DNA from: a virus
Length of the DNA stretch: 57,298 nt
IMG/VR virus record: IMGVR_UViG_3300022670_000646
Location: 1-57,298 of that record
Strand: one strand, 5' to 3'
Below the pieces are notes generated by a model, which was given only the letters and a program-made list of their open reading frames with translations, did not search any database and was not told where the DNA came from. Within the stretch, counting starts at the first letter, position 1. Every line of letters starts with the position of its first letter. A program made the position numbers and the translations under genes. Shown here piece after piece: positions 1 to 57,298 of the stretch.

Positions 1-144
1 CAACACTCCCCTCCTCACCTACCATTTTAGAAAGCAAAGCACCATTGGCGAAAGTGGCATTGGTTACTCTACATTCTATATCTCCTTCATGTGAACCCCC
101 GTAAGTTCCCACTGTTTCGTTGTGCAGCTTATTCACTCGGATAT
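1..144. repeat. Terminal direct repeat copy 1 (assembly overlap of a circular or circularly permuted genome)
   Basis: Bases 1-144 read identically to 57155-57298. The repeat lies inside an open minus-strand reading frame. Confidence 0.95.
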
Positions 145-853
145 ACGTCAGAGAGCTTTCAACAGCCGTCGTCCCGTTCATCGAAATTACTTCATCTTGG
201 TCAACACCAGTTGCCGACAGGCCATGTATCTCAACGCTTCTACAACCCAGGCCTGCTGATGTGTCTGCTGCATTTGAACTTTGTACTTTTATTTTTGCTG
301 CTGTGGTTTGCCAGTTTATATCCCCGCCACCAGGGTATATATCCTCATAAGCTGTATCAACGTCATCATTGTGTCCAAAAAAGAAGAACGATCTTCCGCC
401 CGGTATATGCTTACGGGCAAAATCCAAGTCAATTTCAGCAACCTGTCTTGTAGGAGTTGCATCAACTGTAGATTGTGGCTGTCCACCTCTGGTTATAAGA
501 ACGGGAGAAGCAGATGGATGGAAAATACACTGTAGTCTGAATAATGATTGCGCTGCACTACCATTTGTATAAACAACCCTAAAGAATTTAGCGGCTGGTT
601 TTAAGGCGTGAACCTGGAATGTTTTTGCTCCCAAGTCGCCTACAAGCTGAACGTCCCAATTTGAATTATCTTGTGAAAACTGTATTGAAAGTCCACTTGC
701 TGCGGCAGCGACATCCGATTTATATATTATCGAAACGGAGGCATATTTTGATACGTCCTCTCCAACACCTGTAAAAACAGCATCCCCGGCCAGAGTATCC
801 GTTGTGCTGTTGACGGTGCTGACCACCCCAAGTAATTCAAATCCTCTGCTCAT
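1..853 (-). CDS. Virion/tail-fibre-like structural protein, N-terminal 284 codons; the gene crosses the circular junction and continues at 57154..56796
   Basis: ATG at 853 in a TGATG junction. The minus frame stays open to base 1, so it is absent from the ORF track because it runs off the window. Through the 144-bp overlap it is in frame with ORF 56796..57290, giving a joined product of 403 aa. Confidence 0.7.
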   Translation of the reverse strand, partial: MSRGFELLGVVSTVNSTTDTLAGDAVFTGVGEDVSKYASVSIIYKSDVAAAASGLSIQFSQDNSNWDVQLVGDLGAKTFQVHALKPAAKFFRVVYTNGSAAQSLFRLQCIFHPSASPVLITRGGQPQSTVDATPTRQVAEIDLDFARKHIPGGRSFFFFGHNDDVDTAYEDIYPGGGDINWQTTAAKIKVQSSNAADTSAGLGCRSVEIHGLSATGVDQDEVISMNGTTAVESSLTYIRVNKLHNETVGTYGGSHEGDIECRVTNATFANGALLSKMVGEEGSV

Positions 854-867
854 CAGTACCAACCATC

Positions 868-1397
868 TATTTTTGTGCTAGCATAAACCACATGAAAAGA
901 CACGATATCACTGGGCGTCGATACGGTAGGCTTACCGTCAAAGAGTTTTCGCATAACGCTACCAAGCGTAATTTTTGGCTCTGTGTTTGTGACTGCGGGA
1001 AGGCACATACTGCATGGATTTCTCACCTTAATAACGGCCATATTCAAAGTTGCGGGTGTCTTTCCCGCGAGCGACTTCTTGAAAATGCGACAACGCACGG
1101 CATGTACGAATCTGTTGAATACAAAACATGGTCCGGAATGAAGCAAAGATGCAGCAATCAAAATCAGGCTGGCTTTAAAAATTATGGGGGCAGAGGAATT
1201 ACAGTATGCAAACGGTGGCTGAACTCGTTTGAGAATTTTTATGCCGACATGGGGGATAAACCATCTCCTGAACTCACAATTGAGCGCATTAATAATAACA
1301 AGGGGTATTCTCCAAGCAATTGCAAGTGGGCTACCCGTAGCGAACAAAACAGCAACAGGCGCAAATATAAGAGAAAACGTAAAGCTGTTCTTGTAAC
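868..1397 (+). mobile_element. Free-standing homing-endonuclease gene cassette inserted between two late structural genes
   Basis: Opposite-strand HNH-like ORF bounded by two copies of a DGWY-stop coding string (853-867 and 1398-1412) that differ only at synonymous positions. Confidence 0.5.
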
Positions 1398-1401
1398 CTA
1401 A
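892..1401 (+). CDS. HNH-family homing endonuclease-like protein
   Basis: 169 aa. It has the phage HNH-like layout GRRYGRLTV...CVCDCG...SCGC, then HGMYES.EYKTWSGMKQRC...NYGGRGITVCKRW...NCKWATRSEQ. It is on the opposite strand to the flanking operon. The 184-aa antisense ORF has a junk-like composition. Confidence 0.7.
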   Translation: MKRHDITGRRYGRLTVKEFSHNATKRNFWLCVCDCGKAHTAWISHLNNGHIQSCGCLSRERLLENATTHGMYESVEYKTWSGMKQRCSNQNQAGFKNYGGRGITVCKRWLNSFENFYADMGDKPSPELTIERINNNKGYSPSNCKWATRSEQNSNRRKYKRKRKAVLVT

Positions 1402-2033
1402 TACCATCCGTCAGTTCCTTCGTACTCAATGTCCAGTGTCTCGCCATCGCGCAACGTGAAATTCGTGTTCGCGCCGATCAGATGCTCCGAACCATCAGGT
1501 GCCAGTGTTAAATCATTTCCCGATGAACCCGAATTGATGATCTTGAAAGAGCGGCCTTGAACACCCGCAGGGAGTGTTGCAGTGAAAGCACCGCCGTCAG
1601 TGTTGCCAAATATGACCTCATCATCGTCGAGAATGGTGTACGTCCCGGTGACTCTGGTTGTGTTCTTAGTGCTTGCGGTGAACTCAATGGCGCTTACACC
1701 AATCGTAATGGGGTTGGCGCTTGAGACTTGGTAGTACGGATTGCTCCCAGCATTCACCGCTGTCACCGTAACTAACGTCCCCCTCGTGACGTCCCGATTG
1801 CCGTCGAAGTCAGCGGCTCGACCCCAGGCTGAGGTCTCGACATCGTAGATGCCGTTTTCAATTGGATTGGTCTGATCCTTGACCAGCACACGATCACCAG
1901 CGACCACTGCTATGCCATTGACCGTTTGTTGGCCGGACAGCGTCAGATTGGTGTTGCTAACGGCAATACACGGTGCCTTGATAGCAAGGGCTGCAATAAA
2001 GCTATCCACACGATATTTCTTGCTCGCAACCAT
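1398..2033 (-). CDS. Short tail fibre / receptor-binding protein sharing its N-terminal anchor domain with the tailspike
   Basis: 211 aa. The N-terminal ~105 aa are ~65% identical by eye to the N-terminus of ORF 40702..42714 (LAIKAPC..NLTLSG.QTVNG.AVVAGDRVLV...ENGIYD...SAW.RAAD.DGNRDV). ATGA overlap with the upstream gene. Confidence 0.7.
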   Translation of the reverse strand: MVASKKYRVDSFIAALAIKAPCIAVSNTNLTLSGQQTVNGIAVVAGDRVLVKDQTNPIENGIYDVETSAWGRAADFDGNRDVTRGTLVTVTAVNAGSNPYYQVSSANPITIGVSAIEFTASTKNTTRVTGTYTILDDDEVIFGNTDGGAFTATLPAGVQGRSFKIINSGSSGNDLTLAPDGSEHLIGANTNFTLRDGETLDIEYEGTDGWY

Positions 2034-2458
2034 CAGGCGCCCATGCCGGAATAATCCGACACCACCGATGTCACCGCATTGATATAGCTCGCGGTGACGG
2101 CCGCCTTGCCTTCTCGTGTGGCCGCTTCAGCACGAAAGATCAAGCCCTCGGCGTCATTTTGACCCGACCATAGGCGCGACAGGATGCGGTATTCACCCTC
2201 GGCGTTAAGGTCACCGAACAATGCCACCAATCCCGCGTCCGAGGTATTGCCGGTTTGTGCCGCGGCCAAGGCTAGGGCGCGCGAGTACATAAATTCCTTC
2301 TTGCGATCTTCTTCGGCCATCTCGCGCGTTGCCGCGGCCATGCGACGGTTTTTCGCCTCACGATAGGCCTCGGCCTCACGATCCTTGAGCTTTTTGATCT
2401 GCGCGCCCTTGTAGAGCTGGCCTAAGCCCTTGACAGCGATGACCGCTAAGTCAGCCAT
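2033..2458 (-). CDS. Hypothetical virion-module protein, Ala/Glu/Arg-rich
   Basis: 141-aa ORF with ATG at 2458, coupled to its neighbours and located in the tail module. Confidence 0.6.
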   Translation of the reverse strand: MADLAVIAVKGLGQLYKGAQIKKLKDREAEAYREAKNRRMAAATREMAEEDRKKEFMYSRALALAAAQTGNTSDAGLVALFGDLNAEGEYRILSRLWSGQNDAEGLIFRAEAATREGKAAVTASYINAVTSVVSDYSGMGA

Positions 2459-2895
2459 GCGTACACATCTCCTTGTAAGTGCGTCCAGCCGAGGCGATGC
2501 AACAATCTACAGCCCTCGGCATGCTCGGCAATCGCGACCACCGGGCCACGATATTCATCGCAAAAGCGCATGCTTGCCTTGATTACTCGGCAGATTGTGA
2601 TGGATCGCAGATACGGCTGCAACTTAGGATCGAAATCGCAGAAAAGTTTACCCACCTCAGATTCGCGAACGACACCGATAAGACCCACCACTTCACCGTC
2701 CATTTCGACCGCCATCGCCTTCAGTGTGGTAGCAGATGGCGCACCGTAAAAGTCAACGATGTCCTGCGCTCTGGCCAGTCGCGTCGTTATCGTTGCTGGA
2801 GCTTCTCGAGTGATTCGAACTCCGCAATCGCTGCCAGAACCGTGGCCGGTCTCGGTGCTGCTGCTTGTATGCATATTCTTGAATCCGTGTCCCAT
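2446..2895 (-). CDS. GNAT-like acetyltransferase (putative); start uncertain
   Basis: The C-terminal half resembles a GNAT fold (MAVEMDGEVVGLIGVV...RLLHRLGWTH). As drawn, the ORF overlaps the upstream 908-aa gene by 109 nt. There is no ATG/GTG/TTG between 2874 and the internal ATG of MAVEMDG. Confidence 0.45.
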   Translation of the reverse strand: MGHGFKNMHTSSSTETGHGSGSDCGVRITREAPATITTRLARAQDIVDFYGAPSATTLKAMAVEMDGEVVGLIGVVRESEVGKLFCDFDPKLQPYLRSITICRVIKASMRFCDEYRGPVVAIAEHAEGCRLLHRLGWTHLQGDVYAWLT

Positions 2896-5513
2896 TCCCC
2901 GCCGAAGGGGAAATTGTCCTCGTGGTAGCTGGCATGAATGGTATCTGCAGCCGTTACCTGGCTCTCCTCCACTAGCGGCAAATCCGACAGGTTCGAAAAA
3001 TCAGGACCGTACTGCAACCCCTGATAGTGCAGATTTTCCGCAATGAAGCCAAGCCGGTTGACCTTCTTACGCTCGAGAAGCCCGATGCCGTTTATCTCGC
3101 CGAGCTTGGTGGATTTGAACTGTGCCGTGTAACCCAGCCCGGCAACCACCTTAGACGCGGCTGTAGCCAAAGGATTTGTCAGTGCACCCGCCGCCGTCAC
3201 GGTATCCGTGCCCACGTCCTTACCATCAGCCCAAATGACAACTGTTTCACCGCGCAGATGAATAAGCTCCGTGGTAAATGGCGTGGTCGTCGCCGTGGAA
3301 TCGTAGAGCGCAAAGGAATCGGCTATTTTATTGAGCTGGCCACCAATGGCCTCAGATTCCAATGCCCACTTGACAATATGCCGCTCGGTGAGCGAGTTGA
3401 TCGTTCGTTTGACGACGTAATAAACCTGATCCTCGACCACACCTGGCAGTATCGCCACGTCCTCAATCAGTCCTGTCGCGCCCGGGCTGGTAATCTCTAT
3501 CCAGCAAATGACATTTTCCAGACGATCGTATACCAGCATGCCAAGCGTGCCATCGCTGCGCACACAGTGAATGCGCACATCAGGCTTCATCTGCACCGCA
3601 ATCTGTACAATGCCTATGGTGTTGAAATCTGGCGCAAAAATACTCAGATCAAGCGACTGGTAATCCTGCTGATCGAGGTTATAGAGCAGCTCGTACAGGC
3701 GCTGCTTGCTGCGATCGACGAACACGGCCTTGGAGCTGATCGTTTTGATATTGAAATTCGTCGGCGAGAGCGGTTCATCGAAGGAATTGGAACGCGCGCC
3801 TAATGGACGGTTGCCATCCATTTTTGCGGCAGCGACGTTAGCTGAATTGTCTGCCGTACCAAACAGTAACCGTCCCATCGATATCAGCCAATGAATAACC
3901 CTGATGGGCCCGGAGCCGATAGACCTTGAGATCGGGGCGGCATCGCCCACAAAATTATCATCAAAACTCTCATATCGATCCGAGATCGAGCCCCAAATAT
4001 TGTCTCTGCCAGCCCACCACAAGCGTCCTTCATGAATAGTGGTCGAAGTAGGCCAGCCGCGGCGATCCGACCACTCACCCTCCCACCAGTCCTTGCTGGC
4101 AGTGATGGCACCAAAGTCTTTCAATACCTGAGCGGTGACCACCGTTGAACTGGTAAATGCGATAACTCTCGCTACGCCTTGAATCGAACCGCCCGTGTAA
4201 TTCAGGCCAACGGTCGCTGTGCCGGAGGTGTAATCGCCGGTTTTAATGCCAATGCGATAAAAGATAATTTGATCGTCTTGGCCATCATTCAGGTTTGTCG
4301 ACACGGGTGCCGTCCAGGTTAAACCCTGATCATTCCAGGGACCATCGTCGGCGAATGCAAACTGCAAGGTGACGGTTGCGACAAAGGTGCCTGAGATAGT
4401 GATACCAAAATTGCGCGCATCGCCCTTGCCAATAACGCGAATTGCATCGCTAAAGTCATCGGCCCCGGAAATCGCTTTGGTTACAGTCTGGCCTTGGGAG
4501 GCAATACGCCAGATCGATCGATTGTCGGCGTGCTCCTGCCTGAATATGCCCTCGCTGGCCGTCAAGGTAATATCACCGATCAGGGCAGATGGCACCAGCG
4601 TTATTCCAGAGACATTTTGCACCCTGAAGGGTCCGTCCTCGGGCAGGTAGTCGACCACTGACCAGGACGTGCCATCGCCACGACGCTCTACCTTCTGCGT
4701 CCTGACACCATCGGCGGCAAAGTACATCACATCGGCCGATTGATCCCATCGCAAGTTGTCGCGATCGGCTGCCGATGCCCATGGCGTTATCAGTGACAGA
4801 CTGCTGGTGGCGTTTTGCATGATGCACTGCGTCACGCGCACGTTGAATTCACGTTCATTGGCAAACTCAACGGTGAAATTTGCGCCCGGTGTGAAACTTA
4901 ACGAGTGCTCGCCCCGGTCCAGTCTGACCTCAGCGATATAATCGTCATCGCCTGCGGTAGAGCCAACCTTGAATCTGACCGGACCATCGACTACTCGTAC
5001 TAACACCCGATGTTGCTTGTTCTGATCGCCGCCTGCGACCGCGACGGTCTGGCGCAAAATGCCAAAATCGGTGCCATCGCCTTTCATGCCGGCATAACCG
5101 CCAACCAGCCAGGTAACGGAACCGCCCGTTTGCGAAGCATCCGTCCAACTGCTGATGTCGGAGCCAAAACCAGTATTGAGGAGCTGTGAGGCCGGCGCAT
5201 CTGTTGTGGTGACGATATGCAAATCGGTCAACGGATCGATGATTAACATAATGCTCGCGGTCAATTCCAGCAAGGCTTGATCATCGACGCCAAAGGTAAA
5301 CGGCACCAGCCGGCCACGGTTGTTAACGCCATTATTCAGGAAGTCTACAAATTTGTTGCCAGGCCTGAGCATCATCGAGCCCAACACCCGCGGTATCCAG
5401 TTGGTCTGGGTCTCAGCCGACATCGCCATGCGCGCGATATCGATGCGCGCCAGACCGCGCGAGGAAATTATTCCACGGTTAAAAGCTAAAAGCAGTTTGT
5501 TGCCGATGGCCAT
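2787..5513 (-). CDS. Tail tubular protein B-like (nozzle) protein
   Basis: 908 aa, immediately downstream of the 215-aa adaptor-like gene in T7-type A-then-B order. TAATG coupling at 5513. Structural-module synteny. Confidence 0.55.
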   Translation of the reverse strand: MAIGNKLLLAFNRGIISSRGLARIDIARMAMSAETQTNWIPRVLGSMMLRPGNKFVDFLNNGVNNRGRLVPFTFGVDDQALLELTASIMLIIDPLTDLHIVTTTDAPASQLLNTGFGSDISSWTDASQTGGSVTWLVGGYAGMKGDGTDFGILRQTVAVAGGDQNKQHRVLVRVVDGPVRFKVGSTAGDDDYIAEVRLDRGEHSLSFTPGANFTVEFANEREFNVRVTQCIMQNATSSLSLITPWASAADRDNLRWDQSADVMYFAADGVRTQKVERRGDGTSWSVVDYLPEDGPFRVQNVSGITLVPSALIGDITLTASEGIFRQEHADNRSIWRIASQGQTVTKAISGADDFSDAIRVIGKGDARNFGITISGTFVATVTLQFAFADDGPWNDQGLTWTAPVSTNLNDGQDDQIIFYRIGIKTGDYTSGTATVGLNYTGGSIQGVARVIAFTSSTVVTAQVLKDFGAITASKDWWEGEWSDRRGWPTSTTIHEGRLWWAGRDNIWGSISDRYESFDDNFVGDAAPISRSIGSGPIRVIHWLISMGRLLFGTADNSANVAAAKMDGNRPLGARSNSFDEPLSPTNFNIKTISSKAVFVDRSKQRLYELLYNLDQQDYQSLDLSIFAPDFNTIGIVQIAVQMKPDVRIHCVRSDGTLGMLVYDRLENVICWIEITSPGATGLIEDVAILPGVVEDQVYYVVKRTINSLTERHIVKWALESEAIGGQLNKIADSFALYDSTATTTPFTTELIHLRGETVVIWADGKDVGTDTVTAAGALTNPLATAASKVVAGLGYTAQFKSTKLGEINGIGLLERKKVNRLGFIAENLHYQGLQYGPDFSNLSDLPLVEESQVTAADTIHASYHEDNFPFGGEWDTDSRICIQAAAPRPATVLAAIAEFESLEKLQQR

Positions 5514-6160
5514 TAGCCGATCAGTTGACTACGATTGCCCCGATCGCGCCGCCCGGTACGAAATCCGCGCCGCGCCTTTGACCAGCCGCCCTCTGGCGGG
5601 AAGGCTGCTGGCGATTCCATGGCATCGGTCGCTTTGGCTTTCAAGAGCATGCGGTCCATTTTTTTCTCGAGCGAATCGATGCTGATATTAAGCCCCACCA
5701 GACGCGGCGCCACTTTATATCCTAAATAGTGCTCCACGTACTCAGCGAAATTCGCCGGCCACAACGAGAAATCGCCGCCGAACTGAATGTCATTGGAGAC
5801 ATACTGAAAATAGATGACCTCGGTATCGCAGAACAGCCAGGCCGACTCATCCGAATACGCGGTAATCGGCACGTTGAAGCGGTCGTCGTAAGCCACTTGC
5901 ATGGTGCGAATGAAATCGGTCGGTTTATCGAAGGCAAACTGATAACCGAAGGATGGCGTGGTGGACGTTGAGGCCTGTAACTCCACCGAGCGTGCCGCGA
6001 AATTCCATTGCCCGTGCTGCAACACCCGGTCGATCAGGTTGTTGTCATAAACGTCATCTAGCTTGAAGCGCGGCTCACGATTTTCCGTGATATTAGCCAA
6101 CTTGCGCTCGCCAACCACTGTCAAAGCGCCGTTGTAGAGAGAAAGTTTTGAGACGGACAT
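5513..6160 (-). CDS. Tail tubular protein A-like (adaptor) protein
   Basis: 215 aa. The N-terminal LSLYNGALTVVGERKL motif is typical of podovirus gp11-like adaptors. Strong SD (AAGGAGAG) upstream of ATG 6160. Confidence 0.5.
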   Translation of the reverse strand: MSVSKLSLYNGALTVVGERKLANITENREPRFKLDDVYDNNLIDRVLQHGQWNFAARSVELQASTSTTPSFGYQFAFDKPTDFIRTMQVAYDDRFNVPITAYSDESAWLFCDTEVIYFQYVSNDIQFGGDFSLWPANFAEYVEHYLGYKVAPRLVGLNISIDSLEKKMDRMLLKAKATDAMESPAAFPPEGGWSKARRGFRTGRRDRGNRSQLIG

Positions 6161-6225
6161 TATTTTGCTCTCCTTTACTTACTCCAGCCAGCGCGTCCCT
6201 GCGCTCGTGTTCAGTCCTTGATCGA

Positions 6226-6741
6226 CTATCGGTTCACTGCTGCCTGATGATTCTTGGCATAGCGTCGAGCAAGGTCCTCGGTTTCGAATCCGTCCTTGAG
6301 CGGAGCACCGTCGCGAAGCACACGCCATTTGTGATGACTGCCGGCATGCTCAACTTTGTATCGAGAAGGCACAGAAACAGGCGGCGTCGAGGGCTTGAGA
6401 TCATAGAGCACCTTTTTCACGAGATGCACAAATAAGTGCTCTGAACCCGTAACGTGCAACACCAGCTCCCAGGCCATGTCATCAGGCCGCACGATAATCT
6501 CATCGCCGGGCTTGATCATGCGCGCGACATTGGCCCAGTAGCCACCATCAAGGATTTGCTCAACTGTCGTGCCCTTCTCGCACGTCACCATCCAGGGATT
6601 GCGAACCTCGGCGGCTAACTGAAAGCGCGATTGGGTGATCGGGTTGGCCTTTACAAAAGGCTTCTCGGGTATTTTTGCAGCATCCGTGCCAGTGTCAGGA
6701 GCGTCTTGCTCCTCGGGTAATTTTTCTGCTGCTTCCGACAT
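6226..6741 (-). CDS. Hypothetical head/tail-module protein
   Basis: 171-aa ORF with a GGAGAA SD before ATG 6741. Confidence 0.65.
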   Translation of the reverse strand: MSEAAEKLPEEQDAPDTGTDAAKIPEKPFVKANPITQSRFQLAAEVRNPWMVTCEKGTTVEQILDGGYWANVARMIKPGDEIIVRPDDMAWELVLHVTGSEHLFVHLVKKVLYDLKPSTPPVSVPSRYKVEHAGSHHKWRVLRDGAPLKDGFETEDLARRYAKNHQAAVNR

Positions 6742-6889
6742 TTAGGTTCTCCAAAACAAGAAATGGGCCAGCCCTTATGAACTCGCCCAGCATTGTCGCG
6801 CAAAGTGAACCATTACGCCAATATCATATGGCTGTTCGCAATTGGACATCTTAGGAAACTCAGTGATTCCTGAATATGATTGCATTCCT

Positions 6890-6919
6890 TTGCCGTTGCA
6901 CTAAGCTAATCAGTATAGA
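6890..6919 (+). promoter_or_regulatory. Candidate sigma70-type promoter for the moron gene
   Basis: TTGCCG, 18-nt spacer, TATAGA, about 30 nt upstream of RBS GGGAGAA and ATG 6949. Confidence 0.3.
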
Positions 6920-6948
6920 TTGCATTTTGTCAATCTTGGGAGAACATC

Positions 6949-7659
6949 ATGAAACACATCCTATGGCTGGCACTCCTACTGCCAAGTATTGCATTCCCCG
7001 GACCATTCACAAAAGCCTTCTGCGACGCTAATCCGTCAGATGGTATCTGTGTTGGCTTCAATCTGGATCGGGCAGAAGTCGATGCAAATGAGGCTGCTAT
7101 AGCGGATCACGAAGTTCGTATCGTTACGCTGGAAGATGCACCCGAACCTCCAGTTGAGCCATTCGTCGCGAGACTTGGAGCGGCCGATTCCGTTGGCACG
7201 GTTTTCAATAGCTTCATTCAAGCCAGCGGCCCAGAGGACGTTAAAACAGATTTTACTATCTTTGTTCGGCAGCCAGATGGGACATTCGCTACTGTTGGCA
7301 TTGAGGCCAGTAAGGGCGGTCATTGGGGAACCGGCAATCTTAGGTATTCAGGATCAGGCTGCACTGGCACGGCATATTACATCGCTGCTTGGAGTTTTAG
7401 TTCATTAGGTGGCGATGAAGGCTCGATTGTTATCAGCGCACAGGTTGGCTTCGATGGCATTCCTTACGCTTTCAGCATAGGCCCGTTGTTTTCGGCAACT
7501 GTGGCCTCTAAGTCGGTGCCTGGACATCCGATAACGGCACCAGTTTGCAGTGATTTCTCACCTTTTGTGCAAACTGGTTTGAGATTTGCGATACCAGTTC
7601 AAGGGCTACCAGCGGTTGTAATGCCGCCTTCGGTTGCTGCGATACAGTTGAGTACATAG
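6949..7659 (+). CDS. Secreted protein of unknown function (moron)
   Basis: 236 aa with an N-terminal signal peptide (MKHILWLALLLPSIAFPG). It is on the opposite strand inside the late operon, looks lower in GC by eye, and has its own RBS and a downstream hairpin. Confidence 0.7.
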   Translation: MKHILWLALLLPSIAFPGPFTKAFCDANPSDGICVGFNLDRAEVDANEAAIADHEVRIVTLEDAPEPPVEPFVARLGAADSVGTVFNSFIQASGPEDVKTDFTIFVRQPDGTFATVGIEASKGGHWGTGNLRYSGSGCTGTAYYIAAWSFSSLGGDEGSIVISAQVGFDGIPYAFSIGPLFSATVASKSVPGHPITAPVCSDFSPFVQTGLRFAIPVQGLPAVVMPPSVAAIQLST

Positions 7660-7686
7660 GAAGCGTGTGACTTAGTCACATAGGAA

Positions 7687-7715
7687 AGGGGCCGACCCAA
7701 AATGAGCCGGCCCCT
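7687..7715. terminator. Stem-loop between convergent genes (candidate bidirectional terminator)
   Basis: AGGGGCCG (7687-7694) pairs with CGGCCCCT (7708-7715). On the minus strand it is followed by TTTCCT. Confidence 0.55.
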
Positions 7716-7738
7716 GCATTGTTACCGAAACGAAACCC

Positions 7739-8017
7739 TTATGCCAACTGGATCATCGTAACGTCGCCATTGGCGGCCACTACCGTCACGAGACACAGAT
7801 CCATCGACGCAAGATCATCAATGACAATGACGGTATCGTTGAGTTGTAGACCCTTATCGCCTCCATCGTCAATGTAACCGGCAGCGATGATCGTAGCCAC
7901 AGCATCGGCCGCAGAACGATACGACCACAGAGCTGTAGTCGCGCCGGCATCAGCAGAATCCTCGCCCGTACCGAGGCGCGGAATCATGACAACTAGATTT
8001 TTAGTCAAATATGCCAT
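7739..8017 (-). CDS. Small head-module protein (hypothetical)
   Basis: 92 aa. Strong SD (AAGGAGG) before ATG 8017, directly downstream of the capsid gene. Confidence 0.65.
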   Translation of the reverse strand: MAYLTKNLVVMIPRLGTGEDSADAGATTALWSYRSAADAVATIIAAGYIDDGGDKGLQLNDTVIVIDDLASMDLCLVTVVAANGDVTMIQLA

Positions 8018-8028
8018 CTCAGACCTCC

Positions 8029-8883
8029 TTATACGCCAACCAGAGAGCTGCCGTCATGGTTGATAACCACGACACCGCTATTCTGGAGCAGTTGTGAGCC
8101 CATGTAAATCGAGCAACGCGCCCAGGAATAATCCTGTTCCTCATCGTAGCCCGCCCGAGCCTCCAGATCGTCCGCGTTATAGGCATGGCCTATCGAGGAT
8201 TTGTGGAAGCAAAAACATTTCTCTGCATTGGTGCCAACACCCGGCAGATTCGGATGCACGACCCACATCATGTTCAGCCACATATACGAAATTGGCTTGT
8301 CGCGCCAGGCCGGGTCCGCGTAGCGGGTCGGGCCGCCGTCGATGTATTCGCGAGAGCCAAATTCCTTGACCTGCATCATGAACGCCTCATAAGCCGGCGT
8401 CACCAACATGCAGATGTTTGAATCCCACGGTACTTCAGCAACACCGAGAATGGTTTTGGCGCGCAGGGTAAGACCCAGATCCGCCGTCACCGCTGACGTA
8501 CCGGCCGTGACTGTGGCCGTGTTCAGTTCGGTGATGATGTCCTGATCGATCTTACGATTGATGACGCCCATGCAGGTCTGCTGCATGATCGCGCGCTGAT
8601 TGCCTTGCGAAGCGAAGATGTTGAAATCTGTCTTTCGAACCAGATCGTGCCACTCGACCAGCGTTGCAACCGGCTGGCTGAGGTTATCGCCGCGTGCCGG
8701 AATGAGACCGTTTACGCCACGAGTTTTAGCGGTAGCACCGCCAGAATCAGCTACCAGAAAGGTCGCCTGATTGCCCTTGATGACCGCTTCTGTGGTCACA
8801 AAAGAGCGCAACAGGGACTGGAGCTGCTCGAACCCGGCAATGAATTCCTGCCGGTATTGAATTTGGAACGCTGTCTCGGCCAC
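8029..8883 (-). CDS. Major capsid protein
   Basis: 284 aa with a GTG start after GGGAGAG. Portal-scaffold-capsid synteny. Codon usage is typical of highly expressed genes (0 of 13 Arg codons are AGR). Confidence 0.75.
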   Translation of the reverse strand: MAETAFQIQYRQEFIAGFEQLQSLLRSFVTTEAVIKGNQATFLVADSGGATAKTRGVNGLIPARGDNLSQPVATLVEWHDLVRKTDFNIFASQGNQRAIMQQTCMGVINRKIDQDIITELNTATVTAGTSAVTADLGLTLRAKTILGVAEVPWDSNICMLVTPAYEAFMMQVKEFGSREYIDGGPTRYADPAWRDKPISYMWLNMMWVVHPNLPGVGTNAEKCFCFHKSSIGHAYNADDLEARAGYDEEQDYSWARCSIYMGSQLLQNSGVVVINHDGSSLVGV

Positions 8884-9030
8884 AATGGCTCTCCCAAAAA
8901 AGAATAGGTCCGTTATTCATCATCGGGGTAGCCTGGGGAGCGGCTGAGGGGTGGCCTTGCGGGGCCTCAGTATCGTCGGCAGGAGCCGGTTTGTCGCTGT
9001 CGGGGCCTGAAAGGGGTGTCCGACAATGCG

Positions 9031-9060
9031 AATATAGCGCAGGTCACTGGCTTACATCAA
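9031..9060 (-). promoter_or_regulatory. Candidate sigma70-type promoter upstream of the capsid gene
   Basis: On the minus strand: TTGATG (9060-9055), 18-nt spacer, TATATT (9036-9031). Confidence 0.3.
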
Positions 9061-9188
9061 TAGCTGTGTGCGCTTTTTCGTACCTTTTTGAAGCCGCCCG
9101 TGGCTCGGTACATCGCGACTTGTGTTCGCGTGTATTGCCGTCCTGACGACGATTTGTTGCGTTTTTTGCCAGCTTTTTTGTGCGGCAT
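9057..9188 (-). CDS. Tiny, very basic protein (43 aa)
   Basis: MPHKKAGKKRNKSSSGRQYTRTQVAMYRATGGFKKVRKSAHSY. GGAG SD 6 nt before ATG 9188. Below the ORF-track size cut-off. Confidence 0.4.
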   Translation of the reverse strand: MPHKKAGKKRNKSSSGRQYTRTQVAMYRATGGFKKVRKSAHSY

Positions 9189-9197
9189 GTCAATCTC

Positions 9198-9335
9198 CTA
9201 TCCTTTTTGTTTCGCAGCGCGGGCACGTCGGCGCGTGCCCTCACTGCGTTGCGGTGCCACAACCGGCCTTACCTCACGAGCAGGCCTGACGCTGGATACT
9301 ACCTGTCTGCTTGCTTTGCGAAATAAGCTGGCCAT
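9198..9335 (-). CDS. Tiny basic protein (45 aa)
   Basis: MASLFRKASRQVVSSVRPAREVRPVVAPQRSEGTRRRARAAKQKG. ATG 9335 lies 16 nt downstream of palindrome copy 1. No clear SD. Confidence 0.3.
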   Translation of the reverse strand: MASLFRKASRQVVSSVRPAREVRPVVAPQRSEGTRRRARAAKQKG

Positions 9336-9351
9336 AACGATTCCGTATTAG

Positions 9352-9370
9352 GGGGTGACATTGTCACCCC
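9352..9370. promoter_or_regulatory. 19-bp perfect palindrome GGGGTGACA-T-TGTCACCCC, copy 1
   Basis: The same 9-bp arms occur at 19732-19750 and 34133-34151. This copy overlaps the scaffold stop codon (9364-9366). Confidence 0.6.
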
Positions 9371-10284
9371 TGAGCGACTTTGTGGGTTGCCTCGTGCTGG
9401 GTGCGAATCTCATACAGCTCGCGCAAGCGCTTCTGCATGGGCTCGTCCTTGTTGTACTCGCTGCGCTTGTCACGCATGAACTTCTCGATTTTTGCGATCT
9501 CATCGTTGAGCGTTTGCGCCGGATCGCCGGTGGGTGCGGTGAGCTGCGCTACCGGGTTGAGTTTCCTCGAGATTTCCGCAAGACCCGCCACGATGCCTGG
9601 ATTGTTCATGATGCCTCGGCCTTCACCATCGCGGGCGTTCAAAAACGCTTCTTTGCTCTCCGCGTTAAAGGTCGATTCGATCAGGGCGCCGACAAGATTG
9701 GTGTTGGCGCGGTAATCCGAGCCCCAGGTCTCGCGCAGCGTATCCTCATACTCCTGCTTGTGCGCCGCATCGGTCTCGGCAATATTGTCCTGCTGTTCTT
9801 CGGCAAAATTGTTGTACCAGTTGATGACCTCGTGGGCCACTTCGGGCTTGACGTTGTGTTTGTGCAGTGAGCCCATGAAGTCGGCCATGATCTCCTTGTC
9901 ACCCTCACCAACGACCATGCCCTCGGGCATATTGTCAAAATAACCGGACGATTCCAGCGGCACACCGTTTGCCTCACGATAAGCCTTGACGTCGTCATCG
10001 GTGGCATTGTCTGGCAACGGCTTCAGGTAATTGCCGGCCGAAATGGTAGTGCGTTGCTCACGAAATGCGTTACCGACATCAGCCAGCGTGGAATAACGCT
10101 CCAGCGTAGACTTGAACTTGTCGTCATCGCCGGCCAGGCCTTCGCGAAAGTCAAAATTCAAGGCCTCATTGCCCTTGTCGACAGACTCGAAAAAGGCATC
10201 TGCGGATTCAAATTTTCCAAGCTGCTCGGCGCGATCGGTGTTATCGCCAGCCAGCCCGCCGTACCATTGTTCGTCTTCAGCCAT
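9364..10284 (-). CDS. Scaffolding protein
   Basis: 306 aa from ATG 10284 (GGAGAA SD). Acidic and predicted helical, located between portal and capsid. The ORF-track start at 10311 was trimmed. Confidence 0.65.
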   Translation of the reverse strand: MAEDEQWYGGLAGDNTDRAEQLGKFESADAFFESVDKGNEALNFDFREGLAGDDDKFKSTLERYSTLADVGNAFREQRTTISAGNYLKPLPDNATDDDVKAYREANGVPLESSGYFDNMPEGMVVGEGDKEIMADFMGSLHKHNVKPEVAHEVINWYNNFAEEQQDNIAETDAAHKQEYEDTLRETWGSDYRANTNLVGALIESTFNAESKEAFLNARDGEGRGIMNNPGIVAGLAEISRKLNPVAQLTAPTGDPAQTLNDEIAKIEKFMRDKRSEYNKDEPMQKRLRELYEIRTQHEATHKVAQG

Positions 10285-10600
10285 CTTGTTCTCCAGCGGT
10301 GCGTACCGCAATTTTATCAGGATCCGTCCGTGCCTCTGCTGACTTTAGCATCCAAATCAAAGTCGTTCCGGCATGACGCCGGCCTTCTGCGAAATCGCTG
10401 CTGCGGGCACTGCCCGGGCGAAACGAGGTGTCGTGAGTACCAAACGCCCAGATCATCCAGTCCAGCGCTCGCCTTTGCTGAGCAGCGCTCGCCTCTCCTC
10501 GGTACAAGGCGCGGATCGCTTGCACATCCGCCTCATGATAATCCGGTCGCTTCAGCGGGTCTGGATTCGGTACTAACGGATCGTCTGATGGTCTTAACAT
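10277..10600 (-). CDS. Conserved-looking hypothetical protein between portal and scaffold
   Basis: 107 aa with an ATGA overlap on the portal stop at 10600. Confidence 0.55.
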   Translation of the reverse strand: MLRPSDDPLVPNPDPLKRPDYHEADVQAIRALYRGEASAAQQRRALDWMIWAFGTHDTSFRPGSARSSDFAEGRRHAGTTLIWMLKSAEARTDPDKIAVRTAGEQDG

Positions 10601-12222
10601 CAGGCTGCATCGGCCGCGGCCAGGTCCTTGATGCCGGCACCGCCCGTTTTAGCCAACTCTGCCATGGCTTGGGCTTCTTGGGCTTCTTTGAGTTCTGCCA
10701 TGGCGGCCTCCACATCGGCGTCACTATTGAGGCGTTCTTCTTTAAGGCCGATACCTTGCAGCGCATCGCGCAAGGTCATGCCAACGTCCAGATAGGCAAT
10801 GGTTGAGGGATCGAGCTGCATCGCACGTTCAATCAAATCCGCCGATTCTAAGAAAATGGAGGCGTCCTTGCGCTCAATAAGATCGTGCAATGGCGATACA
10901 AATTTGAAGTGGATATTACGTCCCTGCAGTTCGCGCGGGATATCCTGAATCGCTCCAAAGTGGCCAGCGCGCAGCAGCGCATCAAAAGTATCTTCACAAA
11001 GCTGGCCGTTGTACTCGGTCTCCATGGGCTCGAACAAGGGCAGTGCGGCGCGGATGTACTCCTGCACGCGCTGACCGACTTCAAACGCCGTCATTTCGGT
11101 ACCTTTTTCTGGCGCTGGTAAGGTCAGTCTATTGATGTAAAAGGCTTCGGCGAGCATTTGCATTTGCGTGTCGTGCACGTTGTATCCAATCGGCAAGCCC
11201 CTGCGGTCCTGATTGATCGGCCGCAGCACGTCACCCTTGCGCTCATCGTAGTCCTGGTCTGCCCAGGTCACACCGCCAGAATAGAGCTGCAGATCGCCGC
11301 GCACCGCGTCAATAGTGGCAATCATCGGCGGACGCACGCTCATCTCACCGGCTTCGAGCAAGGTGAGACTCATCGCCTGCAGAAGACGCGCATCGGGAAG
11401 ACCGGCAATGGTGGCCGGCGAATAGGCGTATTGGCTTCCCGAAACCGTCTGCCAGCGCGGCAGAGTGATGCCGTGCGAGAACAGGCCCATTTCTTTCATG
11501 ATGTGTTTATTGAGCACATCCAGATACACCAGCATCCACGGATAGCCTTCGCCCTCGCCATTCTGGCCGCGGTAGATATCGGTCGACACCGCCAGCCGCA
11601 TGCACTGGTGCGTTTGCAGCGTCTCGGTGCCGGTTTTATTCGCAATGAGCGTGTGCAGGTCCATGCCCATCTCTTGCAGGACCTTGATGCTCGGCTTCCA
11701 CTTCAGATAAATTTCACCGACAGAGCCATCCGCCATCTCGGCCCAGGCGACATCGCGCAAATGCCAGCAGCGGTACAACAGGTGCGGCGAGCGCGCATTC
11801 CAGTTAGTTTCGCGTGTAATGCAGCACTGCCCGAAGGCGGCGTAATCCGCGTCTCCCTCGGAGGTGGCACGAATAAAATACGCTTTGCGGTCATACATCG
11901 CAGCCCGCTGGCGCTTGGTCGCCCATTGCAGCCATTCGATGCCGCCCTTGGACACTTTGTCCATTTCATCCACCTCAGTCTCGAACCAGTCCGAGCTCCT
12001 CGGTCTGAGCATGGCCGCAAAGGAGGTTGATAAATCTCGGTGTACCAGCAGCGGATAGGATGAATACAAGTGATTGGCGAATTCCTCACCAATGTAGCGC
12101 GTCAGGGTGAAATCCGCGCGCTGCGGATAGAAGTTCTCGGCAATTTCCTGCCACAAGGTGGTGGCCGCTTTGCGCTGGGCAAATAATTGGCCGCCCCGCT
12201 CAATGAGTTCGTCTGGCTTCAT
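10600..12222 (-). CDS. Portal protein
   Basis: 540 aa. The N-terminus (LWQEIAENFYPQRADF...SSYPLLVHRDLS...LRPRSSDWF) is typical of podovirus head-tail connector proteins. Lies downstream of terL. Confidence 0.8.
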   Translation of the reverse strand: MKPDELIERGGQLFAQRKAATTLWQEIAENFYPQRADFTLTRYIGEEFANHLYSSYPLLVHRDLSTSFAAMLRPRSSDWFETEVDEMDKVSKGGIEWLQWATKRQRAAMYDRKAYFIRATSEGDADYAAFGQCCITRETNWNARSPHLLYRCWHLRDVAWAEMADGSVGEIYLKWKPSIKVLQEMGMDLHTLIANKTGTETLQTHQCMRLAVSTDIYRGQNGEGEGYPWMLVYLDVLNKHIMKEMGLFSHGITLPRWQTVSGSQYAYSPATIAGLPDARLLQAMSLTLLEAGEMSVRPPMIATIDAVRGDLQLYSGGVTWADQDYDERKGDVLRPINQDRRGLPIGYNVHDTQMQMLAEAFYINRLTLPAPEKGTEMTAFEVGQRVQEYIRAALPLFEPMETEYNGQLCEDTFDALLRAGHFGAIQDIPRELQGRNIHFKFVSPLHDLIERKDASIFLESADLIERAMQLDPSTIAYLDVGMTLRDALQGIGLKEERLNSDADVEAAMAELKEAQEAQAMAELAKTGGAGIKDLAAADAA

Positions 12223-12461
12223 CCCAGCGTGTCCTGATCGGTGAGCTGGGTGCTGGCGCGTGATCCACGACGTTTAGCCGCTTTGCGCCGCTCGTTACGG
12301 CGTACCTCCTCCTCATCGGGAATGAGTGCATTGGCGTACACAGAATCCAGTGCCGCTTGCTTTTTGTCCGCTTTTTCCTTGCGCCGCTCAGCATTGGTCT
12401 TGAAGCCACGACCAAGATGAATATTCACGAGTCGCTTACGGGTATTTGTAAGGCCTGACAT
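12219..12461 (-). CDS. Small basic protein (hypothetical)
   Basis: 80 aa, coupled TAATG to terL and ATGA to portal. Confidence 0.55.
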   Translation of the reverse strand: MSGLTNTRKRLVNIHLGRGFKTNAERRKEKADKKQAALDSVYANALIPDEEEVRRNERRKAAKRRGSRASTQLTDQDTLG

Positions 12462-14095
12462 TATTGTCTCCTCCTTGGTCCCAAATTGACCTGTGGCATG
12501 CGCTTACCCATCGATCGCGGAATCTTACCAACACGCTGGTCCGGGCGCCATTCATTCAAGTGCGTGATTGCCTTCGGCCCCGCCGACCAACTCATGACGA
12601 CAGCATCACCTTTATCCGTTGATCGCCCAAGTGCGGCAACCACGTCTTTTTTCGGCGTCACCTTAATACCATTGGGGGTGACCTCCCAACGCAAGGCCGT
12701 CAGATCGGATACCAGCTCGGGATCGTCTGGTAAAGCGATCGGCGAGCCGCCGTCCTGTCCAGGGTCCAGTGCTTCACGAAAGCCCCAGCAAATTTGCGCG
12801 CGCTTGTTGACGAATTTGAGCTGTTTTTCAGCCGTTCTGCGCACCGATTTATCCATGCCCAGATGCGCGCGTACTTCAATACCGTTTTCTTTCAAGTGCG
12901 CATAAGCCTGTGCACCATTGGTCTCACCGCAATCGAGAATGATCACCGAGTCATTCCTGCGGTGCTTCATGACCAAAGCTGCAACATCCGAGCCGTGCGG
13001 CGTTTCTAACCCAGGCACTGCGATCAGAACAGCAAACCAGCCGTCGTGACGCGGCGCTAATACCGTTTTGTCCTTTCTGCGCGCGGCGTCCACGCCGATG
13101 GCACATTGCGGCACACCATAAGGAGGGTCGGCTTTCCATCTGGCTTGAGCACGCCGGATCCACTCGGTCGGAATAAGCTGGTCGGCTTCGTCCACTCGAG
13201 CCACCATGAAATTGCCATCGCGAATGGCCGAGCGAAATGGCTCCGGCATCGCATCAAGCACTGCGTCATAGCCGGTATCGGCCAAAAACGGGTTATCGCC
13301 CAGATGTGCCGGGATGAAGGTGCGGCTCATCGGTTTCAGGAACCGCGGCGTGCCATCATCGTTCATTTTGCCGCTGGGAATCTCCACATCAGGACCGTCT
13401 ACCCAATGATCCTTGGAATTACCCGCCTCATCGACAAAGGTCACACACCAGCGCAGCTCGCCGTGTTTGGCCGGGCGTGGATAGCGATCATCCAACCACG
13501 GCGCGAACATCGGGATGATCCAGTCACCCCCTGAGTCTGTGGGCGGATTAGAGCCTAAAATAACTCTTTTGCGCTGATCCGGGTCGGTTGAGCGCACCCA
13601 ACCCATGAGAAAGCGAATTTGCATCTCCAGGCACTGCACCACTTCGTCAATGGCCAGTAAATCGTGTGGATTGCCCTGCCAGTGCTTCTCATCGCCGAGT
13701 TTTGCCAACCCGCCAAAATCAATGGTCTTGCCATTCACCGTTTTCAGGCGCGGCGGCGGCGAGCCGTTATAGCCCTTGTCGGTGCCGTTTATTGCGATGG
13801 CACGATCGGTTAATGGGGTCAAATCGACGTAATGCTTGCGAATAATGAGCGAGCGGGTGTGATATTCAAAGGCCATACCGAGAATCAGGTCGGTTTTACC
13901 ACCCCCGCCCTCACCGCCGTAGAGCAACACGTCCGCCAGGCAGTTCACCGCGTCGAGCTGCGGGCCCACGGTCGGAAACCACATGCGATTTTTGGACTGG
14001 TCATCGATGAAGGCATCGAGCTCGGCGCGCTTGTCAGGACTCAGCGCGCCGTATTTTTCCATCAGGTCATCGATTAACGCGGATTCACGGCTCAC
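12461..14095 (-). CDS. terL: Terminase large subunit
   Basis: 544 aa. Walker A-like LLYGGEGGGGKTD and Walker B-like LLAIDEV, followed by a C-terminal nuclease-sized domain. GTG start at 14095; ATG at codon 12 is an alternative. Confidence 0.85.
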   Translation of the reverse strand: MSRESALIDDLMEKYGALSPDKRAELDAFIDDQSKNRMWFPTVGPQLDAVNCLADVLLYGGEGGGGKTDLILGMAFEYHTRSLIIRKHYVDLTPLTDRAIAINGTDKGYNGSPPPRLKTVNGKTIDFGGLAKLGDEKHWQGNPHDLLAIDEVVQCLEMQIRFLMGWVRSTDPDQRKRVILGSNPPTDSGGDWIIPMFAPWLDDRYPRPAKHGELRWCVTFVDEAGNSKDHWVDGPDVEIPSGKMNDDGTPRFLKPMSRTFIPAHLGDNPFLADTGYDAVLDAMPEPFRSAIRDGNFMVARVDEADQLIPTEWIRRAQARWKADPPYGVPQCAIGVDAARRKDKTVLAPRHDGWFAVLIAVPGLETPHGSDVAALVMKHRRNDSVIILDCGETNGAQAYAHLKENGIEVRAHLGMDKSVRRTAEKQLKFVNKRAQICWGFREALDPGQDGGSPIALPDDPELVSDLTALRWEVTPNGIKVTPKKDVVAALGRSTDKGDAVVMSWSAGPKAITHLNEWRPDQRVGKIPRSMGKRMPQVNLGPRRRQ

Positions 14096-14181
14096 AAATT
14101 ATCTCGTTTGACCAATCACAAAAAGGCGACTCAGATACCCACCAGGATACACCCGAGCCGCCCAAGACGTGCCAGAAGCCG

Positions 14182-14715
14182 TTAAACAGTCAGTGCCGTC
14201 AGGTTAACGCGTTCGAAATACACGTCGAAAATGACTGGAGAACCGAGCGTGATGTCGGCAACCAGCAATTCGTAATCGATCGCCGTGTTGGCCTGCGCGG
14301 TAAAGTCAAAGCCCAACGCCACCGGCAAGTGCCGGGAAATACGCATCTCATCCACCGTGGAATCCAAAAAGCCGGTGGTCTCAAGCGAATTCACCACCTG
14401 GATGGCGCCACCAGAATAAACGAAGATCATGTCCTCGCCGGCTGCAATTCCACCAAAGGCCGTACCGGCTGCCTTGGATACATCAATGCGACTGACAATC
14501 AGGGCAAAGCCAGCCCCGGGTGCTGCCACCAGTTCAACAGGGGCTGAGAAACCCGCCAGAACCTGCGCGGCTGTTAAGGAAATTCGGGTGCGGTACTGCG
14601 GGATAATGGTCGCATTGACCATCTCCAGATTGGCATCGTTGAACACCACTTCAGTGTTTTTCGACAAGCCGAAACGCTTGCCATGAATACTCGTTTGAAT
14701 GGTTGGACCGGGCAT
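14182..14715 (-). CDS. Hypothetical protein
   Basis: 177 aa with an AGGAGAA SD before ATG 14715. Confidence 0.65.
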   Translation of the reverse strand: MPGPTIQTSIHGKRFGLSKNTEVVFNDANLEMVNATIIPQYRTRISLTAAQVLAGFSAPVELVAAPGAGFALIVSRIDVSKAAGTAFGGIAAGEDMIFVYSGGAIQVVNSLETTGFLDSTVDEMRISRHLPVALGFDFTAQANTAIDYELLVADITLGSPVIFDVYFERVNLTALTV

Positions 14716-14761
14716 GATCTTCTCCTATTGCTTGCTATCTATTATGAGGAACATGCCGATA

Positions 14762-15034
14762 CTACGCCCTAATGCGCCGCGCTGCCTCTCCATCAACCTC
14801 GCGATGAATCTGAAACCCACGAATGTCGATGTCAAAATACTGCGGAATCTCGAAAATCTTGCCGCGACCCATCATCACCATGGGCTTGCCGTCGTCCAGC
14901 CACGCCAACGAACCCTCCGGCACAAAAAATCGCTTCGAAGGAATCGAGATCACCTTTTCACCAGGCATCCACAGACCAGACGCCGTGAGCACACCACCGG
15001 CCATGATAGCCGCCATGAATTCCCTGCGATTCAC
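14762..15034 (-). CDS. Small protein with a twin-arginine (Tat)-type signal peptide
   Basis: 90 aa. The N-terminus (M)NRREFMAAIMAGGVLTASGLW matches the S/T-R-R-x-F-L-K consensus plus an h-region. GTG start with GTGA overlap at 15034. Confidence 0.5.
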   Translation of the reverse strand: MNRREFMAAIMAGGVLTASGLWMPGEKVISIPSKRFFVPEGSLAWLDDGKPMVMMGRGKIFEIPQYFDIDIRGFQIHREVDGEAARRIRA

Positions 15035-15378
15035 GGCCGCAACACACTCGGCGGATCGTAAAAACCCTTCCGTATTGTGATTTGTCGCATACCAATCGCC
15101 TCATTACGTCGATAAATGATCTCGTCCTTGCTCATCACCTCATCGCGACTGATGATCTGCTCGCAAATGTCATCGCAAAATCGGTCTCGCTTCCGACCTG
15201 GGTAATCCGAAAAAAGCTCACTAAACAAAATGCGTGAAACTACCACCTGACGCCCCACCCACGCCGCGGCCCTTAAATAATCACCGAACGCTCCAACAGC
15301 CACCTTGTCGAAATGAAAGCCACGTAACTCGGCCGTCATATATATCTCATTGCGAACCTGACACTGCATCGCGTTCAT
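15031..15378 (-). CDS. Hypothetical protein
   Basis: Start trimmed to ATG 15378, which makes an ATGA overlap with the upstream stop. Confidence 0.5.
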   Translation of the reverse strand: MNAMQCQVRNEIYMTAELRGFHFDKVAVGAFGDYLRAAAWVGRQVVVSRILFSELFSDYPGRKRDRFCDDICEQIISRDEVMSKDEIIYRRNEAIGMRQITIRKGFYDPPSVLRP

Positions 15379-15740
15379 AAATTGTAAATCCACAGTCTCG
15401 CAATCTCGCACAGGGCGACAAAGACAGCATCCTTATCCTGCTCACGCCGGCCGAGCTGGTCGTAGGGCATAAGATCGGGGTGGACTTTATTGGCTCGATC
15501 GTATTGCTCGCCATACCTCCAGCCCATCTTTCGATACGCAATCATCCAACTGCCGTGCAGCCCCTCTGGCGAACCAGATCGATGCGGGCCACACTCGGTC
15601 TCGATCACCTCAAGAAACTGATCCTTGAATTCCGACTCGCGCTCGTTCCACGAATCAGGAATAATGGGTGCGTTCGCCGCTATTGCGGCAATCCTCGCGC
15701 CCTCATAGATAAACTCAGCTCTGCGTTCAGTTAGTGTCAT
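15375..15740 (-). CDS. RyR-domain-like protein
   Basis: 121 aa from ATG 15740 (ATGA overlap). HGSWMIAYRKMGWRYGEQYDRANKVHPDLMPYDQLGRREQDKD resembles the ryanodine-receptor Ryr repeat seen in phages. Confidence 0.55.
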   Translation of the reverse strand: MTLTERRAEFIYEGARIAAIAANAPIIPDSWNERESEFKDQFLEVIETECGPHRSGSPEGLHGSWMIAYRKMGWRYGEQYDRANKVHPDLMPYDQLGRREQDKDAVFVALCEIARLWIYNL

Positions 15741-15919
15741 TTTTCCTCCTCCTCGGGCAACGCTTCCCATTGCCCTTTCGTGAGCCACGTTCGAGCATTA
15801 CATTCCGAACAAGTGACGCGAACTCGTACCCCGTGCCACATTCGTCGATTTTTGCGAAAGGCTAGGCTGCCATCTGGATTTTCATCGGCTACCCAAATAT
15901 GCGCGCATTCTTCAGTCAC
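15737..15919 (-). CDS. Small Cys-containing protein (hypothetical)
   Basis: 60 aa with a GGAGG SD before GTG 15919. Confidence 0.5.
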   Translation of the reverse strand: MTEECAHIWVADENPDGSLAFRKNRRMWHGVRVRVTCSECNARTWLTKGQWEALPEEEEK

Positions 15920-15922
15920 TTG

Positions 15923-16105
15923 TCAGACCTCCGCTACCGGCCGCATAAGCTCATAGCGCTCAGGATCATCCCACGCCAACCACATCAGCCAAGCCTCCTG
16001 ACGACGATAATCCCGCTCAGCACGGGTCATAAACATCGCGTCCGTTTTCTGCCCCTCCCGCGGCGCCCATAATCCGAGCAACTTCGCCTCGACCAGATCA
16101 ATCAC
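15923..16105 (-). CDS. Hypothetical small protein
   Basis: 60 aa, GTG start preceded by AAGGA. Confidence 0.45.
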   Translation of the reverse strand: MIDLVEAKLLGLWAPREGQKTDAMFMTRAERDYRRQEAWLMWLAWDDPERYELMRPVAEV

Positions 16106-16114
16106 TTGCCATCC

Positions 16115-16198
16115 TTAGATCAGCCGCTCGATAATCCAAATAGATGGGCCTACCGATAACCCGACCAAGAAAAATATGTGCTTTCGTTCAATTTTCAC
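16115..16198 (-). CDS. Possible 27-aa membrane peptide
   Basis: (V)KIERKHIFFLVGLSVGPSIWIIERLI. GAGGAG lies 7 nt upstream of GTG 16198. Fills an otherwise empty gap. Confidence 0.3.
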   Translation of the reverse strand: MKIERKHIFFLVGLSVGPSIWIIERLI

Positions 16199-16202
16199 TT
16201 TT

Positions 16203-16484
16203 CTACTCCTCAATTACCTCACGAACTTTGATGTGAACGGCCTCATCAAACCACGGTTCTTCACCATGCTCTACAACGCGCGCTGGACTGCCATCGGTAT
16301 TCAACTCAAGAATAAACTCCCGCGGCTCGGGCTTGATGCGATACTCAAAATCGCACCAGTTAAAACACAGCGGTCGAATGCCAGAATCGTCTCGCCACCG
16401 GCCTGGCCCGGCACGGCCGCGAATCTGAATCGTCTTGTGGCCATAGGCGAGCATGACCTCGACTTGATACTTGATATCAGCCAT
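16203..16484 (-). CDS. Hypothetical protein
   Basis: Start trimmed to ATG 16484 (ATGA overlap). Confidence 0.5.
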   Translation of the reverse strand: MADIKYQVEVMLAYGHKTIQIRGRAGPGRWRDDSGIRPLCFNWCDFEYRIKPEPREFILELNTDGSPARVVEHGEEPWFDEAVHIKVREVIEE

Positions 16485-16717
16485 CAGCCTTCCACCACGT
16501 AAACCTTCACCCAATGCACCGGCGAAAATCGAACCTGGTCATTGTCTATCATCAGCATCGCCGCGCCGGGGCGATTCAGATTCGTGCCAACCTCCTCAGA
16601 AACCTTCCAAACCGATAACGAGCCGCCCCGATCAGTGTCATACGTCCAGCGAAAACCCTCACCATCGGTGAACACCGTGTTCTGACTACCGGCAATTTCA
16701 ACAACCACGCGCCTCAT
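16484..16717 (-). CDS. Hypothetical protein
   Basis: Start trimmed to ATG 16717 (ATGA overlap). Confidence 0.5.
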   Translation of the reverse strand: MRRVVVEIAGSQNTVFTDGEGFRWTYDTDRGGSLSVWKVSEEVGTNLNRPGAAMLMIDNDQVRFSPVHWVKVYVVEG

Positions 16718-17025
16718 ACCGGCTCCTCGATCCGCACAGGCCACCATTCACCACCCGAACTGTAGCGAGTCGCAAACATAGGATGCAGCGAATCCCCAGG
16801 CTTTTGCCGCCACCAATACCAGCCTAGCTCGGTCGGCGCATCGCCACTCCATTCAGCATCGTTGATGCCAGTAGTGAGCCGCTCAATCTCGGCCAAAGCC
16901 CCAGGCAGCTCACCACAGCAACTCGACGGGTCACAACATAGACAGCCACACTCATCCATGCCAACCTGCTTGCGCACCGCTGCTACGTCGTAATCACTCA
17001 CACCGAACCGCCGATCGCCACACAC
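16714..17025 (-). CDS. Cys-rich hypothetical protein; start uncertain
   Basis: 103-aa ORF. Alternative starts are GTG 17001 and ATG 16959. Confidence 0.45.
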   Translation of the reverse strand: MCGDRRFGVSDYDVAAVRKQVGMDECGCLCCDPSSCCGELPGALAEIERLTTGINDAEWSGDAPTELGWYWWRQKPGDSLHPMFATRYSSGGEWWPVRIEEPV

Positions 17026-17206
17026 CAGGCGCGTAATGATTCTCAGCCACTATCACCGGCATCGGACCACCCTCAACCGGACACTGCAAAATATTCAAAT
17101 CCCCAGCATCGCCAACCCACATATCCCAGGTACACGTATCCGTATCCATGAAATTCTTCTCATACGCGGGCGGACCAAAAAACGTCACCACAATCTTGCC
17201 AACCAT
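16994..17206 (-). CDS. Hypothetical protein
   Basis: 70 aa, TAATG coupling at 17206. Confidence 0.5.
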   Translation of the reverse strand: MVGKIVVTFFGPPAYEKNFMDTDTCTWDMWVGDAGDLNILQCPVEGGPMPVIVAENHYAPGVWRSAVRCE

Positions 17207-17499
17207 TAACCTTTCTCCTTGGCCCGCTTCCTAGCCATGTAGTCCTTCATGTACTTTTTGCGCGCCTCGAGCTCCAAAACCCTGGCCTCCAAACTCTCCA
17301 AACGAGCCATAATCTCCTCAATCTGCTGCCAGTCAGGAACCGGATTCTCAACAATAAGCCGACCTTCCTTAGTCAATTTTTTTTTCGGACTGACAGGCTT
17401 CTTACTAGACTTGCGGGCTGGCTCGGCAGACTTCGTGCCGCCCTTGCAGACGTGGCGCCATTCACGCTTGCCGCAAATTTTGCATTCCGTAGGCTCCAT
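17206..17499 (-). CDS. Hypothetical protein with an N-terminal Cys cluster and a C-terminal coiled coil
   Basis: 97 aa. ATG 17499 has no SD and sits 6 nt after a TAAACT -10-like box. Confidence 0.55.
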   Translation of the reverse strand: MEPTECKICGKREWRHVCKGGTKSAEPARKSSKKPVSPKKKLTKEGRLIVENPVPDWQQIEEIMARLESLEARVLELEARKKYMKDYMARKRAKEKG

Positions 17500-17503
17500 G
17501 AAG

Positions 17504-17564
17504 TAAGTTTACACTGTGAGCGTAAGTTTACAAGGGTAGGTTTACACGTACGGAATTTTTTTAC
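17504..17564. repeat. Cluster of direct repeats TA(A/G)GTTTACA, three copies plus one partial
   Basis: TAAGTTTACA at 17504-17513 and 17523-17532, TAGGTTTACA at 17537-17546, TTTTACA at 17558-17564. Located in the 158-bp gap downstream of terS. Confidence 0.6.
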
Positions 17565-17657
17565 ACAGAGAATGGCGTTGCCACACCTACACACTGATTG
17601 ATTTCTATATAGCCCCCCACCCCTTCGCCAGTCAAAAAGCTAGGAGTCCCATCTGTG

Positions 17658-18257
17658 CTATTGGTTATCAGGAGCTGCTGCTTGCGGGGTTGCCGTCTCC
17701 GTCGCCTTGCCTTCAATCAGAGCTCCGGCCTTCTCGTTCTCTATCAGCAAACAAGCGAAGCGGCGCATACGTTCACGGTCTGATAGATCAAGCGTGTGAT
17801 TCACCTCGCCGCTGTGTTTGACCTCCACTGACGGGCCGTATAGATGCGGAGCAACAGCAGCCATAAGGCGTAGACGTGTGTCCACCCGCAGTTTGGAGCG
17901 CTGCACATGCTCAGTGTCAAGAGCCTCATATTCAACACCATTGCGCCCCTTCTTGATGATGTAGTCAGTCGTCCCATCGTCCGCAATCAGCACGCTTTCG
18001 TCAGCCCATGTGTGCATCTGATTATGTCGCGCGCGGGTGAACCTCTCCTGAAAGGCAGAATTCTCATGCTTCCACCGATAAACCGTTGTTGTTGATGGCA
18101 TATCGCGCTGCAGGCATATCTGTACCAGTGTTGTGCCGCTTTCCAGTTGTTCGAAGATGGAACGCGCCAGCGCCTCAGAATAGATCGTCGGACGACCAAT
18201 AATCGCTTTGTCTTCAGGAGTAGTGTCTGTTGCTTGCAGGGTATGGGTTTCAGACAT
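17658..18257 (-). CDS. terS: Terminase small subunit
   Basis: 199 aa. GRPTIYSEALARSIFEQLESGTTLVQICLQRDMPSTTTVYRWKHENSAFQERFTRAR matches the HTH-type phage small-terminase N-terminus. First gene of the late block. Confidence 0.65.
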   Translation of the reverse strand: MSETHTLQATDTTPEDKAIIGRPTIYSEALARSIFEQLESGTTLVQICLQRDMPSTTTVYRWKHENSAFQERFTRARHNQMHTWADESVLIADDGTTDYIIKKGRNGVEYEALDTEHVQRSKLRVDTRLRLMAAVAPHLYGPSVEVKHSGEVNHTLDLSDRERMRRFACLLIENEKAGALIEGKATETATPQAAAPDNQ

Positions 18258-18320
18258 GTTTGCAGATTCCTGGGTTCACTGAGCTGGTGTGTTGCAGTTT
18301 AGCAGCTTGTGAAATAGTTG

Positions 18321-18349
18321 TTGACAGCGGAACATTGTTCCTGTATAGC
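18321..18349 (+). promoter_or_regulatory. Near-consensus sigma70 promoter with a palindromic spacer
   Basis: TTGACA (18321-18326), 17-nt spacer, TATAGC (18344-18349). The spacer contains GGAACA-T-TGTTCC (18329-18341). Confidence 0.55.
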
Positions 18350-18426
18350 TGGGGGTGAGCTGGGAGCAGTCCCAGTTTAGCCGGAGGCAGCTCTGGCACC
18401 CTGTAACTAAACGCAAGGAGAACACC

Positions 18427-18957
18427 ATGATCACAAACAAGCCCACCGCGTTAATTCACGGCGCCGCCAAGGTGCTGGGGATTAGTGGCGAGATTACAGC
18501 GGAGATTGTCACAACCGCCTATCGCCGCGCGGCAATGAAGTATCACCCAGATCGCAACCCGGCAGGCCTGGTGATGATGAAAGCGGTGAACGCTGCGCGC
18601 GACGCACTCAGCGAGTTTCGCGGCAACCTGAACCACAACGAGACAGCCGCCTGCTACGGCGGAGACCTTAACGACGCCATCAAGCACCTATTGCACAGCG
18701 TTGGCCTGAACCTTGAGATATGCGGCGCCTGGTTGTGGGTGACCGGCGAGACCAAGGCGCACAAGGATGTCATCAAGGCCTTTGAGTCGGAGACCGGCAA
18801 CCGCTTCAGGTGGCATTCGAAAAAACTAGCTTGGTACTTCGCGCCCAATGACTTCAAGGGCCGCCGCCGCTTTCGTGGCACCACGTCAATGGATGATATC
18901 CGCGAGACCTATGGCAGCGCATACGTCGCCACCCAAGCACGGAGCGCAATCGCATGA
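18427..18957 (+). CDS. J-domain (DnaJ-like) protein
   Basis: 176 aa from ATG 18427 (AAGGAG SD). YRRAAMKYHPDRNP contains the HPD motif. Confidence 0.8.
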   Translation: MITNKPTALIHGAAKVLGISGEITAEIVTTAYRRAAMKYHPDRNPAGLVMMKAVNAARDALSEFRGNLNHNETAACYGGDLNDAIKHLLHSVGLNLEICGAWLWVTGETKAHKDVIKAFESETGNRFRWHSKKLAWYFAPNDFKGRRRFRGTTSMDDIRETYGSAYVATQARSAIA

Positions 18958-19118
18958 CCGAGGAGCAACTACAAGCAGCCGAAACCTGGCAAACCCCAAC
19001 CCGTGGCACCAATCAGGCCGAGTTTGATATCTACCTGGCTTGTGCGGATGACGGTCACGGCAACGACGTTACAACAGGCGGACCACTCAAGACGTTTGAC
19101 GAGTGGCTCGCGAGCTGA
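18954..19118 (+). CDS. Small acidic protein (54 aa)
   Basis: MTEEQLQAAETWQTPTRG... with an ATGA overlap on the J-domain gene stop. Below the ORF-track cut-off. Confidence 0.45.
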   Translation: MTEEQLQAAETWQTPTRGTNQAEFDIYLACADDGHGNDVTTGGPLKTFDEWLAS

Positions 19119-19186
19119 GGACTCACTAATAGCCGCGTGACAGGCGGCTACAGAGTGGCACTTTTCCACCACACGAGGAGAACAAC

Positions 19187-19462
19187 ATGAGCAAGAAAGA
19201 CGAGCCGCGCCAGTGCTTCTACATATCGCCGCTTGAATACGACGAGGGCCGCGGCTATGTACCTAGCCTTGTTGTCGAGAACGAGCCGGGCCGGAGCCCC
19301 ATGAGAGGCCGCGGCGAGTTCGCCGAGCCTTGGTATTGGGGCAAGACCTTGGAACAAGCCGAGCAGACCTGTGAACGCGTGAACAAAGATCGCTACGGCA
19401 TCAGCCACCAAACGGCAGCCCGCATTGTTGCCAGCAGCATGGCAGCAGGGAGTATTCACTGA
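19187..19462 (+). CDS. Hypothetical protein
   Basis: 91 aa with a GAGGAG SD before ATG 19187. Confidence 0.6.
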   Translation: MSKKDEPRQCFYISPLEYDEGRGYVPSLVVENEPGRSPMRGRGEFAEPWYWGKTLEQAEQTCERVNKDRYGISHQTAARIVASSMAAGSIH

Positions 19463-19676
19463 TGGCAACAACCAAGCAGCAGCCAATCGCGAGGATGGCA
19501 GCCTGTACCCGGGAGTCGGTCACGGCGCGCCAGCGTCGCGCATGGCACTCAGAAACCGCGGCCTGATCGAGAACAAAGAGCAGCCTTGCAAGGCCTACAA
19601 AGGCCTGACCTGGGATGAGGTAATCACCGAGGCAGGCCGCGAGGCTTTAGCCGAGGCACGAGCTGCGGGCTGGTGA
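19425..19676 (+). CDS. Uncertain ORF
   Basis: 83-aa track ORF that overlaps the previous gene. Alternatives are a coupled 34-aa ORF (19462-19566, TGATG junction) and a 44-aa ORF from ATG 19542. Confidence 0.3.
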   Translation: MLPAAWQQGVFTDGNNQAAANREDGSLYPGVGHGAPASRMALRNRGLIENKEQPCKAYKGLTWDEVITEAGREALAEARAAGW

Positions 19677-19731
19677 GTAACCGCGCCAAGTGGCTGGCCC
19701 TGGCCGGCTGTTTGGCGGGAGTTATTCCCAA

Positions 19732-19750
19732 GGGGTGACAATGTCACCCC
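19732..19750. promoter_or_regulatory. 19-bp perfect palindrome GGGGTGACA-A-TGTCACCCC, copy 2
   Basis: Intergenic, 22 nt upstream of ATG 19773. Confidence 0.6.
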
Positions 19751-19772
19751 CCTACAACGCGAGGAGATAGAA

Positions 19773-19994
19773 ATGCACAGAGAAGACCAAACGCGCATTG
19801 TTGAGGAAATGTGCAAGGGCTTGCGCGAGACAATGCTCGCCAAGCTGGACAAAGTCCCGGAGCGCTGGGAGGGCATGGAGTTGCGCGCCCTACTTGCAGA
19901 CACAGCGCGCGAAAACTTCGTAATTGGCAGGCGAGACAGGCGGCTCGGCATGTGGAAGGACTACGAAAACGATCGCTTAGTCTTGAATATATAA
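19773..19994 (+). CDS. Hypothetical protein
   Basis: 73 aa with a GAGGAG SD. Confidence 0.6.
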   Translation: MHREDQTRIVEEMCKGLRETMLAKLDKVPERWEGMELRALLADTARENFVIGRRDRRLGMWKDYENDRLVLNI

Positions 19995-20195
19995 ATGAAA
20001 CCAGATGCTTCGACCTACGATCCGCGGCCTGAATACCTGGCTGAGTTAGTCAAGTCCACCGGGCTAACTCGGCCAGTGCTAGCCAAGCTGCTTGGTGTTG
20101 ATCAGCGCACGATCCGATACTGGTTGGCCGGCAAGCGCCAGTTCCCCTACTCGGTGCAATATGCGCTGGAGGTCTTGGTTTTGTCTCCAGATTAG
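19995..20195 (+). CDS. Cro/XRE-like helix-turn-helix DNA-binding protein
   Basis: 66 aa. LTRPVLAKLLGVDQRTIRYWLAGKR is an HTH signature. Confidence 0.65.
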   Translation: MKPDASTYDPRPEYLAELVKSTGLTRPVLAKLLGVDQRTIRYWLAGKRQFPYSVQYALEVLVLSPD

Positions 20196-20270
20196 TGTCT
20201 AATTCACTTATGGAGATTAGTGAAAAAGATAAAGTCAGGTTGGCGAGGCAGCGGCAGACGCGGAGAGGAT

Positions 20271-20426
20271 ATGCCAACCGCAAAACTATCTACCATCCAA
20301 GTTATCGAGATTCGCGAACGCTACGCTATCGGCAAGGTGATGCAGAAAGATTTGGCTGCGGAGTACGGCATTAGCAGGGCCCAGATGCACAACATTCTAA
20401 ACAGAAAGCAATGGACGCACATTTAG
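20271..20426 (+). CDS. Small HTH protein resembling the C-terminal module of the HNH protein at 25212..25700
   Basis: 51 aa from ATG 20271 (GGAGAGG SD). AKLSTIQVIEIRERY...LAAEYGISRAQMHNILNRKQWTHI compares with AKLTEAGVLEIRQS...LAKQYGVTRRTIYKVRAKKSWCHV. Confidence 0.5.
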   Translation: MPTAKLSTIQVIEIRERYAIGKVMQKDLAAEYGISRAQMHNILNRKQWTHI

Positions 20427-20442
20427 TAATTCGACCATACTG

Positions 20443-20886
20443 CTAGTGTTTTGTATTCAAGCCCGGATCAGCGCCGCTGGTTAGCAACAGCCCCATTTCA
20501 TAGGCTTCCTTGCACTCGTCGCTGCACACCACCCACACGGTTGCTGGGTTCTGCAGCACGTCGACGTCGACCTCGATCGGCTTGTCGCACTGCTCACAGC
20601 GCACTTCGATGGTCTGTAACTTGACCCGGCGCTTGTCATCCGGCACCCGCACCGTGCCAAGCCGATCACCGTCGCGCAGAAGACAATCCCCAGGATTGAG
20701 GATAATTTCGAGTCCACCTGGACCGCGGATTCTGAGCTGATCGCCGCTCACTTCCAAAACGGCCACATGATCCACGAGCAGCGCGTCGATCTCACTGACG
20801 TTATCGACTTTCCACTGGACATTGGGTAGCCCTTTTTGTGCTGCGGAGAGCTGGCTCAAGTACCGCGACCAGACTGCGCCCACCAA
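20443..20886 (-). CDS. Hypothetical protein with a C-terminal Cys pair; start uncertain
   Basis: 147-aa ORF. A TTGA-coupled start at 20859 is possible. Confidence 0.55.
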   Translation of the reverse strand: MVGAVWSRYLSQLSAAQKGLPNVQWKVDNVSEIDALLVDHVAVLEVSGDQLRIRGPGGLEIILNPGDCLLRDGDRLGTVRVPDDKRRVKLQTIEVRCEQCDKPIEVDVDVLQNPATVWVVCSDECKEAYEMGLLLTSGADPGLNTKH

Positions 20887-21218
20887 GCAACGAAATTAGT
20901 GACGTCAGTTGCGCCACTCTGCGCGAAGCGAACCGTCTTGAAAGTGCCCTCAAGCAAGTAGATCAAATCGGGAAGGGCCACGATGACTCGGGCTGCCGGC
21001 GTCAGGGAGTGCAGATCAATGAAAGCCACTTCCTGGGCGAAGTTAGTTCCATCCTGAGACACATCGACATCAACCGCACCCGCCGATGACATAAAGTAAA
21101 CGCGATTGTAGCGTTCGGCATTCTCAAGCTCAGCGACTACGTCCTCATCGTCAGGAGTATCTAGGCCGATGACCTGATGCGTCGGGCCATAAAAGTTATG
21201 CGTGCCTACGTTTGCCAT
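20856..21218 (-). CDS. Hypothetical protein
   Basis: 120 aa with an AGGGAAG SD before ATG 21218. Confidence 0.6.
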   Translation of the reverse strand: MANVGTHNFYGPTHQVIGLDTPDDEDVVAELENAERYNRVYFMSSAGAVDVDVSQDGTNFAQEVAFIDLHSLTPAARVIVALPDLIYLLEGTFKTVRFAQSGATDVTNFVAWWAQSGRGT

Positions 21219-21355
21219 GATTGCTTCCCTGTTGTTTAGGTTTCAGCCGCTCTGCGACCTCCGCTGGACCTCGGACGACGACGGTAATCTGGCCACAAAC
21301 CACACGATACTTCGGCCAAACTGAATGCAGCTTGAAGGAATTTAGTGAGCGGCAT

Positions 21356-21883
21356 TCAAATTCCATGTGTGCTGCTAAAACCAAGCCTTATCTCCGCTGA
21401 CCTACGGCGGCAACAAGCTTCAAAAAAGTCCTTGCCAGCATATAGATAATACCTCTTACCCTGAGAATCTATCGTGGACTGCCATCTTTGTCGAGTTTTC
21501 TGCCAATAAACTCCCGTGATGCCGTATGTATTATCGGACCTCTTGCCTCTGTTCTTACAATTGTCTGAGCGAGTCGCTGGACGTAAGTTTTTCAGTCTAT
21601 TATCCAGTGAATTACGATTGATGTGGTCAATCTCGTCAACCAAGACACCATGCACGATCAGCCAAATAATCCGTGCCACGTTATAAACTTTACCATTGAT
21701 TTTAACGCGGCGAGAAACGTACCCTTGCTTCGTCCTTACTGTTGATCCAGCTATAGATCCGACCTTGTATTTACTATTACAAGCCGGAGACCGCCTGATT
21801 AGATTCTCTCCATCGTACTCAAAGCGCTCGATAGCAACCGCAAGATTCAGCATTTTTATCAATCCAAAACATCCTGATATCAC
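21356..21883 (-). CDS. HNH-AP2 homing endonuclease
   Basis: IDHINRNSLDNRLKNLRPATRSDN (HNH) followed by GITGVYWQKTRQRWQSTIDSQGKRYYLYAGKDFFEA (AP2-like). AT-richer than its flanks by eye. The likely start is ATG 21853 (MLNLAV). Confidence 0.75.
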   Translation of the reverse strand: MISGCFGLIKMLNLAVAIERFEYDGENLIRRSPACNSKYKVGSIAGSTVRTKQGYVSRRVKINGKVYNVARIIWLIVHGVLVDEIDHINRNSLDNRLKNLRPATRSDNCKNRGKRSDNTYGITGVYWQKTRQRWQSTIDSQGKRYYLYAGKDFFEACCRRRSAEIRLGFSSTHGI

Positions 21884-22283
21884 GAGCTATTATACGCGGA
21901 ACTTCAAACTCCTGCCATGGTTGCTCTGCAAACTTGTCAAGCATGAAATCCTGAGTAGGGATAAGCACATGCACCTCATCGCCGAAGTGATCCTCGAACA
22001 TGATTCGACCCCAGATCAGGCTTGGACCGAACTCACCGCTCATTTTCTGGCGTGTTGTGTGATTGTGTAGATGCCCAAAATGGTGCCATTTGCACAGACC
22101 AATGGTCCAGCGATGCTGCTCAGCCCCCTTACCTACGCGCCGGCCTCGCTCTGTAACGTGCTCAATTGAGGCGTGCACATCAAGATAGCCCACCAACAAG
22201 CAAGGCAGACAACCGCAATACTTGGCTATTGTCTCCATGCGGTCTCGCTCGTTCTTGCGAGCTCGCGGAGTCGAGCCAACCAT
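21819..22283 (-). CDS. Ref/NinG-like HNH-type recombination nuclease (putative)
   Basis: 154 aa. CGCLPCLLVG...SIEHV...LCKWHHFGHLHNH Cys/His cluster. The 3' end runs into the HNH-AP2 gene. Confidence 0.5.
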   Translation of the reverse strand: MVGSTPRARKNERDRMETIAKYCGCLPCLLVGYLDVHASIEHVTERGRRVGKGAEQHRWTIGLCKWHHFGHLHNHTTRQKMSGEFGPSLIWGRIMFEDHFGDEVHVLIPTQDFMLDKFAEQPWQEFEVPRIIARDIRMFWIDKNAESCGCYRAL

Positions 22284-22558
22284 CAGGCGCCGCGCTCGTC
22301 ATTGATGAGATAGTGCCTGCCCTTATCGGTAAGGACAAAGTCTCCACGACAGCCACAACCACATCCTTCCACTAACCCTCGTTTAATTAGCTGTTTCATT
22401 TTTGCAAGGACCAGCTTGCCAGCTAGAGCAAATCCGTCTGGCATTGCATGGCATACACTGTTATCAGCATACGGTAAATTGAACCACGTACACCACTGCC
22501 CACCTCTGGAATCAATAAACTCCAAAATTGGTCTGTCTGGGATGTCTTTATATTTCAT
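22283..22558 (-). CDS. Hypothetical protein
   Basis: 91 aa, ATGA coupling at 22283. Confidence 0.55.
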   Translation of the reverse strand: MKYKDIPDRPILEFIDSRGGQWCTWFNLPYADNSVCHAMPDGFALAGKLVLAKMKQLIKRGLVEGCGCGCRGDFVLTDKGRHYLINDERGA

Positions 22559-22578
22559 GCTTGCTTCAATCCTTGATT

Positions 22579-22743
22579 TTACTCCGTCGTGATCTCAGTC
22601 AGTCGCTCACCGCACAGCGGACAAAAATTATATACCTCATCAAGATATGGCCCAGCGTTTAGCTCGGCCTTGTCATAAATTGGACGCGACTCAATGTCTC
22701 CGCTGACGCCATATATATGTCCGCACTCTTGTTTTTTATCCAT
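22579..22743 (-). CDS. Small zinc-ribbon-like protein
   Basis: 54 aa from ATG 22743 (GGGGA SD), with ECGH...CPLCG. Confidence 0.45.
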   Translation of the reverse strand: MDKKQECGHIYGVSGDIESRPIYDKAELNAGPYLDEVYNFCPLCGERLTEITTE

Positions 22744-22972
22744 GATCAATCCCCGGCCCACGATCGAAGTACGGCATCAGCCTGATCACAGGATTGATCT
22801 GCCGACGCTTGCCCACAATGCCCCAGACAATGAACCAATCTGTGAGCTCCTCGTTCGTGAGTGATTGATGAAAGGGCTTGCCACTTCTAGCCCCGCGATG
22901 ATCGCGCTCATTCTTTTCTCTGGTATTAGGACCGCCGTAGTCGCCCCAGTGCACGGTGCTTTCAGCATTCAT
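22736..22972 (-). CDS. Hypothetical protein
   Basis: 78 aa from ATG 22972, preceded by GGAAGGAG. Confidence 0.5.
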   Translation of the reverse strand: MNAESTVHWGDYGGPNTREKNERDHRGARSGKPFHQSLTNEELTDWFIVWGIVGKRRQINPVIRLMPYFDRGPGIDHG

Positions 22973-23324
22973 CAACCGGCTCCTTCCCTTTGGTAATATT
23001 GATCTCAATCCGACCGCCTGCCGTGCGCCCTATGCGATCAGTCCAAAGAGAAACGACAGCGCTATCGTCTGTGATAGCACCGTACTCAGTCAGCGCGTCA
23101 AGCATGGGCTTGAGAATGTTGTCAAGATCACGCTTGCGCCGATCCGGCACCCAGACATAAATACGCACCCGAAAATACTCGTATTTAAGCCGCGCCACCT
23201 TCTGGCCGGCCATCAGCCAGCCACACTCGGCCTTGTAGGATCTACCCCGAGCGCTCAGAATCTTTCGACCCCGAACCACGGTGTAGTAGTGATTGACAGT
23301 TGGTGGGTAAGGCAGATTGATCAT
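22962..23324 (-). CDS. rusA: RusA-family Holliday junction resolvase
   Basis: 120 aa. INLPYPPTVNHYY...RRKRDLDNILKPMLDALTEYGAITDDS is the RusA signature. Confidence 0.85.
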   Translation of the reverse strand: MINLPYPPTVNHYYTVVRGRKILSARGRSYKAECGWLMAGQKVARLKYEYFRVRIYVWVPDRRKRDLDNILKPMLDALTEYGAITDDSAVVSLWTDRIGRTAGGRIEINITKGKEPVDEC

Positions 23325-23503
23325 TTAAGCTCGCCGCGTGCACCAAGCGTATAAAACGCCTTCCATATCCGAACCATGTTTTTCCGGCAGGCATCCTTGT
23401 GGCAGTATCCCTGGCTGGAGGCAAATATCACGCGGCCGTTATCCGCCTTGATCGTTGCCCGCCACTTTTCCCTGCTGTCTTTCTTGTAGGTTAATGTGCT
23501 CAT
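23321..23503 (-). CDS. DUF1508/YegP-like small protein
   Basis: 60 aa. KWRATIKADNGRVIFASSQGYCHKDACRKNMVRI resembles the YegP repeat. GAGGAA SD. Confidence 0.6.
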   Translation of the reverse strand: MSTLTYKKDSREKWRATIKADNGRVIFASSQGYCHKDACRKNMVRIWKAFYTLGARGELK

Positions 23504-23726
23504 TGTCGAATTTCCTCAGCATGTTTCGAATAATATCCTTGGCCGTTGTGTACTCCTGCCACTCCCGTACTTGGACGCCTAAACTCTCGTCCGCGTCATA
23601 CATGGCGTCGCGGCAAAACGGCGTCCAATCTCCTGTACGTGACTTGCAAATGACCAGCAATATGGCCATGCGATCAGCTAGAAACGCTACTCTTGCGGCG
23701 TTCAGACTTTTCTCGTCCTTTGGCAT
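23439..23726 (-). CDS. Hypothetical protein overlapping both neighbours
   Basis: 95-aa ORF. It overlaps the helicase 3' end by 53 nt and the next gene by 65 nt. Confidence 0.35.
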   Translation of the reverse strand: MPKDEKSLNAARVAFLADRMAILLVICKSRTGDWTPFCRDAMYDADESLGVQVREWQEYTTAKDIIRNMLRKFDNEHINLQERQQGKVAGNDQGG

Positions 23727-25215
23727 ACGCTATATTCCTCGACGTTATCCAGTTAAGTACCCTCTTGTCAGGCGGCACAGAGACCATGTTCATCCAGTGC
23801 CGCTCTGGCCAGCAGCCACACTTTTCTTTGAATTTCACGGCCGCCCAGCCGGGCTTGTAGTTGTGCTCGGCGCCGTAGCGCTTCAACATGCAGAAGAGAA
23901 TCTCGTGCGACACCCATCCCTTTGGCAGCTTCTCCACCAACGCTTTGCCGATGCGCACCAGATCAGCTTGAGTGGTGGCGACGTCGCGTTTTGTAAACGG
24001 CACCTTCCAGCCACATTCCGGGCATACCCTGGAGCGGCTGAAAATATAATGGCACTCCTCGCACTCGTGCTGTTTGGCCTCCTCAGCCTCTCCGGATTCT
24101 TCGTTGCGCGTCCAGTTCTCGCAGGCCTTCTTGCCCGGATCTAGGCGCCAACGAAACAGGTCATCTGCCTGCCCAAGTGCTGGCACGTTGCCGGCGTGAT
24201 CTAGGACCATGGTGGCACCACCATCGATATTCGGACGCATACCTCGGCCAAGGGATTGATGATGGAAAACGATGCTTTTGGTCGGCCTAGCTAAGACCAC
24301 ACAATTGATACTTGGAGCATTGTACCCGTAACTCGCGATTCCAACGTTTACAAGCACTTGAATTATCTGGGATTTGAACTGTTCGTTAAGCTGATCTCGA
24401 TCGCTATCATCAAGGTGAACGTGCAATGCACCGGCACTAATTCCAACCTGCTTAAACCGATCGGCGAGCAGCTCACAATGAGCAATATCAACAGCAAACA
24501 CTATCGTATGGCAATCAGAGGCCAACCGCAGCCAGTTGTCGACGACATCTCCCACTAATTTCACACAGCGATTTGACAGTTTTTTTACCTCATAATCGCC
24601 GCGCCGAATCTTAATCCCCTCCATGTCTGGTGTAGCACCCCCCCAGTATTCCATTTTGCAAAGATGTCCATCTTTGACAAGCCTTCTTATGGTTGTGATG
24701 TGCTTTAGAGTCGACCAGAATGTTCCAAGACCCTTACCAGTCAGTCTGGCTGGCGTTGCTGTATAGCCATCGATAGCAGCCTTGGGTGCATAGTGTTCAA
24801 GTATTTCCAGAATCTTAGGGGCGGTTGACAAATGGCACTCATCGGTCAACAGACGGTCCACCTTTGGAAACCAAAAGTCAGAGCGCCGAGCACGTGAAAT
24901 CAGTGTAGGCCACGACACAATATGAATTGGGGATACCGGATTCCATCGCTCACCCTCCCTTTTTGCCCTGAGCATGGTGACGTTTTCTGCACCACAAACC
25001 TCACTTACAATATTATGAGTCTGACCAAATATCTCATTACGCGGAGTCAAAATCGCCGTCGAATTGCCGCGCTCCATTTCACGCTTTGCGGTAAATGCCT
25101 GCATCAAACTTTTGCCTGATCCGCACGGGGCTATGTGTATTGGCCGCAATTCTTTACCATGATTCAAAGCATAATTAACGGACTCCTCTTGGTAATCTCG
25201 AAGAACGAATGTCAT
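23674..25215 (-). CDS. Superfamily-2 DEAD/DEAH-box DNA helicase with a C-terminal zinc ribbon
   Basis: 513 aa from ATG 25215 (ATGA overlap). Motif I APCGSGKS, motif II TDECH, C-terminal CEECHYIFSRSRVCPECGW. Confidence 0.85.
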   Translation of the reverse strand: MTFVLRDYQEESVNYALNHGKELRPIHIAPCGSGKSLMQAFTAKREMERGNSTAILTPRNEIFGQTHNIVSEVCGAENVTMLRAKREGERWNPVSPIHIVSWPTLISRARRSDFWFPKVDRLLTDECHLSTAPKILEILEHYAPKAAIDGYTATPARLTGKGLGTFWSTLKHITTIRRLVKDGHLCKMEYWGGATPDMEGIKIRRGDYEVKKLSNRCVKLVGDVVDNWLRLASDCHTIVFAVDIAHCELLADRFKQVGISAGALHVHLDDSDRDQLNEQFKSQIIQVLVNVGIASYGYNAPSINCVVLARPTKSIVFHHQSLGRGMRPNIDGGATMVLDHAGNVPALGQADDLFRWRLDPGKKACENWTRNEESGEAEEAKQHECEECHYIFSRSRVCPECGWKVPFTKRDVATTQADLVRIGKALVEKLPKGWVSHEILFCMLKRYGAEHNYKPGWAAVKFKEKCGCWPERHWMNMVSVPPDKRVLNWITSRNIAYAKGREKSERRKSSVSS

Positions 25216-25700
25216 ACGTGACACCAGCTTTTTTTCGCACGCACCTTGTAGATTGTCCGGCGGGTAACGCCATATTGTTTGGCTAAGATTCTTGGAGCTT
25301 TTGTGCTTTGTCTTATTTCCAATACCCCTGCTTCGGTCAATTTGGCCTGCGGCTTCTGACTTCCTACCTTATGTAACATTGCCGTGTTATCTCGCCCTCG
25401 TTCTATGCAATCCGCCCTATTTGTTTTCGCACTGCCTGCGTAAAGGTGATCGGGATTAATACAGTCTGTGACATCACAATGGTGGCAAATGTGCACCCCG
25501 TCTGGAATTGCGCCATGAGCAATATGATAAGAAACCCTATGTGCTAAGTATCTCTTATTGTTGATTGTTAGCAGCCCGTAGCCTTGGCGATGCTTCCAGC
25601 CCCTCCATCTCCAACACCCAGCAGCGTCTACCACATAGCCATTCAGAATCCTTTTCTTAATGGATTCAGTGATCTGGTACTGGCGTTCCTCAATCTCCAC
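25212..25700 (-). CDS. HNH endonuclease with a C-terminal HTH module
   Basis: 162 aa. GYGLLTINNKRYLAHRVSYHIAHGAIPDGVHICHHCDVTDCINPDHLYAGSAKTNRAD. Confidence 0.8.
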   Translation of the reverse strand: MEIEERQYQITESIKKRILNGYVVDAAGCWRWRGWKHRQGYGLLTINNKRYLAHRVSYHIAHGAIPDGVHICHHCDVTDCINPDHLYAGSAKTNRADCIERGRDNTAMLHKVGSQKPQAKLTEAGVLEIRQSTKAPRILAKQYGVTRRTIYKVRAKKSWCHV

Positions 25701-25727
25701 TGGTCGTTTGTCCTGTTTGGTCAGTGG

Positions 25728-26132
25728 TCATCTGATCGATTTCTCTGTGTAATCGACGTGTCGAGATGAGCAATTCTCCATTTCTTTGTAATGAATCGCC
25801 CAGCTACAGTGTGGGCAACAAGGCAGGTACTTTCCGCCGCGCCACATGCTTTCGAGTTTCTTGGCCACCTTCATCCACGGCTTCCATGCCTTCAGTTCGG
25901 TGATTTCGCGGCGCATCGACGCTAATCGGATAAAGAACTGATTTTCCCGATGGGCCATTTTTTTGAGGAAATAGAACGCGGAAACAATGGCCTCGCAGTC
26001 TCGGCATTCGACAGTGCCTTTTGATTCATCAATCCATACCCGTGGGTGATCGCACGTTGGCGACTTCCGGTTTTTGCGCTTCCACCCTTCAAAAGAAACA
26101 ACTGCCTCAGTATCTTCAATATCGTGTCTCAT
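25728..26132 (-). CDS. Cys-rich hypothetical protein
   Basis: 134 aa. CDH...CRDC...CCPHC suggests zinc binding. Confidence 0.55.
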   Translation of the reverse strand: MRHDIEDTEAVVSFEGWKRKNRKSPTCDHPRVWIDESKGTVECRDCEAIVSAFYFLKKMAHRENQFFIRLASMRREITELKAWKPWMKVAKKLESMWRGGKYLPCCPHCSWAIHYKEMENCSSRHVDYTEKSIR

Positions 26133-26494
26133 GGCGCGAGTCTTCGTGGGACAGAAGTGAGGCGATCAAGCGCTTCGTGAGTGCCAGGAAATATCTCTGG
26201 CGCAGTGGCCAATGCATCGCGGGCAATAGTTGAGAGCCTTTGCGTCGTTTCGTGCGTGTCACCGGGCTGCCAGTTCGGCGTATACATCTCTGCGATCTTC
26301 TCAAGTGCCTTGCGCATGACTGTGTTCTCAGCGGCCAGTGCGCGATGATCTGGCAAACGCAGTGCCCAATACCCATCGTTACGTGCAACCCACTCACCAA
26401 CCCCAATAGAGTTGCCGCAGTCATCTTCAACCTCAATGAAGCGCCCAGACTCATGGGCCGGAGGTCCATCAAATACTATGTCTATGGTTCTCAT
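26129..26494 (-). CDS. Hypothetical protein
   Basis: 121 aa with ATGA coupling at both ends. Confidence 0.6.
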   Translation of the reverse strand: MRTIDIVFDGPPAHESGRFIEVEDDCGNSIGVGEWVARNDGYWALRLPDHRALAAENTVMRKALEKIAEMYTPNWQPGDTHETTQRLSTIARDALATAPEIFPGTHEALDRLTSVPRRLAP

Positions 26495-26766
26495 TTCGAT
26501 CCCTGTTGTTGTAGGGCGGACGTCTCATTGAGTTGTCGCTGTGCGTCCAGCAACGCGACCTTTTCACCCTCCAACACTTTCAGGTCAATCTCGAAGTGTC
26601 GAGCCAGAAGGCTTTGGACATTTTCGCTGGTCGGTTGATATTGCTGGTAGTCACTTACGAACTCGGAAAGATATAGTCCTTGCTCGCCTGCCCACTCAAG
26701 AAACTCGCCGATAGCCTGACTCTGTGGCTGAATATCTTGCAGTTTTTCGTGCTCTGGTAAGTTCAT
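26491..26766 (-). CDS. Hypothetical protein
   Basis: 91 aa with an AGGAA SD. Confidence 0.6.
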   Translation of the reverse strand: MNLPEHEKLQDIQPQSQAIGEFLEWAGEQGLYLSEFVSDYQQYQPTSENVQSLLARHFEIDLKVLEGEKVALLDAQRQLNETSALQQQGSK

Positions 26767-26778
26767 TTCAGGTTCCTG

Positions 26779-26991
26779 TCAGTTGTAGTCAGTTACCACG
26801 ATGCAACGAACGCCCATCAATTCACACTTAGTTCCGCGTGGCGGGACTGGCTGATCGCTCATGGTGACTTCAATGAACTCCCTTGCTTCAGTTCGGGTTA
26901 TTGCAAATCGGCGAAGATCTCCCAGATTGATTCCGCAACCCTTCAGTTGCTCGGACAGGTCAACAATTTCTTTCATAAAATTCCCGCTCAT
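26779..26991 (-). CDS. Hypothetical protein
   Basis: 70 aa, ATGA coupling at 26991. Confidence 0.5.
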   Translation of the reverse strand: MSGNFMKEIVDLSEQLKGCGINLGDLRRFAITRTEAREFIEVTMSDQPVPPRGTKCELMGVRCIVVTDYN

Positions 26992-27203
26992 TTCTGCTCC
27001 TGTTGTCGTGCGTCACGATCCTGCGTCTGTGGATGACTCCATGAAGGGTGCAGGTCAATGGCAACCTCCATCGTTGCGGCGCCTTTCGGCGTATCTGACC
27101 AGCCAAATATGCATCGCCCATCGGCATCCGGGTCAAAGTATGTGATTTCGTACCGCTGACCGCGATCTCCACCTTCGAGTAGTTTTCCGCAGTTGTCAGT
27201 CAT
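26988..27203 (-). CDS. Hypothetical protein
   Basis: 71 aa from ATG 27203 (ATGA overlap). The track start at 27293 was trimmed. Confidence 0.5.
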   Translation of the reverse strand: MTDNCGKLLEGGDRGQRYEITYFDPDADGRCIFGWSDTPKGAATMEVAIDLHPSWSHPQTQDRDARQQEQK

Positions 27204-27385
27204 TGCCGCTGCCCGTCGTGGTCTGTGTCCGGCTTCTCGGCATGTAGGCTCCAATCCAGAGTAATCACCACTTTTTTGTCGCAACTGCCGCACTCGTAGT
27301 CGAACTCATCTCGTATGCTCTCGGACTCGACAAAGATTTCTTCGCCGCAATAGGGACATTCAGGCATCGGATTGCACCTGTTCAT
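27200..27385 (-). CDS. Zinc-ribbon protein
   Basis: CPYCG...CGSCD. The start may be ATG 27385 or 27367. Confidence 0.5.
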   Translation of the reverse strand: MNRCNPMPECPYCGEEIFVESESIRDEFDYECGSCDKKVVITLDWSLHAEKPDTDHDGQRQ

Positions 27386-27551
27386 CTGTGACTGTGGCCA
27401 GCCTTGCCTGCTCTTGTGCTATCAGACTGCCGAAAATCTCTCGACCACGGCAATTTTCTGGCGTCAGGTCATTGAACTCGGCGCTCTCATGGCACGGCCA
27501 CATATTCCTCCGGCGCGTCCACGATGTACCGCAGCAATTGCAGGCGTTCAT
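27360..27551 (-). CDS. Uncertain small ORF
   Basis: 63-aa ORF. It competes with a 35-aa ORF (27487-27594, MAETMCVSCPFRNCDE...) that starts next to the Lar-like stop. Confidence 0.3.
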   Translation of the reverse strand: MNACNCCGTSWTRRRNMWPCHESAEFNDLTPENCRGREIFGSLIAQEQARLATVTDEQVQSDA

Positions 27552-27586
27552 CGCAGTTTCGGAACGGACAGCTCACACACATGGTC

Positions 27587-27793
27587 TCAGCCATTGGAGT
27601 CGTGTCCTTTCTCGGCAGGCTCATAGCCCCATTTGTCCTCGGCCTGTTTCCGAGTGGCAGCGGTGAACTTAGGGCGATTTTCGCAACGCCAGTTAGCACA
27701 TAGGACCGCCCAAGTGACGTTATCCGTCAGGAAGTCTTCTTCCTTTATGAGCTTCGGGTGCGCTCCGCAGTTAGGGCATTTTTTGAGGGTCAC
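27587..27793 (-). CDS. Lar-like restriction-alleviation protein
   Basis: 68 aa from GTG 27793 (GGGGA SD, GTGA overlap). LKKCPNCGAHPKL...WAVLCANWRCENRP...RKQAEDKW fits the Lar zinc-ribbon pattern. Confidence 0.55.
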   Translation of the reverse strand: MTLKKCPNCGAHPKLIKEEDFLTDNVTWAVLCANWRCENRPKFTAATRKQAEDKWGYEPAEKGHDSNG

Positions 27794-28260
27794 GATCCGT
27801 CCCCCGTCTGCTCGCTTTCGGCTATGGCGGTGCCTTCCGGGCACTTCGCGCAAAATTGACCGAGCGGGGCGCCGTGGTGACACTGCTTTGAGTCAGCAGA
27901 AGCGTTGAGTTCAGCGCATTGGTTATCAGCAGCCTGTTTGTTATCCGACTTGAGGACGATGCGTCCGGTTTGTGTATCCTCGATGCTGAACCAACAGTCA
28001 CCGCCACCAAAGAAAACCCGATAGCGCTTTTGTCTACCTGAGACTAGAGTAAATAACAGCTTTCTCGCCGTCATCGGTTGTAGGGGCAACTCCTTAATTG
28101 CCGCCTTTATTACTTCAAGTCTGCGCGCGCCTTCAGCAGTCAGGGATTCGATTTCGACCTTTGCTTTGTCCAGGTCTTCTGTTTGCAGTTGAGCAAAACT
28201 TATCCACTCTCGTTTACGCCAATTCGGGCGGCGCTTCTCCAAACCATCAAAACTACTCAC
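27790..28260 (-). CDS. Hypothetical protein
   Basis: 156 aa from GTG 28260 (GTGA overlap). The track start at 28401 was trimmed. Confidence 0.5.
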   Translation of the reverse strand: MSSFDGLEKRRPNWRKREWISFAQLQTEDLDKAKVEIESLTAEGARRLEVIKAAIKELPLQPMTARKLLFTLVSGRQKRYRVFFGGGDCWFSIEDTQTGRIVLKSDNKQAADNQCAELNASADSKQCHHGAPLGQFCAKCPEGTAIAESEQTGDGS

Positions 28261-28547
28261 TTGTGACTGTCCTCGACTGCGGTAATGTCCGTGATCTGCT
28301 GAATGTGTAAATAGCCATCCTCGAAATCGGCGTGAAACGTCCAATACTCGGCATCGTATTCGTCGATCCAGTTGTCCTTGTCCTGCAACTGGAGCTGCCA
28401 ATACATCGCTTCATCTGCGGTAGCGTCTTCGACCGACCCAAACATGAGTGCCAGAACTTCGAGGTAGACCGCCTTCTGTCCGATAACGATCTTTGACCCG
28501 AAGCCATCGCCGCCATGAGTGACCAAATAAGGTATTTCAGGGTTCAC
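28257..28547 (-). CDS. Acidic hypothetical protein
   Basis: 96 aa with a GTGA-coupled start at 28547. Confidence 0.55.
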   Translation of the reverse strand: MNPEIPYLVTHGGDGFGSKIVIGQKAVYLEVLALMFGSVEDATADEAMYWQLQLQDKDNWIDEYDAEYWTFHADFEDGYLHIQQITDITAVEDSHK

Positions 28548-28741
28548 TGCCTATCTCCTACTAAAGTATTCTGCCAATCAATAACCGGCTGAATCAGCAC
28601 CATCGTTTCTTCGTGCCAACTATCGATCATGGAAAGATCGCAGTCATCAACGACAAGATTGCCAACACATAATGGGCAGCAAGTATTTTTAACGGTCACT
28701 CGCACTACGCTCCCTTCACCAGCGGCGATTGTTCTCTGCAT
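28544..28741 (-). CDS. Small Cys-containing protein; start uncertain
   Basis: Start is either ATG 28741 or GTG 28705. Contains CCPLC. Confidence 0.4.
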   Translation of the reverse strand: MQRTIAAGEGSVVRVTVKNTCCPLCVGNLVVDDCDLSMIDSWHEETMVLIQPVIDWQNTLVGDRQ

Positions 28742-29244
28742 CCCCACGGCTCCAGCTTTTCGCATTGTCCAGGTGAACAGGAGCACCAGTTTACCCTTGC
28801 ACTAAGCATGGTCTGCAGAGCCTTGAGTGCTTCATCATGGCTGCCCATCTGTAACATTTCGAATACGCCCTTAACCTCGGGCAATATTTCATCATTGATC
28901 GATGGCTGGTAAACAATAGCCCCGGGCCTAACATCCAAGTCGCCAACTGCAACCGCTTCGAGCTGTACAGGAGGCGGATTCGGCACCACCTTGACGTAGT
29001 TCTCAAACTCGAACGCATCGACAATGCTCATGCGGCCATCGCCATGTTTGACAAGCCACGCAAGATCAGGAATCGGCAGCTCCTCGCCGTTAATCGTGAT
29101 CCAATTTTGGCCATCAATGGTGAGAAACGCTCGACTGTCCAGCCACTCAGGCCATAGCTTTTCCTGATAGCGAGATGACTCGGTGATCTGATAACCCTCG
29201 ATCGTTTCATCACCAATGGTGTAGCGAAAATCTTGGTCAGCCAT
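28705..29244 (-). CDS. Hypothetical protein
   Basis: 179 aa from ATG 29244 (MADQDFRY...). Confidence 0.55.
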   Translation of the reverse strand: MADQDFRYTIGDETIEGYQITESSRYQEKLWPEWLDSRAFLTIDGQNWITINGEELPIPDLAWLVKHGDGRMSIVDAFEFENYVKVVPNPPPVQLEAVAVGDLDVRPGAIVYQPSINDEILPEVKGVFEMLQMGSHDEALKALQTMLSARVNWCSCSPGQCEKLEPWGCREQSPLVKGA

Positions 29245-29968
29245 CGAAATCCCTTTTCGTTTGTTCAAGTGATGGAGTACGGTATGCGATGACCGCGTGC
29301 GCTGCCCATGTGGACACATACTCCAAATCCGCGACATCCGCTTGAGTCAGGTCCAGCCTGAGCGCATCGCCACCCGGATACGGGAAAGCCTTATACAGTG
29401 CGTTCGCCTGCCGGAGCTCATCGCGTTCGGTCTCCGCTTGTGTCGGCTCCGGCTTGGCCGCGCGATTATCGTCCGGGCTTGGCTCCTGAGTAGAGTTGGG
29501 GGGTGAATCGTTCACCCCTGGTTCTGCCGCTGCCGCCTGGTTCGCGATTCGTTGCACCGTGCGCTTGGTAACACAGCAAATATCGGCTTGCTCCTGACGG
29601 CTCATTTGGGATATCTGCGGGTCCTTCAGGGCGATCTCAACGGCGTTTCGCTTGTCAGCGCTAGTGCGACGCAGGCCGTGCTCGCTGTTCCCACCAAGCG
29701 CGTGTATGAGCGCCTCGTGCATGCCGCCTTCGTGGACTTCGCACTCTATTTCGTCCCGCTCAGCATGGACCGCGGCATAAAGACGGTGAAAACCGCGTGA
29801 GAGAATCGTTCTCGAGGAGTCCTTCTCACGAAACACATCGATCGGCGGCATAATGGCGCCCGCCTTGATGTCCTCGCAATACTCGTCAATGATGTCCTTG
29901 TGCAGCCGGGTGCGAACCTGGGTTTTATCTGATGCCTCTATGGAATCGCATTTAAGAAACGTCGCCAC
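29237..29968 (-). CDS. ParB/Srx-fold (ParB-like nuclease domain) protein with an HTH
   Basis: 243 aa from GTG 29968 after GAGGAG. The N-terminal domain has SRGFHRLYAAVHAE (DGxHR-type ParB/Srx motif), and ICCVTKRTVQRIANQ is HTH-like. Confidence 0.7.
   Translation of the reverse strand: MATFLKCDSIEASDKTQVRTRLHKDIIDEYCEDIKAGAIMPPIDVFREKDSSRTILSRGFHRLYAAVHAERDEIECEVHEGGMHEALIHALGGNSEHGLRRTSADKRNAVEIALKDPQISQMSRQEQADICCVTKRTVQRIANQAAAAEPGVNDSPPNSTQEPSPDDNRAAKPEPTQAETERDELRQANALYKAFPYPGGDALRLDLTQADVADLEYVSTWAAHAVIAYRTPSLEQTKRDFDG
29500..29518. promoter_or_regulatory. Variant palindrome GGGGTGAA-TCG-TTCACCCC inside the ParB-like gene
   Basis: 8-bp perfect arms. The outer 7 nt of each arm match the three 19-bp palindromes. 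Confidence 0.45.
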
Positions 29969-30257
29969 CGCTACTCTCCTCAGCTTTTAGCGGTAGCTCC
30001 TGCTGGCTGTTGTAAATCCGCTCGAGTTCGGCTTCGTGCTCATTCGCAAGATCAGTCACTACTCGATAGCGCAGGCTTTTCGTCTGATTGCTGCAGCTTA
30101 ACCGCATCACATCATAGGGATTGATCTCGGTTTTGCTCTCTTTGCAGATGCGCTGGCCAGCCTCACGCATCGCAACGATCATCGCACTCAGTCGCTCATC
30201 AGACTGCGCCCGCATACGCTGCCGGAACGTTACTCTTTTCGCTTTGCTTTTCTTCAT
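29952..30257 (-). CDS. Hypothetical basic protein
   Basis: 101 aa, ATGA coupling at 30257. Confidence 0.55.
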   Translation of the reverse strand: MKKSKAKRVTFRQRMRAQSDERLSAMIVAMREAGQRICKESKTEINPYDVMRLSCSNQTKSLRYRVVTDLANEHEAELERIYNSQQELPLKAEESSGGDVS

Positions 30258-30514
30258 GTCGGATCCCTGTTCAGTAGTTCGTCCTCGGCCGCGGATAGGA
30301 AGTCACGGTTTTTCGACTCCAGCACCCTGACCTCCTCGACGGTCATAGCCTTGCCGTCGTCATGAAATCGGTACTTTGGCAACGGCACCGGGTCTATCTT
30401 TTCAACGCGCCAGCGCAAATAGCCCGATGGAATGTCCGTGATGTCCTGGCCTTTGTGCTTACCGAAATGGCATTTCACTTCACTCTCCTCATCAAAATAG
30501 GGTTCCCGCGACAC
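30254..30514 (-). CDS. DUF3820-like protein
   Basis: 86 aa. FGKHKGQDITDIPSGYLRW motif. GTG 30514 preceded by AAGGAAA. Confidence 0.55.
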   Translation of the reverse strand: MSREPYFDEESEVKCHFGKHKGQDITDIPSGYLRWRVEKIDPVPLPKYRFHDDGKAMTVEEVRVLESKNRDFLSAAEDELLNRDPT

Positions 30515-31084
30515 TTGGCCGCTTTCCTTTGCAACCTTGTTGGGCGACTACCTCCAACGACATAATGGTCTTGTGGATGCTCCGGCGCACGATTTGTTCA
30601 CACCCACTAACGTGGTTGGTTTCACGCACCATCGGGCAAGGACTGTTTGTCGTGCTCATTAAATTCTGTATTACAGATATACCTCCGGCCCTTCCCTTGT
30701 CGGAACCCAAGGTCAGTTGATGCCTTCTCTTGTCGTGCCTTACAGGGACCAAGATCAACGGACGGCCGGTAGGTCCTTCCTTGGATTTGTCTCGGTTTGA
30801 GTTCACAAACTGCTTTGAAGTGGCACCGGACCCAAAGCCGCGAGCTTCGGAACGTATCCGGTTGATTGGCGTATATCCGGATTGCCAACCTTGACCACCA
30901 TCAAAACAGCCTGTTACACGGTCAGACCTCTCCAAAACACCGCTGGAACGCGGGAAGGTCTTGCAGATTGCAGACGGATTCATGCTAGAATGCCTGCATC
31001 TGGTCTCCAAGCCGAGCGCATTACCAGATACGAGGCCCCTCCCTATTCGCAACGGAGGGGCTTCATTCATTGAGAGTATCGAAA
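30515..31084. other. 570-nt region without a convincing native gene: candidate structured RNA, replication origin or orphan ORF
   Basis: The only long ORF (30492..31088, minus strand, 198 aa) uses 8 AGA/AGG Arg codons and 5 ATA Ile codons, against 0 AGR and 1 ATA in the capsid gene. Many short stem-loops. TTGTCGTGC at 30647 and 30730, related words at 30697 and 30787, and an AT-rich patch at 30655-30683. Confidence 0.4.
31035..31070 (+). terminator. GC-rich hairpin with a plus-strand U-rich tail (candidate terminator of an antisense/plus transcript)
   Basis: GCCCCTCC (31035-31042) pairs with GGAGGGGC (31054-31061), followed by TTCATTCATT on the plus strand. There is no U-tract on the minus strand. 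Confidence 0.35.
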
Positions 31085-31585
31085 TCACGCCGTCTCCGCA
31101 ATAGAGGTTCGTTGCTTTTCGCGGAACAGCACCTTTTCTGCGATCGATTTATTTTCGACCGATAGATTACAAGGAAAACAGGCCATAACTAAATTAAATG
31201 GATGATTATTACCGCCCTTGCTGATCTCAAGTAAGTGCTCCAGCGTCAGGATTATTTCCAGCCCACAGAACCAACATGCCGGTCCATCTCTAGCAATAAT
31301 GGTCCGCTCAAGAACTGTCTTACCTTTACCTGGGCGCTTGGTTTTATCGCCATCAAGGCCAGACCACGATTTTCTATTGATATAGCAGTCATACGCCTCG
31401 GCAAGGGCATCGTCCCAAGTCAAGTTGCCCCGCTTATTTTTGTAGAGAACCGATATTTGACCACGAACATTAACGCGCAAAACCTCCCACTCATTCGTAG
31501 GTGACAATAGTGCGGCACCGTTCCTCGATAGATATTCCCGGAACTTTTTTAGGCGCAACTGGCTATTGTGGACAGGTATTGTCAT
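31085..31585 (-). CDS. HNH nuclease with a novel-looking N-terminal domain
   Basis: 166 aa. CWFCG...TLEHLLEISKGGNNHPFNLVMACFPCN (HNH). ATGA overlap with the ATPase stop. Confidence 0.7.
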   Translation of the reverse strand: MTIPVHNSQLRLKKFREYLSRNGAALLSPTNEWEVLRVNVRGQISVLYKNKRGNLTWDDALAEAYDCYINRKSWSGLDGDKTKRPGKGKTVLERTIIARDGPACWFCGLEIILTLEHLLEISKGGNNHPFNLVMACFPCNLSVENKSIAEKVLFREKQRTSIAETA

Positions 31586-33282
31586 TCGAAAAACACCGAC
31601 GCGGCCTTTATGCCGCCATCACGAGCGTAACCATCTGCGGCACCGATCGAGCGCAATCGACTCAGCACATTTCCGAAATGACTACTGGTTCGGCTGTAAC
31701 CTGAACTCACGCATATATCATCCTCAGTGACGCGCGCGCCGTTCGCTAAAATCAGTACGTCGAGGATTTTGTTCGCTGCGCCACCTAGCTTCGGCCGCAA
31801 CCATTCCCGCAACTCAGGGCCGGTCGGTTTTTCTTCGGCAACCGGACTCATGACCGCTTCGCCAGCCTCAGTAATTCGCCAACCGCTCACCAGGCCAGCG
31901 GTACGCAAGCTGCTAATAACGTTACCAAGATGGCTGCTTTTCGACGAGTAACCGGCATAAAATGACAGCTTATTTTTCGTCGCTTCCTCATCGCGTAACC
32001 ACCAGAACGCTCGCAGGATGGCCACCTGAGCCTTGCCTAGACTATCAATCTGTGGAGGTGCGGCAGAAGACGCATTATGTCCCACGAGGACACCTACTGG
32101 AGGTGCAGAGGGCCGCTCTGGCTGAGCAAGTTTTTTCTGTGTCACTTTCAGCAACGGCGGCACTGGCACATCAGAGTCAGGATTTATCATTTCCAGCAGT
32201 TCATTGACATAATTAAAAGCCGATTTTTGCGCGCACTGCAGCGAACTCACCCGATCCTCGAGCTGACTCACGTACTCGACTAGCTTCGAAGTATTCTCAC
32301 GCAAAACCTCTAACTCACCGTTATCTCTGTCATTTTTTGATAGCTTGATTTCCTTTTCCAGCACGCGAATACGCTGTTTCAATAGCTTCGGGTCAATCTC
32401 TTGAGCGCGTTTGATCGTACCGGCCATCTGCTCACGCAATCTCGATACGTCGACATCGGCCAGGCGGGCTGTCTTGCTTTTCACTGCCATTTTCGGCGTC
32501 GATCCAGAATCGAACGTATTACGGCGGCGGAACTTTACCTGTTTTGTGCATTTCAGAAACTGCGGCGACCACACCCACGCCTCGCCGTTAGCGAGCCCAG
32601 GCAGCGTCTTGAGTATGTCGCGAGACTGGTCGTTGTACTTAACCCATTCCTCAATCGCCTTGCGATCTTGAGGTCCTGTAGTTCGCATGGCGATCAGGGT
32701 CTGTACTTGCGTCAGCACGTTTTTGTTTATCGATGCACTGCGCTGAGTGATCATCGTCATTCCAAGACCCCGGGCCCGGCCGCGCCGAACGATATTCTCC
32801 CACGCACGCAATAACTGCCCCTCATCACGCATCGGTCGCTGCGGAATGTAGTCGTCAGCCTCCTCAAGGAATAGATGCAGCGGTTCCTCGTTGCGCTTAT
32901 ATAGACGCCGCGAAAAATCGAGTAAAAACTGTTTCTTTGCCGCCTCGCTATCGAAGTCTGTCAAATCCAAGATGCACGACAGACGCTCATCGACAACGAT
33001 ATCGGCAATCAGGCGACCACCAGTGCGCTCCAACGGCACATCGCCGCGCTTTCCGCCGAACAGCGGTATATCAAGACCTGCACCGGAGCCAGTTTTCGAC
33101 GATCGCATACCCCACCACGATCCAACCGGATCAACGACAACGAATGGCAGCTCACGGGCGAACATTTCTTCAGCCATAACGGTCGCAGAATTCGACTTCC
33201 CGGCGCCGCGAGCCGCAAGAATCCCGAAAGTTTCAGTGATCGCCTCATCTGGTATCGAGAAGCCTTTACCGAGATTTAGCAT
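31582..33282 (-). CDS. HerA/FtsK-type (DUF87-like) P-loop ATPase with two C-terminal winged-helix-like repeats
   Basis: 566 aa. Walker A GILAARGAGKSN, VVVDPVGSWWG, Walker B LFLEEADDYIP, a coiled-coil linker, then the repeated modules SSHLGNVISSLRTAGLV and SSHFGNVLSRLRSIGAA. Confidence 0.7.
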   Translation of the reverse strand: MLNLGKGFSIPDEAITETFGILAARGAGKSNSATVMAEEMFARELPFVVVDPVGSWWGMRSSKTGSGAGLDIPLFGGKRGDVPLERTGGRLIADIVVDERLSCILDLTDFDSEAAKKQFLLDFSRRLYKRNEEPLHLFLEEADDYIPQRPMRDEGQLLRAWENIVRRGRARGLGMTMITQRSASINKNVLTQVQTLIAMRTTGPQDRKAIEEWVKYNDQSRDILKTLPGLANGEAWVWSPQFLKCTKQVKFRRRNTFDSGSTPKMAVKSKTARLADVDVSRLREQMAGTIKRAQEIDPKLLKQRIRVLEKEIKLSKNDRDNGELEVLRENTSKLVEYVSQLEDRVSSLQCAQKSAFNYVNELLEMINPDSDVPVPPLLKVTQKKLAQPERPSAPPVGVLVGHNASSAAPPQIDSLGKAQVAILRAFWWLRDEEATKNKLSFYAGYSSKSSHLGNVISSLRTAGLVSGWRITEAGEAVMSPVAEEKPTGPELREWLRPKLGGAANKILDVLILANGARVTEDDICVSSGYSRTSSHFGNVLSRLRSIGAADGYARDGGIKAASVFFE

Positions 33283-33539
33283 CCACGATCCCCTATAGCA
33301 TCGTCGATTGCTTTGAGCTGCTCATCGCTGATGCCGCCAAGCTGTGGGTTATGCAGGTTTGCCGACACCATGCGCAGCAGACCTTTCAATACGACTGCAT
33401 CCTCATATCGCACCCAATCACCGTTGTACTTCTCGGTGATGGCAATGCGGGCAATGGCTGTATTGCGCTGCGCTGGTGCCACTCCTGTAACGGACTGCTG
33501 GCCGCGCGTGATTTCGGAAGTGATGTTGTAGCGCTTCAT
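33276..33539 (-). CDS. Hypothetical protein
   Basis: 87 aa from ATG 33539 (ATGA overlap). Confidence 0.5.
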   Translation of the reverse strand: MKRYNITSEITRGQQSVTGVAPAQRNTAIARIAITEKYNGDWVRYEDAVVLKGLLRMVSANLHNPQLGGISDEQLKAIDDAIGDRGC

Positions 33540-33769
33540 CTCGGCAGCCTCGGCGGCAGTTGTTTCGGGCAGTGCCGGCAAACTGGAGCTGCCCATAAAA
33601 AGAAATATCCGACCGCATCCTTTTCGATCTCAGCCTTGTCGGGCTCGCCACCAAGATCAACGCGCGCTACCCAGTCGTGCTGACCAAGCAGGCAGGCAAC
33701 CCATTGCATTGTGGTAGGTTCCTTGCGAGTGACGGCATCCGGCATCATGTCAGGGATTGCGATACTCAC
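33536..33769 (-). CDS. Hypothetical protein
   Basis: 77 aa from GTG 33769 (GTGA overlap). Confidence 0.45.
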   Translation of the reverse strand: MSIAIPDMMPDAVTRKEPTTMQWVACLLGQHDWVARVDLGGEPDKAEIEKDAVGYFFLWAAPVCRHCPKQLPPRLPR

Positions 33770-33900
33770 TGCAGCAGCCAATAAATGATTAGACCAACCG
33801 CCATGAGAACGAATGGCAGGTCAAAAAACCAGAATTTAATTGGATTTTCTTCAAATTCATCGATCAGGCGCCGAAATACGCCGCGTTTTTGTTTGGTCAT
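33766..33900 (-). CDS. 44-aa membrane peptide
   Basis: MTKQKRGVFRRLIDEFEENPIKFWFFDLPFVLMAVGLIIYWLLQ. ATGA overlap with the RHH gene stop. Below the track cut-off. Confidence 0.45.
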   Translation of the reverse strand: MTKQKRGVFRRLIDEFEENPIKFWFFDLPFVLMAVGLIIYWLLQ

Positions 33901-34049
33901 ACAGGAATCCCCTTCTTTTCCGCCTGACGATGGATGTGATTCAACACATAGTTGGCAGCACTGATGCCTTCCTGATTCGCCAGCTTATGTAAGGCTTCAC
34001 GCTCAAGCTCTTTCAAGCGCATTTGAAACTTCTTGTCTTTTCTGTCCAT
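33897..34049 (-). CDS. Ribbon-helix-helix (Arc/MetJ/CopG-like) regulator
   Basis: 50 aa from ATG 34049. KKFQMRLKELEREALHKLANQEGISAANYVLNHI fits a strand-helix-helix layout. No SD. The track ORF extends to 34163 through implausible hydrophobic sequence. Confidence 0.6.
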   Translation of the reverse strand: MDRKDKKFQMRLKELEREALHKLANQEGISAANYVLNHIHRQAEKKGIPV

Positions 34050-34056
34050 ACACGGT

Positions 34057-34085
34057 AATGTACACACAAACGGCATGACATGCAA
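34057..34085 (-). promoter_or_regulatory. Candidate promoter giving a leaderless RHH mRNA
   Basis: On the minus strand: TTGCAT (34085-34080), 17-nt spacer, TACATT (34062-34057), then 7 nt to ATG 34049. Confidence 0.4.
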
Positions 34086-34132
34086 CATGCACACGCGAGG
34101 AAAAAAAATGACGCCGAATAAGCCAATTGAGG

Positions 34133-34151
34133 GGGGTGACATTGTCACCCC
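34133..34151. promoter_or_regulatory. 19-bp perfect palindrome GGGGTGACA-T-TGTCACCCC, copy 3
   Basis: Located in the divergent control region between the RHH gene and the plus-strand recombination operon, 14 nt upstream of ATG 34166. Confidence 0.65.
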
Positions 34152-34165
34152 TAGAGGAACCAACC

Positions 34166-35224
34166 ATGACTGAAAAGAGCGCCGAAGACTTCATACCTGG
34201 GCAGGACGAGCTCGACAGCCCGGGCACGCTGATCAATTTCAACATCAACGACGTGCGCATTGCCGAAGCCAAGGAGGAATTCAAAGCAATTGATGCGGCC
34301 GTCGACATGGATGCCGCCAAGAAAGCCAAGAAGGTGCTCACCAAGATGCGCACCACGCTGGCTGACGCTCACAAGGAGCAAAAAGCGGAGGCCCTAGCCC
34401 ATGGACAGAAGCTCGACGCCGAGAAGCGCCGCCTGCTGGCGCTGATCGCAGAGGTAGAGGACCCCATCAGCAAGCAGATCACGACCATAAAGAATGCCAT
34501 CGAACGCCAAGAAGAAGATCGTATTGGCAAGATACAAGAGGCCATTCAGGTAATCGCAGACCTCGCCGAGGACCGCCACAGCCTGACCCTCGAGGAGCTG
34601 GAAGCACGCTACGGACAAGTCAGTACGATTTCGCTGACCGAGGAGGTGTATCAGGAGGAAATTGAACGCGCCGGCACCGTCAAGGAAGACGCTGAAATGA
34701 AGCTGCGTATCACTATTTCCAACGAAAAGGAGCGACTCGAAGAAGTGGCCAATCAGGAGGAAATCAGGTCTGAAAATGAACGTCGGCAAAAGGAGCTGGA
34801 CGAACGCCTGGCCAAGCTGGACGTGGAGGAGGCCGAGCGTAAGGCTGCACAGAAGAAGACCGATGACGCTGCGGCCGAGAAACTGGCCAAGGAGAACGCT
34901 GAAAAGCAGGCCGAACTGGATCGCCAAGCCGAGGAAAACCGCAAGGCCAAGAAGCTAATCTACGACGAGAATGTGCGCATTGATCAAGAGAGGGCTGACA
35001 AGGAGGAGCGTGAGCGCAAGGAGCGGGAGCAACTCGAGGCCACTGAGCGGGCTCTCAAGCTGGCTCCTGACACCGAGAAGCTTGAGATATATGCCGAGCA
35101 GTTATGCAGTATCCCTGAGCCAGAGCTTGATACCGACGCGGGCAAACGTGTGCTGGCGCTGACCGTTGAAAAGCTGTTAGTCGCGATCAACTATATCCAC
35201 GACGAAACGAGGAAAATGAAATGA
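34166..35224 (+). CDS. DUF1351-like coiled-coil protein (recombination-module partner of ERF)
   Basis: 352 aa from ATG 34166 (AGAGGAA SD). Extremely Glu/Lys/Ala-rich coiled coil. Its position upstream of erf is typical. Confidence 0.65.
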   Translation: MTEKSAEDFIPGQDELDSPGTLINFNINDVRIAEAKEEFKAIDAAVDMDAAKKAKKVLTKMRTTLADAHKEQKAEALAHGQKLDAEKRRLLALIAEVEDPISKQITTIKNAIERQEEDRIGKIQEAIQVIADLAEDRHSLTLEELEARYGQVSTISLTEEVYQEEIERAGTVKEDAEMKLRITISNEKERLEEVANQEEIRSENERRQKELDERLAKLDVEEAERKAAQKKTDDAAAEKLAKENAEKQAELDRQAEENRKAKKLIYDENVRIDQERADKEERERKEREQLEATERALKLAPDTEKLEIYAEQLCSIPEPELDTDAGKRVLALTVEKLLVAINYIHDETRKMK

Positions 35225-36102
35225 GTGAGTCAACCCCAGCGGAACAGCAGATTTATAAATGTGTCCACGAAGTCACAGGACCTATCGACGAAAAGCTGAG
35301 CCAGTTATCGAAAGACTTTATCGAGTCGCACGATGGCCTACAGGACGGCGTATTAAAGTTAAGGCAGCATCTCAATGGCATCGAAGCCATGCTCGAGAAC
35401 ATTGAGAAAGCACCATCAACGCCTAACCGGGCTGAGCTGTACGCTGCACTGGCCAAGGCTCAGGGAGAAATGAAGCCTGCCGAGAAAAACAAGACAGCCG
35501 AGATTCGCAAGAAAGATGACTACAACATCATCTTGTACACGTTTAAGTACGCCGATCTTGCGTCTTGCCTCGAGGCAATTCGTAAGCCATTTGCTGATAA
35601 TGAGCTGTGCCTGATTCAGATACCCTCACTGGGCGAGGGCAATGACATACACATGCGCACCGTGATTGGGCACTCGTCAGGGCAGACCGTTTCTTGTGAA
35701 ATGACCATGAAAGCTGCAAGCGATACTCCGCAAGCAATCGGCACCGTCATGGCATACCTGCGGCGTTACTCATTGTGCTCAATAACTGGCGTGGCCCAGT
35801 TCGACGACGATGGCAGCGGTGGCATCAAGGACGAGAGCGACTACCCTCGAATTACAACAGCCGAAGCCGAGCAAATCATCATCAAGGCGGACGAGCTGTG
35901 TGGCGCCCGCGCTGACCAGGTTATAGCCAGGATGCTCAAAGGCGTGTTTGGTGGCATCACCGTGGTAGGCGACATCAAAGCTGGCGAAGCAAAGGTGGCG
36001 CTCGTCAACCTGCAAAACGCGGCTGACCTGATCGAGAAGACGGCCAAAGCAGCCAAGAAAAAGGACAGGGACGACAGGAAGGCTGCGGAGGATCAGGGCT
36101 AG
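35221..36102 (+). CDS. erf: ERF-family single-strand annealing protein
   Basis: 293 aa. LAKAQGEMKPAEKNKTA...YTFKYADLASCLEAIRKPFADNELCLIQ...MAYLRRYSLCSITGV matches ERF. Confidence 0.8.
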   Translation: MSESTPAEQQIYKCVHEVTGPIDEKLSQLSKDFIESHDGLQDGVLKLRQHLNGIEAMLENIEKAPSTPNRAELYAALAKAQGEMKPAEKNKTAEIRKKDDYNIILYTFKYADLASCLEAIRKPFADNELCLIQIPSLGEGNDIHMRTVIGHSSGQTVSCEMTMKAASDTPQAIGTVMAYLRRYSLCSITGVAQFDDDGSGGIKDESDYPRITTAEAEQIIIKADELCGARADQVIARMLKGVFGGITVVGDIKAGEAKVALVNLQNAADLIEKTAKAAKKKDRDDRKAAEDQG

Positions 36103-36106
36103 CCGG

Positions 36107-36538
36107 ATGAATGACAATGTAGTTCCACTATTCCCGGATCCTACCTGCGGAGACCCTGACAATATCACCGGGAAGTATATTCTGGTTGATAAAGTGCCTG
36201 TGTCATGCCCGGATTTGATGCGATGGGGCCGGTTCATGCAGGACGCTGATCGCCACGCTGCGCAAACGATGGTCAAGGGTGTCCGTGTATCCACGGTGTT
36301 CCTCGGTCTTGATCATAACTGGGACGGCGGTCCTCCGGTGCTATTCGAAACCATGATTTTCGGCGGCGAGCACGACGAAGAGTATCAGGAGCGGTGCTGC
36401 ACATGGGCTGAGGCCGAGGATATGCACAAGGCAGCAGTCAAAGTTGCCAAAGTTGGCAAGAAAGTTCCGAGCTACAAGTGGGCCTGTAGAATAAAGGCGA
36501 AACGATTTCGCAAATTTATGAAGCGCTGGCGGCTCTAA
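36107..36538 (+). CDS. Hypothetical protein
   Basis: 143-aa ORF in the recombination operon. Confidence 0.6.
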   Translation: MNDNVVPLFPDPTCGDPDNITGKYILVDKVPVSCPDLMRWGRFMQDADRHAAQTMVKGVRVSTVFLGLDHNWDGGPPVLFETMIFGGEHDEEYQERCCTWAEAEDMHKAAVKVAKVGKKVPSYKWACRIKAKRFRKFMKRWRL

Positions 36539-37195
36539 TTGGACTGCCGCATCATCGCCGTAGAGCAGGGAGATAGTTCTGAGGAGTGGCTTGCCCTGCG
36601 GCGTTGCCGGATCACCTGCTCGCGCCTTGCGGATGTTTGCGCCGGCAAGGACACCAAGCGCTACAAACGATATTTGCAGGAGAAAATCAAGGAACTGTGT
36701 GGCCACAAGAGCGTGGAAGAATCCCCAGAATGGGCCTCGCATGGAAAGGAGAACGAACCGCGCGCGCTGGCCGGCTACGAATTCAAGTACGGCGTCGACG
36801 TCGAGCACAATGTCTTTCTGATTTCCAATAAATATGATTGGTTGTCCTGTTCACCAGATCTGCTGGAGTTGCCGGGATACCTTGTGGGCGGTGAGATAAA
36901 ATGCCGCGAATTATTCAAGAATTACCGCAAGTTTCGCAACGAGGCAGAGGCCCACAAAGGCACCACCCGAGCCTGCCCCGCGAGCGACCGACACCAGGTT
37001 CAAGGTGCAATGTGGGTCTCAGGTTTTAGCTACTGGTGGCACATCAATTTTTATATTGGCGATGACTTGCAAGGCGGCATGGCACAAAAAATTACCAGAG
37101 TTGCCGTACCCAGAGATCAGGCATTGATCGACAAGATGGAGATCAGATGTTTGGAGTTTATGCAGGAAGCCTATCAAGGAGCTGGACTGGCATGA
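36539..37195 (+). CDS. YqaJ/lambda-exonuclease-like PD-(D/E)XK recombination exonuclease
   Basis: 218 aa with a TTG start directly after TAA. QGDSSEEWLALRRCRITCSRLADV, then SCSPD...GGEIKC catalytic-like motifs. Confidence 0.7.
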   Translation: MDCRIIAVEQGDSSEEWLALRRCRITCSRLADVCAGKDTKRYKRYLQEKIKELCGHKSVEESPEWASHGKENEPRALAGYEFKYGVDVEHNVFLISNKYDWLSCSPDLLELPGYLVGGEIKCRELFKNYRKFRNEAEAHKGTTRACPASDRHQVQGAMWVSGFSYWWHINFYIGDDLQGGMAQKITRVAVPRDQALIDKMEIRCLEFMQEAYQGAGLA

Positions 37196-37395
37196 AATAC
37201 GCAGTTGCATTTATGATCTTTTCGCTTGGGATGTTGGCCGGATCCGTTATCACAATTTACGAATACGGTCTCGCAAACACGCAGCGAACCTACGACGCCT
37301 ATCGAGCCTGCATCCAAACATCGCAGTGCCTCATGACGGCACAGGACTACATCGATTATTACAATTTGAAGTGGCAGTTAGAGGAAGAACAGTGA
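37192..37395 (+). CDS. Small membrane protein
   Basis: 67 aa from ATG 37192 (ATGA overlap). N-terminal TM segment AVAFMIFSLGMLAGSVITIY. Confidence 0.5.
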   Translation: MKYAVAFMIFSLGMLAGSVITIYEYGLANTQRTYDAYRACIQTSQCLMTAQDYIDYYNLKWQLEEEQ

Positions 37396-37457
37396 ACCTG
37401 CTATGATGCAAATCCTTGCGTTACCCGGGCCTACCCTGGGACTGAAAAGAGTGGATC

Positions 37458-37480
37458 AAGGGCGCTTCGGCGCCCTTTTT
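37458..37480. terminator. Rho-independent terminator between convergent operons
   Basis: AAGGGCGC-TTCG-GCGCCCTT followed by TTT. Confidence 0.75.
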
Positions 37481-37485
37481 AATGC

Positions 37486-37728
37486 CTACTCAATGCCGAT
37501 GATGGCCTTCAGCGCAGCTTTCACCTCGCCGTCCACCTCCTTGCGGCGCTCAGCCTCAGCTTCGAAGCGTGTCGCAACGTCGATGATCTCTGCATACTGA
37601 TCTTCTGATAGTGATCCGCCAGCGATCAGGTTCACGAATACATCAGCGGTCTCGCGCAAGCTTGGCAAAACCATTGATTCACGACAGCCGCCTATGCATT
37701 GTGCGGCCTTACATTGCTGTTCACTCAT
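37486..37728 (-). CDS. Hypothetical protein (last gene of the late block)
   Basis: 80-aa ORF. Confidence 0.5.
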   Translation of the reverse strand: MSEQQCKAAQCIGGCRESMVLPSLRETADVFVNLIAGGSLSEDQYAEIIDVATRFEAEAERRKEVDGEVKAALKAIIGIE

Positions 37729-38038
37729 TTTCGGGGTCCTCCAAAGGCGTCAATTCGAATCCATGCGCTTTCATTTCTGCGTGGGTCATGGTTTGCTGGA
37801 ATCGGTAGGTTGCCACATCATCGCTGAGTTGTTCAAGGTGGATGTCCTGCTGGTTAATTTTAGCCGATGCCTGCAGCATAAAGAAAAGGCCCATGAATGC
37901 TACTGCGAAACCCATCGCTGCAAGCACCAGGGCGGCGGCTGACAGCCCTACAGCAAGGGCTTCATTCGAAAATTTGCGCGCCAGTTTCGCGCCGAGATTA
38001 ACCTTCTCGTCGAGGTCTTTCGCTTCCGCCATTTGCAT
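37721..38038 (-). CDS. Membrane protein
   Basis: 105 aa with a central TM stretch (LSAAALVLAAMGFAVAFMGLFFML). Confidence 0.5.
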   Translation of the reverse strand: MQMAEAKDLDEKVNLGAKLARKFSNEALAVGLSAAALVLAAMGFAVAFMGLFFMLQASAKINQQDIHLEQLSDDVATYRFQQTMTHAEMKAHGFELTPLEDPENE

Positions 38039-38285
38039 ATCCCAACAAGGTTCTGACGTCTTCGCGAGTTTCCGCGCTTAGGACTGCGATATTTTCCAAC
38101 TGAGCGTCGACAACGGCAATTTTGACGTCATGGGTATCGAGCCGCTGGCCATGGCTTTTGAGTCGCTCACCAATGGAATTAAACCAGTACCTCCAGCCCC
38201 ATATCAAAAGACCAAACACCAGCGCAACAAAGCTGCCAAGCAGAAGGCCCAGCAATACATCCACTACATCGAACTCGTGCATCAT
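37998..38285 (-). CDS. Membrane protein with an N-terminal TM helix
   Basis: 95 aa. VLLGLLLGSFVALVFGLLIWGW. Confidence 0.5.
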   Translation of the reverse strand: MMHEFDVVDVLLGLLLGSFVALVFGLLIWGWRYWFNSIGERLKSHGQRLDTHDVKIAVVDAQLENIAVLSAETREDVRTLLGYANGGSERPRREG

Positions 38286-38343
38286 AAATCATCCGTGAAT
38301 GGGTTTGGGCTATCTTACATACTTGGGAGTTTATGCCCAAATG

Positions 38344-38655
38344 TTATTCGTCATTCTCTGGCGGCGGCAACCCCATCAGCCGGCGCATCGCAAGCTCATC
38401 TGCGCGGCGATTCTGCTCAATATCCTCGGCATTCTCCTCGCCAGTGCGCCTGTTGTGGGCGATGCTAGTGTCCATGTTGACGATCTTCGTTGTGCCAGAG
38501 AGGTTTTTGGTAAAGGCGGCATCAACAGCCTTGGTGACGTTGCTCGAAATCCTCCACTCCATGAGAGCCAGCCCAACGACACTGACCAACGTGAAGGCAG
38601 CAACCAGGCTGGCCAGCAATCCCTTGATCTCCTTGAGTTGATCCCACTTACTCAT
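38344..38655 (-). CDS. Membrane protein with an N-terminal TM helix
   Basis: 103 aa from ATG 38655. LLASLVAAFTLVSVVGLALM. Confidence 0.5.
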   Translation of the reverse strand: MSKWDQLKEIKGLLASLVAAFTLVSVVGLALMEWRISSNVTKAVDAAFTKNLSGTTKIVNMDTSIAHNRRTGEENAEDIEQNRRADELAMRRLMGLPPPENDE

Positions 38656-39361
38656 CCTCGCTCTCCCCATCAGCATACAGGCCGAGAATATAGGCCATGT
38701 CCTCATCGCTGTATTGTTGCGCTGGCGGGGCTTGCTGTTGCGCGATTACCGGGGCTGGTTGCGCTCTTGGTGCCTCCAGTTGCGCAGTCAGGGCATCAAG
38801 TCGCCCTACTATTGAGGCATTTTCTTCCTGCAGGTACTCGATTTCCTGCTCCTGCTGCTGCGAGATTTCGTAGTGTTCATCGAATTGTGCGGCACGATCA
38901 TACAAGCCGTACAAGTCCTCGCCCTCAATAATGGCTGGCTTAAAGTCATGATCAATCTCACAGGCCACCTCGGTCCTATACTCCATAAGAATCTCGGGCT
39001 GATTGCACAGTGCTTGCGCGGCCAGATCGTAGCGACCCTGCTTGAGATAGAACTCGGCCATGCAGACTTGGTTGAGCACCAACTTTTGCTTGCCACCAAT
39101 GAGCAGTGACCACTGCGTCGAGCCAAGGCACTGCGCGATGTCCACATCCCCGAGCCCAGGTGCCACCACGTTGTAGGCACGGTTGCCTCCGGTGCTCAGG
39201 TTCAGCGTGTCACCCGCCACATCGACAGCACCACCAGTGAGCGACACATCGACATTCTGCTCAACATCAGGGCCGCCTGCCCATGCCGGCGAGACCGCCA
39301 TCAAAACCACCAGCATTACCAAGGAGATGATGAACAGATCGATCTTTGTTTGTGCTTTCAT
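38648..39361 (-). CDS. Secreted protein (signal peptide) with an acidic, Gln-rich C-terminus
   Basis: 237 aa. Signal peptide MKAQTKIDLFIISLVMLVVLMAVSPAWAG. Confidence 0.6.
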   Translation of the reverse strand: MKAQTKIDLFIISLVMLVVLMAVSPAWAGGPDVEQNVDVSLTGGAVDVAGDTLNLSTGGNRAYNVVAPGLGDVDIAQCLGSTQWSLLIGGKQKLVLNQVCMAEFYLKQGRYDLAAQALCNQPEILMEYRTEVACEIDHDFKPAIIEGEDLYGLYDRAAQFDEHYEISQQQEQEIEYLQEENASIVGRLDALTAQLEAPRAQPAPVIAQQQAPPAQQYSDEDMAYILGLYADGESEDE

Positions 39362-39795
39362 AGTACCACCTTCGCCACAATGCCCAGAGCAATCAAGCCC
39401 CTGTGAAACCAGTTGTCAATAAAATGGTTGCGCGTCTCGCGTTCGAGTTGCTCCTGCACAATCTGCGTGAATGATCGCTGCAGCTTGCCGACATCGATTA
39501 GCTGGTTGTACGCCTGGCCCATCGCGTCCACGGCAGCAGCATTCTCCTGCGCAATGGTGAAATTGCCCCCTGAAACCGTCATGTAGTCCACTACGGTAGC
39601 GAAATCCTCCTTGGTGAACGTGACTGTGTCGTCAGTCGTGGACGCAGGCGAGGGGAACTCAGGCAGTCTGAGTGGCTGTTGCGCCTCCTCAGTTACCGGC
39701 GTTAGATCCCACTCGGGAATCTCAACTGGACTGCTGGCGCACCCGCTCAGACTCAAAAGCAGAGAGCAGATCATCCATGTCAGAATCCTTTTCAC
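39358..39795 (-). CDS. Lipoprotein, outer-membrane spanin-like, with a hydrophobic C-terminus
   Basis: 145 aa from GTG 39795 (GGAGG SD). Lipobox LSLSGC. The start lies inside the preceding gene in another frame. The C-terminal GLIALGIVAKVVL is hydrophobic. Confidence 0.5.
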   Translation of the reverse strand: MKRILTWMICSLLLSLSGCASSPVEIPEWDLTPVTEEAQQPLRLPEFPSPASTTDDTVTFTKEDFATVVDYMTVSGGNFTIAQENAAAVDAMGQAYNQLIDVGKLQRSFTQIVQEQLERETRNHFIDNWFHRGLIALGIVAKVVL

Positions 39796-40027
39796 TTCGC
39801 GCCTCCAATATGGCTTTCGTTTTTTCGGCGGCGAGTTTAGCATTCGCCTTGTAACCGTCAGATTGTTTCTTGAGTTTCTCGGCCTTGGCCATGCCGGCCT
39901 TGGTGTCGGTAGCAATCTCTTTCTTGCGCCGAGTTTCAACCTTTTCCAGTGCCCGCCCATCGCGACCCAGGATAGCCAGCGCTGCGATCAGCAACAGCCC
40001 GCCAAATCCTATGATCCATTTTTTCAT
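39722..40027 (-). CDS. Inner-membrane spanin-like protein
   Basis: 101 aa from ATG 40027 (ATGA overlap). N-terminal TM segment WIIGFGGLLLIAALAIL, then a charged coiled coil. Confidence 0.5.
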   Translation of the reverse strand: MKKWIIGFGGLLLIAALAILGRDGRALEKVETRRKKEIATDTKAGMAKAEKLKKQSDGYKANAKLAAEKTKAILEARSEKDSDMDDLLSAFESERVRQQSS

Positions 40028-40230
40028 GCGATGCGGTCGACCATCTTGTACCGTTTCTCTGGGACTAGCTTGCCAACCAAGCCGCTGGCAAAGGCAGTCG
40101 ATCCTGCAATAAGCCCCGGGCTGGGGCTGAATTCTGTAAACGTGCCGACCACCTCCCAGATAATCGCAGCGCCAATGCCGGCCAGAAAGGCCCATGTGAT
40201 CGTGCTACTCGGTGCTTTCAAAATACCCAT
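40024..40230 (-). CDS. Holin candidate (two TM helices)
   Basis: 68 aa with two hydrophobic helices and a charged C-terminus (PEKRYKMVDRIA). GGGAGA SD. Adjacent to the endolysin. Confidence 0.5.
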   Translation of the reverse strand: MGILKAPSSTITWAFLAGIGAAIIWEVVGTFTEFSPSPGLIAGSTAFASGLVGKLVPEKRYKMVDRIA

Positions 40231-40240
40231 GTCGATCTCC

Positions 40241-40696
40241 CTATGTAAGTCGCCTCACTCCTAACAATCGCGATGCAGAATACCGCGAAATCTTGACCGT
40301 GTCAGACTGATTGCCACCGAGAATCTCAATGAGTCCGTCAGAGCGACCAGCGTAAAATCCCACATGACCCGGAGCATCGGTGACCTCAGGCCCCGGCTGA
40401 TCTCCCTTTCCGCGCTTGATGATGACGATGTCACCGGCCTCAGCCTGATCGAGCTGGATGCCCTTGCCGACACGTAGCCATGATCGAGCACGAAGATCCT
40501 TGGAGCGAGGATGCCGGCACAGAAAGCAAATGTAGTTCACAAATGCGCTACACCATGGCACTTCGTCATGGCTTGGCCACTTCATATCGAGTCTGAGCAT
40601 GGCCATGATCTGAGGATTGTCGACGTTGCCACCGACCTCCTTGATGCTGGTAAATCGCTGCGCTAAATCAAATGCGTGTTCTTTTGTGAAGTTCAT
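40241..40696 (-). CDS. Endolysin, CHAP/NlpC-P60-like peptidoglycan hydrolase (TIGR02594-like)
   Basis: 151 aa. VPWCSAFVNY (catalytic Cys context) and GHVGFY (His). Confidence 0.7.
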   Translation of the reverse strand: MNFTKEHAFDLAQRFTSIKEVGGNVDNPQIMAMLRLDMKWPSHDEVPWCSAFVNYICFLCRHPRSKDLRARSWLRVGKGIQLDQAEAGDIVIIKRGKGDQPGPEVTDAPGHVGFYAGRSDGLIEILGGNQSDTVKISRYSASRLLGVRRLT

Positions 40697-40701
40697 TAAA
40701 C

Positions 40702-42714
40702 CTACATCCAGTTGGTAGAGTCGTAGGACTCATAAGTGATTTTTACGCCCGCCGCTAAACTGACAGCAGTATTGACACCTGCGCCCAAATTGTCGCCAGT
40801 GGCAGGGAACACGTCCGCTGCATTCGCGCCGTTATTTTTGATGGTAGCGATTAGGCCGGGCACAGCAGTTCGAAGTTTCACCGAGTCGCCTGTGGTGGCT
40901 ACTGTGGAGATTTCATTAATACGGGCCGTCAACTCTACAGCGCTACCTTGCCCGCCTCCCGCAAACGCAGTAATGGCTGCGTCTGCGTTTGTTCTAAAGC
41001 CGAGGACAGCATAGATCTGGTCGTCGCTCTGGAGGCGATTTGCTGCACCCCTGTACAGATTAGTGTCGCTTAACCAACTGTGTAAGCCGTCTGCACGTAG
41101 CTCGAAACGCGGCGTTGCGTAACCGTCTCCATCCACATAAGTTCTTAACACCGGCTCTGTCGTTGCAGACCTGAAGTGCTGAGAATAGGTATCGGTATAT
41201 AACCTACGGAGGGTTTGTGCCTCTACCGCACCGGACGCGCCGGTCCACCACGTACCACCGGATGAATCAATGATTTTATTTATATCAACCGCAACGCCCG
41301 TGCCAGAAACACTGAAAACTTTGGTGTGATTTTCTAAAAAGTTTGTTCCTGTCAAGTTCAGACCCACGACATCAGCCAAATCAAACACAGTTGACCAAGC
41401 CGCTGTTCCGTGAAATCTGCAATTATGAAAGAAGAATAAATTTGATGCGCCCGAACCGTCCTTGCGCATTTTAACCATCGACATAGCGGAAGGCAGGCCG
41501 GTTGCAGACAAATCCGCATTGTCGATATAATTCTCTCGCCCGGCACCGTGATAGATAGTGCCTAGCGCGGTGAGTGTGCCGCCGCCGTCTTGATCTTCCC
41601 ATCGCTCAATCATGGGTGCGATGAGACCGTTACCCGTAGGAACGGAGTGCGCACCAGATGGGCTAGTGCCGGACTGAATATACTTAATATTGTATGCGCC
41701 GGGGCGGTTTATCTCTGATCCATACAATCGATTTTTACCGGCGCCATAGTCGAAAACTATATTAGAACCAGACCCGGATGTATTTCCATTGTGCTGAGAA
41801 TCAACTGCATCTAAATTACAGTTTTGCGAGGCCTCGAATAATATTCCGTCGCCCGGACAATCGAAAACATTGATGTCTCGAAAACCCCTCTCAACGACAA
41901 AACCAATATGCAGGCCCAAGAGAGATAGCCCATTGCCGTCTATTGAGAAGCCACTGGACTCGCCACCGCGCTCCGCAGCCCCAAATGCTCCCGACTTAGT
42001 GCCAAACCTGATCGTAGCGGCAGCATTGAGGCATTTGAATACGGTTAATCCCTTGCCAGCGCATAACAAATTAACCCACTCTGGAACAACGAACTCGTCT
42101 GTAAACCCCAGAACTCCAGCAGGGAAAACGGCCTGAATACCGCCAGCAGAATCAAACACGCCGCTGCTCGTTGGCGTTGCAACCAATACAGTCGTGTTCA
42201 TCCCAGCAATTAAATCGGTTGTTCCAGGCGTGGTGTTCGTGATGTATCGGTAAAGGTGGCCAACATCAAATGAATCGTTGATATCGCTGGTGGTCAGTCC
42301 ATCGTCAATCTCTTTTTGCACAAGCGCAAACGAGACATTCGGCCCATCAGCGAGCGTAAAATTAACTGCCGTGGTACCGATCGTAATCGGATTGGCGGTC
42401 GTAACTTGATATAAGGGATTTCGTCCGACCGTTGCTGTGGCTACCGTGGCCAAAGTGCCACTGACAACATCCCGGTTACCGTCCCAATCTGCCGCACGCG
42501 CCCAGGCAGAGGAGCTGGCATCGTAAATGCCATTCTCGCTCGCTTCTGTCTGGCCGATAACAAGAACGCGATCACCGGCCACCACAGCCACACCGTTGAC
42601 CGTCTGTTCACCAGAGAGCGTGAGATTGGCAATTGCGACCGCCACGCAGGGCGCCTTGATCGCCAGGCTTGCGATAACACCGTTGAAGCGATCCGTCGAG
42701 TTAGAGACTGGCAT
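40702..42714 (-). CDS. Tailspike with a right-handed beta-helix (pectate-lyase-like) central domain
   Basis: 670 aa. Its N-terminal anchor domain is paralogous to ORF 1398..2033. The Gly/Asn/Ser-rich repetitive middle is typical of depolymerase beta-helices. Confidence 0.75.
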   Translation of the reverse strand: MPVSNSTDRFNGVIASLAIKAPCVAVAIANLTLSGEQTVNGVAVVAGDRVLVIGQTEASENGIYDASSSAWARAADWDGNRDVVSGTLATVATATVGRNPLYQVTTANPITIGTTAVNFTLADGPNVSFALVQKEIDDGLTTSDINDSFDVGHLYRYITNTTPGTTDLIAGMNTTVLVATPTSSGVFDSAGGIQAVFPAGVLGFTDEFVVPEWVNLLCAGKGLTVFKCLNAAATIRFGTKSGAFGAAERGGESSGFSIDGNGLSLLGLHIGFVVERGFRDINVFDCPGDGILFEASQNCNLDAVDSQHNGNTSGSGSNIVFDYGAGKNRLYGSEINRPGAYNIKYIQSGTSPSGAHSVPTGNGLIAPMIERWEDQDGGGTLTALGTIYHGAGRENYIDNADLSATGLPSAMSMVKMRKDGSGASNLFFFHNCRFHGTAAWSTVFDLADVVGLNLTGTNFLENHTKVFSVSGTGVAVDINKIIDSSGGTWWTGASGAVEAQTLRRLYTDTYSQHFRSATTEPVLRTYVDGDGYATPRFELRADGLHSWLSDTNLYRGAANRLQSDDQIYAVLGFRTNADAAITAFAGGGQGSAVELTARINEISTVATTGDSVKLRTAVPGLIATIKNNGANAADVFPATGDNLGAGVNTAVSLAAGVKITYESYDSTNWM

Positions 42715-43034
42715 TAGCCACTCTCCCTGACGACAAATCCGTCATCCGTAACCTCAACATAGCGCTGATTCCACACCTTGATGCCCACCGCATTTCTCGC
42801 CATTCTTTGTGCGCGATCTTCTACCCGATCCACCAAAAACCCCTGCGGCTGTGAATAGATAGCTCCACCAGGATGGATGTCGAAGCGATGCGTACCCGCG
42901 GCTACCTTTTCTTTGACATCATCGCGACTTAATGGCTCACGCTGATACAGTTCACCACAAACGGCCTGACGTACCTGGGACACAAGCGGCTGAATCTCTT
43001 TTTTTGCCTTTGGAAACGGCAGTACTTTGCCCAT
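42714..43034 (-). CDS. Hypothetical virion-module protein
   Basis: 106 aa, TAATG coupling at 42714. Confidence 0.55.
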   Translation of the reverse strand: MGKVLPFPKAKKEIQPLVSQVRQAVCGELYQREPLSRDDVKEKVAAGTHRFDIHPGGAIYSQPQGFLVDRVEDRAQRMARNAVGIKVWNQRYVEVTDDGFVVRESG

Positions 43035-43036
43035 CG

Positions 43037-46000
43037 CTAGTCTCGCTCACCCAGTAGCCATTCGTAAACTTCGGTGTCGTCCTCGGACCATACTACATCG
43101 ATAAAGCGATTCGTTTGTGATGCCGGCAAATGTAAGCCCGTTCCAATCACGTTCACCGCGACTCGCCGGAACTGCTCATCGGCCTCACCTTGCGCCGCCT
43201 GCTGCACCAATTTGTACAAATCATTGGAGAATGAGCCTATCGGCGTATTGCCACCACCGTACTTGGCCGCCGCAATCTCGCGCACGAACGGTACGCCTGA
43301 GAACGCTGAGTCCACCGTCGCCTTAGCGAGCCACCAGCCCCACGGCTCATCATCGTCATCATCCGGTAGCCTGCCGTAGAGCCAAGCCGAAGCCACCGCC
43401 TCAACCGTGAATAGCAAGAACAGGTCAAAGGTGTAGGCCGCTACCTGCCCCGGCTTCGTGAAATCAGTTGTCTTGGTTTTCTCGTAGGCAATATTGCCCT
43501 TGGCCAGCATGTAAGAAAGCAGCACGGTCCAGATACGGATAAATTGCGACTGCCGATTCTTTTTCGTACCGAGCGTGCCGCGCTCAAGGCCGGAGCGATC
43601 TGAAAAGAAACCTGACGTCTGCGCATTCTCAACCTGCACATCGGCGTACTGAATAGCCTCTTTCTGGTTCAGGCCCTCAATGTTCTGCGCTTTCCAGTAC
43701 GCGCCCAGCCAGGTCGACACATCCACTACTGACTGAGCCGCCATGATGGGCAGAAAATACGTCGCTGACAGTGCATTCATTGACCGTTTCAACCCTGTTG
43801 GCGCGGGTCCAAACATGGATTCAAGATGTGCCCGGGTGTCGGACACATCCTTGTTCCAGGTATTGTCCACGTAGCGCGTTTTCATGAAGGAACTCATCGA
43901 CATGACATCGATGTACGCCTGCTTCGGATTTTTCATCATGCGACCGACACCATGGCCATAGGCCTGTGAACCGATCACCGCAATCGTCTGAAGAATGCCA
44001 GTGTATTGCAGCAACATCACCACCATGTTGAATGCCAGTTTGGATTTTGTGAATCCAGTTCGAATCCAGGCAGCACTTTGTTCCACCACGCCCTCGGCCG
44101 CGAGTTCTCCAATCGCAGAATCAGTGAGCCATAGATTAAACGCTTCCAGCGCCTTTTCATTGCCAGTGTTAGTGAACGAATCGCGCACGTCGTCATGGTC
44201 CAGCAAGCGCTTCACGTAGTTGATCTCATCACCAATGGCAATATCGCGAATGATCTCGCGTAGATGAAAATTGATCGTGTCGAGCCCCAACCGTATGACA
44301 TTGCCATGATTTTTGACGCGCTCGTAGGTAGAGCCAGCGCGAGTCGACGCAAAAATAGAGGTGCTCGCGGTCATGCGCTGCATCAGGTCTTCCAGCTCCT
44401 GATTCTTTTGTGCAGCGCGTCCGCCCTTGCGCGTGTGACGCCGATCGTATCTCAGTGGGTAATAGCCACCCTTGACCAGAATCTCGGCACCGTCCGATGT
44501 GCGGATGCTAAATGGCAGTGCCTCGACCTTCTGTGGCGCGATGCCGCGGCGCCGTTTGGCCGCATCCGACAGGTCATCCCAGTAAGTATCGAGGTAATCC
44601 CACATATCCTGCACGAACGCCCAGTCACGCTGATCCAGGGTAGCGAGAGCCGCCACCACGCCCTGCTCACTGTAGGCCGCGCCGCCGCGGTTCTTGATGC
44701 CGCCCAATAATGCCTTGCGATTGCCTTCATTGCCCCAGTTGAGCGCGATCGAGAGAATGTCAGACTTGGATAATTTGCCCAGTCCCGGTATGACGTCGCC
44801 GCGTTGATAAAGATCACCCAGCTCAGCCAACGAATAATGCCGCTGGTAGATTTGTGATACATCGTCCTCCATCTTTCGAAAGCCTGGCAGCAGGCGCTTC
44901 GCATAGGCTTCGCGAATGGGCACGACAATCAACCGCGTCAAGGCTCCAAAGCCTGATTTGTCCAGCATTCGAGCCAATGATCCTGGCCGCAGCCATGCCG
45001 CAATGCCTTCACTGACGGACAGTTTTGCGCTCTCGCCGACCGTGGGTCTGGCCACACCAATATCGATCTCGGCATTATTTTCGTACATGCTCGAGGCAAT
45101 CTCATCGGCGCGCTGCTGCAGGTCGACCCTTTCACCATCGACAATCACCTGATACTTGGCACTGGCTTCCTTTTCGAGCTGCATCACCAGGTCTCGGATA
45201 CCGTCAAACTCCTCGGAGGTGAGATTTTGCCAATTGGTGCCGGTGTCCTGCAGTGCCGCTATCAGACTCGGCGGCGCCATCAGCCGACCATCATCAATGG
45301 CCGCTATTATTTCCGCCATAGCCTCCTCGCGATCGATCTGGGAGCCAGAGATTTTGCGTAAGTTGATGCCCTCAAGAACAGCATCGATTTTCTCCAGCAT
45401 GCCGGCCTTGCCCAAGCGCTGACGCACCTTGATCTTGTCGAACTTCTTGAGGTAAGCCTGTGTGCGCGCATGCCGATCCTTAGCCCGCACGGCGGCACGA
45501 TAGAGCTCGTGTGACTCGACCTGCTTGCGCTTTTGATCGTAAGCCTTTTGATAGTCCTTGGTCTCCATGGCACCAAACGCGGCACGACCAGCCTTGCGCT
45601 CAGCGATCAGGTATTTATGCGGATTGATATCGCGAATCTTTTTCGCATCGATGAACCTTCTTGCGGCCTGTTTGATCAGAGCCAGCTCACCGCGGCGAGG
45701 GAGCTGACCCTTATTGGCTTCGCGTGCCTGACGCTCCTCACGCTTAGTCTGGCGTTTGGTGGCGCCGATGATCTTGCGGTCCTCACGCAGCCGCCTGCGC
45801 AAAGCGCGCATCTCAGCAGCGAGAATCTGCGCCCGCTTCTCGTTGTGCACCACTCGCACAGCCTCATTGGCAATGCTGCCATCGACAAGAGGATCAGGAA
45901 ACATCGACGCCATACGCGCCTCAGTCTCAGCGGCAATCCAGGCCTCCATTTTCGGTGCTTTGATGAGCGCCTCTACGAGTTCCACCGCGCCATCGAAAGC

Positions 46001-47458
46001 GAAGACTTGTGCCGCCACATCGACGTCGACGCCCCCCTTGACCGAGTACACCCACGGCCGCGGCAAGCGAGCAACGAACGCCTTACCAAAGCGCTTCACC
46101 AGATCGTCACGGCTGAGTTTGAATTTCACCTGATCCGGTGCTGTGGTGCCGTCTGGATTAGTGCCACGCTGTAGCATGGCCAGCGCCCGATAGACCGGCA
46201 TGGCTTCAGCCTCAGTTCTGACCTGGGCGGACATTTTTTTCTTCTCATCGGCCCACCACTGCTGCGACTGGCGTTGCATATAGCGCATGGCCTGAGCGGA
46301 GGCGTCATCCACGGCCTGTTGATGCGCAGCAATGATGTTCTGCTTGTAAGCGTCGTACACCTCCTGTGATACGCCCATGTCCTCAGCGGTAGCAAACAGT
46401 GCGGCATACTCCTGCACCCGCGCAGCTTCTGCGACCTGCGCATCGGTGGCGATAATGCGATCGAACACACCCCGCACCTCATCGTTGAGGCCGCCAAAAT
46501 TCTTAAGCTTCGCCAGTGAGCGATAAATGCTCAGCAACCAGGCGCGAAACGACTGGAACACACTCTCCAGGCCCAGCGTCGGTGCCTTGCCTTCGCGCAA
46601 ATAAACCTCAAAGGATTCTGCCCACCGCTCATGATGTGCAGAGGTAATCTCACTGCGATCCTTTACTCCGAGGAATTCCAATGCCTTAGCAAAATCCTCG
46701 CGCGTCTGCTGGGGTGACCCGGTCATCTCAGATAGGTCGCCCAACAACTCCAGATACAAGTGAGCGCTTTCATGCAAAAAGGTCGACAGGTTCCGCGCCT
46801 TGGTCATGCGGATGATGGCCTTGTTGTTCTTATCGAAGGTGATCGAGCCGCGCTTGGTCTGATAGAGCGTCTTTGTAGGACTAAAAACCTGCTCGGACTC
46901 AGCCTCAATCTGCTCCAAGCGAGTCGCAATCTCAGCCAGGCGCTGCTGTATTTCGCCTTGGCGCTGCTGCAATTTCTTGTAGCTGGCCAGTAGCTCCAGC
47001 GGGGTGCCACCCTTGAGCCCAAACACAGCCTTCTGTTTGAGGTTTTTATTACCGAACAAAATCGCCGTCAGACCATTGAGTATCTGCTCGTCGGTCTCGG
47101 TTCCGCCCAGCTCCGCAACCCGATCGTTGACAATACCGATATCGCTCAGCTCGCCGGTCAGATCCGCGGCTTCCGACGCTAATTGTGTTCTTTCAGCCGC
47201 CAGCTTACCCAGTGCGCGGCCCTGCCGCTCCTCACGGAACTGCGCAACCTTGGCCAGTGGAGTGGTGACGTCAGTGAGTTTGGCGCCTTCAGTGCGCGCG
47301 CGGGCCGCGAGTTGAATCACATTTTGTGAGGCACCGATCAAGAGCTTACGGACTGCCTGCTCATCGCTGAGTCCGTCCTCGATGTATTGCTCAAGCGTTG
47401 TGACATCCTCAGCAGACACCAGCCGTTTCATTTTCTTGATGCAGTCTTTGAGCGCCAT
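43037..47458 (-). CDS. Large internal virion / ejection (polyvalent-type) protein with an HExxH motif
   Basis: 1473 aa. HESAH is encoded at 46760-46774. The C-terminal third contains hydrophobic segments. Confidence 0.7.
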   Translation of the reverse strand: MALKDCIKKMKRLVSAEDVTTLEQYIEDGLSDEQAVRKLLIGASQNVIQLAARARTEGAKLTDVTTPLAKVAQFREERQGRALGKLAAERTQLASEAADLTGELSDIGIVNDRVAELGGTETDEQILNGLTAILFGNKNLKQKAVFGLKGGTPLELLASYKKLQQRQGEIQQRLAEIATRLEQIEAESEQVFSPTKTLYQTKRGSITFDKNNKAIIRMTKARNLSTFLHESAHLYLELLGDLSEMTGSPQQTREDFAKALEFLGVKDRSEITSAHHERWAESFEVYLREGKAPTLGLESVFQSFRAWLLSIYRSLAKLKNFGGLNDEVRGVFDRIIATDAQVAEAARVQEYAALFATAEDMGVSQEVYDAYKQNIIAAHQQAVDDASAQAMRYMQRQSQQWWADEKKKMSAQVRTEAEAMPVYRALAMLQRGTNPDGTTAPDQVKFKLSRDDLVKRFGKAFVARLPRPWVYSVKGGVDVDVAAQVFAFDGAVELVEALIKAPKMEAWIAAETEARMASMFPDPLVDGSIANEAVRVVHNEKRAQILAAEMRALRRRLREDRKIIGATKRQTKREERQAREANKGQLPRRGELALIKQAARRFIDAKKIRDINPHKYLIAERKAGRAAFGAMETKDYQKAYDQKRKQVESHELYRAAVRAKDRHARTQAYLKKFDKIKVRQRLGKAGMLEKIDAVLEGINLRKISGSQIDREEAMAEIIAAIDDGRLMAPPSLIAALQDTGTNWQNLTSEEFDGIRDLVMQLEKEASAKYQVIVDGERVDLQQRADEIASSMYENNAEIDIGVARPTVGESAKLSVSEGIAAWLRPGSLARMLDKSGFGALTRLIVVPIREAYAKRLLPGFRKMEDDVSQIYQRHYSLAELGDLYQRGDVIPGLGKLSKSDILSIALNWGNEGNRKALLGGIKNRGGAAYSEQGVVAALATLDQRDWAFVQDMWDYLDTYWDDLSDAAKRRRGIAPQKVEALPFSIRTSDGAEILVKGGYYPLRYDRRHTRKGGRAAQKNQELEDLMQRMTASTSIFASTRAGSTYERVKNHGNVIRLGLDTINFHLREIIRDIAIGDEINYVKRLLDHDDVRDSFTNTGNEKALEAFNLWLTDSAIGELAAEGVVEQSAAWIRTGFTKSKLAFNMVVMLLQYTGILQTIAVIGSQAYGHGVGRMMKNPKQAYIDVMSMSSFMKTRYVDNTWNKDVSDTRAHLESMFGPAPTGLKRSMNALSATYFLPIMAAQSVVDVSTWLGAYWKAQNIEGLNQKEAIQYADVQVENAQTSGFFSDRSGLERGTLGTKKNRQSQFIRIWTVLLSYMLAKGNIAYEKTKTTDFTKPGQVAAYTFDLFLLFTVEAVASAWLYGRLPDDDDDEPWGWWLAKATVDSAFSGVPFVREIAAAKYGGGNTPIGSFSNDLYKLVQQAAQGEADEQFRRVAVNVIGTGLHLPASQTNRFIDVVWSEDDTEVYEWLLGERD

Positions 47459-48105
47459 CAGTCCTTGACTTCCATGAAGGCAGAGATCACTGCAATCAGT
47501 ATCTCCTCCTCCTCGATGATAAACCGATATAAACCCTTTTCGCGACGCTCACCCTGGCCGTAGGAAAATACCGTCGAGCCGCGCTCATCAACTACCACCG
47601 TCTCAACCAGTGCCAGTGACTTGCCAATCTGCAGCGCCGGTTGAGTAATCGCGATAAGGGGATTCGGCCAGTCATGCTGCACAAACGGATCGCCGACGAC
47701 TGGCGGTAGCAGCGCAATCGACTTACCAACCTGTTCCGGCTGCTTGATAAATATCGGTTCAGGATTGGGCCAGTCGCTCTGCACAAACGGCTTGTCGCCC
47801 GCATGCTCCAGAATCGTCAGTGGCATGCCGACCTGGAATGGTGTCTGAATCTCAACGGTCAGCGTCGGGTTTGGCCAGTCTATCGGCACAAACGGCTTTT
47901 CAACTGCTGGTTCAATTAGCGCGAGCGGGCTGCCAAGCTGCAGTGGCTGTTGTGTTTCTTGGGTTTGTGGAACGGTTTGTTCGTTAGCAACAAACGGTAC
48001 AGCGACAACAACGGCCAGCGTCGTGACGAGTAGATTGGGAACCGGGGCCGGTTGCTGTGTCGGGCGCTCCCGCCTTGGACTAAAATGCGGTGCGCGAATG
48101 GTCAT
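47458..48105 (-). CDS. Protein with ~33-aa tandem repeats (PFV..DWPNP...Q.G.S.AL)
   Basis: 215 aa. Three full repeats plus a degenerate fourth; the DNA word GCACAAACGG recurs at ~100-nt spacing (about 47681, 47781, 47885). Confidence 0.6.
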   Translation of the reverse strand: MTIRAPHFSPRRERPTQQPAPVPNLLVTTLAVVVAVPFVANEQTVPQTQETQQPLQLGSPLALIEPAVEKPFVPIDWPNPTLTVEIQTPFQVGMPLTILEHAGDKPFVQSDWPNPEPIFIKQPEQVGKSIALLPPVVGDPFVQHDWPNPLIAITQPALQIGKSLALVETVVVDERGSTVFSYGQGERREKGLYRFIIEEEEILIAVISAFMEVKD

Positions 48106-48118
48106 GCGAGTTTACCCG

Positions 48119-48292
48119 CTAATCGGAATCTGACTTGGAGAGGTTTTTTAACGTCGCTTTGTAGCCGTCGAGTTCACTCTCTAGCCAATCAACATCTTCG
48201 CCCGTGACTTCCGCGCTTTTTAGGCGCAACTCAAGCGATTCGATCCGCTTTTCGCAATGAGCGGTGTTTTTATCTATATACGCCTGGTCCAT
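48119..48292 (-). CDS. 57-aa coiled-coil protein
   Basis: MDQAYIDKNTAHCEKRIESLELRLKSAEVTGEDVDWLESELDGYKATLKNLSKSDSD. TAATG coupling at 48292. Below the track cut-off. Confidence 0.4.
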   Translation of the reverse strand: MDQAYIDKNTAHCEKRIESLELRLKSAEVTGEDVDWLESELDGYKATLKNLSKSDSD

Positions 48293-48795
48293 TACAAACT
48301 CTCATAATGGATATGGCTGCTCATCAGGCCCGGTGTGCCGCCCGTGAACGCTGACAACGAAAATGATCCAGTATTGGTAATCAAGCCAACGATAGCAATG
48401 GGCTTGTTCGGGGCTGCCAGCCAGCGCACGATACCGCCAAACGCATTGAATGACAATTGCAGTACGTGGCCAAGCGTAGCCGAACGCTGCGGCAGAATCG
48501 TTGCCGATACACCGACTGCTGCCGGCGCTGATAATGCGCCTGTCGCACCGTCGAGCGGTGCATCCTCGGAAATACCGAGTACAACGGAGGTTCCAACCGT
48601 GGAGTTCATGCCCCCAACGATAATCATAGGAGCGCTCGTGAGGGACTGTCCGCCCAACATAATCTCAGTAATTTCATTACGTTGTAGGGCGCCACCACCC
48701 TGTATGAGCCCAAGATAAGTATCGTTGGTAAGGTTAGTGGCGTCAGCGAATACTGTCGGTGTTAATGTTCGTACTGCTAATGATCGTACCGCCAT
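48292..48795 (-). CDS. Hypothetical virion-module protein
   Basis: 167-aa ORF. Confidence 0.55.
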   Translation of the reverse strand: MAVRSLAVRTLTPTVFADATNLTNDTYLGLIQGGGALQRNEITEIMLGGQSLTSAPMIIVGGMNSTVGTSVVLGISEDAPLDGATGALSAPAAVGVSATILPQRSATLGHVLQLSFNAFGGIVRWLAAPNKPIAIVGLITNTGSFSLSAFTGGTPGLMSSHIHYESL

Positions 48796-49123
48796 AATCC
48801 TGTTCCTTTAGTCCCTGTTCCTGTAGCTCATCAAGCACCTGTTCATAGGGCTTGCATTCCCTGGTCGCCGCAAGTATGCCATTACAGCGATCACAAATAT
48901 AGCTGTCGCACTTTCGGCAGTAACCGCGAGGCCGGCGACGCAGCGGATTCATCACCACAACCTGCGGACAATGATTGCAAGTGTATGTTGGTACTTCAAA
49001 TAATCCCTGCCCAGATCGAGGCGGCATATCCTTGGCATTGGGCATCCAGTCGTCCGGTACACCTGGCGACGCACGATGGTCAATAATAAGCAGCCCCTCA
49101 TCGCTGCGTTTTGATCTAGTCAT
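48743..49123 (-). CDS. Cys-rich (zinc-binding-like) protein
   Basis: 126 aa. CNHC...CRKCDSYICDRC...C. Confidence 0.5.
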   Translation of the reverse strand: MTRSKRSDEGLLIIDHRASPGVPDDWMPNAKDMPPRSGQGLFEVPTYTCNHCPQVVVMNPLRRRPRGYCRKCDSYICDRCNGILAATRECKPYEQVLDELQEQGLKEQDYGGTIISSTNINTDSIR

Positions 49124-49565
49124 TGTGGGCTTCCTTAATCAATACAATTAGGTGCGTTCTGTCGGTTTCACCGTTATTAAACGATTCATGCTCGATGGAT
49201 CGATCGACGCTATAAATCTTGCCAACTTCAAGATGCTGCTCCTTTCGGACGCCATTCTCATAAGACAGCGATATGCAATGTTCATTGGTTTCTACTGGTA
49301 CGAGGAAGCCAAAGCCGTCATCGTGGTGACGATACAGTTTGCCTTCGGGCTTGAGTCTCAAAAACGATAGGTTCCGCCATGTATCGACCGGCCAGCGATC
49401 GGCAATTTCTGACACGGCTATTAAGGGTTCGTCGCAGGGCGCGGCTTGGTGGTCGGTTACCTCGCTGACATGATGTTCCCATCGCTTCCACCACGTCATC
49501 TCAAGCAATATATTGCGCAGTTCAGAAATGGTCGACTGAGAGACTGTGCCGACCTCCGTGTACAT
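49116..49565 (-). CDS. Aspartyl/asparaginyl beta-hydroxylase-like cupin (2OG-Fe(II) oxygenase fold)
   Basis: 149 aa from ATG 49565. LKPEGKLYRHHDDG...HLEVGKIYSVDRSIEHESFNNGETDRTHLIV follows the H-x-D...H pattern of that family. Confidence 0.55.
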   Translation of the reverse strand: MYTEVGTVSQSTISELRNILLEMTWWKRWEHHVSEVTDHQAAPCDEPLIAVSEIADRWPVDTWRNLSFLRLKPEGKLYRHHDDGFGFLVPVETNEHCISLSYENGVRKEQHLEVGKIYSVDRSIEHESFNNGETDRTHLIVLIKEAHND

Positions 49566-50356
49566 TACATCCACGCCTGTCCCATTAAAACATCGGCTGC
49601 GGCTACTTCTGGTACCCAAACCCGTATGATCTCTGGCTCAAAAACCTGAAAATGATCCGCATGCAGAGAAATGTGCTCGGCATCAGTAAAGGGTTCGGCG
49701 GCCATATAAAGAACAGCACAATCACCATTCCAATGTCTATTAGCGCCATTGTCCGGACGTTGAAATAACGTCACTGAATTATCAGTGGCTGTATTCCGCG
49801 GATCACTCAAACTGCTAGAAGCAAAGAATCTGCCATTCTTGTAGATTCGGATGGCCGTACCATCAAGATGGCCGCTATAAATCCCCCGAGTACCGTTATC
49901 CCAAAACCCCGCACCAAACACAGAAGATTTGAATCCTTCCGCTGTTCCAATACCAATATTGCAGTTCTCGTCGGAACCGTTGGAAACTAAAAACCCGCCA
50001 GCACTGCCAAGAAAGTTCGCTCCGTAGTGTATAAGTCGTCGGCCAGAGCTTTGTCCATCGGATGCCCTGGCAATGGTGAAAAACGAAAATGAGCCATCAC
50101 CACCTTCATAGGCACTGCCAGTATCTCCCCCAGTAAAGTCATCGGCCTGTGCGTCTGATGTGACAAAATATGGGTCGCGCCCATGATGGAACGTTATTCC
50201 ACTATTGGCATAAATATCATTATTAATTAAGTCTTTGGCTTGATTTTGAAATAGAAAAACCTGAACCAGTTTTTTCGCTATGGGGTTCGTTAAGTCTAAC
50301 GGCGTGCCCGGTGGAGGTTGCCGATTCCACGGACGCTGATAATTGATATAAGGCAT
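49565..50356 (-). CDS. Concanavalin/LamG-like domain protein (putative tail accessory)
   Basis: 263 aa. GHLDGTAIRIYKNGRFF resembles Laminin_G_3-type domains. Confidence 0.45.
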   Translation of the reverse strand: MPYINYQRPWNRQPPPGTPLDLTNPIAKKLVQVFLFQNQAKDLINNDIYANSGITFHHGRDPYFVTSDAQADDFTGGDTGSAYEGGDGSFSFFTIARASDGQSSGRRLIHYGANFLGSAGGFLVSNGSDENCNIGIGTAEGFKSSVFGAGFWDNGTRGIYSGHLDGTAIRIYKNGRFFASSSLSDPRNTATDNSVTLFQRPDNGANRHWNGDCAVLYMAAEPFTDAEHISLHADHFQVFEPEIIRVWVPEVAAADVLMGQAWM

Positions 50357-50824
50357 TTAAGCGTGAGGTCCAACCGTTGTAGGTGTCACCCAAAGATTCC
50401 AGTCCTGCCCAATGGTTTGCCCTGTTGCGTTGTTGTGAAAATAAAACTCATAAATCTGTGAAATAATATTGTTTGGAAGTCTTGCGCCGTAGAGATGCGA
50501 GAAGTAATTAGTATCAGCGGCTACTCCAAAATCAATGGGGAAAAACCCTAAGAAATGCGTCAGGTTATTCGCGTCTGGAACACCCGGATCGCTTGTCGAT
50601 ACAATATTTAGCGGCCTGCAATATAAATCAATAGACCCGAGAGTAGGAAATGTGGTATCGAATTGGCATTCAAGAACAGCATTGACAAAAGGCGCATCAT
50701 CATCATTCGTCAATTCACTTGATGCCTCAGAAAATGCCGTGGTTGCGACAGTTGCAGTAGTTCCGTCATCTACCTGATCTTGAGTACCAAAGAAATCAAT
50801 CAGGCTATCTGTTCCGATAGCCAT
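50357..50824 (-). CDS. Hypothetical virion-module protein
   Basis: 155-aa ORF, tightly packed with its neighbours. Confidence 0.55.
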   Translation of the reverse strand: MAIGTDSLIDFFGTQDQVDDGTTATVATTAFSEASSELTNDDDAPFVNAVLECQFDTTFPTLGSIDLYCRPLNIVSTSDPGVPDANNLTHFLGFFPIDFGVAADTNYFSHLYGARLPNNIISQIYEFYFHNNATGQTIGQDWNLWVTPTTVGPHA

Positions 50825-51147
50825 TACTGTTTACCTCGGTAATACGCCAACAACTTACGCACAGCCTCAAATGTTTCTTTGCTTTCTCCGGTAAGTTCTT
50901 CATCTGGCGTTGTATAAGAGGTTGAGCCAGCCTTGGTAGGCACATAGACGACCTTCAAGCCACTGTGAATCTGAGCGTCTAAATACCCGTGCTCTCTAAG
51001 CATGTGACCGGAAAGGCCGACTATAGTTTGGTTACAGACTTCACATTGATATCCTTTTTCGACCTGACGCTTTATCACGCCAATCGGTGTGCCCAAATAT
51101 GAAACAATTGAAACCCCATTTTTATCTGGTTTTTGAATGGTGCTCAT
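50824..51147 (-). CDS. Hypothetical protein with a C2H2-like motif
   Basis: 107 aa. CEVCNQ...HMLREH. Confidence 0.5.
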   Translation of the reverse strand: MSTIQKPDKNGVSIVSYLGTPIGVIKRQVEKGYQCEVCNQTIVGLSGHMLREHGYLDAQIHSGLKVVYVPTKAGSTSYTTPDEELTGESKETFEAVRKLLAYYRGKQ

Positions 51148-51449
51148 ACACCGGCGTCCGCATCAATAAATAAGGTGATGGCAGCATCCACATTCGCTTG
51201 TACGGCAGCGTCAGCAGCGCCCTGAATTTGTTCCACGGTTGCGCCGATATTTGCCGCCAATACCGCCATAAAAACGCGCCGAGCTTCATTCTCTGGGTTC
51301 TGAAAAGCCTTGTTGGCCCATGATTTTTGCTGGGCCGTAGCTGCCGCATCAAGCAATATTGCATTTGCCGCAACAATCACCGCTGTTGCTACCCGGTTTT
51401 TCAAGCCGCTGTCATTGAATAAGGTCCGTATTTCTGCATATGATGCCAT
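51144..51449 (-). CDS. Ala-rich hypothetical protein
   Basis: 101 aa with an AAGGA SD. Confidence 0.55.
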   Translation of the reverse strand: MASYAEIRTLFNDSGLKNRVATAVIVAANAILLDAAATAQQKSWANKAFQNPENEARRVFMAVLAANIGATVEQIQGAADAAVQANVDAAITLFIDADAGV

Positions 51450-51523
51450 TATTTATCCTTACTTGTGTCGTCACAGGGCGGGCGATCAAAATATCCTTCT
51501 TAGCCATCGCCTGATCCAGTTGA

Positions 51524-51841
51524 TCAGCCTGCGCCAAAGTCCAAAGGGGGTTCTGGATTAGTGACTCCCATGATGATGTCCATTGCGTTGCTTGGTTTTG
51601 AAACAAGGCTGGGTGCGCTGAGATAAAACGCTTTCAATGCAACAGTCGAAGCGCCATCAGGTAGGTTCATATTTGCCGTGGACTCGAAGAACTTGCCGTC
51701 AGGATTGAGTGTTCCGGGGAAACTGAGGAAGTCTGCTTCGTCCACCGTCAGCGTGTAGGATAAGTCGCCTTCAACATCGGAGCCGTCCGTGTTCTTCGTC
51801 GGCGCAGTCCATTTGAATTCTTTCGGGTTAATCTTTGCCAT
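51524..51841 (-). CDS. Small beta-rich (FN3/Ig-like?) virion protein
   Basis: 105 aa. FKWTAPTKNTDGSDVEGDLSYTL resembles an FN3-like start. Confidence 0.5.
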   Translation of the reverse strand: MAKINPKEFKWTAPTKNTDGSDVEGDLSYTLTVDEADFLSFPGTLNPDGKFFESTANMNLPDGASTVALKAFYLSAPSLVSKPSNAMDIIMGVTNPEPPLDFGAG

Positions 51842-51868
51842 AATTTAGCCTTTTACTTGTGTCGTTTA

Positions 51869-52267
51869 CTATGCGGCCTGTTGAGGAATCGCGATAATCT
51901 TCTCGATGAATCCTTGATTGGTGCGCTCAACGTTGAAGACATAGCCGGTACGCTCCGCTGGACGAGAGTTTTTCTGAATCTCAGCGAGCACTGATTTCAG
52001 CGGTGTTAAATCGAACGTCTGTGACTTACTCACATTTTGCGACTTAATGAGCGCCTGTAAGCTCGCAATCACCTCTAGTTGAACCTGATTGCGCGCTCCT
52101 TCCGCCTCGGCTCTCGCGCGATTGGACGCATTGAGTTCACTGATAGCTTTCACCAGGTCATCGAATCCGGCGATACGCTGCGCCGGCCTGTCAATTTTGA
52201 TCTTGGCGCCGCCTTTGAGCAGTTCAACCAAGTCGGCCAGGTTTAATTCATCTGAATATTCAGCCAC
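51869..52267 (-). CDS. Hypothetical virion-module protein
   Basis: 132-aa ORF. Confidence 0.55.
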   Translation of the reverse strand: MAEYSDELNLADLVELLKGGAKIKIDRPAQRIAGFDDLVKAISELNASNRARAEAEGARNQVQLEVIASLQALIKSQNVSKSQTFDLTPLKSVLAEIQKNSRPAERTGYVFNVERTNQGFIEKIIAIPQQAA

Positions 52268-54842
52268 TTACACAGTCCAGTAATTTCTGAATGACACCGC
52301 GCCGCTTCACAGCCCGGTTGAAAATCTTTTGCGCCGGCTGCTCAATCTCAACGCCCTTATCGAGTCCCTTGACGCGCACTCTATCAACAAACGAGACTTT
52401 CTGAAAATCCTGCTGCGCCGCAACCTCCGGCAGCATCGCTGAGGCCTCGGCCAACAGGGTGCCTATTTCATTGGCAGCACCACCAACCAGCTCCTCGGCA
52501 GAAACCATTGCCTCAATCGTTTCCATCAGTTCTTTGAGCTCCGTGGCATCAAGTTGCGCCAGCGTCTGTTGCCCCGCACCGAGCGCCTTGCGCACCTCCT
52601 CATTGGTCATTGTCTCAAGATCAATGCCGGCTTCAGTAATAAAGCGTTGCAGCTCATCGAGCGTAGCCGCAGTCTCCTGCAGTCCGATATCCGTGGTGCG
52701 GCCAGTAAAGACAGCCTCGCCAGCCAGTTCCCGCTCAATGGCTTCGAGCAGCAAATTAGGATCCCGGGCCGGAATGAAGTTCGCCTCATACGCCGACTCA
52801 GCCAGCCCATCCAATGTCGCGCCCTCGATATTTACCGCACCAATTTTACCCAGTGCTTGCGTTTCTTTCAGAAAATCACGCGCCTCAAGCTCAGGGTCTG
52901 GCACCAGGCCACCGCTGCTGACGATGAAATCCAGCAAGGACTCGCCGAATATCTCGCCTTGAGTTGGGATGTCGTTCATGCGCAGACGATCGATGTAGGG
53001 GTCAATGGTCGCGTCGACGTTTTCTGGCTGTGTAATGGCAGGCCCCTCGCCTTCAATGCGCTCGATACGGGACTGAAACAGTTGCCAGGCATCCATGCCG
53101 GCCTGCGGGTTGCGCTCAGCCATGGTGGAAAACACGAATTCGTTGAAGGTGGCTTGCTTTTCGGCCGCCTCAGCACTGAATCCACGCGCTAACAGGGCGC
53201 CAGTCACATACTCGTAAATCTCCGGCACGGCCGCGTACTCGGCACTGTCGGGCACCTCACCCTCTTGCAGCGCCTTCATGAGCTCAGGCGCCTCTTTTTG
53301 CCACTGCTCAGCCTCACGCATCGACATATCATCAGCGTGAAATTTAAGGTCTGGCAACAAGCCAGCATGATGCTTGGAGCCCGCGATGTATTCTGCGTAG
53401 TTGGCCATTGGAATTTCCAGATCCACACCACCAGCCTCGTCCATATTGGCGATACCGAGTTGCTGCGCCATCTCATCAGGGTCCATACCAATCTCTTGAA
53501 AATACTCACGAAACTGCTCGCGATCAATGTGCACAAACTCACCGCCGCCCTTCTCAATGACGCGCTCAGTGAAGGCCTTGAATTGTTCCGGCGTATCCGC
53601 CTTGGTTGTTGAGCCACTGGCCGCCTCATCGAGCGCTTGAAACATGAGCTTGTTTTTGCGCGCCTGACGAACTTTTAAGCTGTCGGTCATGAACGAGCCG
53701 CTGGGCCCTATCGCTGACATTAGCCCGGCGCCCCACAGCGTCTGCACGGCGATACTGGTGACCCGCTCGATGTAGTCCTGTTCGCCCTCCTGATCCATGA
53801 TGCCTTGGGCTGACTTTTGCCACTCACCGAGTCCCATCGTCACCGATTCCTGCAAAACCTCAGTGACCACCTCTACACCCAGCACTTCGCCATAGCGCAG
53901 CACGTAATTACGCGCCGCACGTTTGAAGGTGAGGTCCTTGAACACCTTGCCGGCCACCACCGAGCCAGTCATTTTACTGACTCCGGGGATGTATTTGACG
54001 CCAGTGCGAATCGAAAAGGCTTCCAATGCGGCATTCACGCCACCGGCCGCGTTCGATGCCAGCAACGCGGTCTCAGTATCAAGCCCCATCTCAATGTACT
54101 CGCCATAGGCAAAACCACGCTCGAGTCGAAACGCCGCCTCCACGGTGCCGGCTGTAAAGCCATATTTGAGTCCAGCCAAGGTCGCTGCTGGTACGGTAAT
54201 GGCCTCCTCCGGCAAGGCTACTTGTGGACCCAATTGCCCCAGGGCCAGCGCGGTACCGCCTGCAGCGATTGCCGTTAGCGCCCCCATCTCAAAACCATGG
54301 CCGACCGCATAAAACGTGGTAGGCGCTTCCTTAGCCCCCCTGACAATCAATTTGCCCCAGAATCCAGAGGCGCCGAAGTCATGCGGCTGCATCATCTCGG
54401 TGAGTTCTGTGAGTCGCTCCTCATCTTCGGGTAAAACATTGCCGGCAACATGACGATCGTAAATGCGGCCCATCTCGACCTTTGCCCAACCGCTCTGCCA
54501 ACCGAGCTCGCGCGCCCGACTGGTGCGCTCCCACCAACCGAGGTTTTTCTGATCGCGCTTCAGTACCGCCAGATGATAGGGGTTTTCAGCGGCAAAGCTC
54601 GCAAACCCAGGCGTCTCATCGATCCAGCGCTCGGCATCGAAATCCTCTCGCAAGTGCTTTTTCTCAAGCTCATCGAGGTTCGACTCAATCAGCTCCATCG
54701 GCAATCCGGTAGAACCGGCGACATTCAACACTCGGGCTGCAATCTCAGGATCGCGGTCGACGTTATTGGAAATATCGAGTCGCAGTTCCTCCTCAGCGTC
54801 AATTGCCCACTGTTCTTCTCTGCTGATACCAAGGTCTGCCAT
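52260..54842 (-). CDS. Large internal virion protein
   Basis: 860 aa with hydrophobic Gly/Ala-rich segments (e.g. GALTAIAAGGTALALGQLG). TAATG coupling at 54842. Confidence 0.7.
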   Translation of the reverse strand: MADLGISREEQWAIDAEEELRLDISNNVDRDPEIAARVLNVAGSTGLPMELIESNLDELEKKHLREDFDAERWIDETPGFASFAAENPYHLAVLKRDQKNLGWWERTSRARELGWQSGWAKVEMGRIYDRHVAGNVLPEDEERLTELTEMMQPHDFGASGFWGKLIVRGAKEAPTTFYAVGHGFEMGALTAIAAGGTALALGQLGPQVALPEEAITVPAATLAGLKYGFTAGTVEAAFRLERGFAYGEYIEMGLDTETALLASNAAGGVNAALEAFSIRTGVKYIPGVSKMTGSVVAGKVFKDLTFKRAARNYVLRYGEVLGVEVVTEVLQESVTMGLGEWQKSAQGIMDQEGEQDYIERVTSIAVQTLWGAGLMSAIGPSGSFMTDSLKVRQARKNKLMFQALDEAASGSTTKADTPEQFKAFTERVIEKGGGEFVHIDREQFREYFQEIGMDPDEMAQQLGIANMDEAGGVDLEIPMANYAEYIAGSKHHAGLLPDLKFHADDMSMREAEQWQKEAPELMKALQEGEVPDSAEYAAVPEIYEYVTGALLARGFSAEAAEKQATFNEFVFSTMAERNPQAGMDAWQLFQSRIERIEGEGPAITQPENVDATIDPYIDRLRMNDIPTQGEIFGESLLDFIVSSGGLVPDPELEARDFLKETQALGKIGAVNIEGATLDGLAESAYEANFIPARDPNLLLEAIERELAGEAVFTGRTTDIGLQETAATLDELQRFITEAGIDLETMTNEEVRKALGAGQQTLAQLDATELKELMETIEAMVSAEELVGGAANEIGTLLAEASAMLPEVAAQQDFQKVSFVDRVRVKGLDKGVEIEQPAQKIFNRAVKRRGVIQKLLDCVSG

Positions 54843-56752
54843 TAGAAGCCGGGTGTCCCAGTCACCCTACCCAGCGCGTATTCAACGCCGTGCGTGTAGT
54901 AGTAGTAGATCGCCTCCTCCAGGTCCTTGTTCTCCGGCTCCGCACCATAGCTTTTCGCCATGTTGCTGAGCCATTCTCGGAGCGGCAATTTCTTGCCTGG
55001 CGGCAATACCACCGTCTTTCTACCCTGCGGCGTCATGAAGGTAATTTCACCGACCGGCTTGATGATCTGATTGGCGCGCGGGTCGGTCAGAGATATATAG
55101 GCACTCTTGCGGTCCTCCTCACTGAGCCCTTGCGCGAGTCGCTCTTTATCAAAGCCCACAGTGCGCGTGTACACCGTGTTTTCCATGAATCGCGCCATGA
55201 GCTGATTGAGTTCTGAGCCGCGCAGCCGGGCGCCTTTCTCCTCGGAGGCCGATATCACCACCTTATTCCACTCGGTCTCAATCCGCGCCCAGCGATCTTT
55301 GAGTTCTTTATTGTCCGTCTTGGTCGGCTTGTGCGGGAAAAACTCCGACTGCACCAGATAATGCTGCAGTAGCTCCCCGGGATTCAAGCCACGCTCGGTT
55401 GTCGGCTCCTTGGCACCGGCATCCTGATACTGCTGCTGCTGTGTCTGCCACTGGCGCGCCTGCTCCAGCGTGATTTGCGTCGACCACGGCAGGTTGTCGT
55501 CATCGCCTCGCAGTTTTGGCATGTAGTCGGCTTTCAGATCAATCTTGACTTTCTCATCCGCGGGTAAATTGCGCCAGATCTCCAGCGCATCCCACTCATT
55601 GACGTCATTCCAGCCATTGCGCTCGCGAATGTTTTGCGATTCCTTGCGCAGTGCCTGTTCCTCACCATTGCTAAGCCGTGCAATTTGGCTGGAGGGAAGC
55701 TGATTGAAACTCATGCCCTCGACGTAGCCAACCCCCTCCTCCTCGCCACCACGCAACAAGTCGCGCATGGACTCGTACACAGCCAGCCGTGACTGACCAT
55801 CAATAGCCGCCTCGCTCGAGCGGCGCAGCCTGTCCTCGAGCAGAGCCTCTTTTAGGGCTTCGGGATTGTCTTTCAGATCCTTGCGCAGATACTCCTGACG
55901 CTCACGCGCATCCTTGTAATCCGGGTACAGCTCCCAGGCTTCATTACTGGACTCAAACGCCGCGCCCAGCGTGTTCTCGCGCTCATCCTGTGCCTTGAAG
56001 GTATTGAGGAGCTTTTGTTTTTCAGCGTCCGGCAGAAAATCAGCCAGCGAGCCCGTGCCGGCGCCGATCTCATCCTGCGGAAGGTTCGCCGCTATCGATT
56101 TCTCCAACGCCTCAATGGCGTCCTTGACGTCCATGGTAATCAGTTCAGCCGCGGCCACCGAGCGCACCAGTGCCTGTTGCCGGTCAATGCCATCCTGTGC
56201 GCTGATATTGCCCGTTTCTACGCTCGACTGAATCAGCTCACCGCCGGTCATGAGCATGTCGTTGCGGGTTGAGGGATCCGCATTCAGCATGTCATCCGGC
56301 AGACGATTGAGCGACTCGTCCAGGTCCGCCACTTCCGCATCGATACGCCGTACCCGCGTGGCCTCGGCCATGGCGCTAAAGCCGCGCTCCACGGTCAAAT
56401 CGCTGTCGGCGGCAAAGATCGCGGCATCGTTTGCATTGCTGATCGAGGGTGTAATGCGGTCCCGATGCACACCCATTTTATTGCGGTAGTCCTCGGCGTA
56501 AGACTCCCACTTACCGTCTTCTTCAAGCTCACGGCGCGTCTGAATGTCGGCCTGCAGCAAGCGGGATTTAGCCGTGGCATAAGCAAGATGATCTTCTTTG
56601 CCCTTGCGCTCAGAGATGACTCTAACCAGCGTGTCCGCCGCCGTGCCCAGCGCATCGGCAACCGCCAGCTCACCGGAGCCCGGCACATCCAATCGATTCG
56701 ATCGCAAGGAGGGGCGAGCACCGTAGTCAACTGATTGTGGGATTTCAGCCAT
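54842..56752 (-). CDS. Internal virion protein
   Basis: 636-aa ORF in the virion block. Confidence 0.7.
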   Translation of the reverse strand: MAEIPQSVDYGARPSLRSNRLDVPGSGELAVADALGTAADTLVRVISERKGKEDHLAYATAKSRLLQADIQTRRELEEDGKWESYAEDYRNKMGVHRDRITPSISNANDAAIFAADSDLTVERGFSAMAEATRVRRIDAEVADLDESLNRLPDDMLNADPSTRNDMLMTGGELIQSSVETGNISAQDGIDRQQALVRSVAAAELITMDVKDAIEALEKSIAANLPQDEIGAGTGSLADFLPDAEKQKLLNTFKAQDERENTLGAAFESSNEAWELYPDYKDARERQEYLRKDLKDNPEALKEALLEDRLRRSSEAAIDGQSRLAVYESMRDLLRGGEEEGVGYVEGMSFNQLPSSQIARLSNGEEQALRKESQNIRERNGWNDVNEWDALEIWRNLPADEKVKIDLKADYMPKLRGDDDNLPWSTQITLEQARQWQTQQQQYQDAGAKEPTTERGLNPGELLQHYLVQSEFFPHKPTKTDNKELKDRWARIETEWNKVVISASEEKGARLRGSELNQLMARFMENTVYTRTVGFDKERLAQGLSEEDRKSAYISLTDPRANQIIKPVGEITFMTPQGRKTVVLPPGKKLPLREWLSNMAKSYGAEPENKDLEEAIYYYYTHGVEYALGRVTGTPGF

Positions 56753-56795
56753 TATGGCTCTACGAGATCGTCGATGAGTGTTCGTTTCATATCAG

Positions 56796-57298
56796 CTATG
56801 CTCCGGCAGCGTCGGCATCGACCAGATAGAAATGTAACTTAACGTCAACTCTTGTTCCATTTGCCTCTGCTTTTGCTCTAAACCAAATATCTGTTAATGC
56901 TTTAATCTTGATGTGAGACTTAAATTCTTCATCGTGAACACCCTCGACACCAAAGGCATTCCAGAGAATTCTGCGTGGGTCCATGGGTGCTGATGTGTCT
57001 AAAATCCCTTCTCGTTCATACAATATGATATCAACCGTCTTATTAGTTCCGATCTGAACATTGACAGTCAGGTGCGATATATACATTACCTTGCCAAGTG
57101 GAACAGTCCAAAACCCATTGCTTGCTTCACCTAAACCGTATTGCACTGAAACATCAACACTCCCCTCCTCACCTACCATTTTAGAAAGCAAAGCACCATT
57201 GGCGAAAGTGGCATTGGTTACTCTACATTCTATATCTCCTTCATGTGAACCCCCGTAAGTTCCCACTGTTTCGTTGTGCAGCTTATTCACTCGGATAT
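56796..57298 (-). CDS. C-terminal part of the 403-aa junction-spanning structural protein (see 1..853)
   Basis: The frame is open from 57298 to the stop at 56796. The ATG at 57290 in the ORF track is an internal Met. Confidence 0.7.
   Translation of the reverse strand, partial: IRVNKLHNETVGTYGGSHEGDIECRVTNATFANGALLSKMVGEEGSVDVSVQYGLGEASNGFWTVPLGKVMYISHLTVNVQIGTNKTVDIILYEREGILDTSAPMDPRRILWNAFGVEGVHDEEFKSHIKIKALTDIWFRAKAEANGTRVDVKLHFYLVDADAAGA
57155..57298. repeat. Terminal direct repeat copy 2
   Basis: Identical to bases 1-144. Confidence 0.95.

Follow-up and report, generated by a model that had tools for sequence, protein, structure and literature searches.

Dispersed 19-bp palindromes as candidate sites of an orphan ParB-like protein in a 57-kb phage genome

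The window, the whole stretch of 57,298 nucleotides that was analysed, represents a complete phage genome of approximately 57.15 kb and carries a family of dispersed palindromes of the form GGGGTGA-N5-TCACCCC. These 19-bp palindromes are probably parS/OB-like sites of an orphan ParB/Noc/KorB-type protein encoded by the phage itself. This protein is the most likely binder because relatives with a different recognition helix carry different palindromes at the same places. Its assignment as binding partner is a prediction drawn from this covariation between helix and palindrome.

A family of palindromes conserved in related phages

The virion and terminase genes of the genome are distantly related to those of BPP-1/CP2-type phages. 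The pattern GGGGTGANNNNNTCACCCC has four exact matches in the window (Table 1) compared to a mean of 0.00 and a maximum of 0 in shuffled sequence, and no other perfect palindrome with 8-bp arms around a 3-nt centre (8-3-8) exists anywhere in the 57 kb. The motif is non-random on this count, as a preliminary description of this DNA had claimed. Three of the copies have the sequence GGGGTGACA(A/T)TGTCACCCC and, read on the minus, plus and minus strands respectively, are identical over 21 nt (AGGGGTGACAATGTCACCCCC).

Table 1. Palindromes of the window and genes encoding a candidate or proposed binder
Feature	Sequence or size	Position	Strand	Context
Site 1	GGGGTGACATTGTCACCCC	9352..9370		9-1-9 palindrome; hypervariable scaffold-to-capsid gap
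Site 2	GGGGTGACAATGTCACCCC	19732..19750		Within plus-strand DnaJ-HTH operon
Site 3	GGGGTGAATCGTTCACCCC	29500..29518		Variant (8-3-8) inside the ParB-like gene
Site 4	GGGGTGACATTGTCACCCC	34133..34151		116 bp between the divergent RHH gene (-) and Erf/YqaJ recombination operon (+)
Related palindrome	TGTGACTTAGTCACA	7666..7680		GTGAC-N3-GTCAC core as in the motif; outer bases differ
ParB-like gene	243 aa	29237..29968	-	Orphan ParB/Noc/KorB-fold protein; proposed binder
RHH gene (CopG/NikA-like)		33897..34049	-	Next to site 4; conserved syntenic neighbour

The preliminary description had also placed the three perfect copies just upstream of start codons, and the distances agree: site 1 lies 16 nt from the minus-strand ATG at 9335 that begins a 45-aa ORF (9198-9335, minus strand), site 2 lies 22 nt from the ATG at 19773 and site 4 lies 14 nt from the ATG at 34166. 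The stop codon of the scaffold-like ORF (9364-10311, minus strand) falls within site 1, an overlap that had been correctly noted, and a degenerate palindrome, GGGAGTTATTCCC, ends 2 nt before site 2. Site 3 lies at codons 151–156 (GVNDSP) of the ParB-like gene, in the disordered linker that follows the helix-turn-helix (HTH). A sigma-70-like promoter was not detected next to site 2 or site 4. A position 12–30 nt from start codons inside operons is unusual for classical operators.

Two weaker matches are not counted as members of the family. A copy with one mismatch in terL (13512-13530), first described as a degenerate member, is an imperfect palindrome formed by the codons of the conserved terminase peptide GGDWIIP. 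The terL genes of relatives keep these codons without any palindrome, and the copy is discounted because it is a by-product of the conserved codons. A match with two mismatches at 46711 is likewise unsupported. Phages of another ParB helix class have the related palindrome of 7666..7680 as their dispersed element, and its place in the site system of this genome is uncertain.

The exact 19-mer was found in 29 metagenome contigs, at least 12 of which belong to relatives of this phage, and in the relatives it usually lies 12–30 nt upstream of a start codon. A search of bacterial genomes (596 Gb) gave 9 single matches in unrelated taxa. This number is approximately that expected by chance, so the 19-mer is not a host repeat, and a REP/MITE-like element, for which many chromosomal copies would be expected, was rejected. 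Judged from the sequences compared, the motif is a genuine feature specific to this clade of phages.

Conservation of position, which had been put forward as a check on the motif, holds for some sites and not for others. Site 2 is kept in four relatives (L098:1898, L101:678, L133:17685 and L135:10858) together with its flanks. The counterpart of site 1 in L003 is an identical 19-mer elsewhere in the scaffold-to-capsid gap. The linker position of site 3 is occupied in L084 and L136 by the consensus motif, read in another frame, in L137 by a different 9-1-9 palindrome and in L141 by yet another; the site 3 variant itself is found, identical, in an intergenic position in L085 (3100). The site within parB reads GVNDSP in one frame and GGDNVTP in the other, and its retention in two frames indicates an element that acts at the DNA level. 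At the position homologous to site 4, ATGTGACTAAGTCACAT precedes the homologous gene by 29 nt in L139 and L142, and the same region in L131 carries GGGGTGAAACTTTCACCCC.

Across the copies any of the four bases occurs at the centre and the 8–9 bp arms are conserved, which fits a dimer on duplex DNA. The original suggestion of a site for a phage-encoded dimeric DNA-binding protein stands as the best reading. Every variant is also symmetric beyond the conserved half-site (C..G, A..T, AA..TT), a feature that would suit a hairpin too.

The ParB-like protein and its recognition helix

In the ParB-like protein, an HTH follows the N-terminal ParB (CTPase-fold) domain, and a disordered linker connects the HTH to a helical C-terminal domain. 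Its AF2 model has a pLDDT of 90.5 and places the HTH helices at residues 124–131 and 135–148, the second of which is the recognition helix (KRTVQRIANQAAAA). The best Foldseek matches were CTP-bound ParB, Noc and KorB (8qa8/8qa9), with E-values of 1e-7 to 1e-4 and alignments of approximately 146 columns that span the N-domain and the DNA-binding domain of these proteins. The Pfam PF02195 match is weak (E 0.0043, 17.5 bits against a cut-off of 26.3) and a PDB profile search gave E = 0.3. The gene product matches PHROG 1033, which is annotated as ParB-like, and many homologues carry a precomputed PF02195 annotation, and some homologues a precomputed Pfam HTH match (PF13545, PF00325). As modelled, the N-terminal domain has a ParB fold and is directly followed by an HTH, and a putative cognate palindromic site is present inside the parB gene. 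The residues Q17-x-R19, G59-F-H-R62-x-x-A65 and N94...R100 show little or no variation among 56 homologues and appear to resemble ParB boxes I–III; CTP binding is a putative property of the protein. The adjacent 210-aa ORF lacks a Walker A motif.

Recognition helices of the form V[TS]KR[TS]VQ[RT][IV]AN occur in nine contigs, seven of which also carry the motif (the window, L084, L112, L131, L133, L135 and L136), compared to 0 of 23 contigs with other helices (approximately 319 kb in total). The remaining two, L129 and L130, have the helix of the window, yet contain only internal, degenerate copies with one mismatch; both span a region where the window too has no other site. In L141, the helix differs from that of the window by a single R to K change and the motif is absent from its 5 kb. 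The association of helix and motif gives a Fisher p of 1e-5, computed without phylogenetic correction. The two groups differ little in overall ParB identity to the window protein, at 51–64% for the motif-associated helix and 48–58% for the others. In a ParB tree built without the helix, the motif-associated class is largely one clade, and the association is consequently confounded in part by descent.

Several other helix classes carry odd-centred palindromes of their own, partly at homologous positions. Helix VTKRTVNKIKNQ is accompanied by the palindrome GGTGGGAACGGTTCCCACC at the same parB-linker position, and helix VTRETVNRISRR by TGTGAC-N3-GTCACA in 3 and 2 copies, one of them upstream of the recombination operon like site 4. 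Two copies of GAACGGAAA-N-TTTCCGTTC occur with helix VTDRTVRKIRDD, one directly after terS, as is the motif in L004, and two copies of TTGGCTAATTTAGCCAA occur with helix VVHQTVANIRDE, one 13 nt upstream of parB. No recognisable repeated palindrome was found for several helix classes, among them NERTVRRIRDD and ITREAVNRISRR.

Given the confounding by descent, any clade-specific protein could be the partner, and the palindromes would then be operators of another protein, such as the RHH protein, the Cro-like HTH of the DnaJ-HTH operon, an unrecognised phage protein or a host factor. Site 4 sits in the divergent region between the RHH gene and the recombination operon, the RHH gene of L103, L112 and L131 has the motif just downstream of it, and one copy in L098 abuts the HTH gene. 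This explanation is nevertheless unlikely. The RHH strand KHFDMRL was found with both GGGGTGAC and TGTGAC sites, the strand KKFQMRL was found both with and without the motif, and L084 and L133 encode an RHH protein in a region that has no motif. The RHH protein is therefore disfavoured as the binder, since identical beta-strand residues accompany different palindromes or none of this motif. The recognition helix of the Cro-like HTH differs among motif-bearing phages and resembles that of phages without the motif, and a host factor is opposed by the absence of motif enrichment in bacterial genomes. Three candidate binders had been named at the outset; the ParB-like protein is favoured by the covariation of its helix, and the other two, the RHH protein and the Cro-like HTH, are not supported, as their residues do not co-vary with the palindrome.

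Hairpin readings of the palindromes

Alternatively, the palindrome could be a transcribed RNA stem-loop at gene boundaries, with an 8-bp GC-rich stem and a 3-nt loop, that serves as an attenuator or terminator without a U-tract, a stabiliser of 3' or 5' ends, a processing signal or a site for an RNA-binding protein. A stem-loop is predicted in every copy and is the sole structure in one 63-nt context (centroid -14.4 kcal/mol), perfect complementarity is kept in all allelic variants, and the majority of copies occupy an intergenic gap within an operon, immediately 5' of the Shine-Dalgarno sequence. Against shuffles, however, the 63-nt contexts do not stand out in their folding (z -1.0 to -1.9). 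An element maintained for structure only would tolerate compensatory changes in the stem, yet 19/19 identity persists across phages whose proteins are 45–70% identical. The free variation of the central base and the copies within the parB coding region also argue against an RNA element, which would leave the covariation of the palindrome with a DNA-binding ParB helix unexplained. We consider this reading quite unlikely. As first described, no U-tract follows any of the window copies, and terminator scans report none of them. Intrinsic (Rho-independent) terminators were rejected accordingly, with the T-run found only at L133:4430, where TTTTT comes after the palindrome, the neighbouring genes converge and the whole resembles a genuine intrinsic terminator; the copy at L098:5279 likewise lies between convergent genes.

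The palindromes are highly unlikely to function as hairpins or cruciforms extruded from the DNA, whether as N4-type promoters for a virion RNA polymerase, as priming or origin signals, or as targets of structure-specific nucleases or recombinases that shuffle cassettes. The early promoters of N4 are hairpins that resemble the 8-bp stem and 3-nt loop, and a start codon 12–30 nt downstream would suit a transcription start just 3' of the hairpin. The motif is often found at mosaic junctions, where the window, L098 and L101 share the upstream flank and have different downstream genes, and it also occurs in the hypervariable scaffold-capsid gap; the genome encodes several HNH endonucleases. This reading is weakened by one copy that lies between late structural genes and another inside a coding region, by the absence of an RNA polymerase gene among the ORFs scanned (a set containing part of the small ORFs), by the failure to find a HUH/Rep-like gene, and by the covariation with the ParB HTH, which it does not explain. 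The N4-type promoter in particular was rejected: the largest proteins of the genome are Bbp10-like virion proteins, which have no match to a polymerase family or structure.

Proposed role and comparison with known systems

In the preferred reading, a dimer of the ParB-like protein would physically bind the palindrome and read both GGGGTGA(C/A) half-sites through its HTH, leaving the central base unread. One site would act within the gene of the protein itself and the others at gene boundaries directly 5' of ribosome-binding sites, where they would serve the recombination operon/RHH region, the DnaJ-HTH operon and the scaffold-capsid gap. Acting from there, the protein would most likely control the expression of the adjacent genes, either as a bound repressor or roadblock, or by NTP-dependent loading of a clamp at the site followed by sliding, as in KorB. 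Both the nucleotide dependence and the direction of the regulatory effect belong to the conditional part of this proposal. A broader and more tentative possibility is that, in a phage clade without ParA and probably non-integrating, an orphan ParB-CTPase-fold clamp is a genome-wide expression switch that acts from a few 19-bp sites upstream of selected genes and in its own gene, with helix and site co-diversified into many specificity classes, much like immunity groups.

Dispersed intergenic repeats are also known from actinophages and include the stoperators of Cluster A, the start-associated sequences of Cluster K and the 17-bp palindromes of Cluster O. They are short conserved motifs at gene boundaries, some immediately upstream of start codons; the stoperators, which are asymmetric, serve as binding sites of the immunity repressor. 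To our knowledge, none of these repeats involves a ParB-type binder, and they differ from the present motif in sequence, in host and in their far greater number of copies.

The linear low-copy plasmid prophage of N15 needs active partition for stable inheritance, and its SopB, which acts with SopA, binds four separate centromere palindromes, IR1–IR4, with the sequence GTGCGACC-NN-GGTCGCAC (PMC7205306). The likeness consists of a phage genome with about four perfect palindrome copies and a ParB-family binder, which is predicted in the present case. An N15-like partition role, which the preliminary description considered conceivable, is not supported because SopA/ParA, protelomerase and integrase are absent among the scanned ORFs of the complete genome. 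The plasmid-prophage families searched for (replication, maintenance, protelomerase) were likewise not detected among these ORFs, and a ParABS/SopABC partition system was rejected as it had neither its ParA/SopA partner nor a plasmid-prophage lifestyle.

Orphan ParB-fold proteins are common on phages and mobile elements, and almost none has a known DNA target or role (PMC12704722). VirB of the Shigella plasmid pINV, BisD of ICEclc and Noc are ParB-fold HTH proteins without a ParA that recognise specific palindromes and act in gene regulation or DNA organisation (PMC10770331, PMC12409273, PMC12704722). The ParB-like protein shares with them the orphan ParB fold and HTH, and Noc is among its top structural matches, but none of the three is a phage system and their sites and targets are unrelated to those described here.

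KorB of the IncP plasmid RK2 has a ParB fold and an HTH and binds an odd-centred palindrome, OB, with the core TTTAGCGGCTAAA (PMC11790492); OB sites are located at and away from promoters, and KorB regulates transcription as a CTP-dependent sliding clamp that loads at the site. KorB is among the top structural matches of the ParB-like protein and shares its domain arrangement and odd-centred sites. KorB doubles as the partition protein that partners IncC (a ParA), and it cooperates with KorA, whereas here ParA was not found among the ORFs scanned and a KorA-like partner was not identified. The present system further differs from KorB/OB in its phage replicon, in its 19-bp sites, just four in number and 12–30 nt from start codons, and in a CTP binding that is putative. 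The principle is accordingly not new, as KorB, VirB, BisD, Noc and N15 SopB already place ParB-family proteins at dispersed palindromes. The ParB-like protein and its palindrome offer a concrete, testable candidate pair of protein and site, and the natural series of helix and palindrome variants at homologous positions could reveal the recognition code of this ParB branch and address the job of a ParB-type protein in a phage without a partition ATPase. If true, a clamp that switches expression would represent a KorB-like regulatory logic not yet described for phages.

Palindrome copies and their genomic setting

The window contains four exact matches to the 19-bp palindrome GGGGTGA-N5-TCACCCC (sites 1 to 4) and dinucleotide-preserving shuffles contain none, in agreement with the non-random family proposed in the preliminary description. 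Sites 1, 2 and 4 read GGGGTGACA(A/T)TGTCACCCC, a 9-1-9 palindrome with a free centre base, and are identical over 21 nt when read on the minus, plus and minus strands respectively. Site 3 reads GGGGTGAATCGTTCACCCC, an 8-3-8 palindrome. No other perfect palindrome with 8-bp arms around a 3-nt centre exists anywhere in the window. The reported proximity of the three 9-1-9 copies to start codons was confirmed at 16, 22 and 14 nt, as were the stop codon of ORF 9364-10311 falling within site 1 and the absence of a T-run 3' of all window copies. The "degenerate copy" claimed within terL (13512) does not belong to the family. It encodes GGDWIIP, a conserved peptide of the terminase, and is a coding by-product; nearly the same codons in relatives form no palindrome. 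A larger repeat or mobile element containing the palindrome was rejected, as the flanks align over at most 1-2 nt, positional homologues excepted.

A consensus scan identified no sigma-70 promoters beside sites 2 and 4. By eye, a possible sigma-70 promoter, TTGCAT-17-TACATT, ends 7 nt before the start codon of the RHH gene that neighbours site 4; it is not among the promoter calls of the scan, and an RHH transcript originating there would be nearly leaderless. A putative short ORF, whose GTG start overlaps the stop of ORF 19425-19676, ends at a TGA within site 2. It reads MSNRAKWLALAGCLAGVIPKG, in which LAGC resembles a lipobox, and a similar peptide is readable in the related contig L101 (both by eye).

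Coordinates of features in the window
Feature	Position (strand)	Product or length	Remark
Terminal direct repeat	1-144; 57155-57298	144 bp	exact
Palindrome site 1	9352-9370	19 bp
Palindrome site 2	19732-19750	19 bp
Palindrome site 3	29500-29518	19 bp	in parB linker
Palindrome site 4	34133-34151	19 bp
GGGAAT-S-ATTCCC copy	19717-19729		GGGAGTTATTCCC
Palindrome TGTGACTTAGTCACA	7666-7680
Imperfect copy of TGTGACTTAGTCACA	~52020-52034
ParB-like gene	29237-29968 (-)	243 aa
RHH gene	33897-34049 (-)
Possible promoter	34057-34085 (-)
Putative short ORF	19677-19739
Large terminase gene	12461-14095
Small terminase gene	17658-18257		Sf6-type
ORF adjoining terL	14182-14715		no family match
Bbp10-like virion proteins	52260-54842; 43037-47458	860 aa; 1473 aa	match PHROG 9880
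Tail-fibre-like proteins	1398-2033; 40702-42714
HNH genes or remnants	21356-21883; 25212-25700; 31085-31585; 20220-20426
Scaffold-to-capsid gap	8884-9363	480 bp
Small ORF in gap	9057-9188	43 aa, very basic	conserved in L019, L039, L069, L122
Small ORF in gap	9198-9335	45 aa, very basic	no homologue detected

Because of the exact terminal repeat, the window represents a complete, circularly assembled genome of approximately 57.15 kb (~57,154 bp). No near-identical phage genome was found in INPHARED, and terL is approximately 40% identical to that of BPP-1-type podophages. The minus strand holds most genes; two plus-strand islands, the DnaJ-HTH operon and the Erf/YqaJ recombination operon, carry sites 2 and 4 respectively. 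A pattern search of IMG/VR for the gene that opens the recombination operon (352 aa) returned no relatives. The small terminase gene is located approximately 3.5 kb from the large one, and approximately ten small ORFs without known function occupy the interval. The two Bbp10-like proteins match the N-terminal (860 aa) and C-terminal (1473 aa) parts of PHROG 9880 (2231 positions), and the large virion protein is apparently encoded in two pieces, by genes about 5 kb apart. Among the large virion proteins examined, a virion RNA polymerase using hairpin promoters found no support. The N-termini of the tail-fibre-like proteins match the same DNA stretch in three relatives (L085, L092, L095), and the N-terminal domain common to both is presumably a shared attachment module. 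Three or four HNH endonuclease genes or remnants are present, one with an IscB-like HNH region. The scaffold-to-capsid gap, which is 130 to 1634 bp long in relatives, is a hot spot of small inserted genes. A conserved hairpin at the scaffold stop codon was dismissed given this variation and the lack of a common hairpin in relatives.

Distribution of the motif in related phages

Many IMG/VR contigs encode portal proteins 45-71% identical to that of the window. The exact 19-mer is found in 3 IMG/VR contigs and 29 metagenome contigs, with homologues of window proteins encoded by 12 of the latter. The 596 Gb of bacterial and archaeal genomes contain only 9 scattered matches against approximately 4 expected by chance (a rough estimate), so the 19-mer is not a host-genome repeat.

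Positional conservation among the related contigs (prefixed L) is partial. L098, L101, L133 and L135 have the motif at the counterpart of site 2, where the flanks are conserved as well, and L084 and L136 have it in the parB linker. Other placements differ among contigs: the motif lies in the scaffold-capsid gap in L003, directly behind terS in L004, 3' of the RHH gene in L103, L112 and L131, behind an endolysin-like gene in L085/L095, and between convergent genes at L098:5279 and L133:4430. A start codon is located 12-30 nt 3' of the motif in most cases in relatives, with a Shine-Dalgarno sequence between. Allelic forms vary at the centre only (CA-N-TG, where N = A, T, C or G; AATCGTT; AAACTTT) and all retain perfect symmetry, which a hairpin function would predict equally well. 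Every copy is predicted to form a stable stem-loop, and the copy at L133:4430 looks like a genuine terminator because a T-run follows it.

Candidate binding proteins

The ParB-like protein exhibits weak similarity to ParB by sequence; its AF2 model is confident (pLDDT 90.5), and across the N-terminal domain and HTH it matches ParB in the CTP-bound state, Noc and KorB, with residues 135-148 forming the recognition helix. Covariation was assessed with 118 homologues and the DNA of 32 distinct contigs, window included. The motif is present in 7 of the 9 contigs encoding the helix V[TS]KR[TS]VQ[RT][IV]AN and in none of the 23 with other helices (~319 kb; Fisher's exact test, p = 1e-5). L129 and L130, which have the same helix, carry one-mismatch copies at the parB-internal position and cover only a region in which the window is also devoid of any other site. 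The two groups are alike in how closely their ParB proteins as a whole match that of the window, and the parB-internal site is conserved at the DNA level, as two reading frames are used (GVNDSP, GGDNVTP). When helix and linker are left out of the ParB tree, most motif-associated helices fall into one clade, so the association is partly due to descent. Nested members of this clade with altered helices and no motif (L123, L134, whose sequence has assembly gaps, L137 and L141) are informative exceptions, few in number.

The other two proteins named as candidates do not pass this comparison. RHH was rejected as the binder because its strand residues do not co-vary with the palindrome: KHFDMRL occurs in phages with either GGGGTGAC or TGTGAC sites, and KKFQMRL is common to the window and motif-less phages. 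The Cro-like HTH of the DnaJ-HTH operon is unsupported, its helix varying inside the motif-bearing group. With the motif appearing to follow its recognition helix in these comparisons, the ParB-like protein is, with moderate confidence, the favoured binding partner of the palindromes.

Palindromes were also identified in phages of other helix classes. L137 (helix VTKRTVNKIKNQ) has GGTGGGAACGGTTCCCACC at the same parB linker codons (L137:5601), with changes from the window's internal site that are symmetric in both arms, and L141 (helix QK, not QR) has ATGGAACAAAGTTCCAT at the parB linker position (L141:958). Helix VTRETVNRISRR occurs with TGTGAC-N3-GTCACA in L139 and L142 (3 and 2 copies); one copy precedes the first recombination gene by 29 nt, a position homologous to that of site 4. 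L148 (helix VTDRTVRKIRDD) contains GAACGGAAA-N-TTTCCGTTC twice (L148:5302 and 20631), once directly after terS like the motif in L004, and L151 contains TTGGCTAATTTAGCCAA twice (L151:1480 and 2954), one copy lying 13 nt upstream of parB. These odd-centred palindromes have the geometry of the main motif, and several occupy positions homologous to sites of the window or its close relatives. Several other helix classes yielded no repeated palindrome by simple criteria.

Two further palindromes were observed in the window. The first, TGTGACTTAGTCACA, lies between ORF 6949-7659(+) and ORF 7739-8017(-) and is followed by a GC-rich hairpin, AGGGGCCG...CGGCCCCT. It has a GTGAC-N3-GTCAC core in common with the main motif and is identical to the dispersed palindrome of L139 and L142, with 4 matches in 1.5 Mb of loci versus an estimated ~0.1 by chance. 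The second family, GGGAAT-S-ATTCCC, accompanies the main motif at the site-2 position, 2-17 nt on its upstream side. Relatives have up to four copies (L122:18251, 19034, 19630, 20209; also L007, L017, L028, L037, L098, L101, L138, L150 and L153), every one preceded by a longer hairpin and followed within a few nt by a Shine-Dalgarno sequence and ATG. Its co-occurrence with several ParB helix classes excludes it as the site of the VHKNTVQRTSVR class, and it probably has a different binder.

Proposed role and comparison with known systems

A dimer of the ParB-like protein would bind each palindrome through the HTH. The residues of the N-terminal pocket are conserved, which suggests nucleotide binding and possibly clamp loading of the kind described for KorB (PMC11790492). 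From sites just 5' of ribosome-binding sites, the protein may modulate neighbouring genes as well as parB itself. The suggested N15-like partition role was not upheld: no ParA, integrase or protelomerase was found among the ORFs scanned (small ORFs in part), and the ORF downstream of parB has no Walker A motif and so was rejected as ParA. The same ORFs include no RNA polymerase. Lacking a detected ParA, the system does not qualify as a partition system.

A 2025 survey (PMC12704722) describes numerous ParB-fold homologues that are orphans, often encoded on mobile genetic elements and also present in phages, and terms many of these uncharacterised. Phage ParBs that activate thymine dioxygenases have no DNA-binding domain (PMC13229309) and form a different branch from the HTH-bearing protein of the window. 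The closest functional parallels are KorB with its OB sites on RK2, the orphan ParB-type regulators VirB, BisD and Noc, and SopB of N15 with its four separate IR sites (PMC7205306).

Follow-up and report, generated by a model that had tools for sequence, protein, structure and literature searches.

Introduction

Countertranscript control of a translated leader is known from two plasmid systems, CopA/CopT-tap-repA of R1 and Inc RNA-repY-repZ of ColIb-P9. In both systems, the 5' part of a structured leader is faced by a small antisense RNA of two hairpins. The leader carries a frame of approximately 25 codons, which encodes a peptide of no importance and stops at the site where ribosomes bind to translate the regulated gene. 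Antisense RNAs of approximately 70-80 nt also occur in phage early regions, where OOP of lambda and sar of P22 each have their own promoter and a hairpin 3' end. In ColE1, a structured sense RNA of approximately 550 nt (RNA II) is opposed at its 5' end by a short multi-hairpin antisense RNA (RNA I). Large structured RNAs of phage genomes include GOLLD and ROOL, which are 0.5-0.8 kb long and contain many conserved hairpins (Rfam; PMC12286853).

In this study, the DNA analysed (the window) was IMGVR_UViG_3300022670_000646, positions 1 to 57,298, which is the whole stretch of 57,298 nucleotides. An earlier sequence-only reading had described a HerA-type ATPase gene, an HNH nuclease gene and, immediately downstream, a 570-nt stretch with "no convincing gene". 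That judgement held, because nucleotide blocks of this stretch are conserved without protein-level constraint. The comparisons presented here identify the stretch as a conserved, modular element, predicted to be a structured RNA and without a counterpart in Rfam. We estimate a probability of roughly one half that the element would serve as the structured leader of the gene block downstream of it, under the control of an antisense RNA.

Results

The genes surrounding the element and the frame that crosses it are as follows.

29237-30257, minus strand: p101 and a ParB_N-like gene, with ParB_N and PHROG 1033 matches
30254-30478, minus strand: p86-family gene, the first of the downstream block, whose homologues start at the equivalent codon
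30485-31101, minus strand: conserved non-protein element, established by nhmmer and alignments against 11 other loci
30492-31088, minus strand: open frame of 198 codons (ORF198, 198 aa) crossing the element, open and without protein-level constraint
31085-31585, minus strand: candidate free-standing endonuclease of the HNH type, 166 aa, flanked by the ATPase gene and the RNA element
31582-33282, minus strand: P-loop ATPase of the HerA family, 566 aa, whose C-terminal module is duplicated

The element was sampled in 12 loci including the window, several of them closely related, from uncultured, metagenomic phages. The homologues were mostly recovered through ORF translations, so the sample is skewed towards open frames; locus L070 was recovered by a DNA search and carries no such bias. 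Invariant nucleotide blocks, with indels of 1-2 nt between them, were common to the window and the 11 other metagenomic loci. The element occurred once per genome and always on the operon strand, co-directional with its neighbours, and the p86-p101-ParB-like block usually lay just downstream. A search of Rfam 15, which the sequence-only reading had proposed, gave no hits across the whole window at gathering thresholds and none in 30200-31400 when the filters were permissive and E <= 10 was allowed; the families covered included RNAI, CopA, GOLLD, ROOL, HEARO, group I/II introns and riboswitches. In order, the element comprises a 5' boundary, module A, an insert, module B, a linker and module C (30485-31101, minus strand), and its parts, together with the predicted features of the opposite strand, are listed below.

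31073-31101, minus strand: conserved 5' boundary TTGCGG-N17-TACTCT, with identical spacing in 8 loci
30919-31078, minus strand: module A, four successive hairpins (H1, 31030-31066; H2, 30998-31029; H3, 30970-30997; H4 region, 30929-30967), with an identical layout in 8/8 homologues
30804-30918, minus strand: optional insert forming a long hairpin domain, found by alignment in the window and L040
30683-30803, minus strand: module B, two nested helices supported by covariation
30656-30682, minus strand: AT-rich linker joining B to C, with UCUGU/ACAGA as a small hairpin, conserved in copies having A, B and C
30485-30672, minus strand: module C, defined by covariance model R1 and covariation
30961-30991, plus strand: promoter-like site, TTGCAG (30961-30966), a 19-nt spacer and TAGAAT (30986-30991)
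30997-31076, plus strand: predicted cis-antisense small RNA of approximately 80 nt, with a two-hairpin fold in 8/8 homologues

The 5' boundary, whose TTGCGG-N17-TACTCT motif occurs once in the window, contains an SD-like GGAG, a GTG start overlapping the HNH stop codon (GTGA) and an ACUCUC that is able to pair with GAGAG at the 3' end of module A. Module A had a mean MFE z-score of -3.7; covariation was not formally reached in this module, for which the covariance-model alignment was poor. The insert is variable, since a different one was present in L071 and L074 and none in L039, L072, L075 and L076; compensatory changes in its basal helix were read from the alignments by eye.

In modules B and C, compensatory pairing, by which structured RNA is generally recognised, exceeded the shuffled and slid controls. 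In module B, 92% of cells were paired versus 35-48% in slid controls, 7 pairs were changed on both sides (attained by 6/500 shuffles), and the covariation score was 0.284 versus 0.147 (attained by 0/500 shuffles); an alternative helix was likewise compatible. In module C, paired cells made up 89%, as against 27-50% in slid controls; a covariation score as high as that observed (0.151 versus 0.088) was reached by 1/500 shuffles. The folding energy of both modules showed no excess (z about 0), and the operon strand of both has invariant G.U pairs.

Module B contains the conserved loop UACGGCU, GGCACGACA, a co-varying 13-nt direct repeat (30690 and 30723) and a 3' SD-like GGAG. The features that the sequence-only reading had listed were all located where it had placed them, including the 9-mer TTGTCGTGC at 30647 and 30730 and the AT-rich patch of about 28 nt at 30655-30683. 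An iteron-type origin, defined by at least three regularly spaced direct repeats beside an AT-rich unwinding region, was rejected, because short repeats in two copies were the only ones found and tandem arrays were absent.

Module C consists of P1 (GCACGA/UCGUGC), invariant internal loops, a variable hairpin and a variable region, followed in its 3' part by an invariant hairpin (GCGGC-CAAGU-GUCGC, 30508-22) and then by a run rich in U and the SD of the gene downstream. Covariance model R1 retrieved exactly the 8 known copies of this module and no others. In five of the eight copies, the hairpin is followed by a palindrome of 8-10 nt, which differs in sequence between loci and could possibly mediate dimerisation. 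The A+B combination and module C were each found apart from one another. Loci L068, L069 and L073 have module C alone, without the antisense unit, and module C must thus be able to function without the antisense RNA.

ORF198 starts within the overlap with the HNH stop codon (GTGA), and its codon usage is atypical, as had been noticed earlier: 8 of 20 Arg codons are AGR, versus 60/472 across eleven large ORFs of the window, and 5 of 12 Ile codons are ATA, versus 50/393 in the same ORFs. The capsid figures of the earlier comparison were exactly those of ORF 8029-8883 (0 AGR among 13 Arg and 1 ATA among 17 Ile). The openness of the frame had been called unusual for noncoding DNA, and indeed that frame stayed open in 0.03% of dinucleotide shuffles, and any sense frame in 0.2%. 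The frame beginning at the conserved RTG ran without stops through the entire element in the window, L039, L072 and L071 (P = 0.0003-0.003 each), and one frame was also open in L070; the remaining sense frames had 4-13 stops. The RTG frame was not kept open in L040, L075 and L076. Because one frame was open in 5/8 copies, the element may be translated through. The end of the open frame coincides or overlaps with the region where the next gene starts.

The two marks of a protein-coding gene, a conserved frame and third-position substitutions, were both lacking in ORF198. Substitutions at codon positions 1/2/3 numbered 40/54/35, without third-position bias. The spacing between conserved blocks varied modulo 3 among homologues, so that indels shifted the frame while the nucleotides were conserved, and the nucleotides of module B were read in different frames in different homologues. 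ORF198 matched no Pfam family, and AlphaFold gave its 198-aa product a mean pLDDT of 36.

On the strand opposite module A, a -10-like box (TAKAAT) lies within the H3 loop at an identical position in 8/8 homologues (TAGAAT, TAGACT, TAGAAT, TATAAT in three, TATCAT and TAAGAT), with T1, A2 and T6 invariant. A TTGNNN hexamer occurred 16-19 nt upstream of this box in 7/8 homologues. The definition of a sigma-70-type promoter used here called for A2 and T6 in the -10 and for a -35 hexamer 16-18 nt away. The -35-like hexamers match weakly and are spaced at 19 nt in 4 loci, and the promoter scan did not call the window site. The -10-like motif could alternatively be conserved as an RNA loop.

The GC hairpin reported near 31035-31061 is present, with arms at 31032-31042 and 31054-31064. 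It had been assigned to the plus (antisense) strand, and proper pairing was in fact found on that strand only. The predicted antisense RNA has hairpin H2' on its 5' side, followed by the perfect GC-rich hairpin H1' and a tail that contains U, and its two-hairpin fold had a dG of -30 to -34 and z of -2.4 to -5.3 in 8/8 homologues. H1' forms 11-16 uninterrupted pairs in 8/8 homologues, including 14 G.U pairs, which become C.A mismatches on the sense strand. The antisense version of H1 was more stable than the sense version in 7/8 homologues, with a uniform dG of -20.4 to -23.6 versus -12.7 to -21.6. An intrinsic terminator was taken to require a U-tract immediately behind a GC-rich stem; downstream of H1', the tail has just 3-5 U per 10 nt, and the terminator scan did not call the window site. 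The -10-like box, the hairpin and the perfect GC hairpin together predict an antisense RNA of approximately 80 nt, and an antisense transcript is likely. An antisense RNA of approximately 500 nt starting from 30537 had been proposed, and this proposal was not sustained, since the conserved box lies instead at 30986-30991. The letters of the proposed plus-strand promoter at 30537-30566 are there, but the site lies in the part of module C that varies among homologues and did not pass the promoter scan.

Downstream of the element, the p86 gene likely has its true start at the GTG at 30478, after the SD GAGGAG at 30485-30490; its Pfam match was a weak one to QSregVF_b. The order p86-p101-ParB-like was identical in L039, L040 and L072 (tblastn), and p86-family genes followed the element in 6 loci and p101 and ParB in 4. 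More than 10 kb of co-directional genes lie downstream of the element, and the nearby recombination and replication genes are Erf, YqaJ and the ParB-like gene, with SSB in L068. The cumulative GC skew showed no local reversal at the element, terminator-like sites downstream of it were no commoner than in shuffles, and a scan detected no sense-strand terminator belonging to it. Its 5' and 3' ends blend into the neighbouring stop and start codons.

The identification of the ATPase as a DUF87/HerA-type protein was confirmed by Pfam DUF87 (PF01935; 28.7 bits, cut-off 23.2) and HerA_C (PF05872; 23.4 bits, cut-off 22). Its best PDB matches were HerA proteins (E = 8e-13), its two C-terminal modules are a true internal repeat (BLASTP E = 7e-11), and its homologues (37-70% identical) were found in 35 viral loci, in none of which was a copy of the RNA modules found. 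The HerA-like ATPase is a neighbour of the RNA element and lies outside it. The ATPase stop overlaps the start of the HNH gene (ATGA), whose product was likewise correctly recognised earlier, with Pfam HNH (PF01844) at 23.0 bits against a cut-off of 21.4. Residues 21-161 match PHROG HNH family 7785 (E = 2e-17), which was also the sole match of the region N-terminal to the Pfam match. The window has three HNH genes in total, and a tblastn search with their proteins found no HNH gene directly after HerA in any of 26 related loci. The three homologues of the HNH protein that were found lie behind DNA polymerase A or another gene, without the RNA. The two-gene HerA-HNH module of the sequence-only reading is contradicted by these findings, and the HNH gene appears from sequence comparison to be a free-standing mobile endonuclease, the insertion of which is unrelated to the RNA element. 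The same reading had offered a structured RNA tied to the ATPase-HNH pair; the structured, Rfam-negative RNA stood and the tie fell, as L072 has the RNA without either gene.

Discussion

The reading that we prefer is that the element would be carried in the early-operon transcript as a long leader before the p86-p101-ParB-like block. A small RNA fully complementary to the first approximately 80 nt of the leader would be directed just past a conserved SD and an RTG start that shares nucleotides with the stop codon of the gene before it, and its pairing with the leader would block ribosome entry or trigger cleavage. When the antisense RNA is absent, ribosomes would traverse the leader in a frame with an irrelevant peptide and terminate where ribosomes bind for the next gene. 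Such traversal would open the folded modules B and C and couple translation onward. The transcription of the antisense RNA, the translation of the frame and the regulatory outcome are here presumed parts of the model. More tentatively, the element might represent an undescribed class of phage RNA, in which an ornate leader of approximately 0.6 kb with a meaningless peptide is gated by an antisense RNA of approximately 80 nt, acting as a timing or dosage switch of the early block or as a priming unit resembling RNA II/RNA I.

The element may instead be a stand-alone large ornate non-coding RNA, or two such RNAs (A+B and C), acting in trans (a ribonucleoprotein scaffold, a decoy or a ribozyme would be examples), with the antisense hairpin being incidental. 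The size of approximately 0.6 kb, the many conserved hairpins and invariant loops, the negative Rfam searches, the independent occurrence of the modules and the locus-specific palindrome in most module C copies are in keeping with this proposal; the lack of a detected sense-strand terminator, the ends that blend into neighbouring codons and the one frame kept open speak against it, and we consider it unlikely.

A replication-priming region of the ColE1 type, with a sense pre-primer of approximately 0.55 kb comparable to RNA II and a small antisense RNA comparable to RNA I, or hairpins that act as a single-strand DNA initiation signal, would account for the position of a small multi-hairpin countertranscript, which faces the 5' end of a sense RNA that is structured and approximately 0.6 kb long, and for the neighbourhood of Erf, YqaJ, the ParB-like gene and, in L068, SSB. 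However, iterons and tandem repeats are absent, the GC skew does not reverse locally, RNAI of Rfam was not matched, the modules occur separately, and the 3' end leads directly into an SD and start codon with the frame kept open, which makes this proposal improbable.

There is a small chance that the element is an operon-internal antitermination RNA, like HK022 put or Bacillus EAR, for read-through of the early operon. It is structured, oriented in cis within an operon and followed by more than 10 kb of co-directional genes, and its 5' sequence UACUCUCAA followed by a hairpin may loosely recall the boxA-boxB arrangement. Nevertheless, it is present as one copy per genome, is far larger than the known put and EAR elements, matches no Rfam family and precedes terminator-like sites at no more than shuffled frequency.

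That ORF 30492-31088 is a genuine, fast-evolving orphan gene is very improbable. The 198 open codons, SD-like sequences and the proteins predicted across the stretch by gene callers in several metagenomes agree with it, but the missing third-position bias, the frame-shifting indels amid conserved nucleotides, the atypical codon usage, the lack of a Pfam domain and the low pLDDT led us to reject the recently acquired orphan gene that had been put forward. The view that the HerA ATPase, HNH nuclease and RNA form one functional system, prompted by their adjacency with the ATGA overlap in the window and compatible with a distant HerA-like gene upstream of the module C copy in L073, is scarcely credible given the 26 related loci without an HNH gene after HerA, the HNH homologues in RNA-free contexts, the 35 HerA loci without RNA modules and the syntenic phage L072 with the RNA and neither gene.

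If the antisense-controlled leader is real, an RNA family absent from Rfam would join the short list of large structured phage RNAs, and plasmid-style countertranscript control would extend to the early operon of a phage, where the leader is very long and translated through. The model could also account for a class of phage 'ORFans', called as proteins by gene-prediction programs, as frames kept open for ribosome traffic, the product of which is irrelevant. Moreover, a mis-annotation is corrected, in that the HerA-HNH adjacency is here no sign of a defence-like ATPase-nuclease system.

In comparison with known systems, the ATPase shares its HerA core with HerA-NurA and HerA defence systems; unlike in those systems, the adjacent nuclease is not a conserved partner, no NurA, SIR2 or DUF4297 partner is present, and the C-terminus of the window ATPase has a duplicated module. 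The HNH gene is, judged by its sequence, a candidate member of the free-standing HNH homing endonucleases of phages, with which it shares a small ORF amid unrelated genes, overlapping stop and start codons, and multiple HNH genes per genome with a patchy distribution among relatives. The element resembles GOLLD and ROOL as a large phage RNA with many conserved hairpins, but it matches neither in Rfam, sits between coupled ORFs, and has separable modules and an antisense unit. The likeness to RNA I/RNA II of ColE1 lies in sizes and geometry; the 3' end of the element is a translation start, whereas that of ColE1 is the origin, its frame is open, and it has no Rfam RNAI match. The predicted antisense RNA of approximately 80 nt with a hairpin 3' end in a phage early region is similar to OOP and sar, the targets of which, cII or ant mRNA, are without a large conserved structured leader, and no homology connects them. 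The likeness to R1 and ColIb-P9 is one of geometry alone, without a sequence or Rfam relationship, and consists of an SD and RTG start, a frame open in 5/8 copies and a stop near the next start. The phage leader differs from these in being modular and approximately 0.6 kb long, with 150-200 codons rather than approximately 25, and in preceding the p86, p101 and ParB-like genes of an early operon, whereas the leaders of R1 and ColIb-P9 precede a rep gene.

Conservation of the element

The 570-nt stretch behind the HNH nuclease gene (30485-31101, minus strand; here called the element) is a genuine and apparently undescribed RNA element of a new family, for which computational comparison gives good support at the sequence level and moderate support at the structural level. 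Three minus-strand ORFs occupy the region: a HerA-type ATPase gene (31582-33282), a gene for a 166-aa HNH nuclease (31085-31585) and ORF198, a 198-codon open frame through the element (30492-31088). These ORFs and their ATGA and GTGA overlaps were recovered where the sequence-only reading had placed them, as were the GC hairpin, the repeated 9-mer and the AT-rich patch. The puzzle that this reading had raised is real: ORF198 is open in only 0.03% of dinucleotide shuffles of the stretch, yet it is un-gene-like in its codons, with AGR for 8 of 20 arginines and ATA for 5 of 12 isoleucines (60/472 and 50/393 in eleven large ORFs of the window).

A protein search with ORF198 returned two metagenomic "proteins", a full HMMER search returned six more, and exact-block scans of viral contigs added three further loci, which together with the window gave 12 loci (the others being L039, L040 and L068-L076). 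One metagenome scan and one genome scan, each with an exact conserved block, gave chance matches only; a gapped pattern of module B gave one chance match in viral contigs, inside coding sequence; and a 2531-aa query of concatenated six-frame pseudo-proteins gave no matches in a protein search. Rfam gave no match, even at E <= 10. A full-text search of the literature with the conserved blocks returned no paper, and nothing that matches the element came up in a general search.

The rival explanation that ORF198 encodes a real orphan protein has the improbable openness of the frame on its side, and comparison of the homologues speaks against it. In the DNA alignment, long invariant blocks are separated by highly variable segments and indels of 1-2 nt, and the predicted "proteins" of the homologues align to one another in differing frames. 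The predicted protein P0006 runs at first in the frame of the window and continues in the window's alternative frame, and module B reads "LRLSxDLGPxWHD" in five homologues, with the same nucleotides reading "GRPLIxVP" in the window and L072. Moreover, the distances between anchor blocks differ modulo 3 among homologues, and substitutions in the well-aligned parts fall on codon positions 1/2/3 as 40/54/35. ORF198 matched no Pfam family, and its AlphaFold model from a single-sequence run had a mean pLDDT of 36. Conserved nucleotides, shifting frames, substitution counts and pLDDT thus bear out the earlier doubt that the stretch is a native gene. The database "proteins" of 68-198 aa across the element (P0005-P0011, P0014 and P0016) are probably not proteins; such gene-caller products correspond to 30492-31088 in the window and to ORFs in L039, L071, L072 and L070 in public metagenomes.

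Modular structure of the sense strand

Features of the element, with coordinates on the plus strand
30919-31078, minus: module A, four successive hairpins (H1-H4)
30683-30803, minus: module B, two nested helices and a 3' hairpin
30690-30702 and 30723-30735: 13-nt direct repeat in module B, sense CGACAAGGGAAGG / CGACAAGAGAAGG
30485-30672, minus: module C, helix P1, invariant internal loops, a variable hairpin and an invariant terminal hairpin
30986-30991, plus: -10-like box TAGAAT, the conserved H3 loop read on the antisense strand
roughly 30997-31076, plus: predicted antisense RNA of ~80 nt, starting ~7 nt past the -10-like box and ending after H1

Each genome carries one copy of the element, and its modules occur in several combinations. 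All three modules are present in the window, L040, L039 and L072; in L070, A and C flank unrelated sequence; L071, L075 and L076 have A and B without C; and L068, L069 and L073 have C alone. The copy in L074 is cut off by the contig end. Because the L068 copy consists of C only, module C can operate independently of A, B and the antisense unit, also in another gene context. The stop codon of an SSB gene, whose product ends in ...DDDIPF, marks the exact start of that copy (L068 4269-4884).

In module B, 92% of cells are paired, compared with 35-48% in controls with slid partners; both sides have changed in seven pairs, and the covariation score was reached by no shuffle. The copies of the 13-nt repeat, CGACAAG(A/G)GAAGG, change in concert in all eight module-B homologues. 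Each copy is complementary to the strand between them, which gives two mutually exclusive helices, both compatible with the data, and hints at a possible switch. In module C, 89% of cells are paired, and the covariation score was reached by 1 of 500 shuffles. In its P1 helix (GCACGA/UCGUGC), one change is compensatory and another is a wobble change; one hairpin differs in sequence in every lineage, and the terminal hairpin is invariant. Modules B and C are assigned to the sense strand because their G.U pairs are invariant on the operon strand, as in alignment columns 27/52 of B and 176/184, 35/74 and 36/73 of C. The folding energy of both modules shows no excess (z about 0), the signal being sequence conservation and covariation.

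The site that immediately follows the invariant hairpin of module C was compared in the window (30500-30507) and at the equivalent position in L039, L040, L068, L069, L070 and L073. A perfect palindrome of 8-10 nt occupies this site in five of eight copies, with a locus-specific sequence (AGGAUCCU, GGAAUUCC, AGGUACCU, AAAGCUUU and GAGAUAUCUC; the AGGUACCU of L073 is provisional), and the site is non-palindromic in the window (GGGAACCC) and in L072. Self-complementarity that outlasts sequence change could reflect RNA dimerisation or a tiny hairpin.

Several known kinds of element were considered and rejected. The lack of an Rfam match and the complete flanking ORFs exclude a group I or II intron; a retron or DGR template was dropped, as the ORFs adjoining the element, to which this comparison applies, match no reverse-transcriptase family; and the resemblance to a parS-like DNA site is loose, the compensatory changes in P1 favouring base pairing.

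Module A and the predicted antisense RNA

The four hairpins of module A stand at matching relative positions in all eight homologues, with differing arm sequences and a mean z-score of -3.7. A covariance model built on the MAFFT alignment, in which the hairpins fall out of register, reached only 64% pairing, without significant covariation. The GC hairpin, H1, had been read as oriented antisense to the operon, and this orientation is supported by the homologues: the antisense fold is the more stable in seven of eight loci, with a uniform energy of -20.4 to -23.6 kcal/mol on the antisense strand and -12.7 to -21.6 on the sense strand. On the antisense strand, every homologue forms H1 with 11-16 uninterrupted pairs, several positions showing compensatory changes, and 14 of the pairs are G.U; in a sense RNA these would be C.A mismatches.

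The -10-like box lies at the same position in all eight loci (TAGAAT in two including the window, TAGACT, TATAAT in three, TATCAT and TAAGAT), with T1, A2 and T6 invariant, and a TTGNNN hexamer lies 16-19 nt upstream of it in seven of them. The predicted antisense RNA has the same two hairpins and a single-stranded tail in every one of the eight loci (dG -30 to -34, z -2.4 to -5.3), a recurrence that is read from per-locus folds, structural alignment by MAFFT having been unsuccessful. The tail is moderately U-rich, with 3-5 U in 10 nt, and neither the promoter nor the terminator in the window passes a simple consensus scan; we infer that the antisense RNA is transcribed. The plus-strand promoter suggested earlier at 30537-30566 fails the scan as well and is not conserved in the homologues.

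The 5' boundary and the open frame

The 5' boundary of the element, TTGCRG-N17-TACTCT, is kept in eight loci. Read as RNA, it carries an SD-like GGAG/AGGA 5-10 nt ahead of an ATG or GTG (6-9 nt in most loci), and this start codon overlaps the stop of the upstream gene (RTGA) in the window, L039, L071, L072 and L076. Its ACUCUC is complementary to GAGAG at the 3' end of module A, and the helix reaches 10 bp in L039. The motif was also considered as a sense promoter, and the SD, the start codon, the helix strand and the antisense tail explain it at least as well.

The frame from this start codon runs through the entire element without a stop in the window, L039, L072 and L071, and the other two sense frames contain 4-13 stops. 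One fully open frame is also present in L070, which was found by DNA and is hence unbiased. The frame ends inside the conserved UAUUUUGAUGAGGAG just ahead of the next start in the window and L039, and overlaps or abuts the next start codon in L072, L071 and L075. Because it is not kept open in L040, L075 and L076, and because most homologues were found through ORFs, the open-frame evidence is suggestive. Selection for ribosome passage may reconcile an open frame with absent protein-level constraint, and such passage could serve translational coupling or protection from polarity.

Gene context of the element

In the window, L039, L040 and L072, tblastn found the same order downstream of the element: a gene of the p86 family, p101 and a ParB_N-like gene, followed by p210 where the locus extends that far. 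A SNF2/DEAD helicase lies further downstream in the window, L039 and L072, and L074 and L075 likewise have a p86-family gene after the element. From this shared order it follows that the element travels with the downstream block. The p86 gene is called as an 86-aa ORF at 30254-30514 (minus strand), the first 12 codons of which form part of the conserved 3' end of the RNA element; an internal GTG at 30478 follows the SD GAGGAG (30485-30490), the homologues start at the equivalent site, and this GTG is probably the true start.

Upstream, L072 has a divergent Erf/p365 operon as in the window, with small unrelated genes between operon and RNA and, by tblastn, neither HerA nor HNH there.

Other genes of the early region
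33897-34163, minus: small ORF with a ribbon-helix-helix look by eye and no Pfam or PHROG match
within 33897-37195, plus: 365-aa coiled-coil protein gene, in the operon facing the small ORF
35221-36102, plus: Erf, plus-strand operon
36539-37195, plus: YqaJ exonuclease, plus-strand operon
25212-25700, minus: further HNH (HNH_3) gene, same early operon, overlapping the start of the SNF2/DEAD helicase gene (23674-25224)
21356-21883, minus: further HNH (HNH_3) gene, same early operon
21819-22283: RecA-dependent nuclease (Ref-like) gene

The region 33897-37195 is a divergent early control region. The large terminase shares ~40% identity with its counterparts in BPP-1-like, Acidovorax and Limnohabitans phages, which points to a BPP-1-like phage of Proteobacteria.

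Of the original finding, the HerA-HNH part is ordinary. The ATPase scored above the cut-offs of both Pfam DUF87 and HerA_C, among solved structures HerA proteins match it best, and the duplication in its C-terminus is real; a weak PHROG match to a terminase large-subunit family suggests a possible role as a DNA translocase. The 166-aa ORF exceeded the Pfam HNH cut-off, and its residues 21-161 match a PHROG HNH family. HerA-like proteins 37-70% identical are encoded in 35 viral loci; a BLAST search of 30200-33300 against a phage collection matched a HerA gene only, and none of the 35 loci holds a homologue of this HNH protein or the RNA element. Such ATPases with a duplicated C-terminal module are common in uncultured phages, with variable neighbours in the 35 IMG/VR loci.

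The proposal that HerA and HNH form one system did not survive this comparison: in the 26 HerA loci with enough downstream sequence, a homologue of the window's three HNH proteins adjoins HerA in none, and the ORF that follows HerA differs nearly every time. Homologues of the HNH protein numbered only three among 5.8 billion proteins. Two of these were compared with their DNA context: the HNH gene stands directly after DNA polymerase A in L036/L037 and after a different unrelated gene in L038, and no sequence like the 570-nt stretch lies downstream. The phage has three free-standing HNH genes, including 31085-31585. Judged from gene placement, this distribution is the pattern of free-standing homing endonucleases, and an ATGA overlap is the usual way in which their genes become wedged in.

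A model for the element and related systems

Comparison across the loci demonstrates that the sense strand carries a conserved structured element whose modules can occur apart, that one hairpin is specific to the antisense strand and accompanied by a conserved -10-like box, and that the element is linked to the downstream gene block. In the model proposed here, the antisense RNA of ~80 nt would pair with the first ~80 nt of the leader, beside the start region of the leader frame, and this pairing would block ribosome entry or promote cleavage. Ribosomes that do enter would traverse A, B and C and end at the ribosome-binding site of the next gene, the translation of which would thereby be coupled.

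Other explanations can be set beside this model. The structured element might be an ornate RNA that acts in trans, or it might belong to a ColE1-like priming unit. A put/EAR-like antiterminator would be another reading of a structured leader, but terminators downstream are not enriched, their counts being equal to those of shuffles.

The proposed antisense-controlled leader has its closest parallels in CopA/CopT-tap-repA of R1 and Inc/repY/repZ of ColIb-P9, in which an antisense RNA blocks entry at a leader frame and translation is coupled onward, and the same logic is proposed here. If the model is true, the element represents a new variant among antisense-controlled leaders, one that, unlike the leaders of R1 and ColIb-P9, is much longer and modular.
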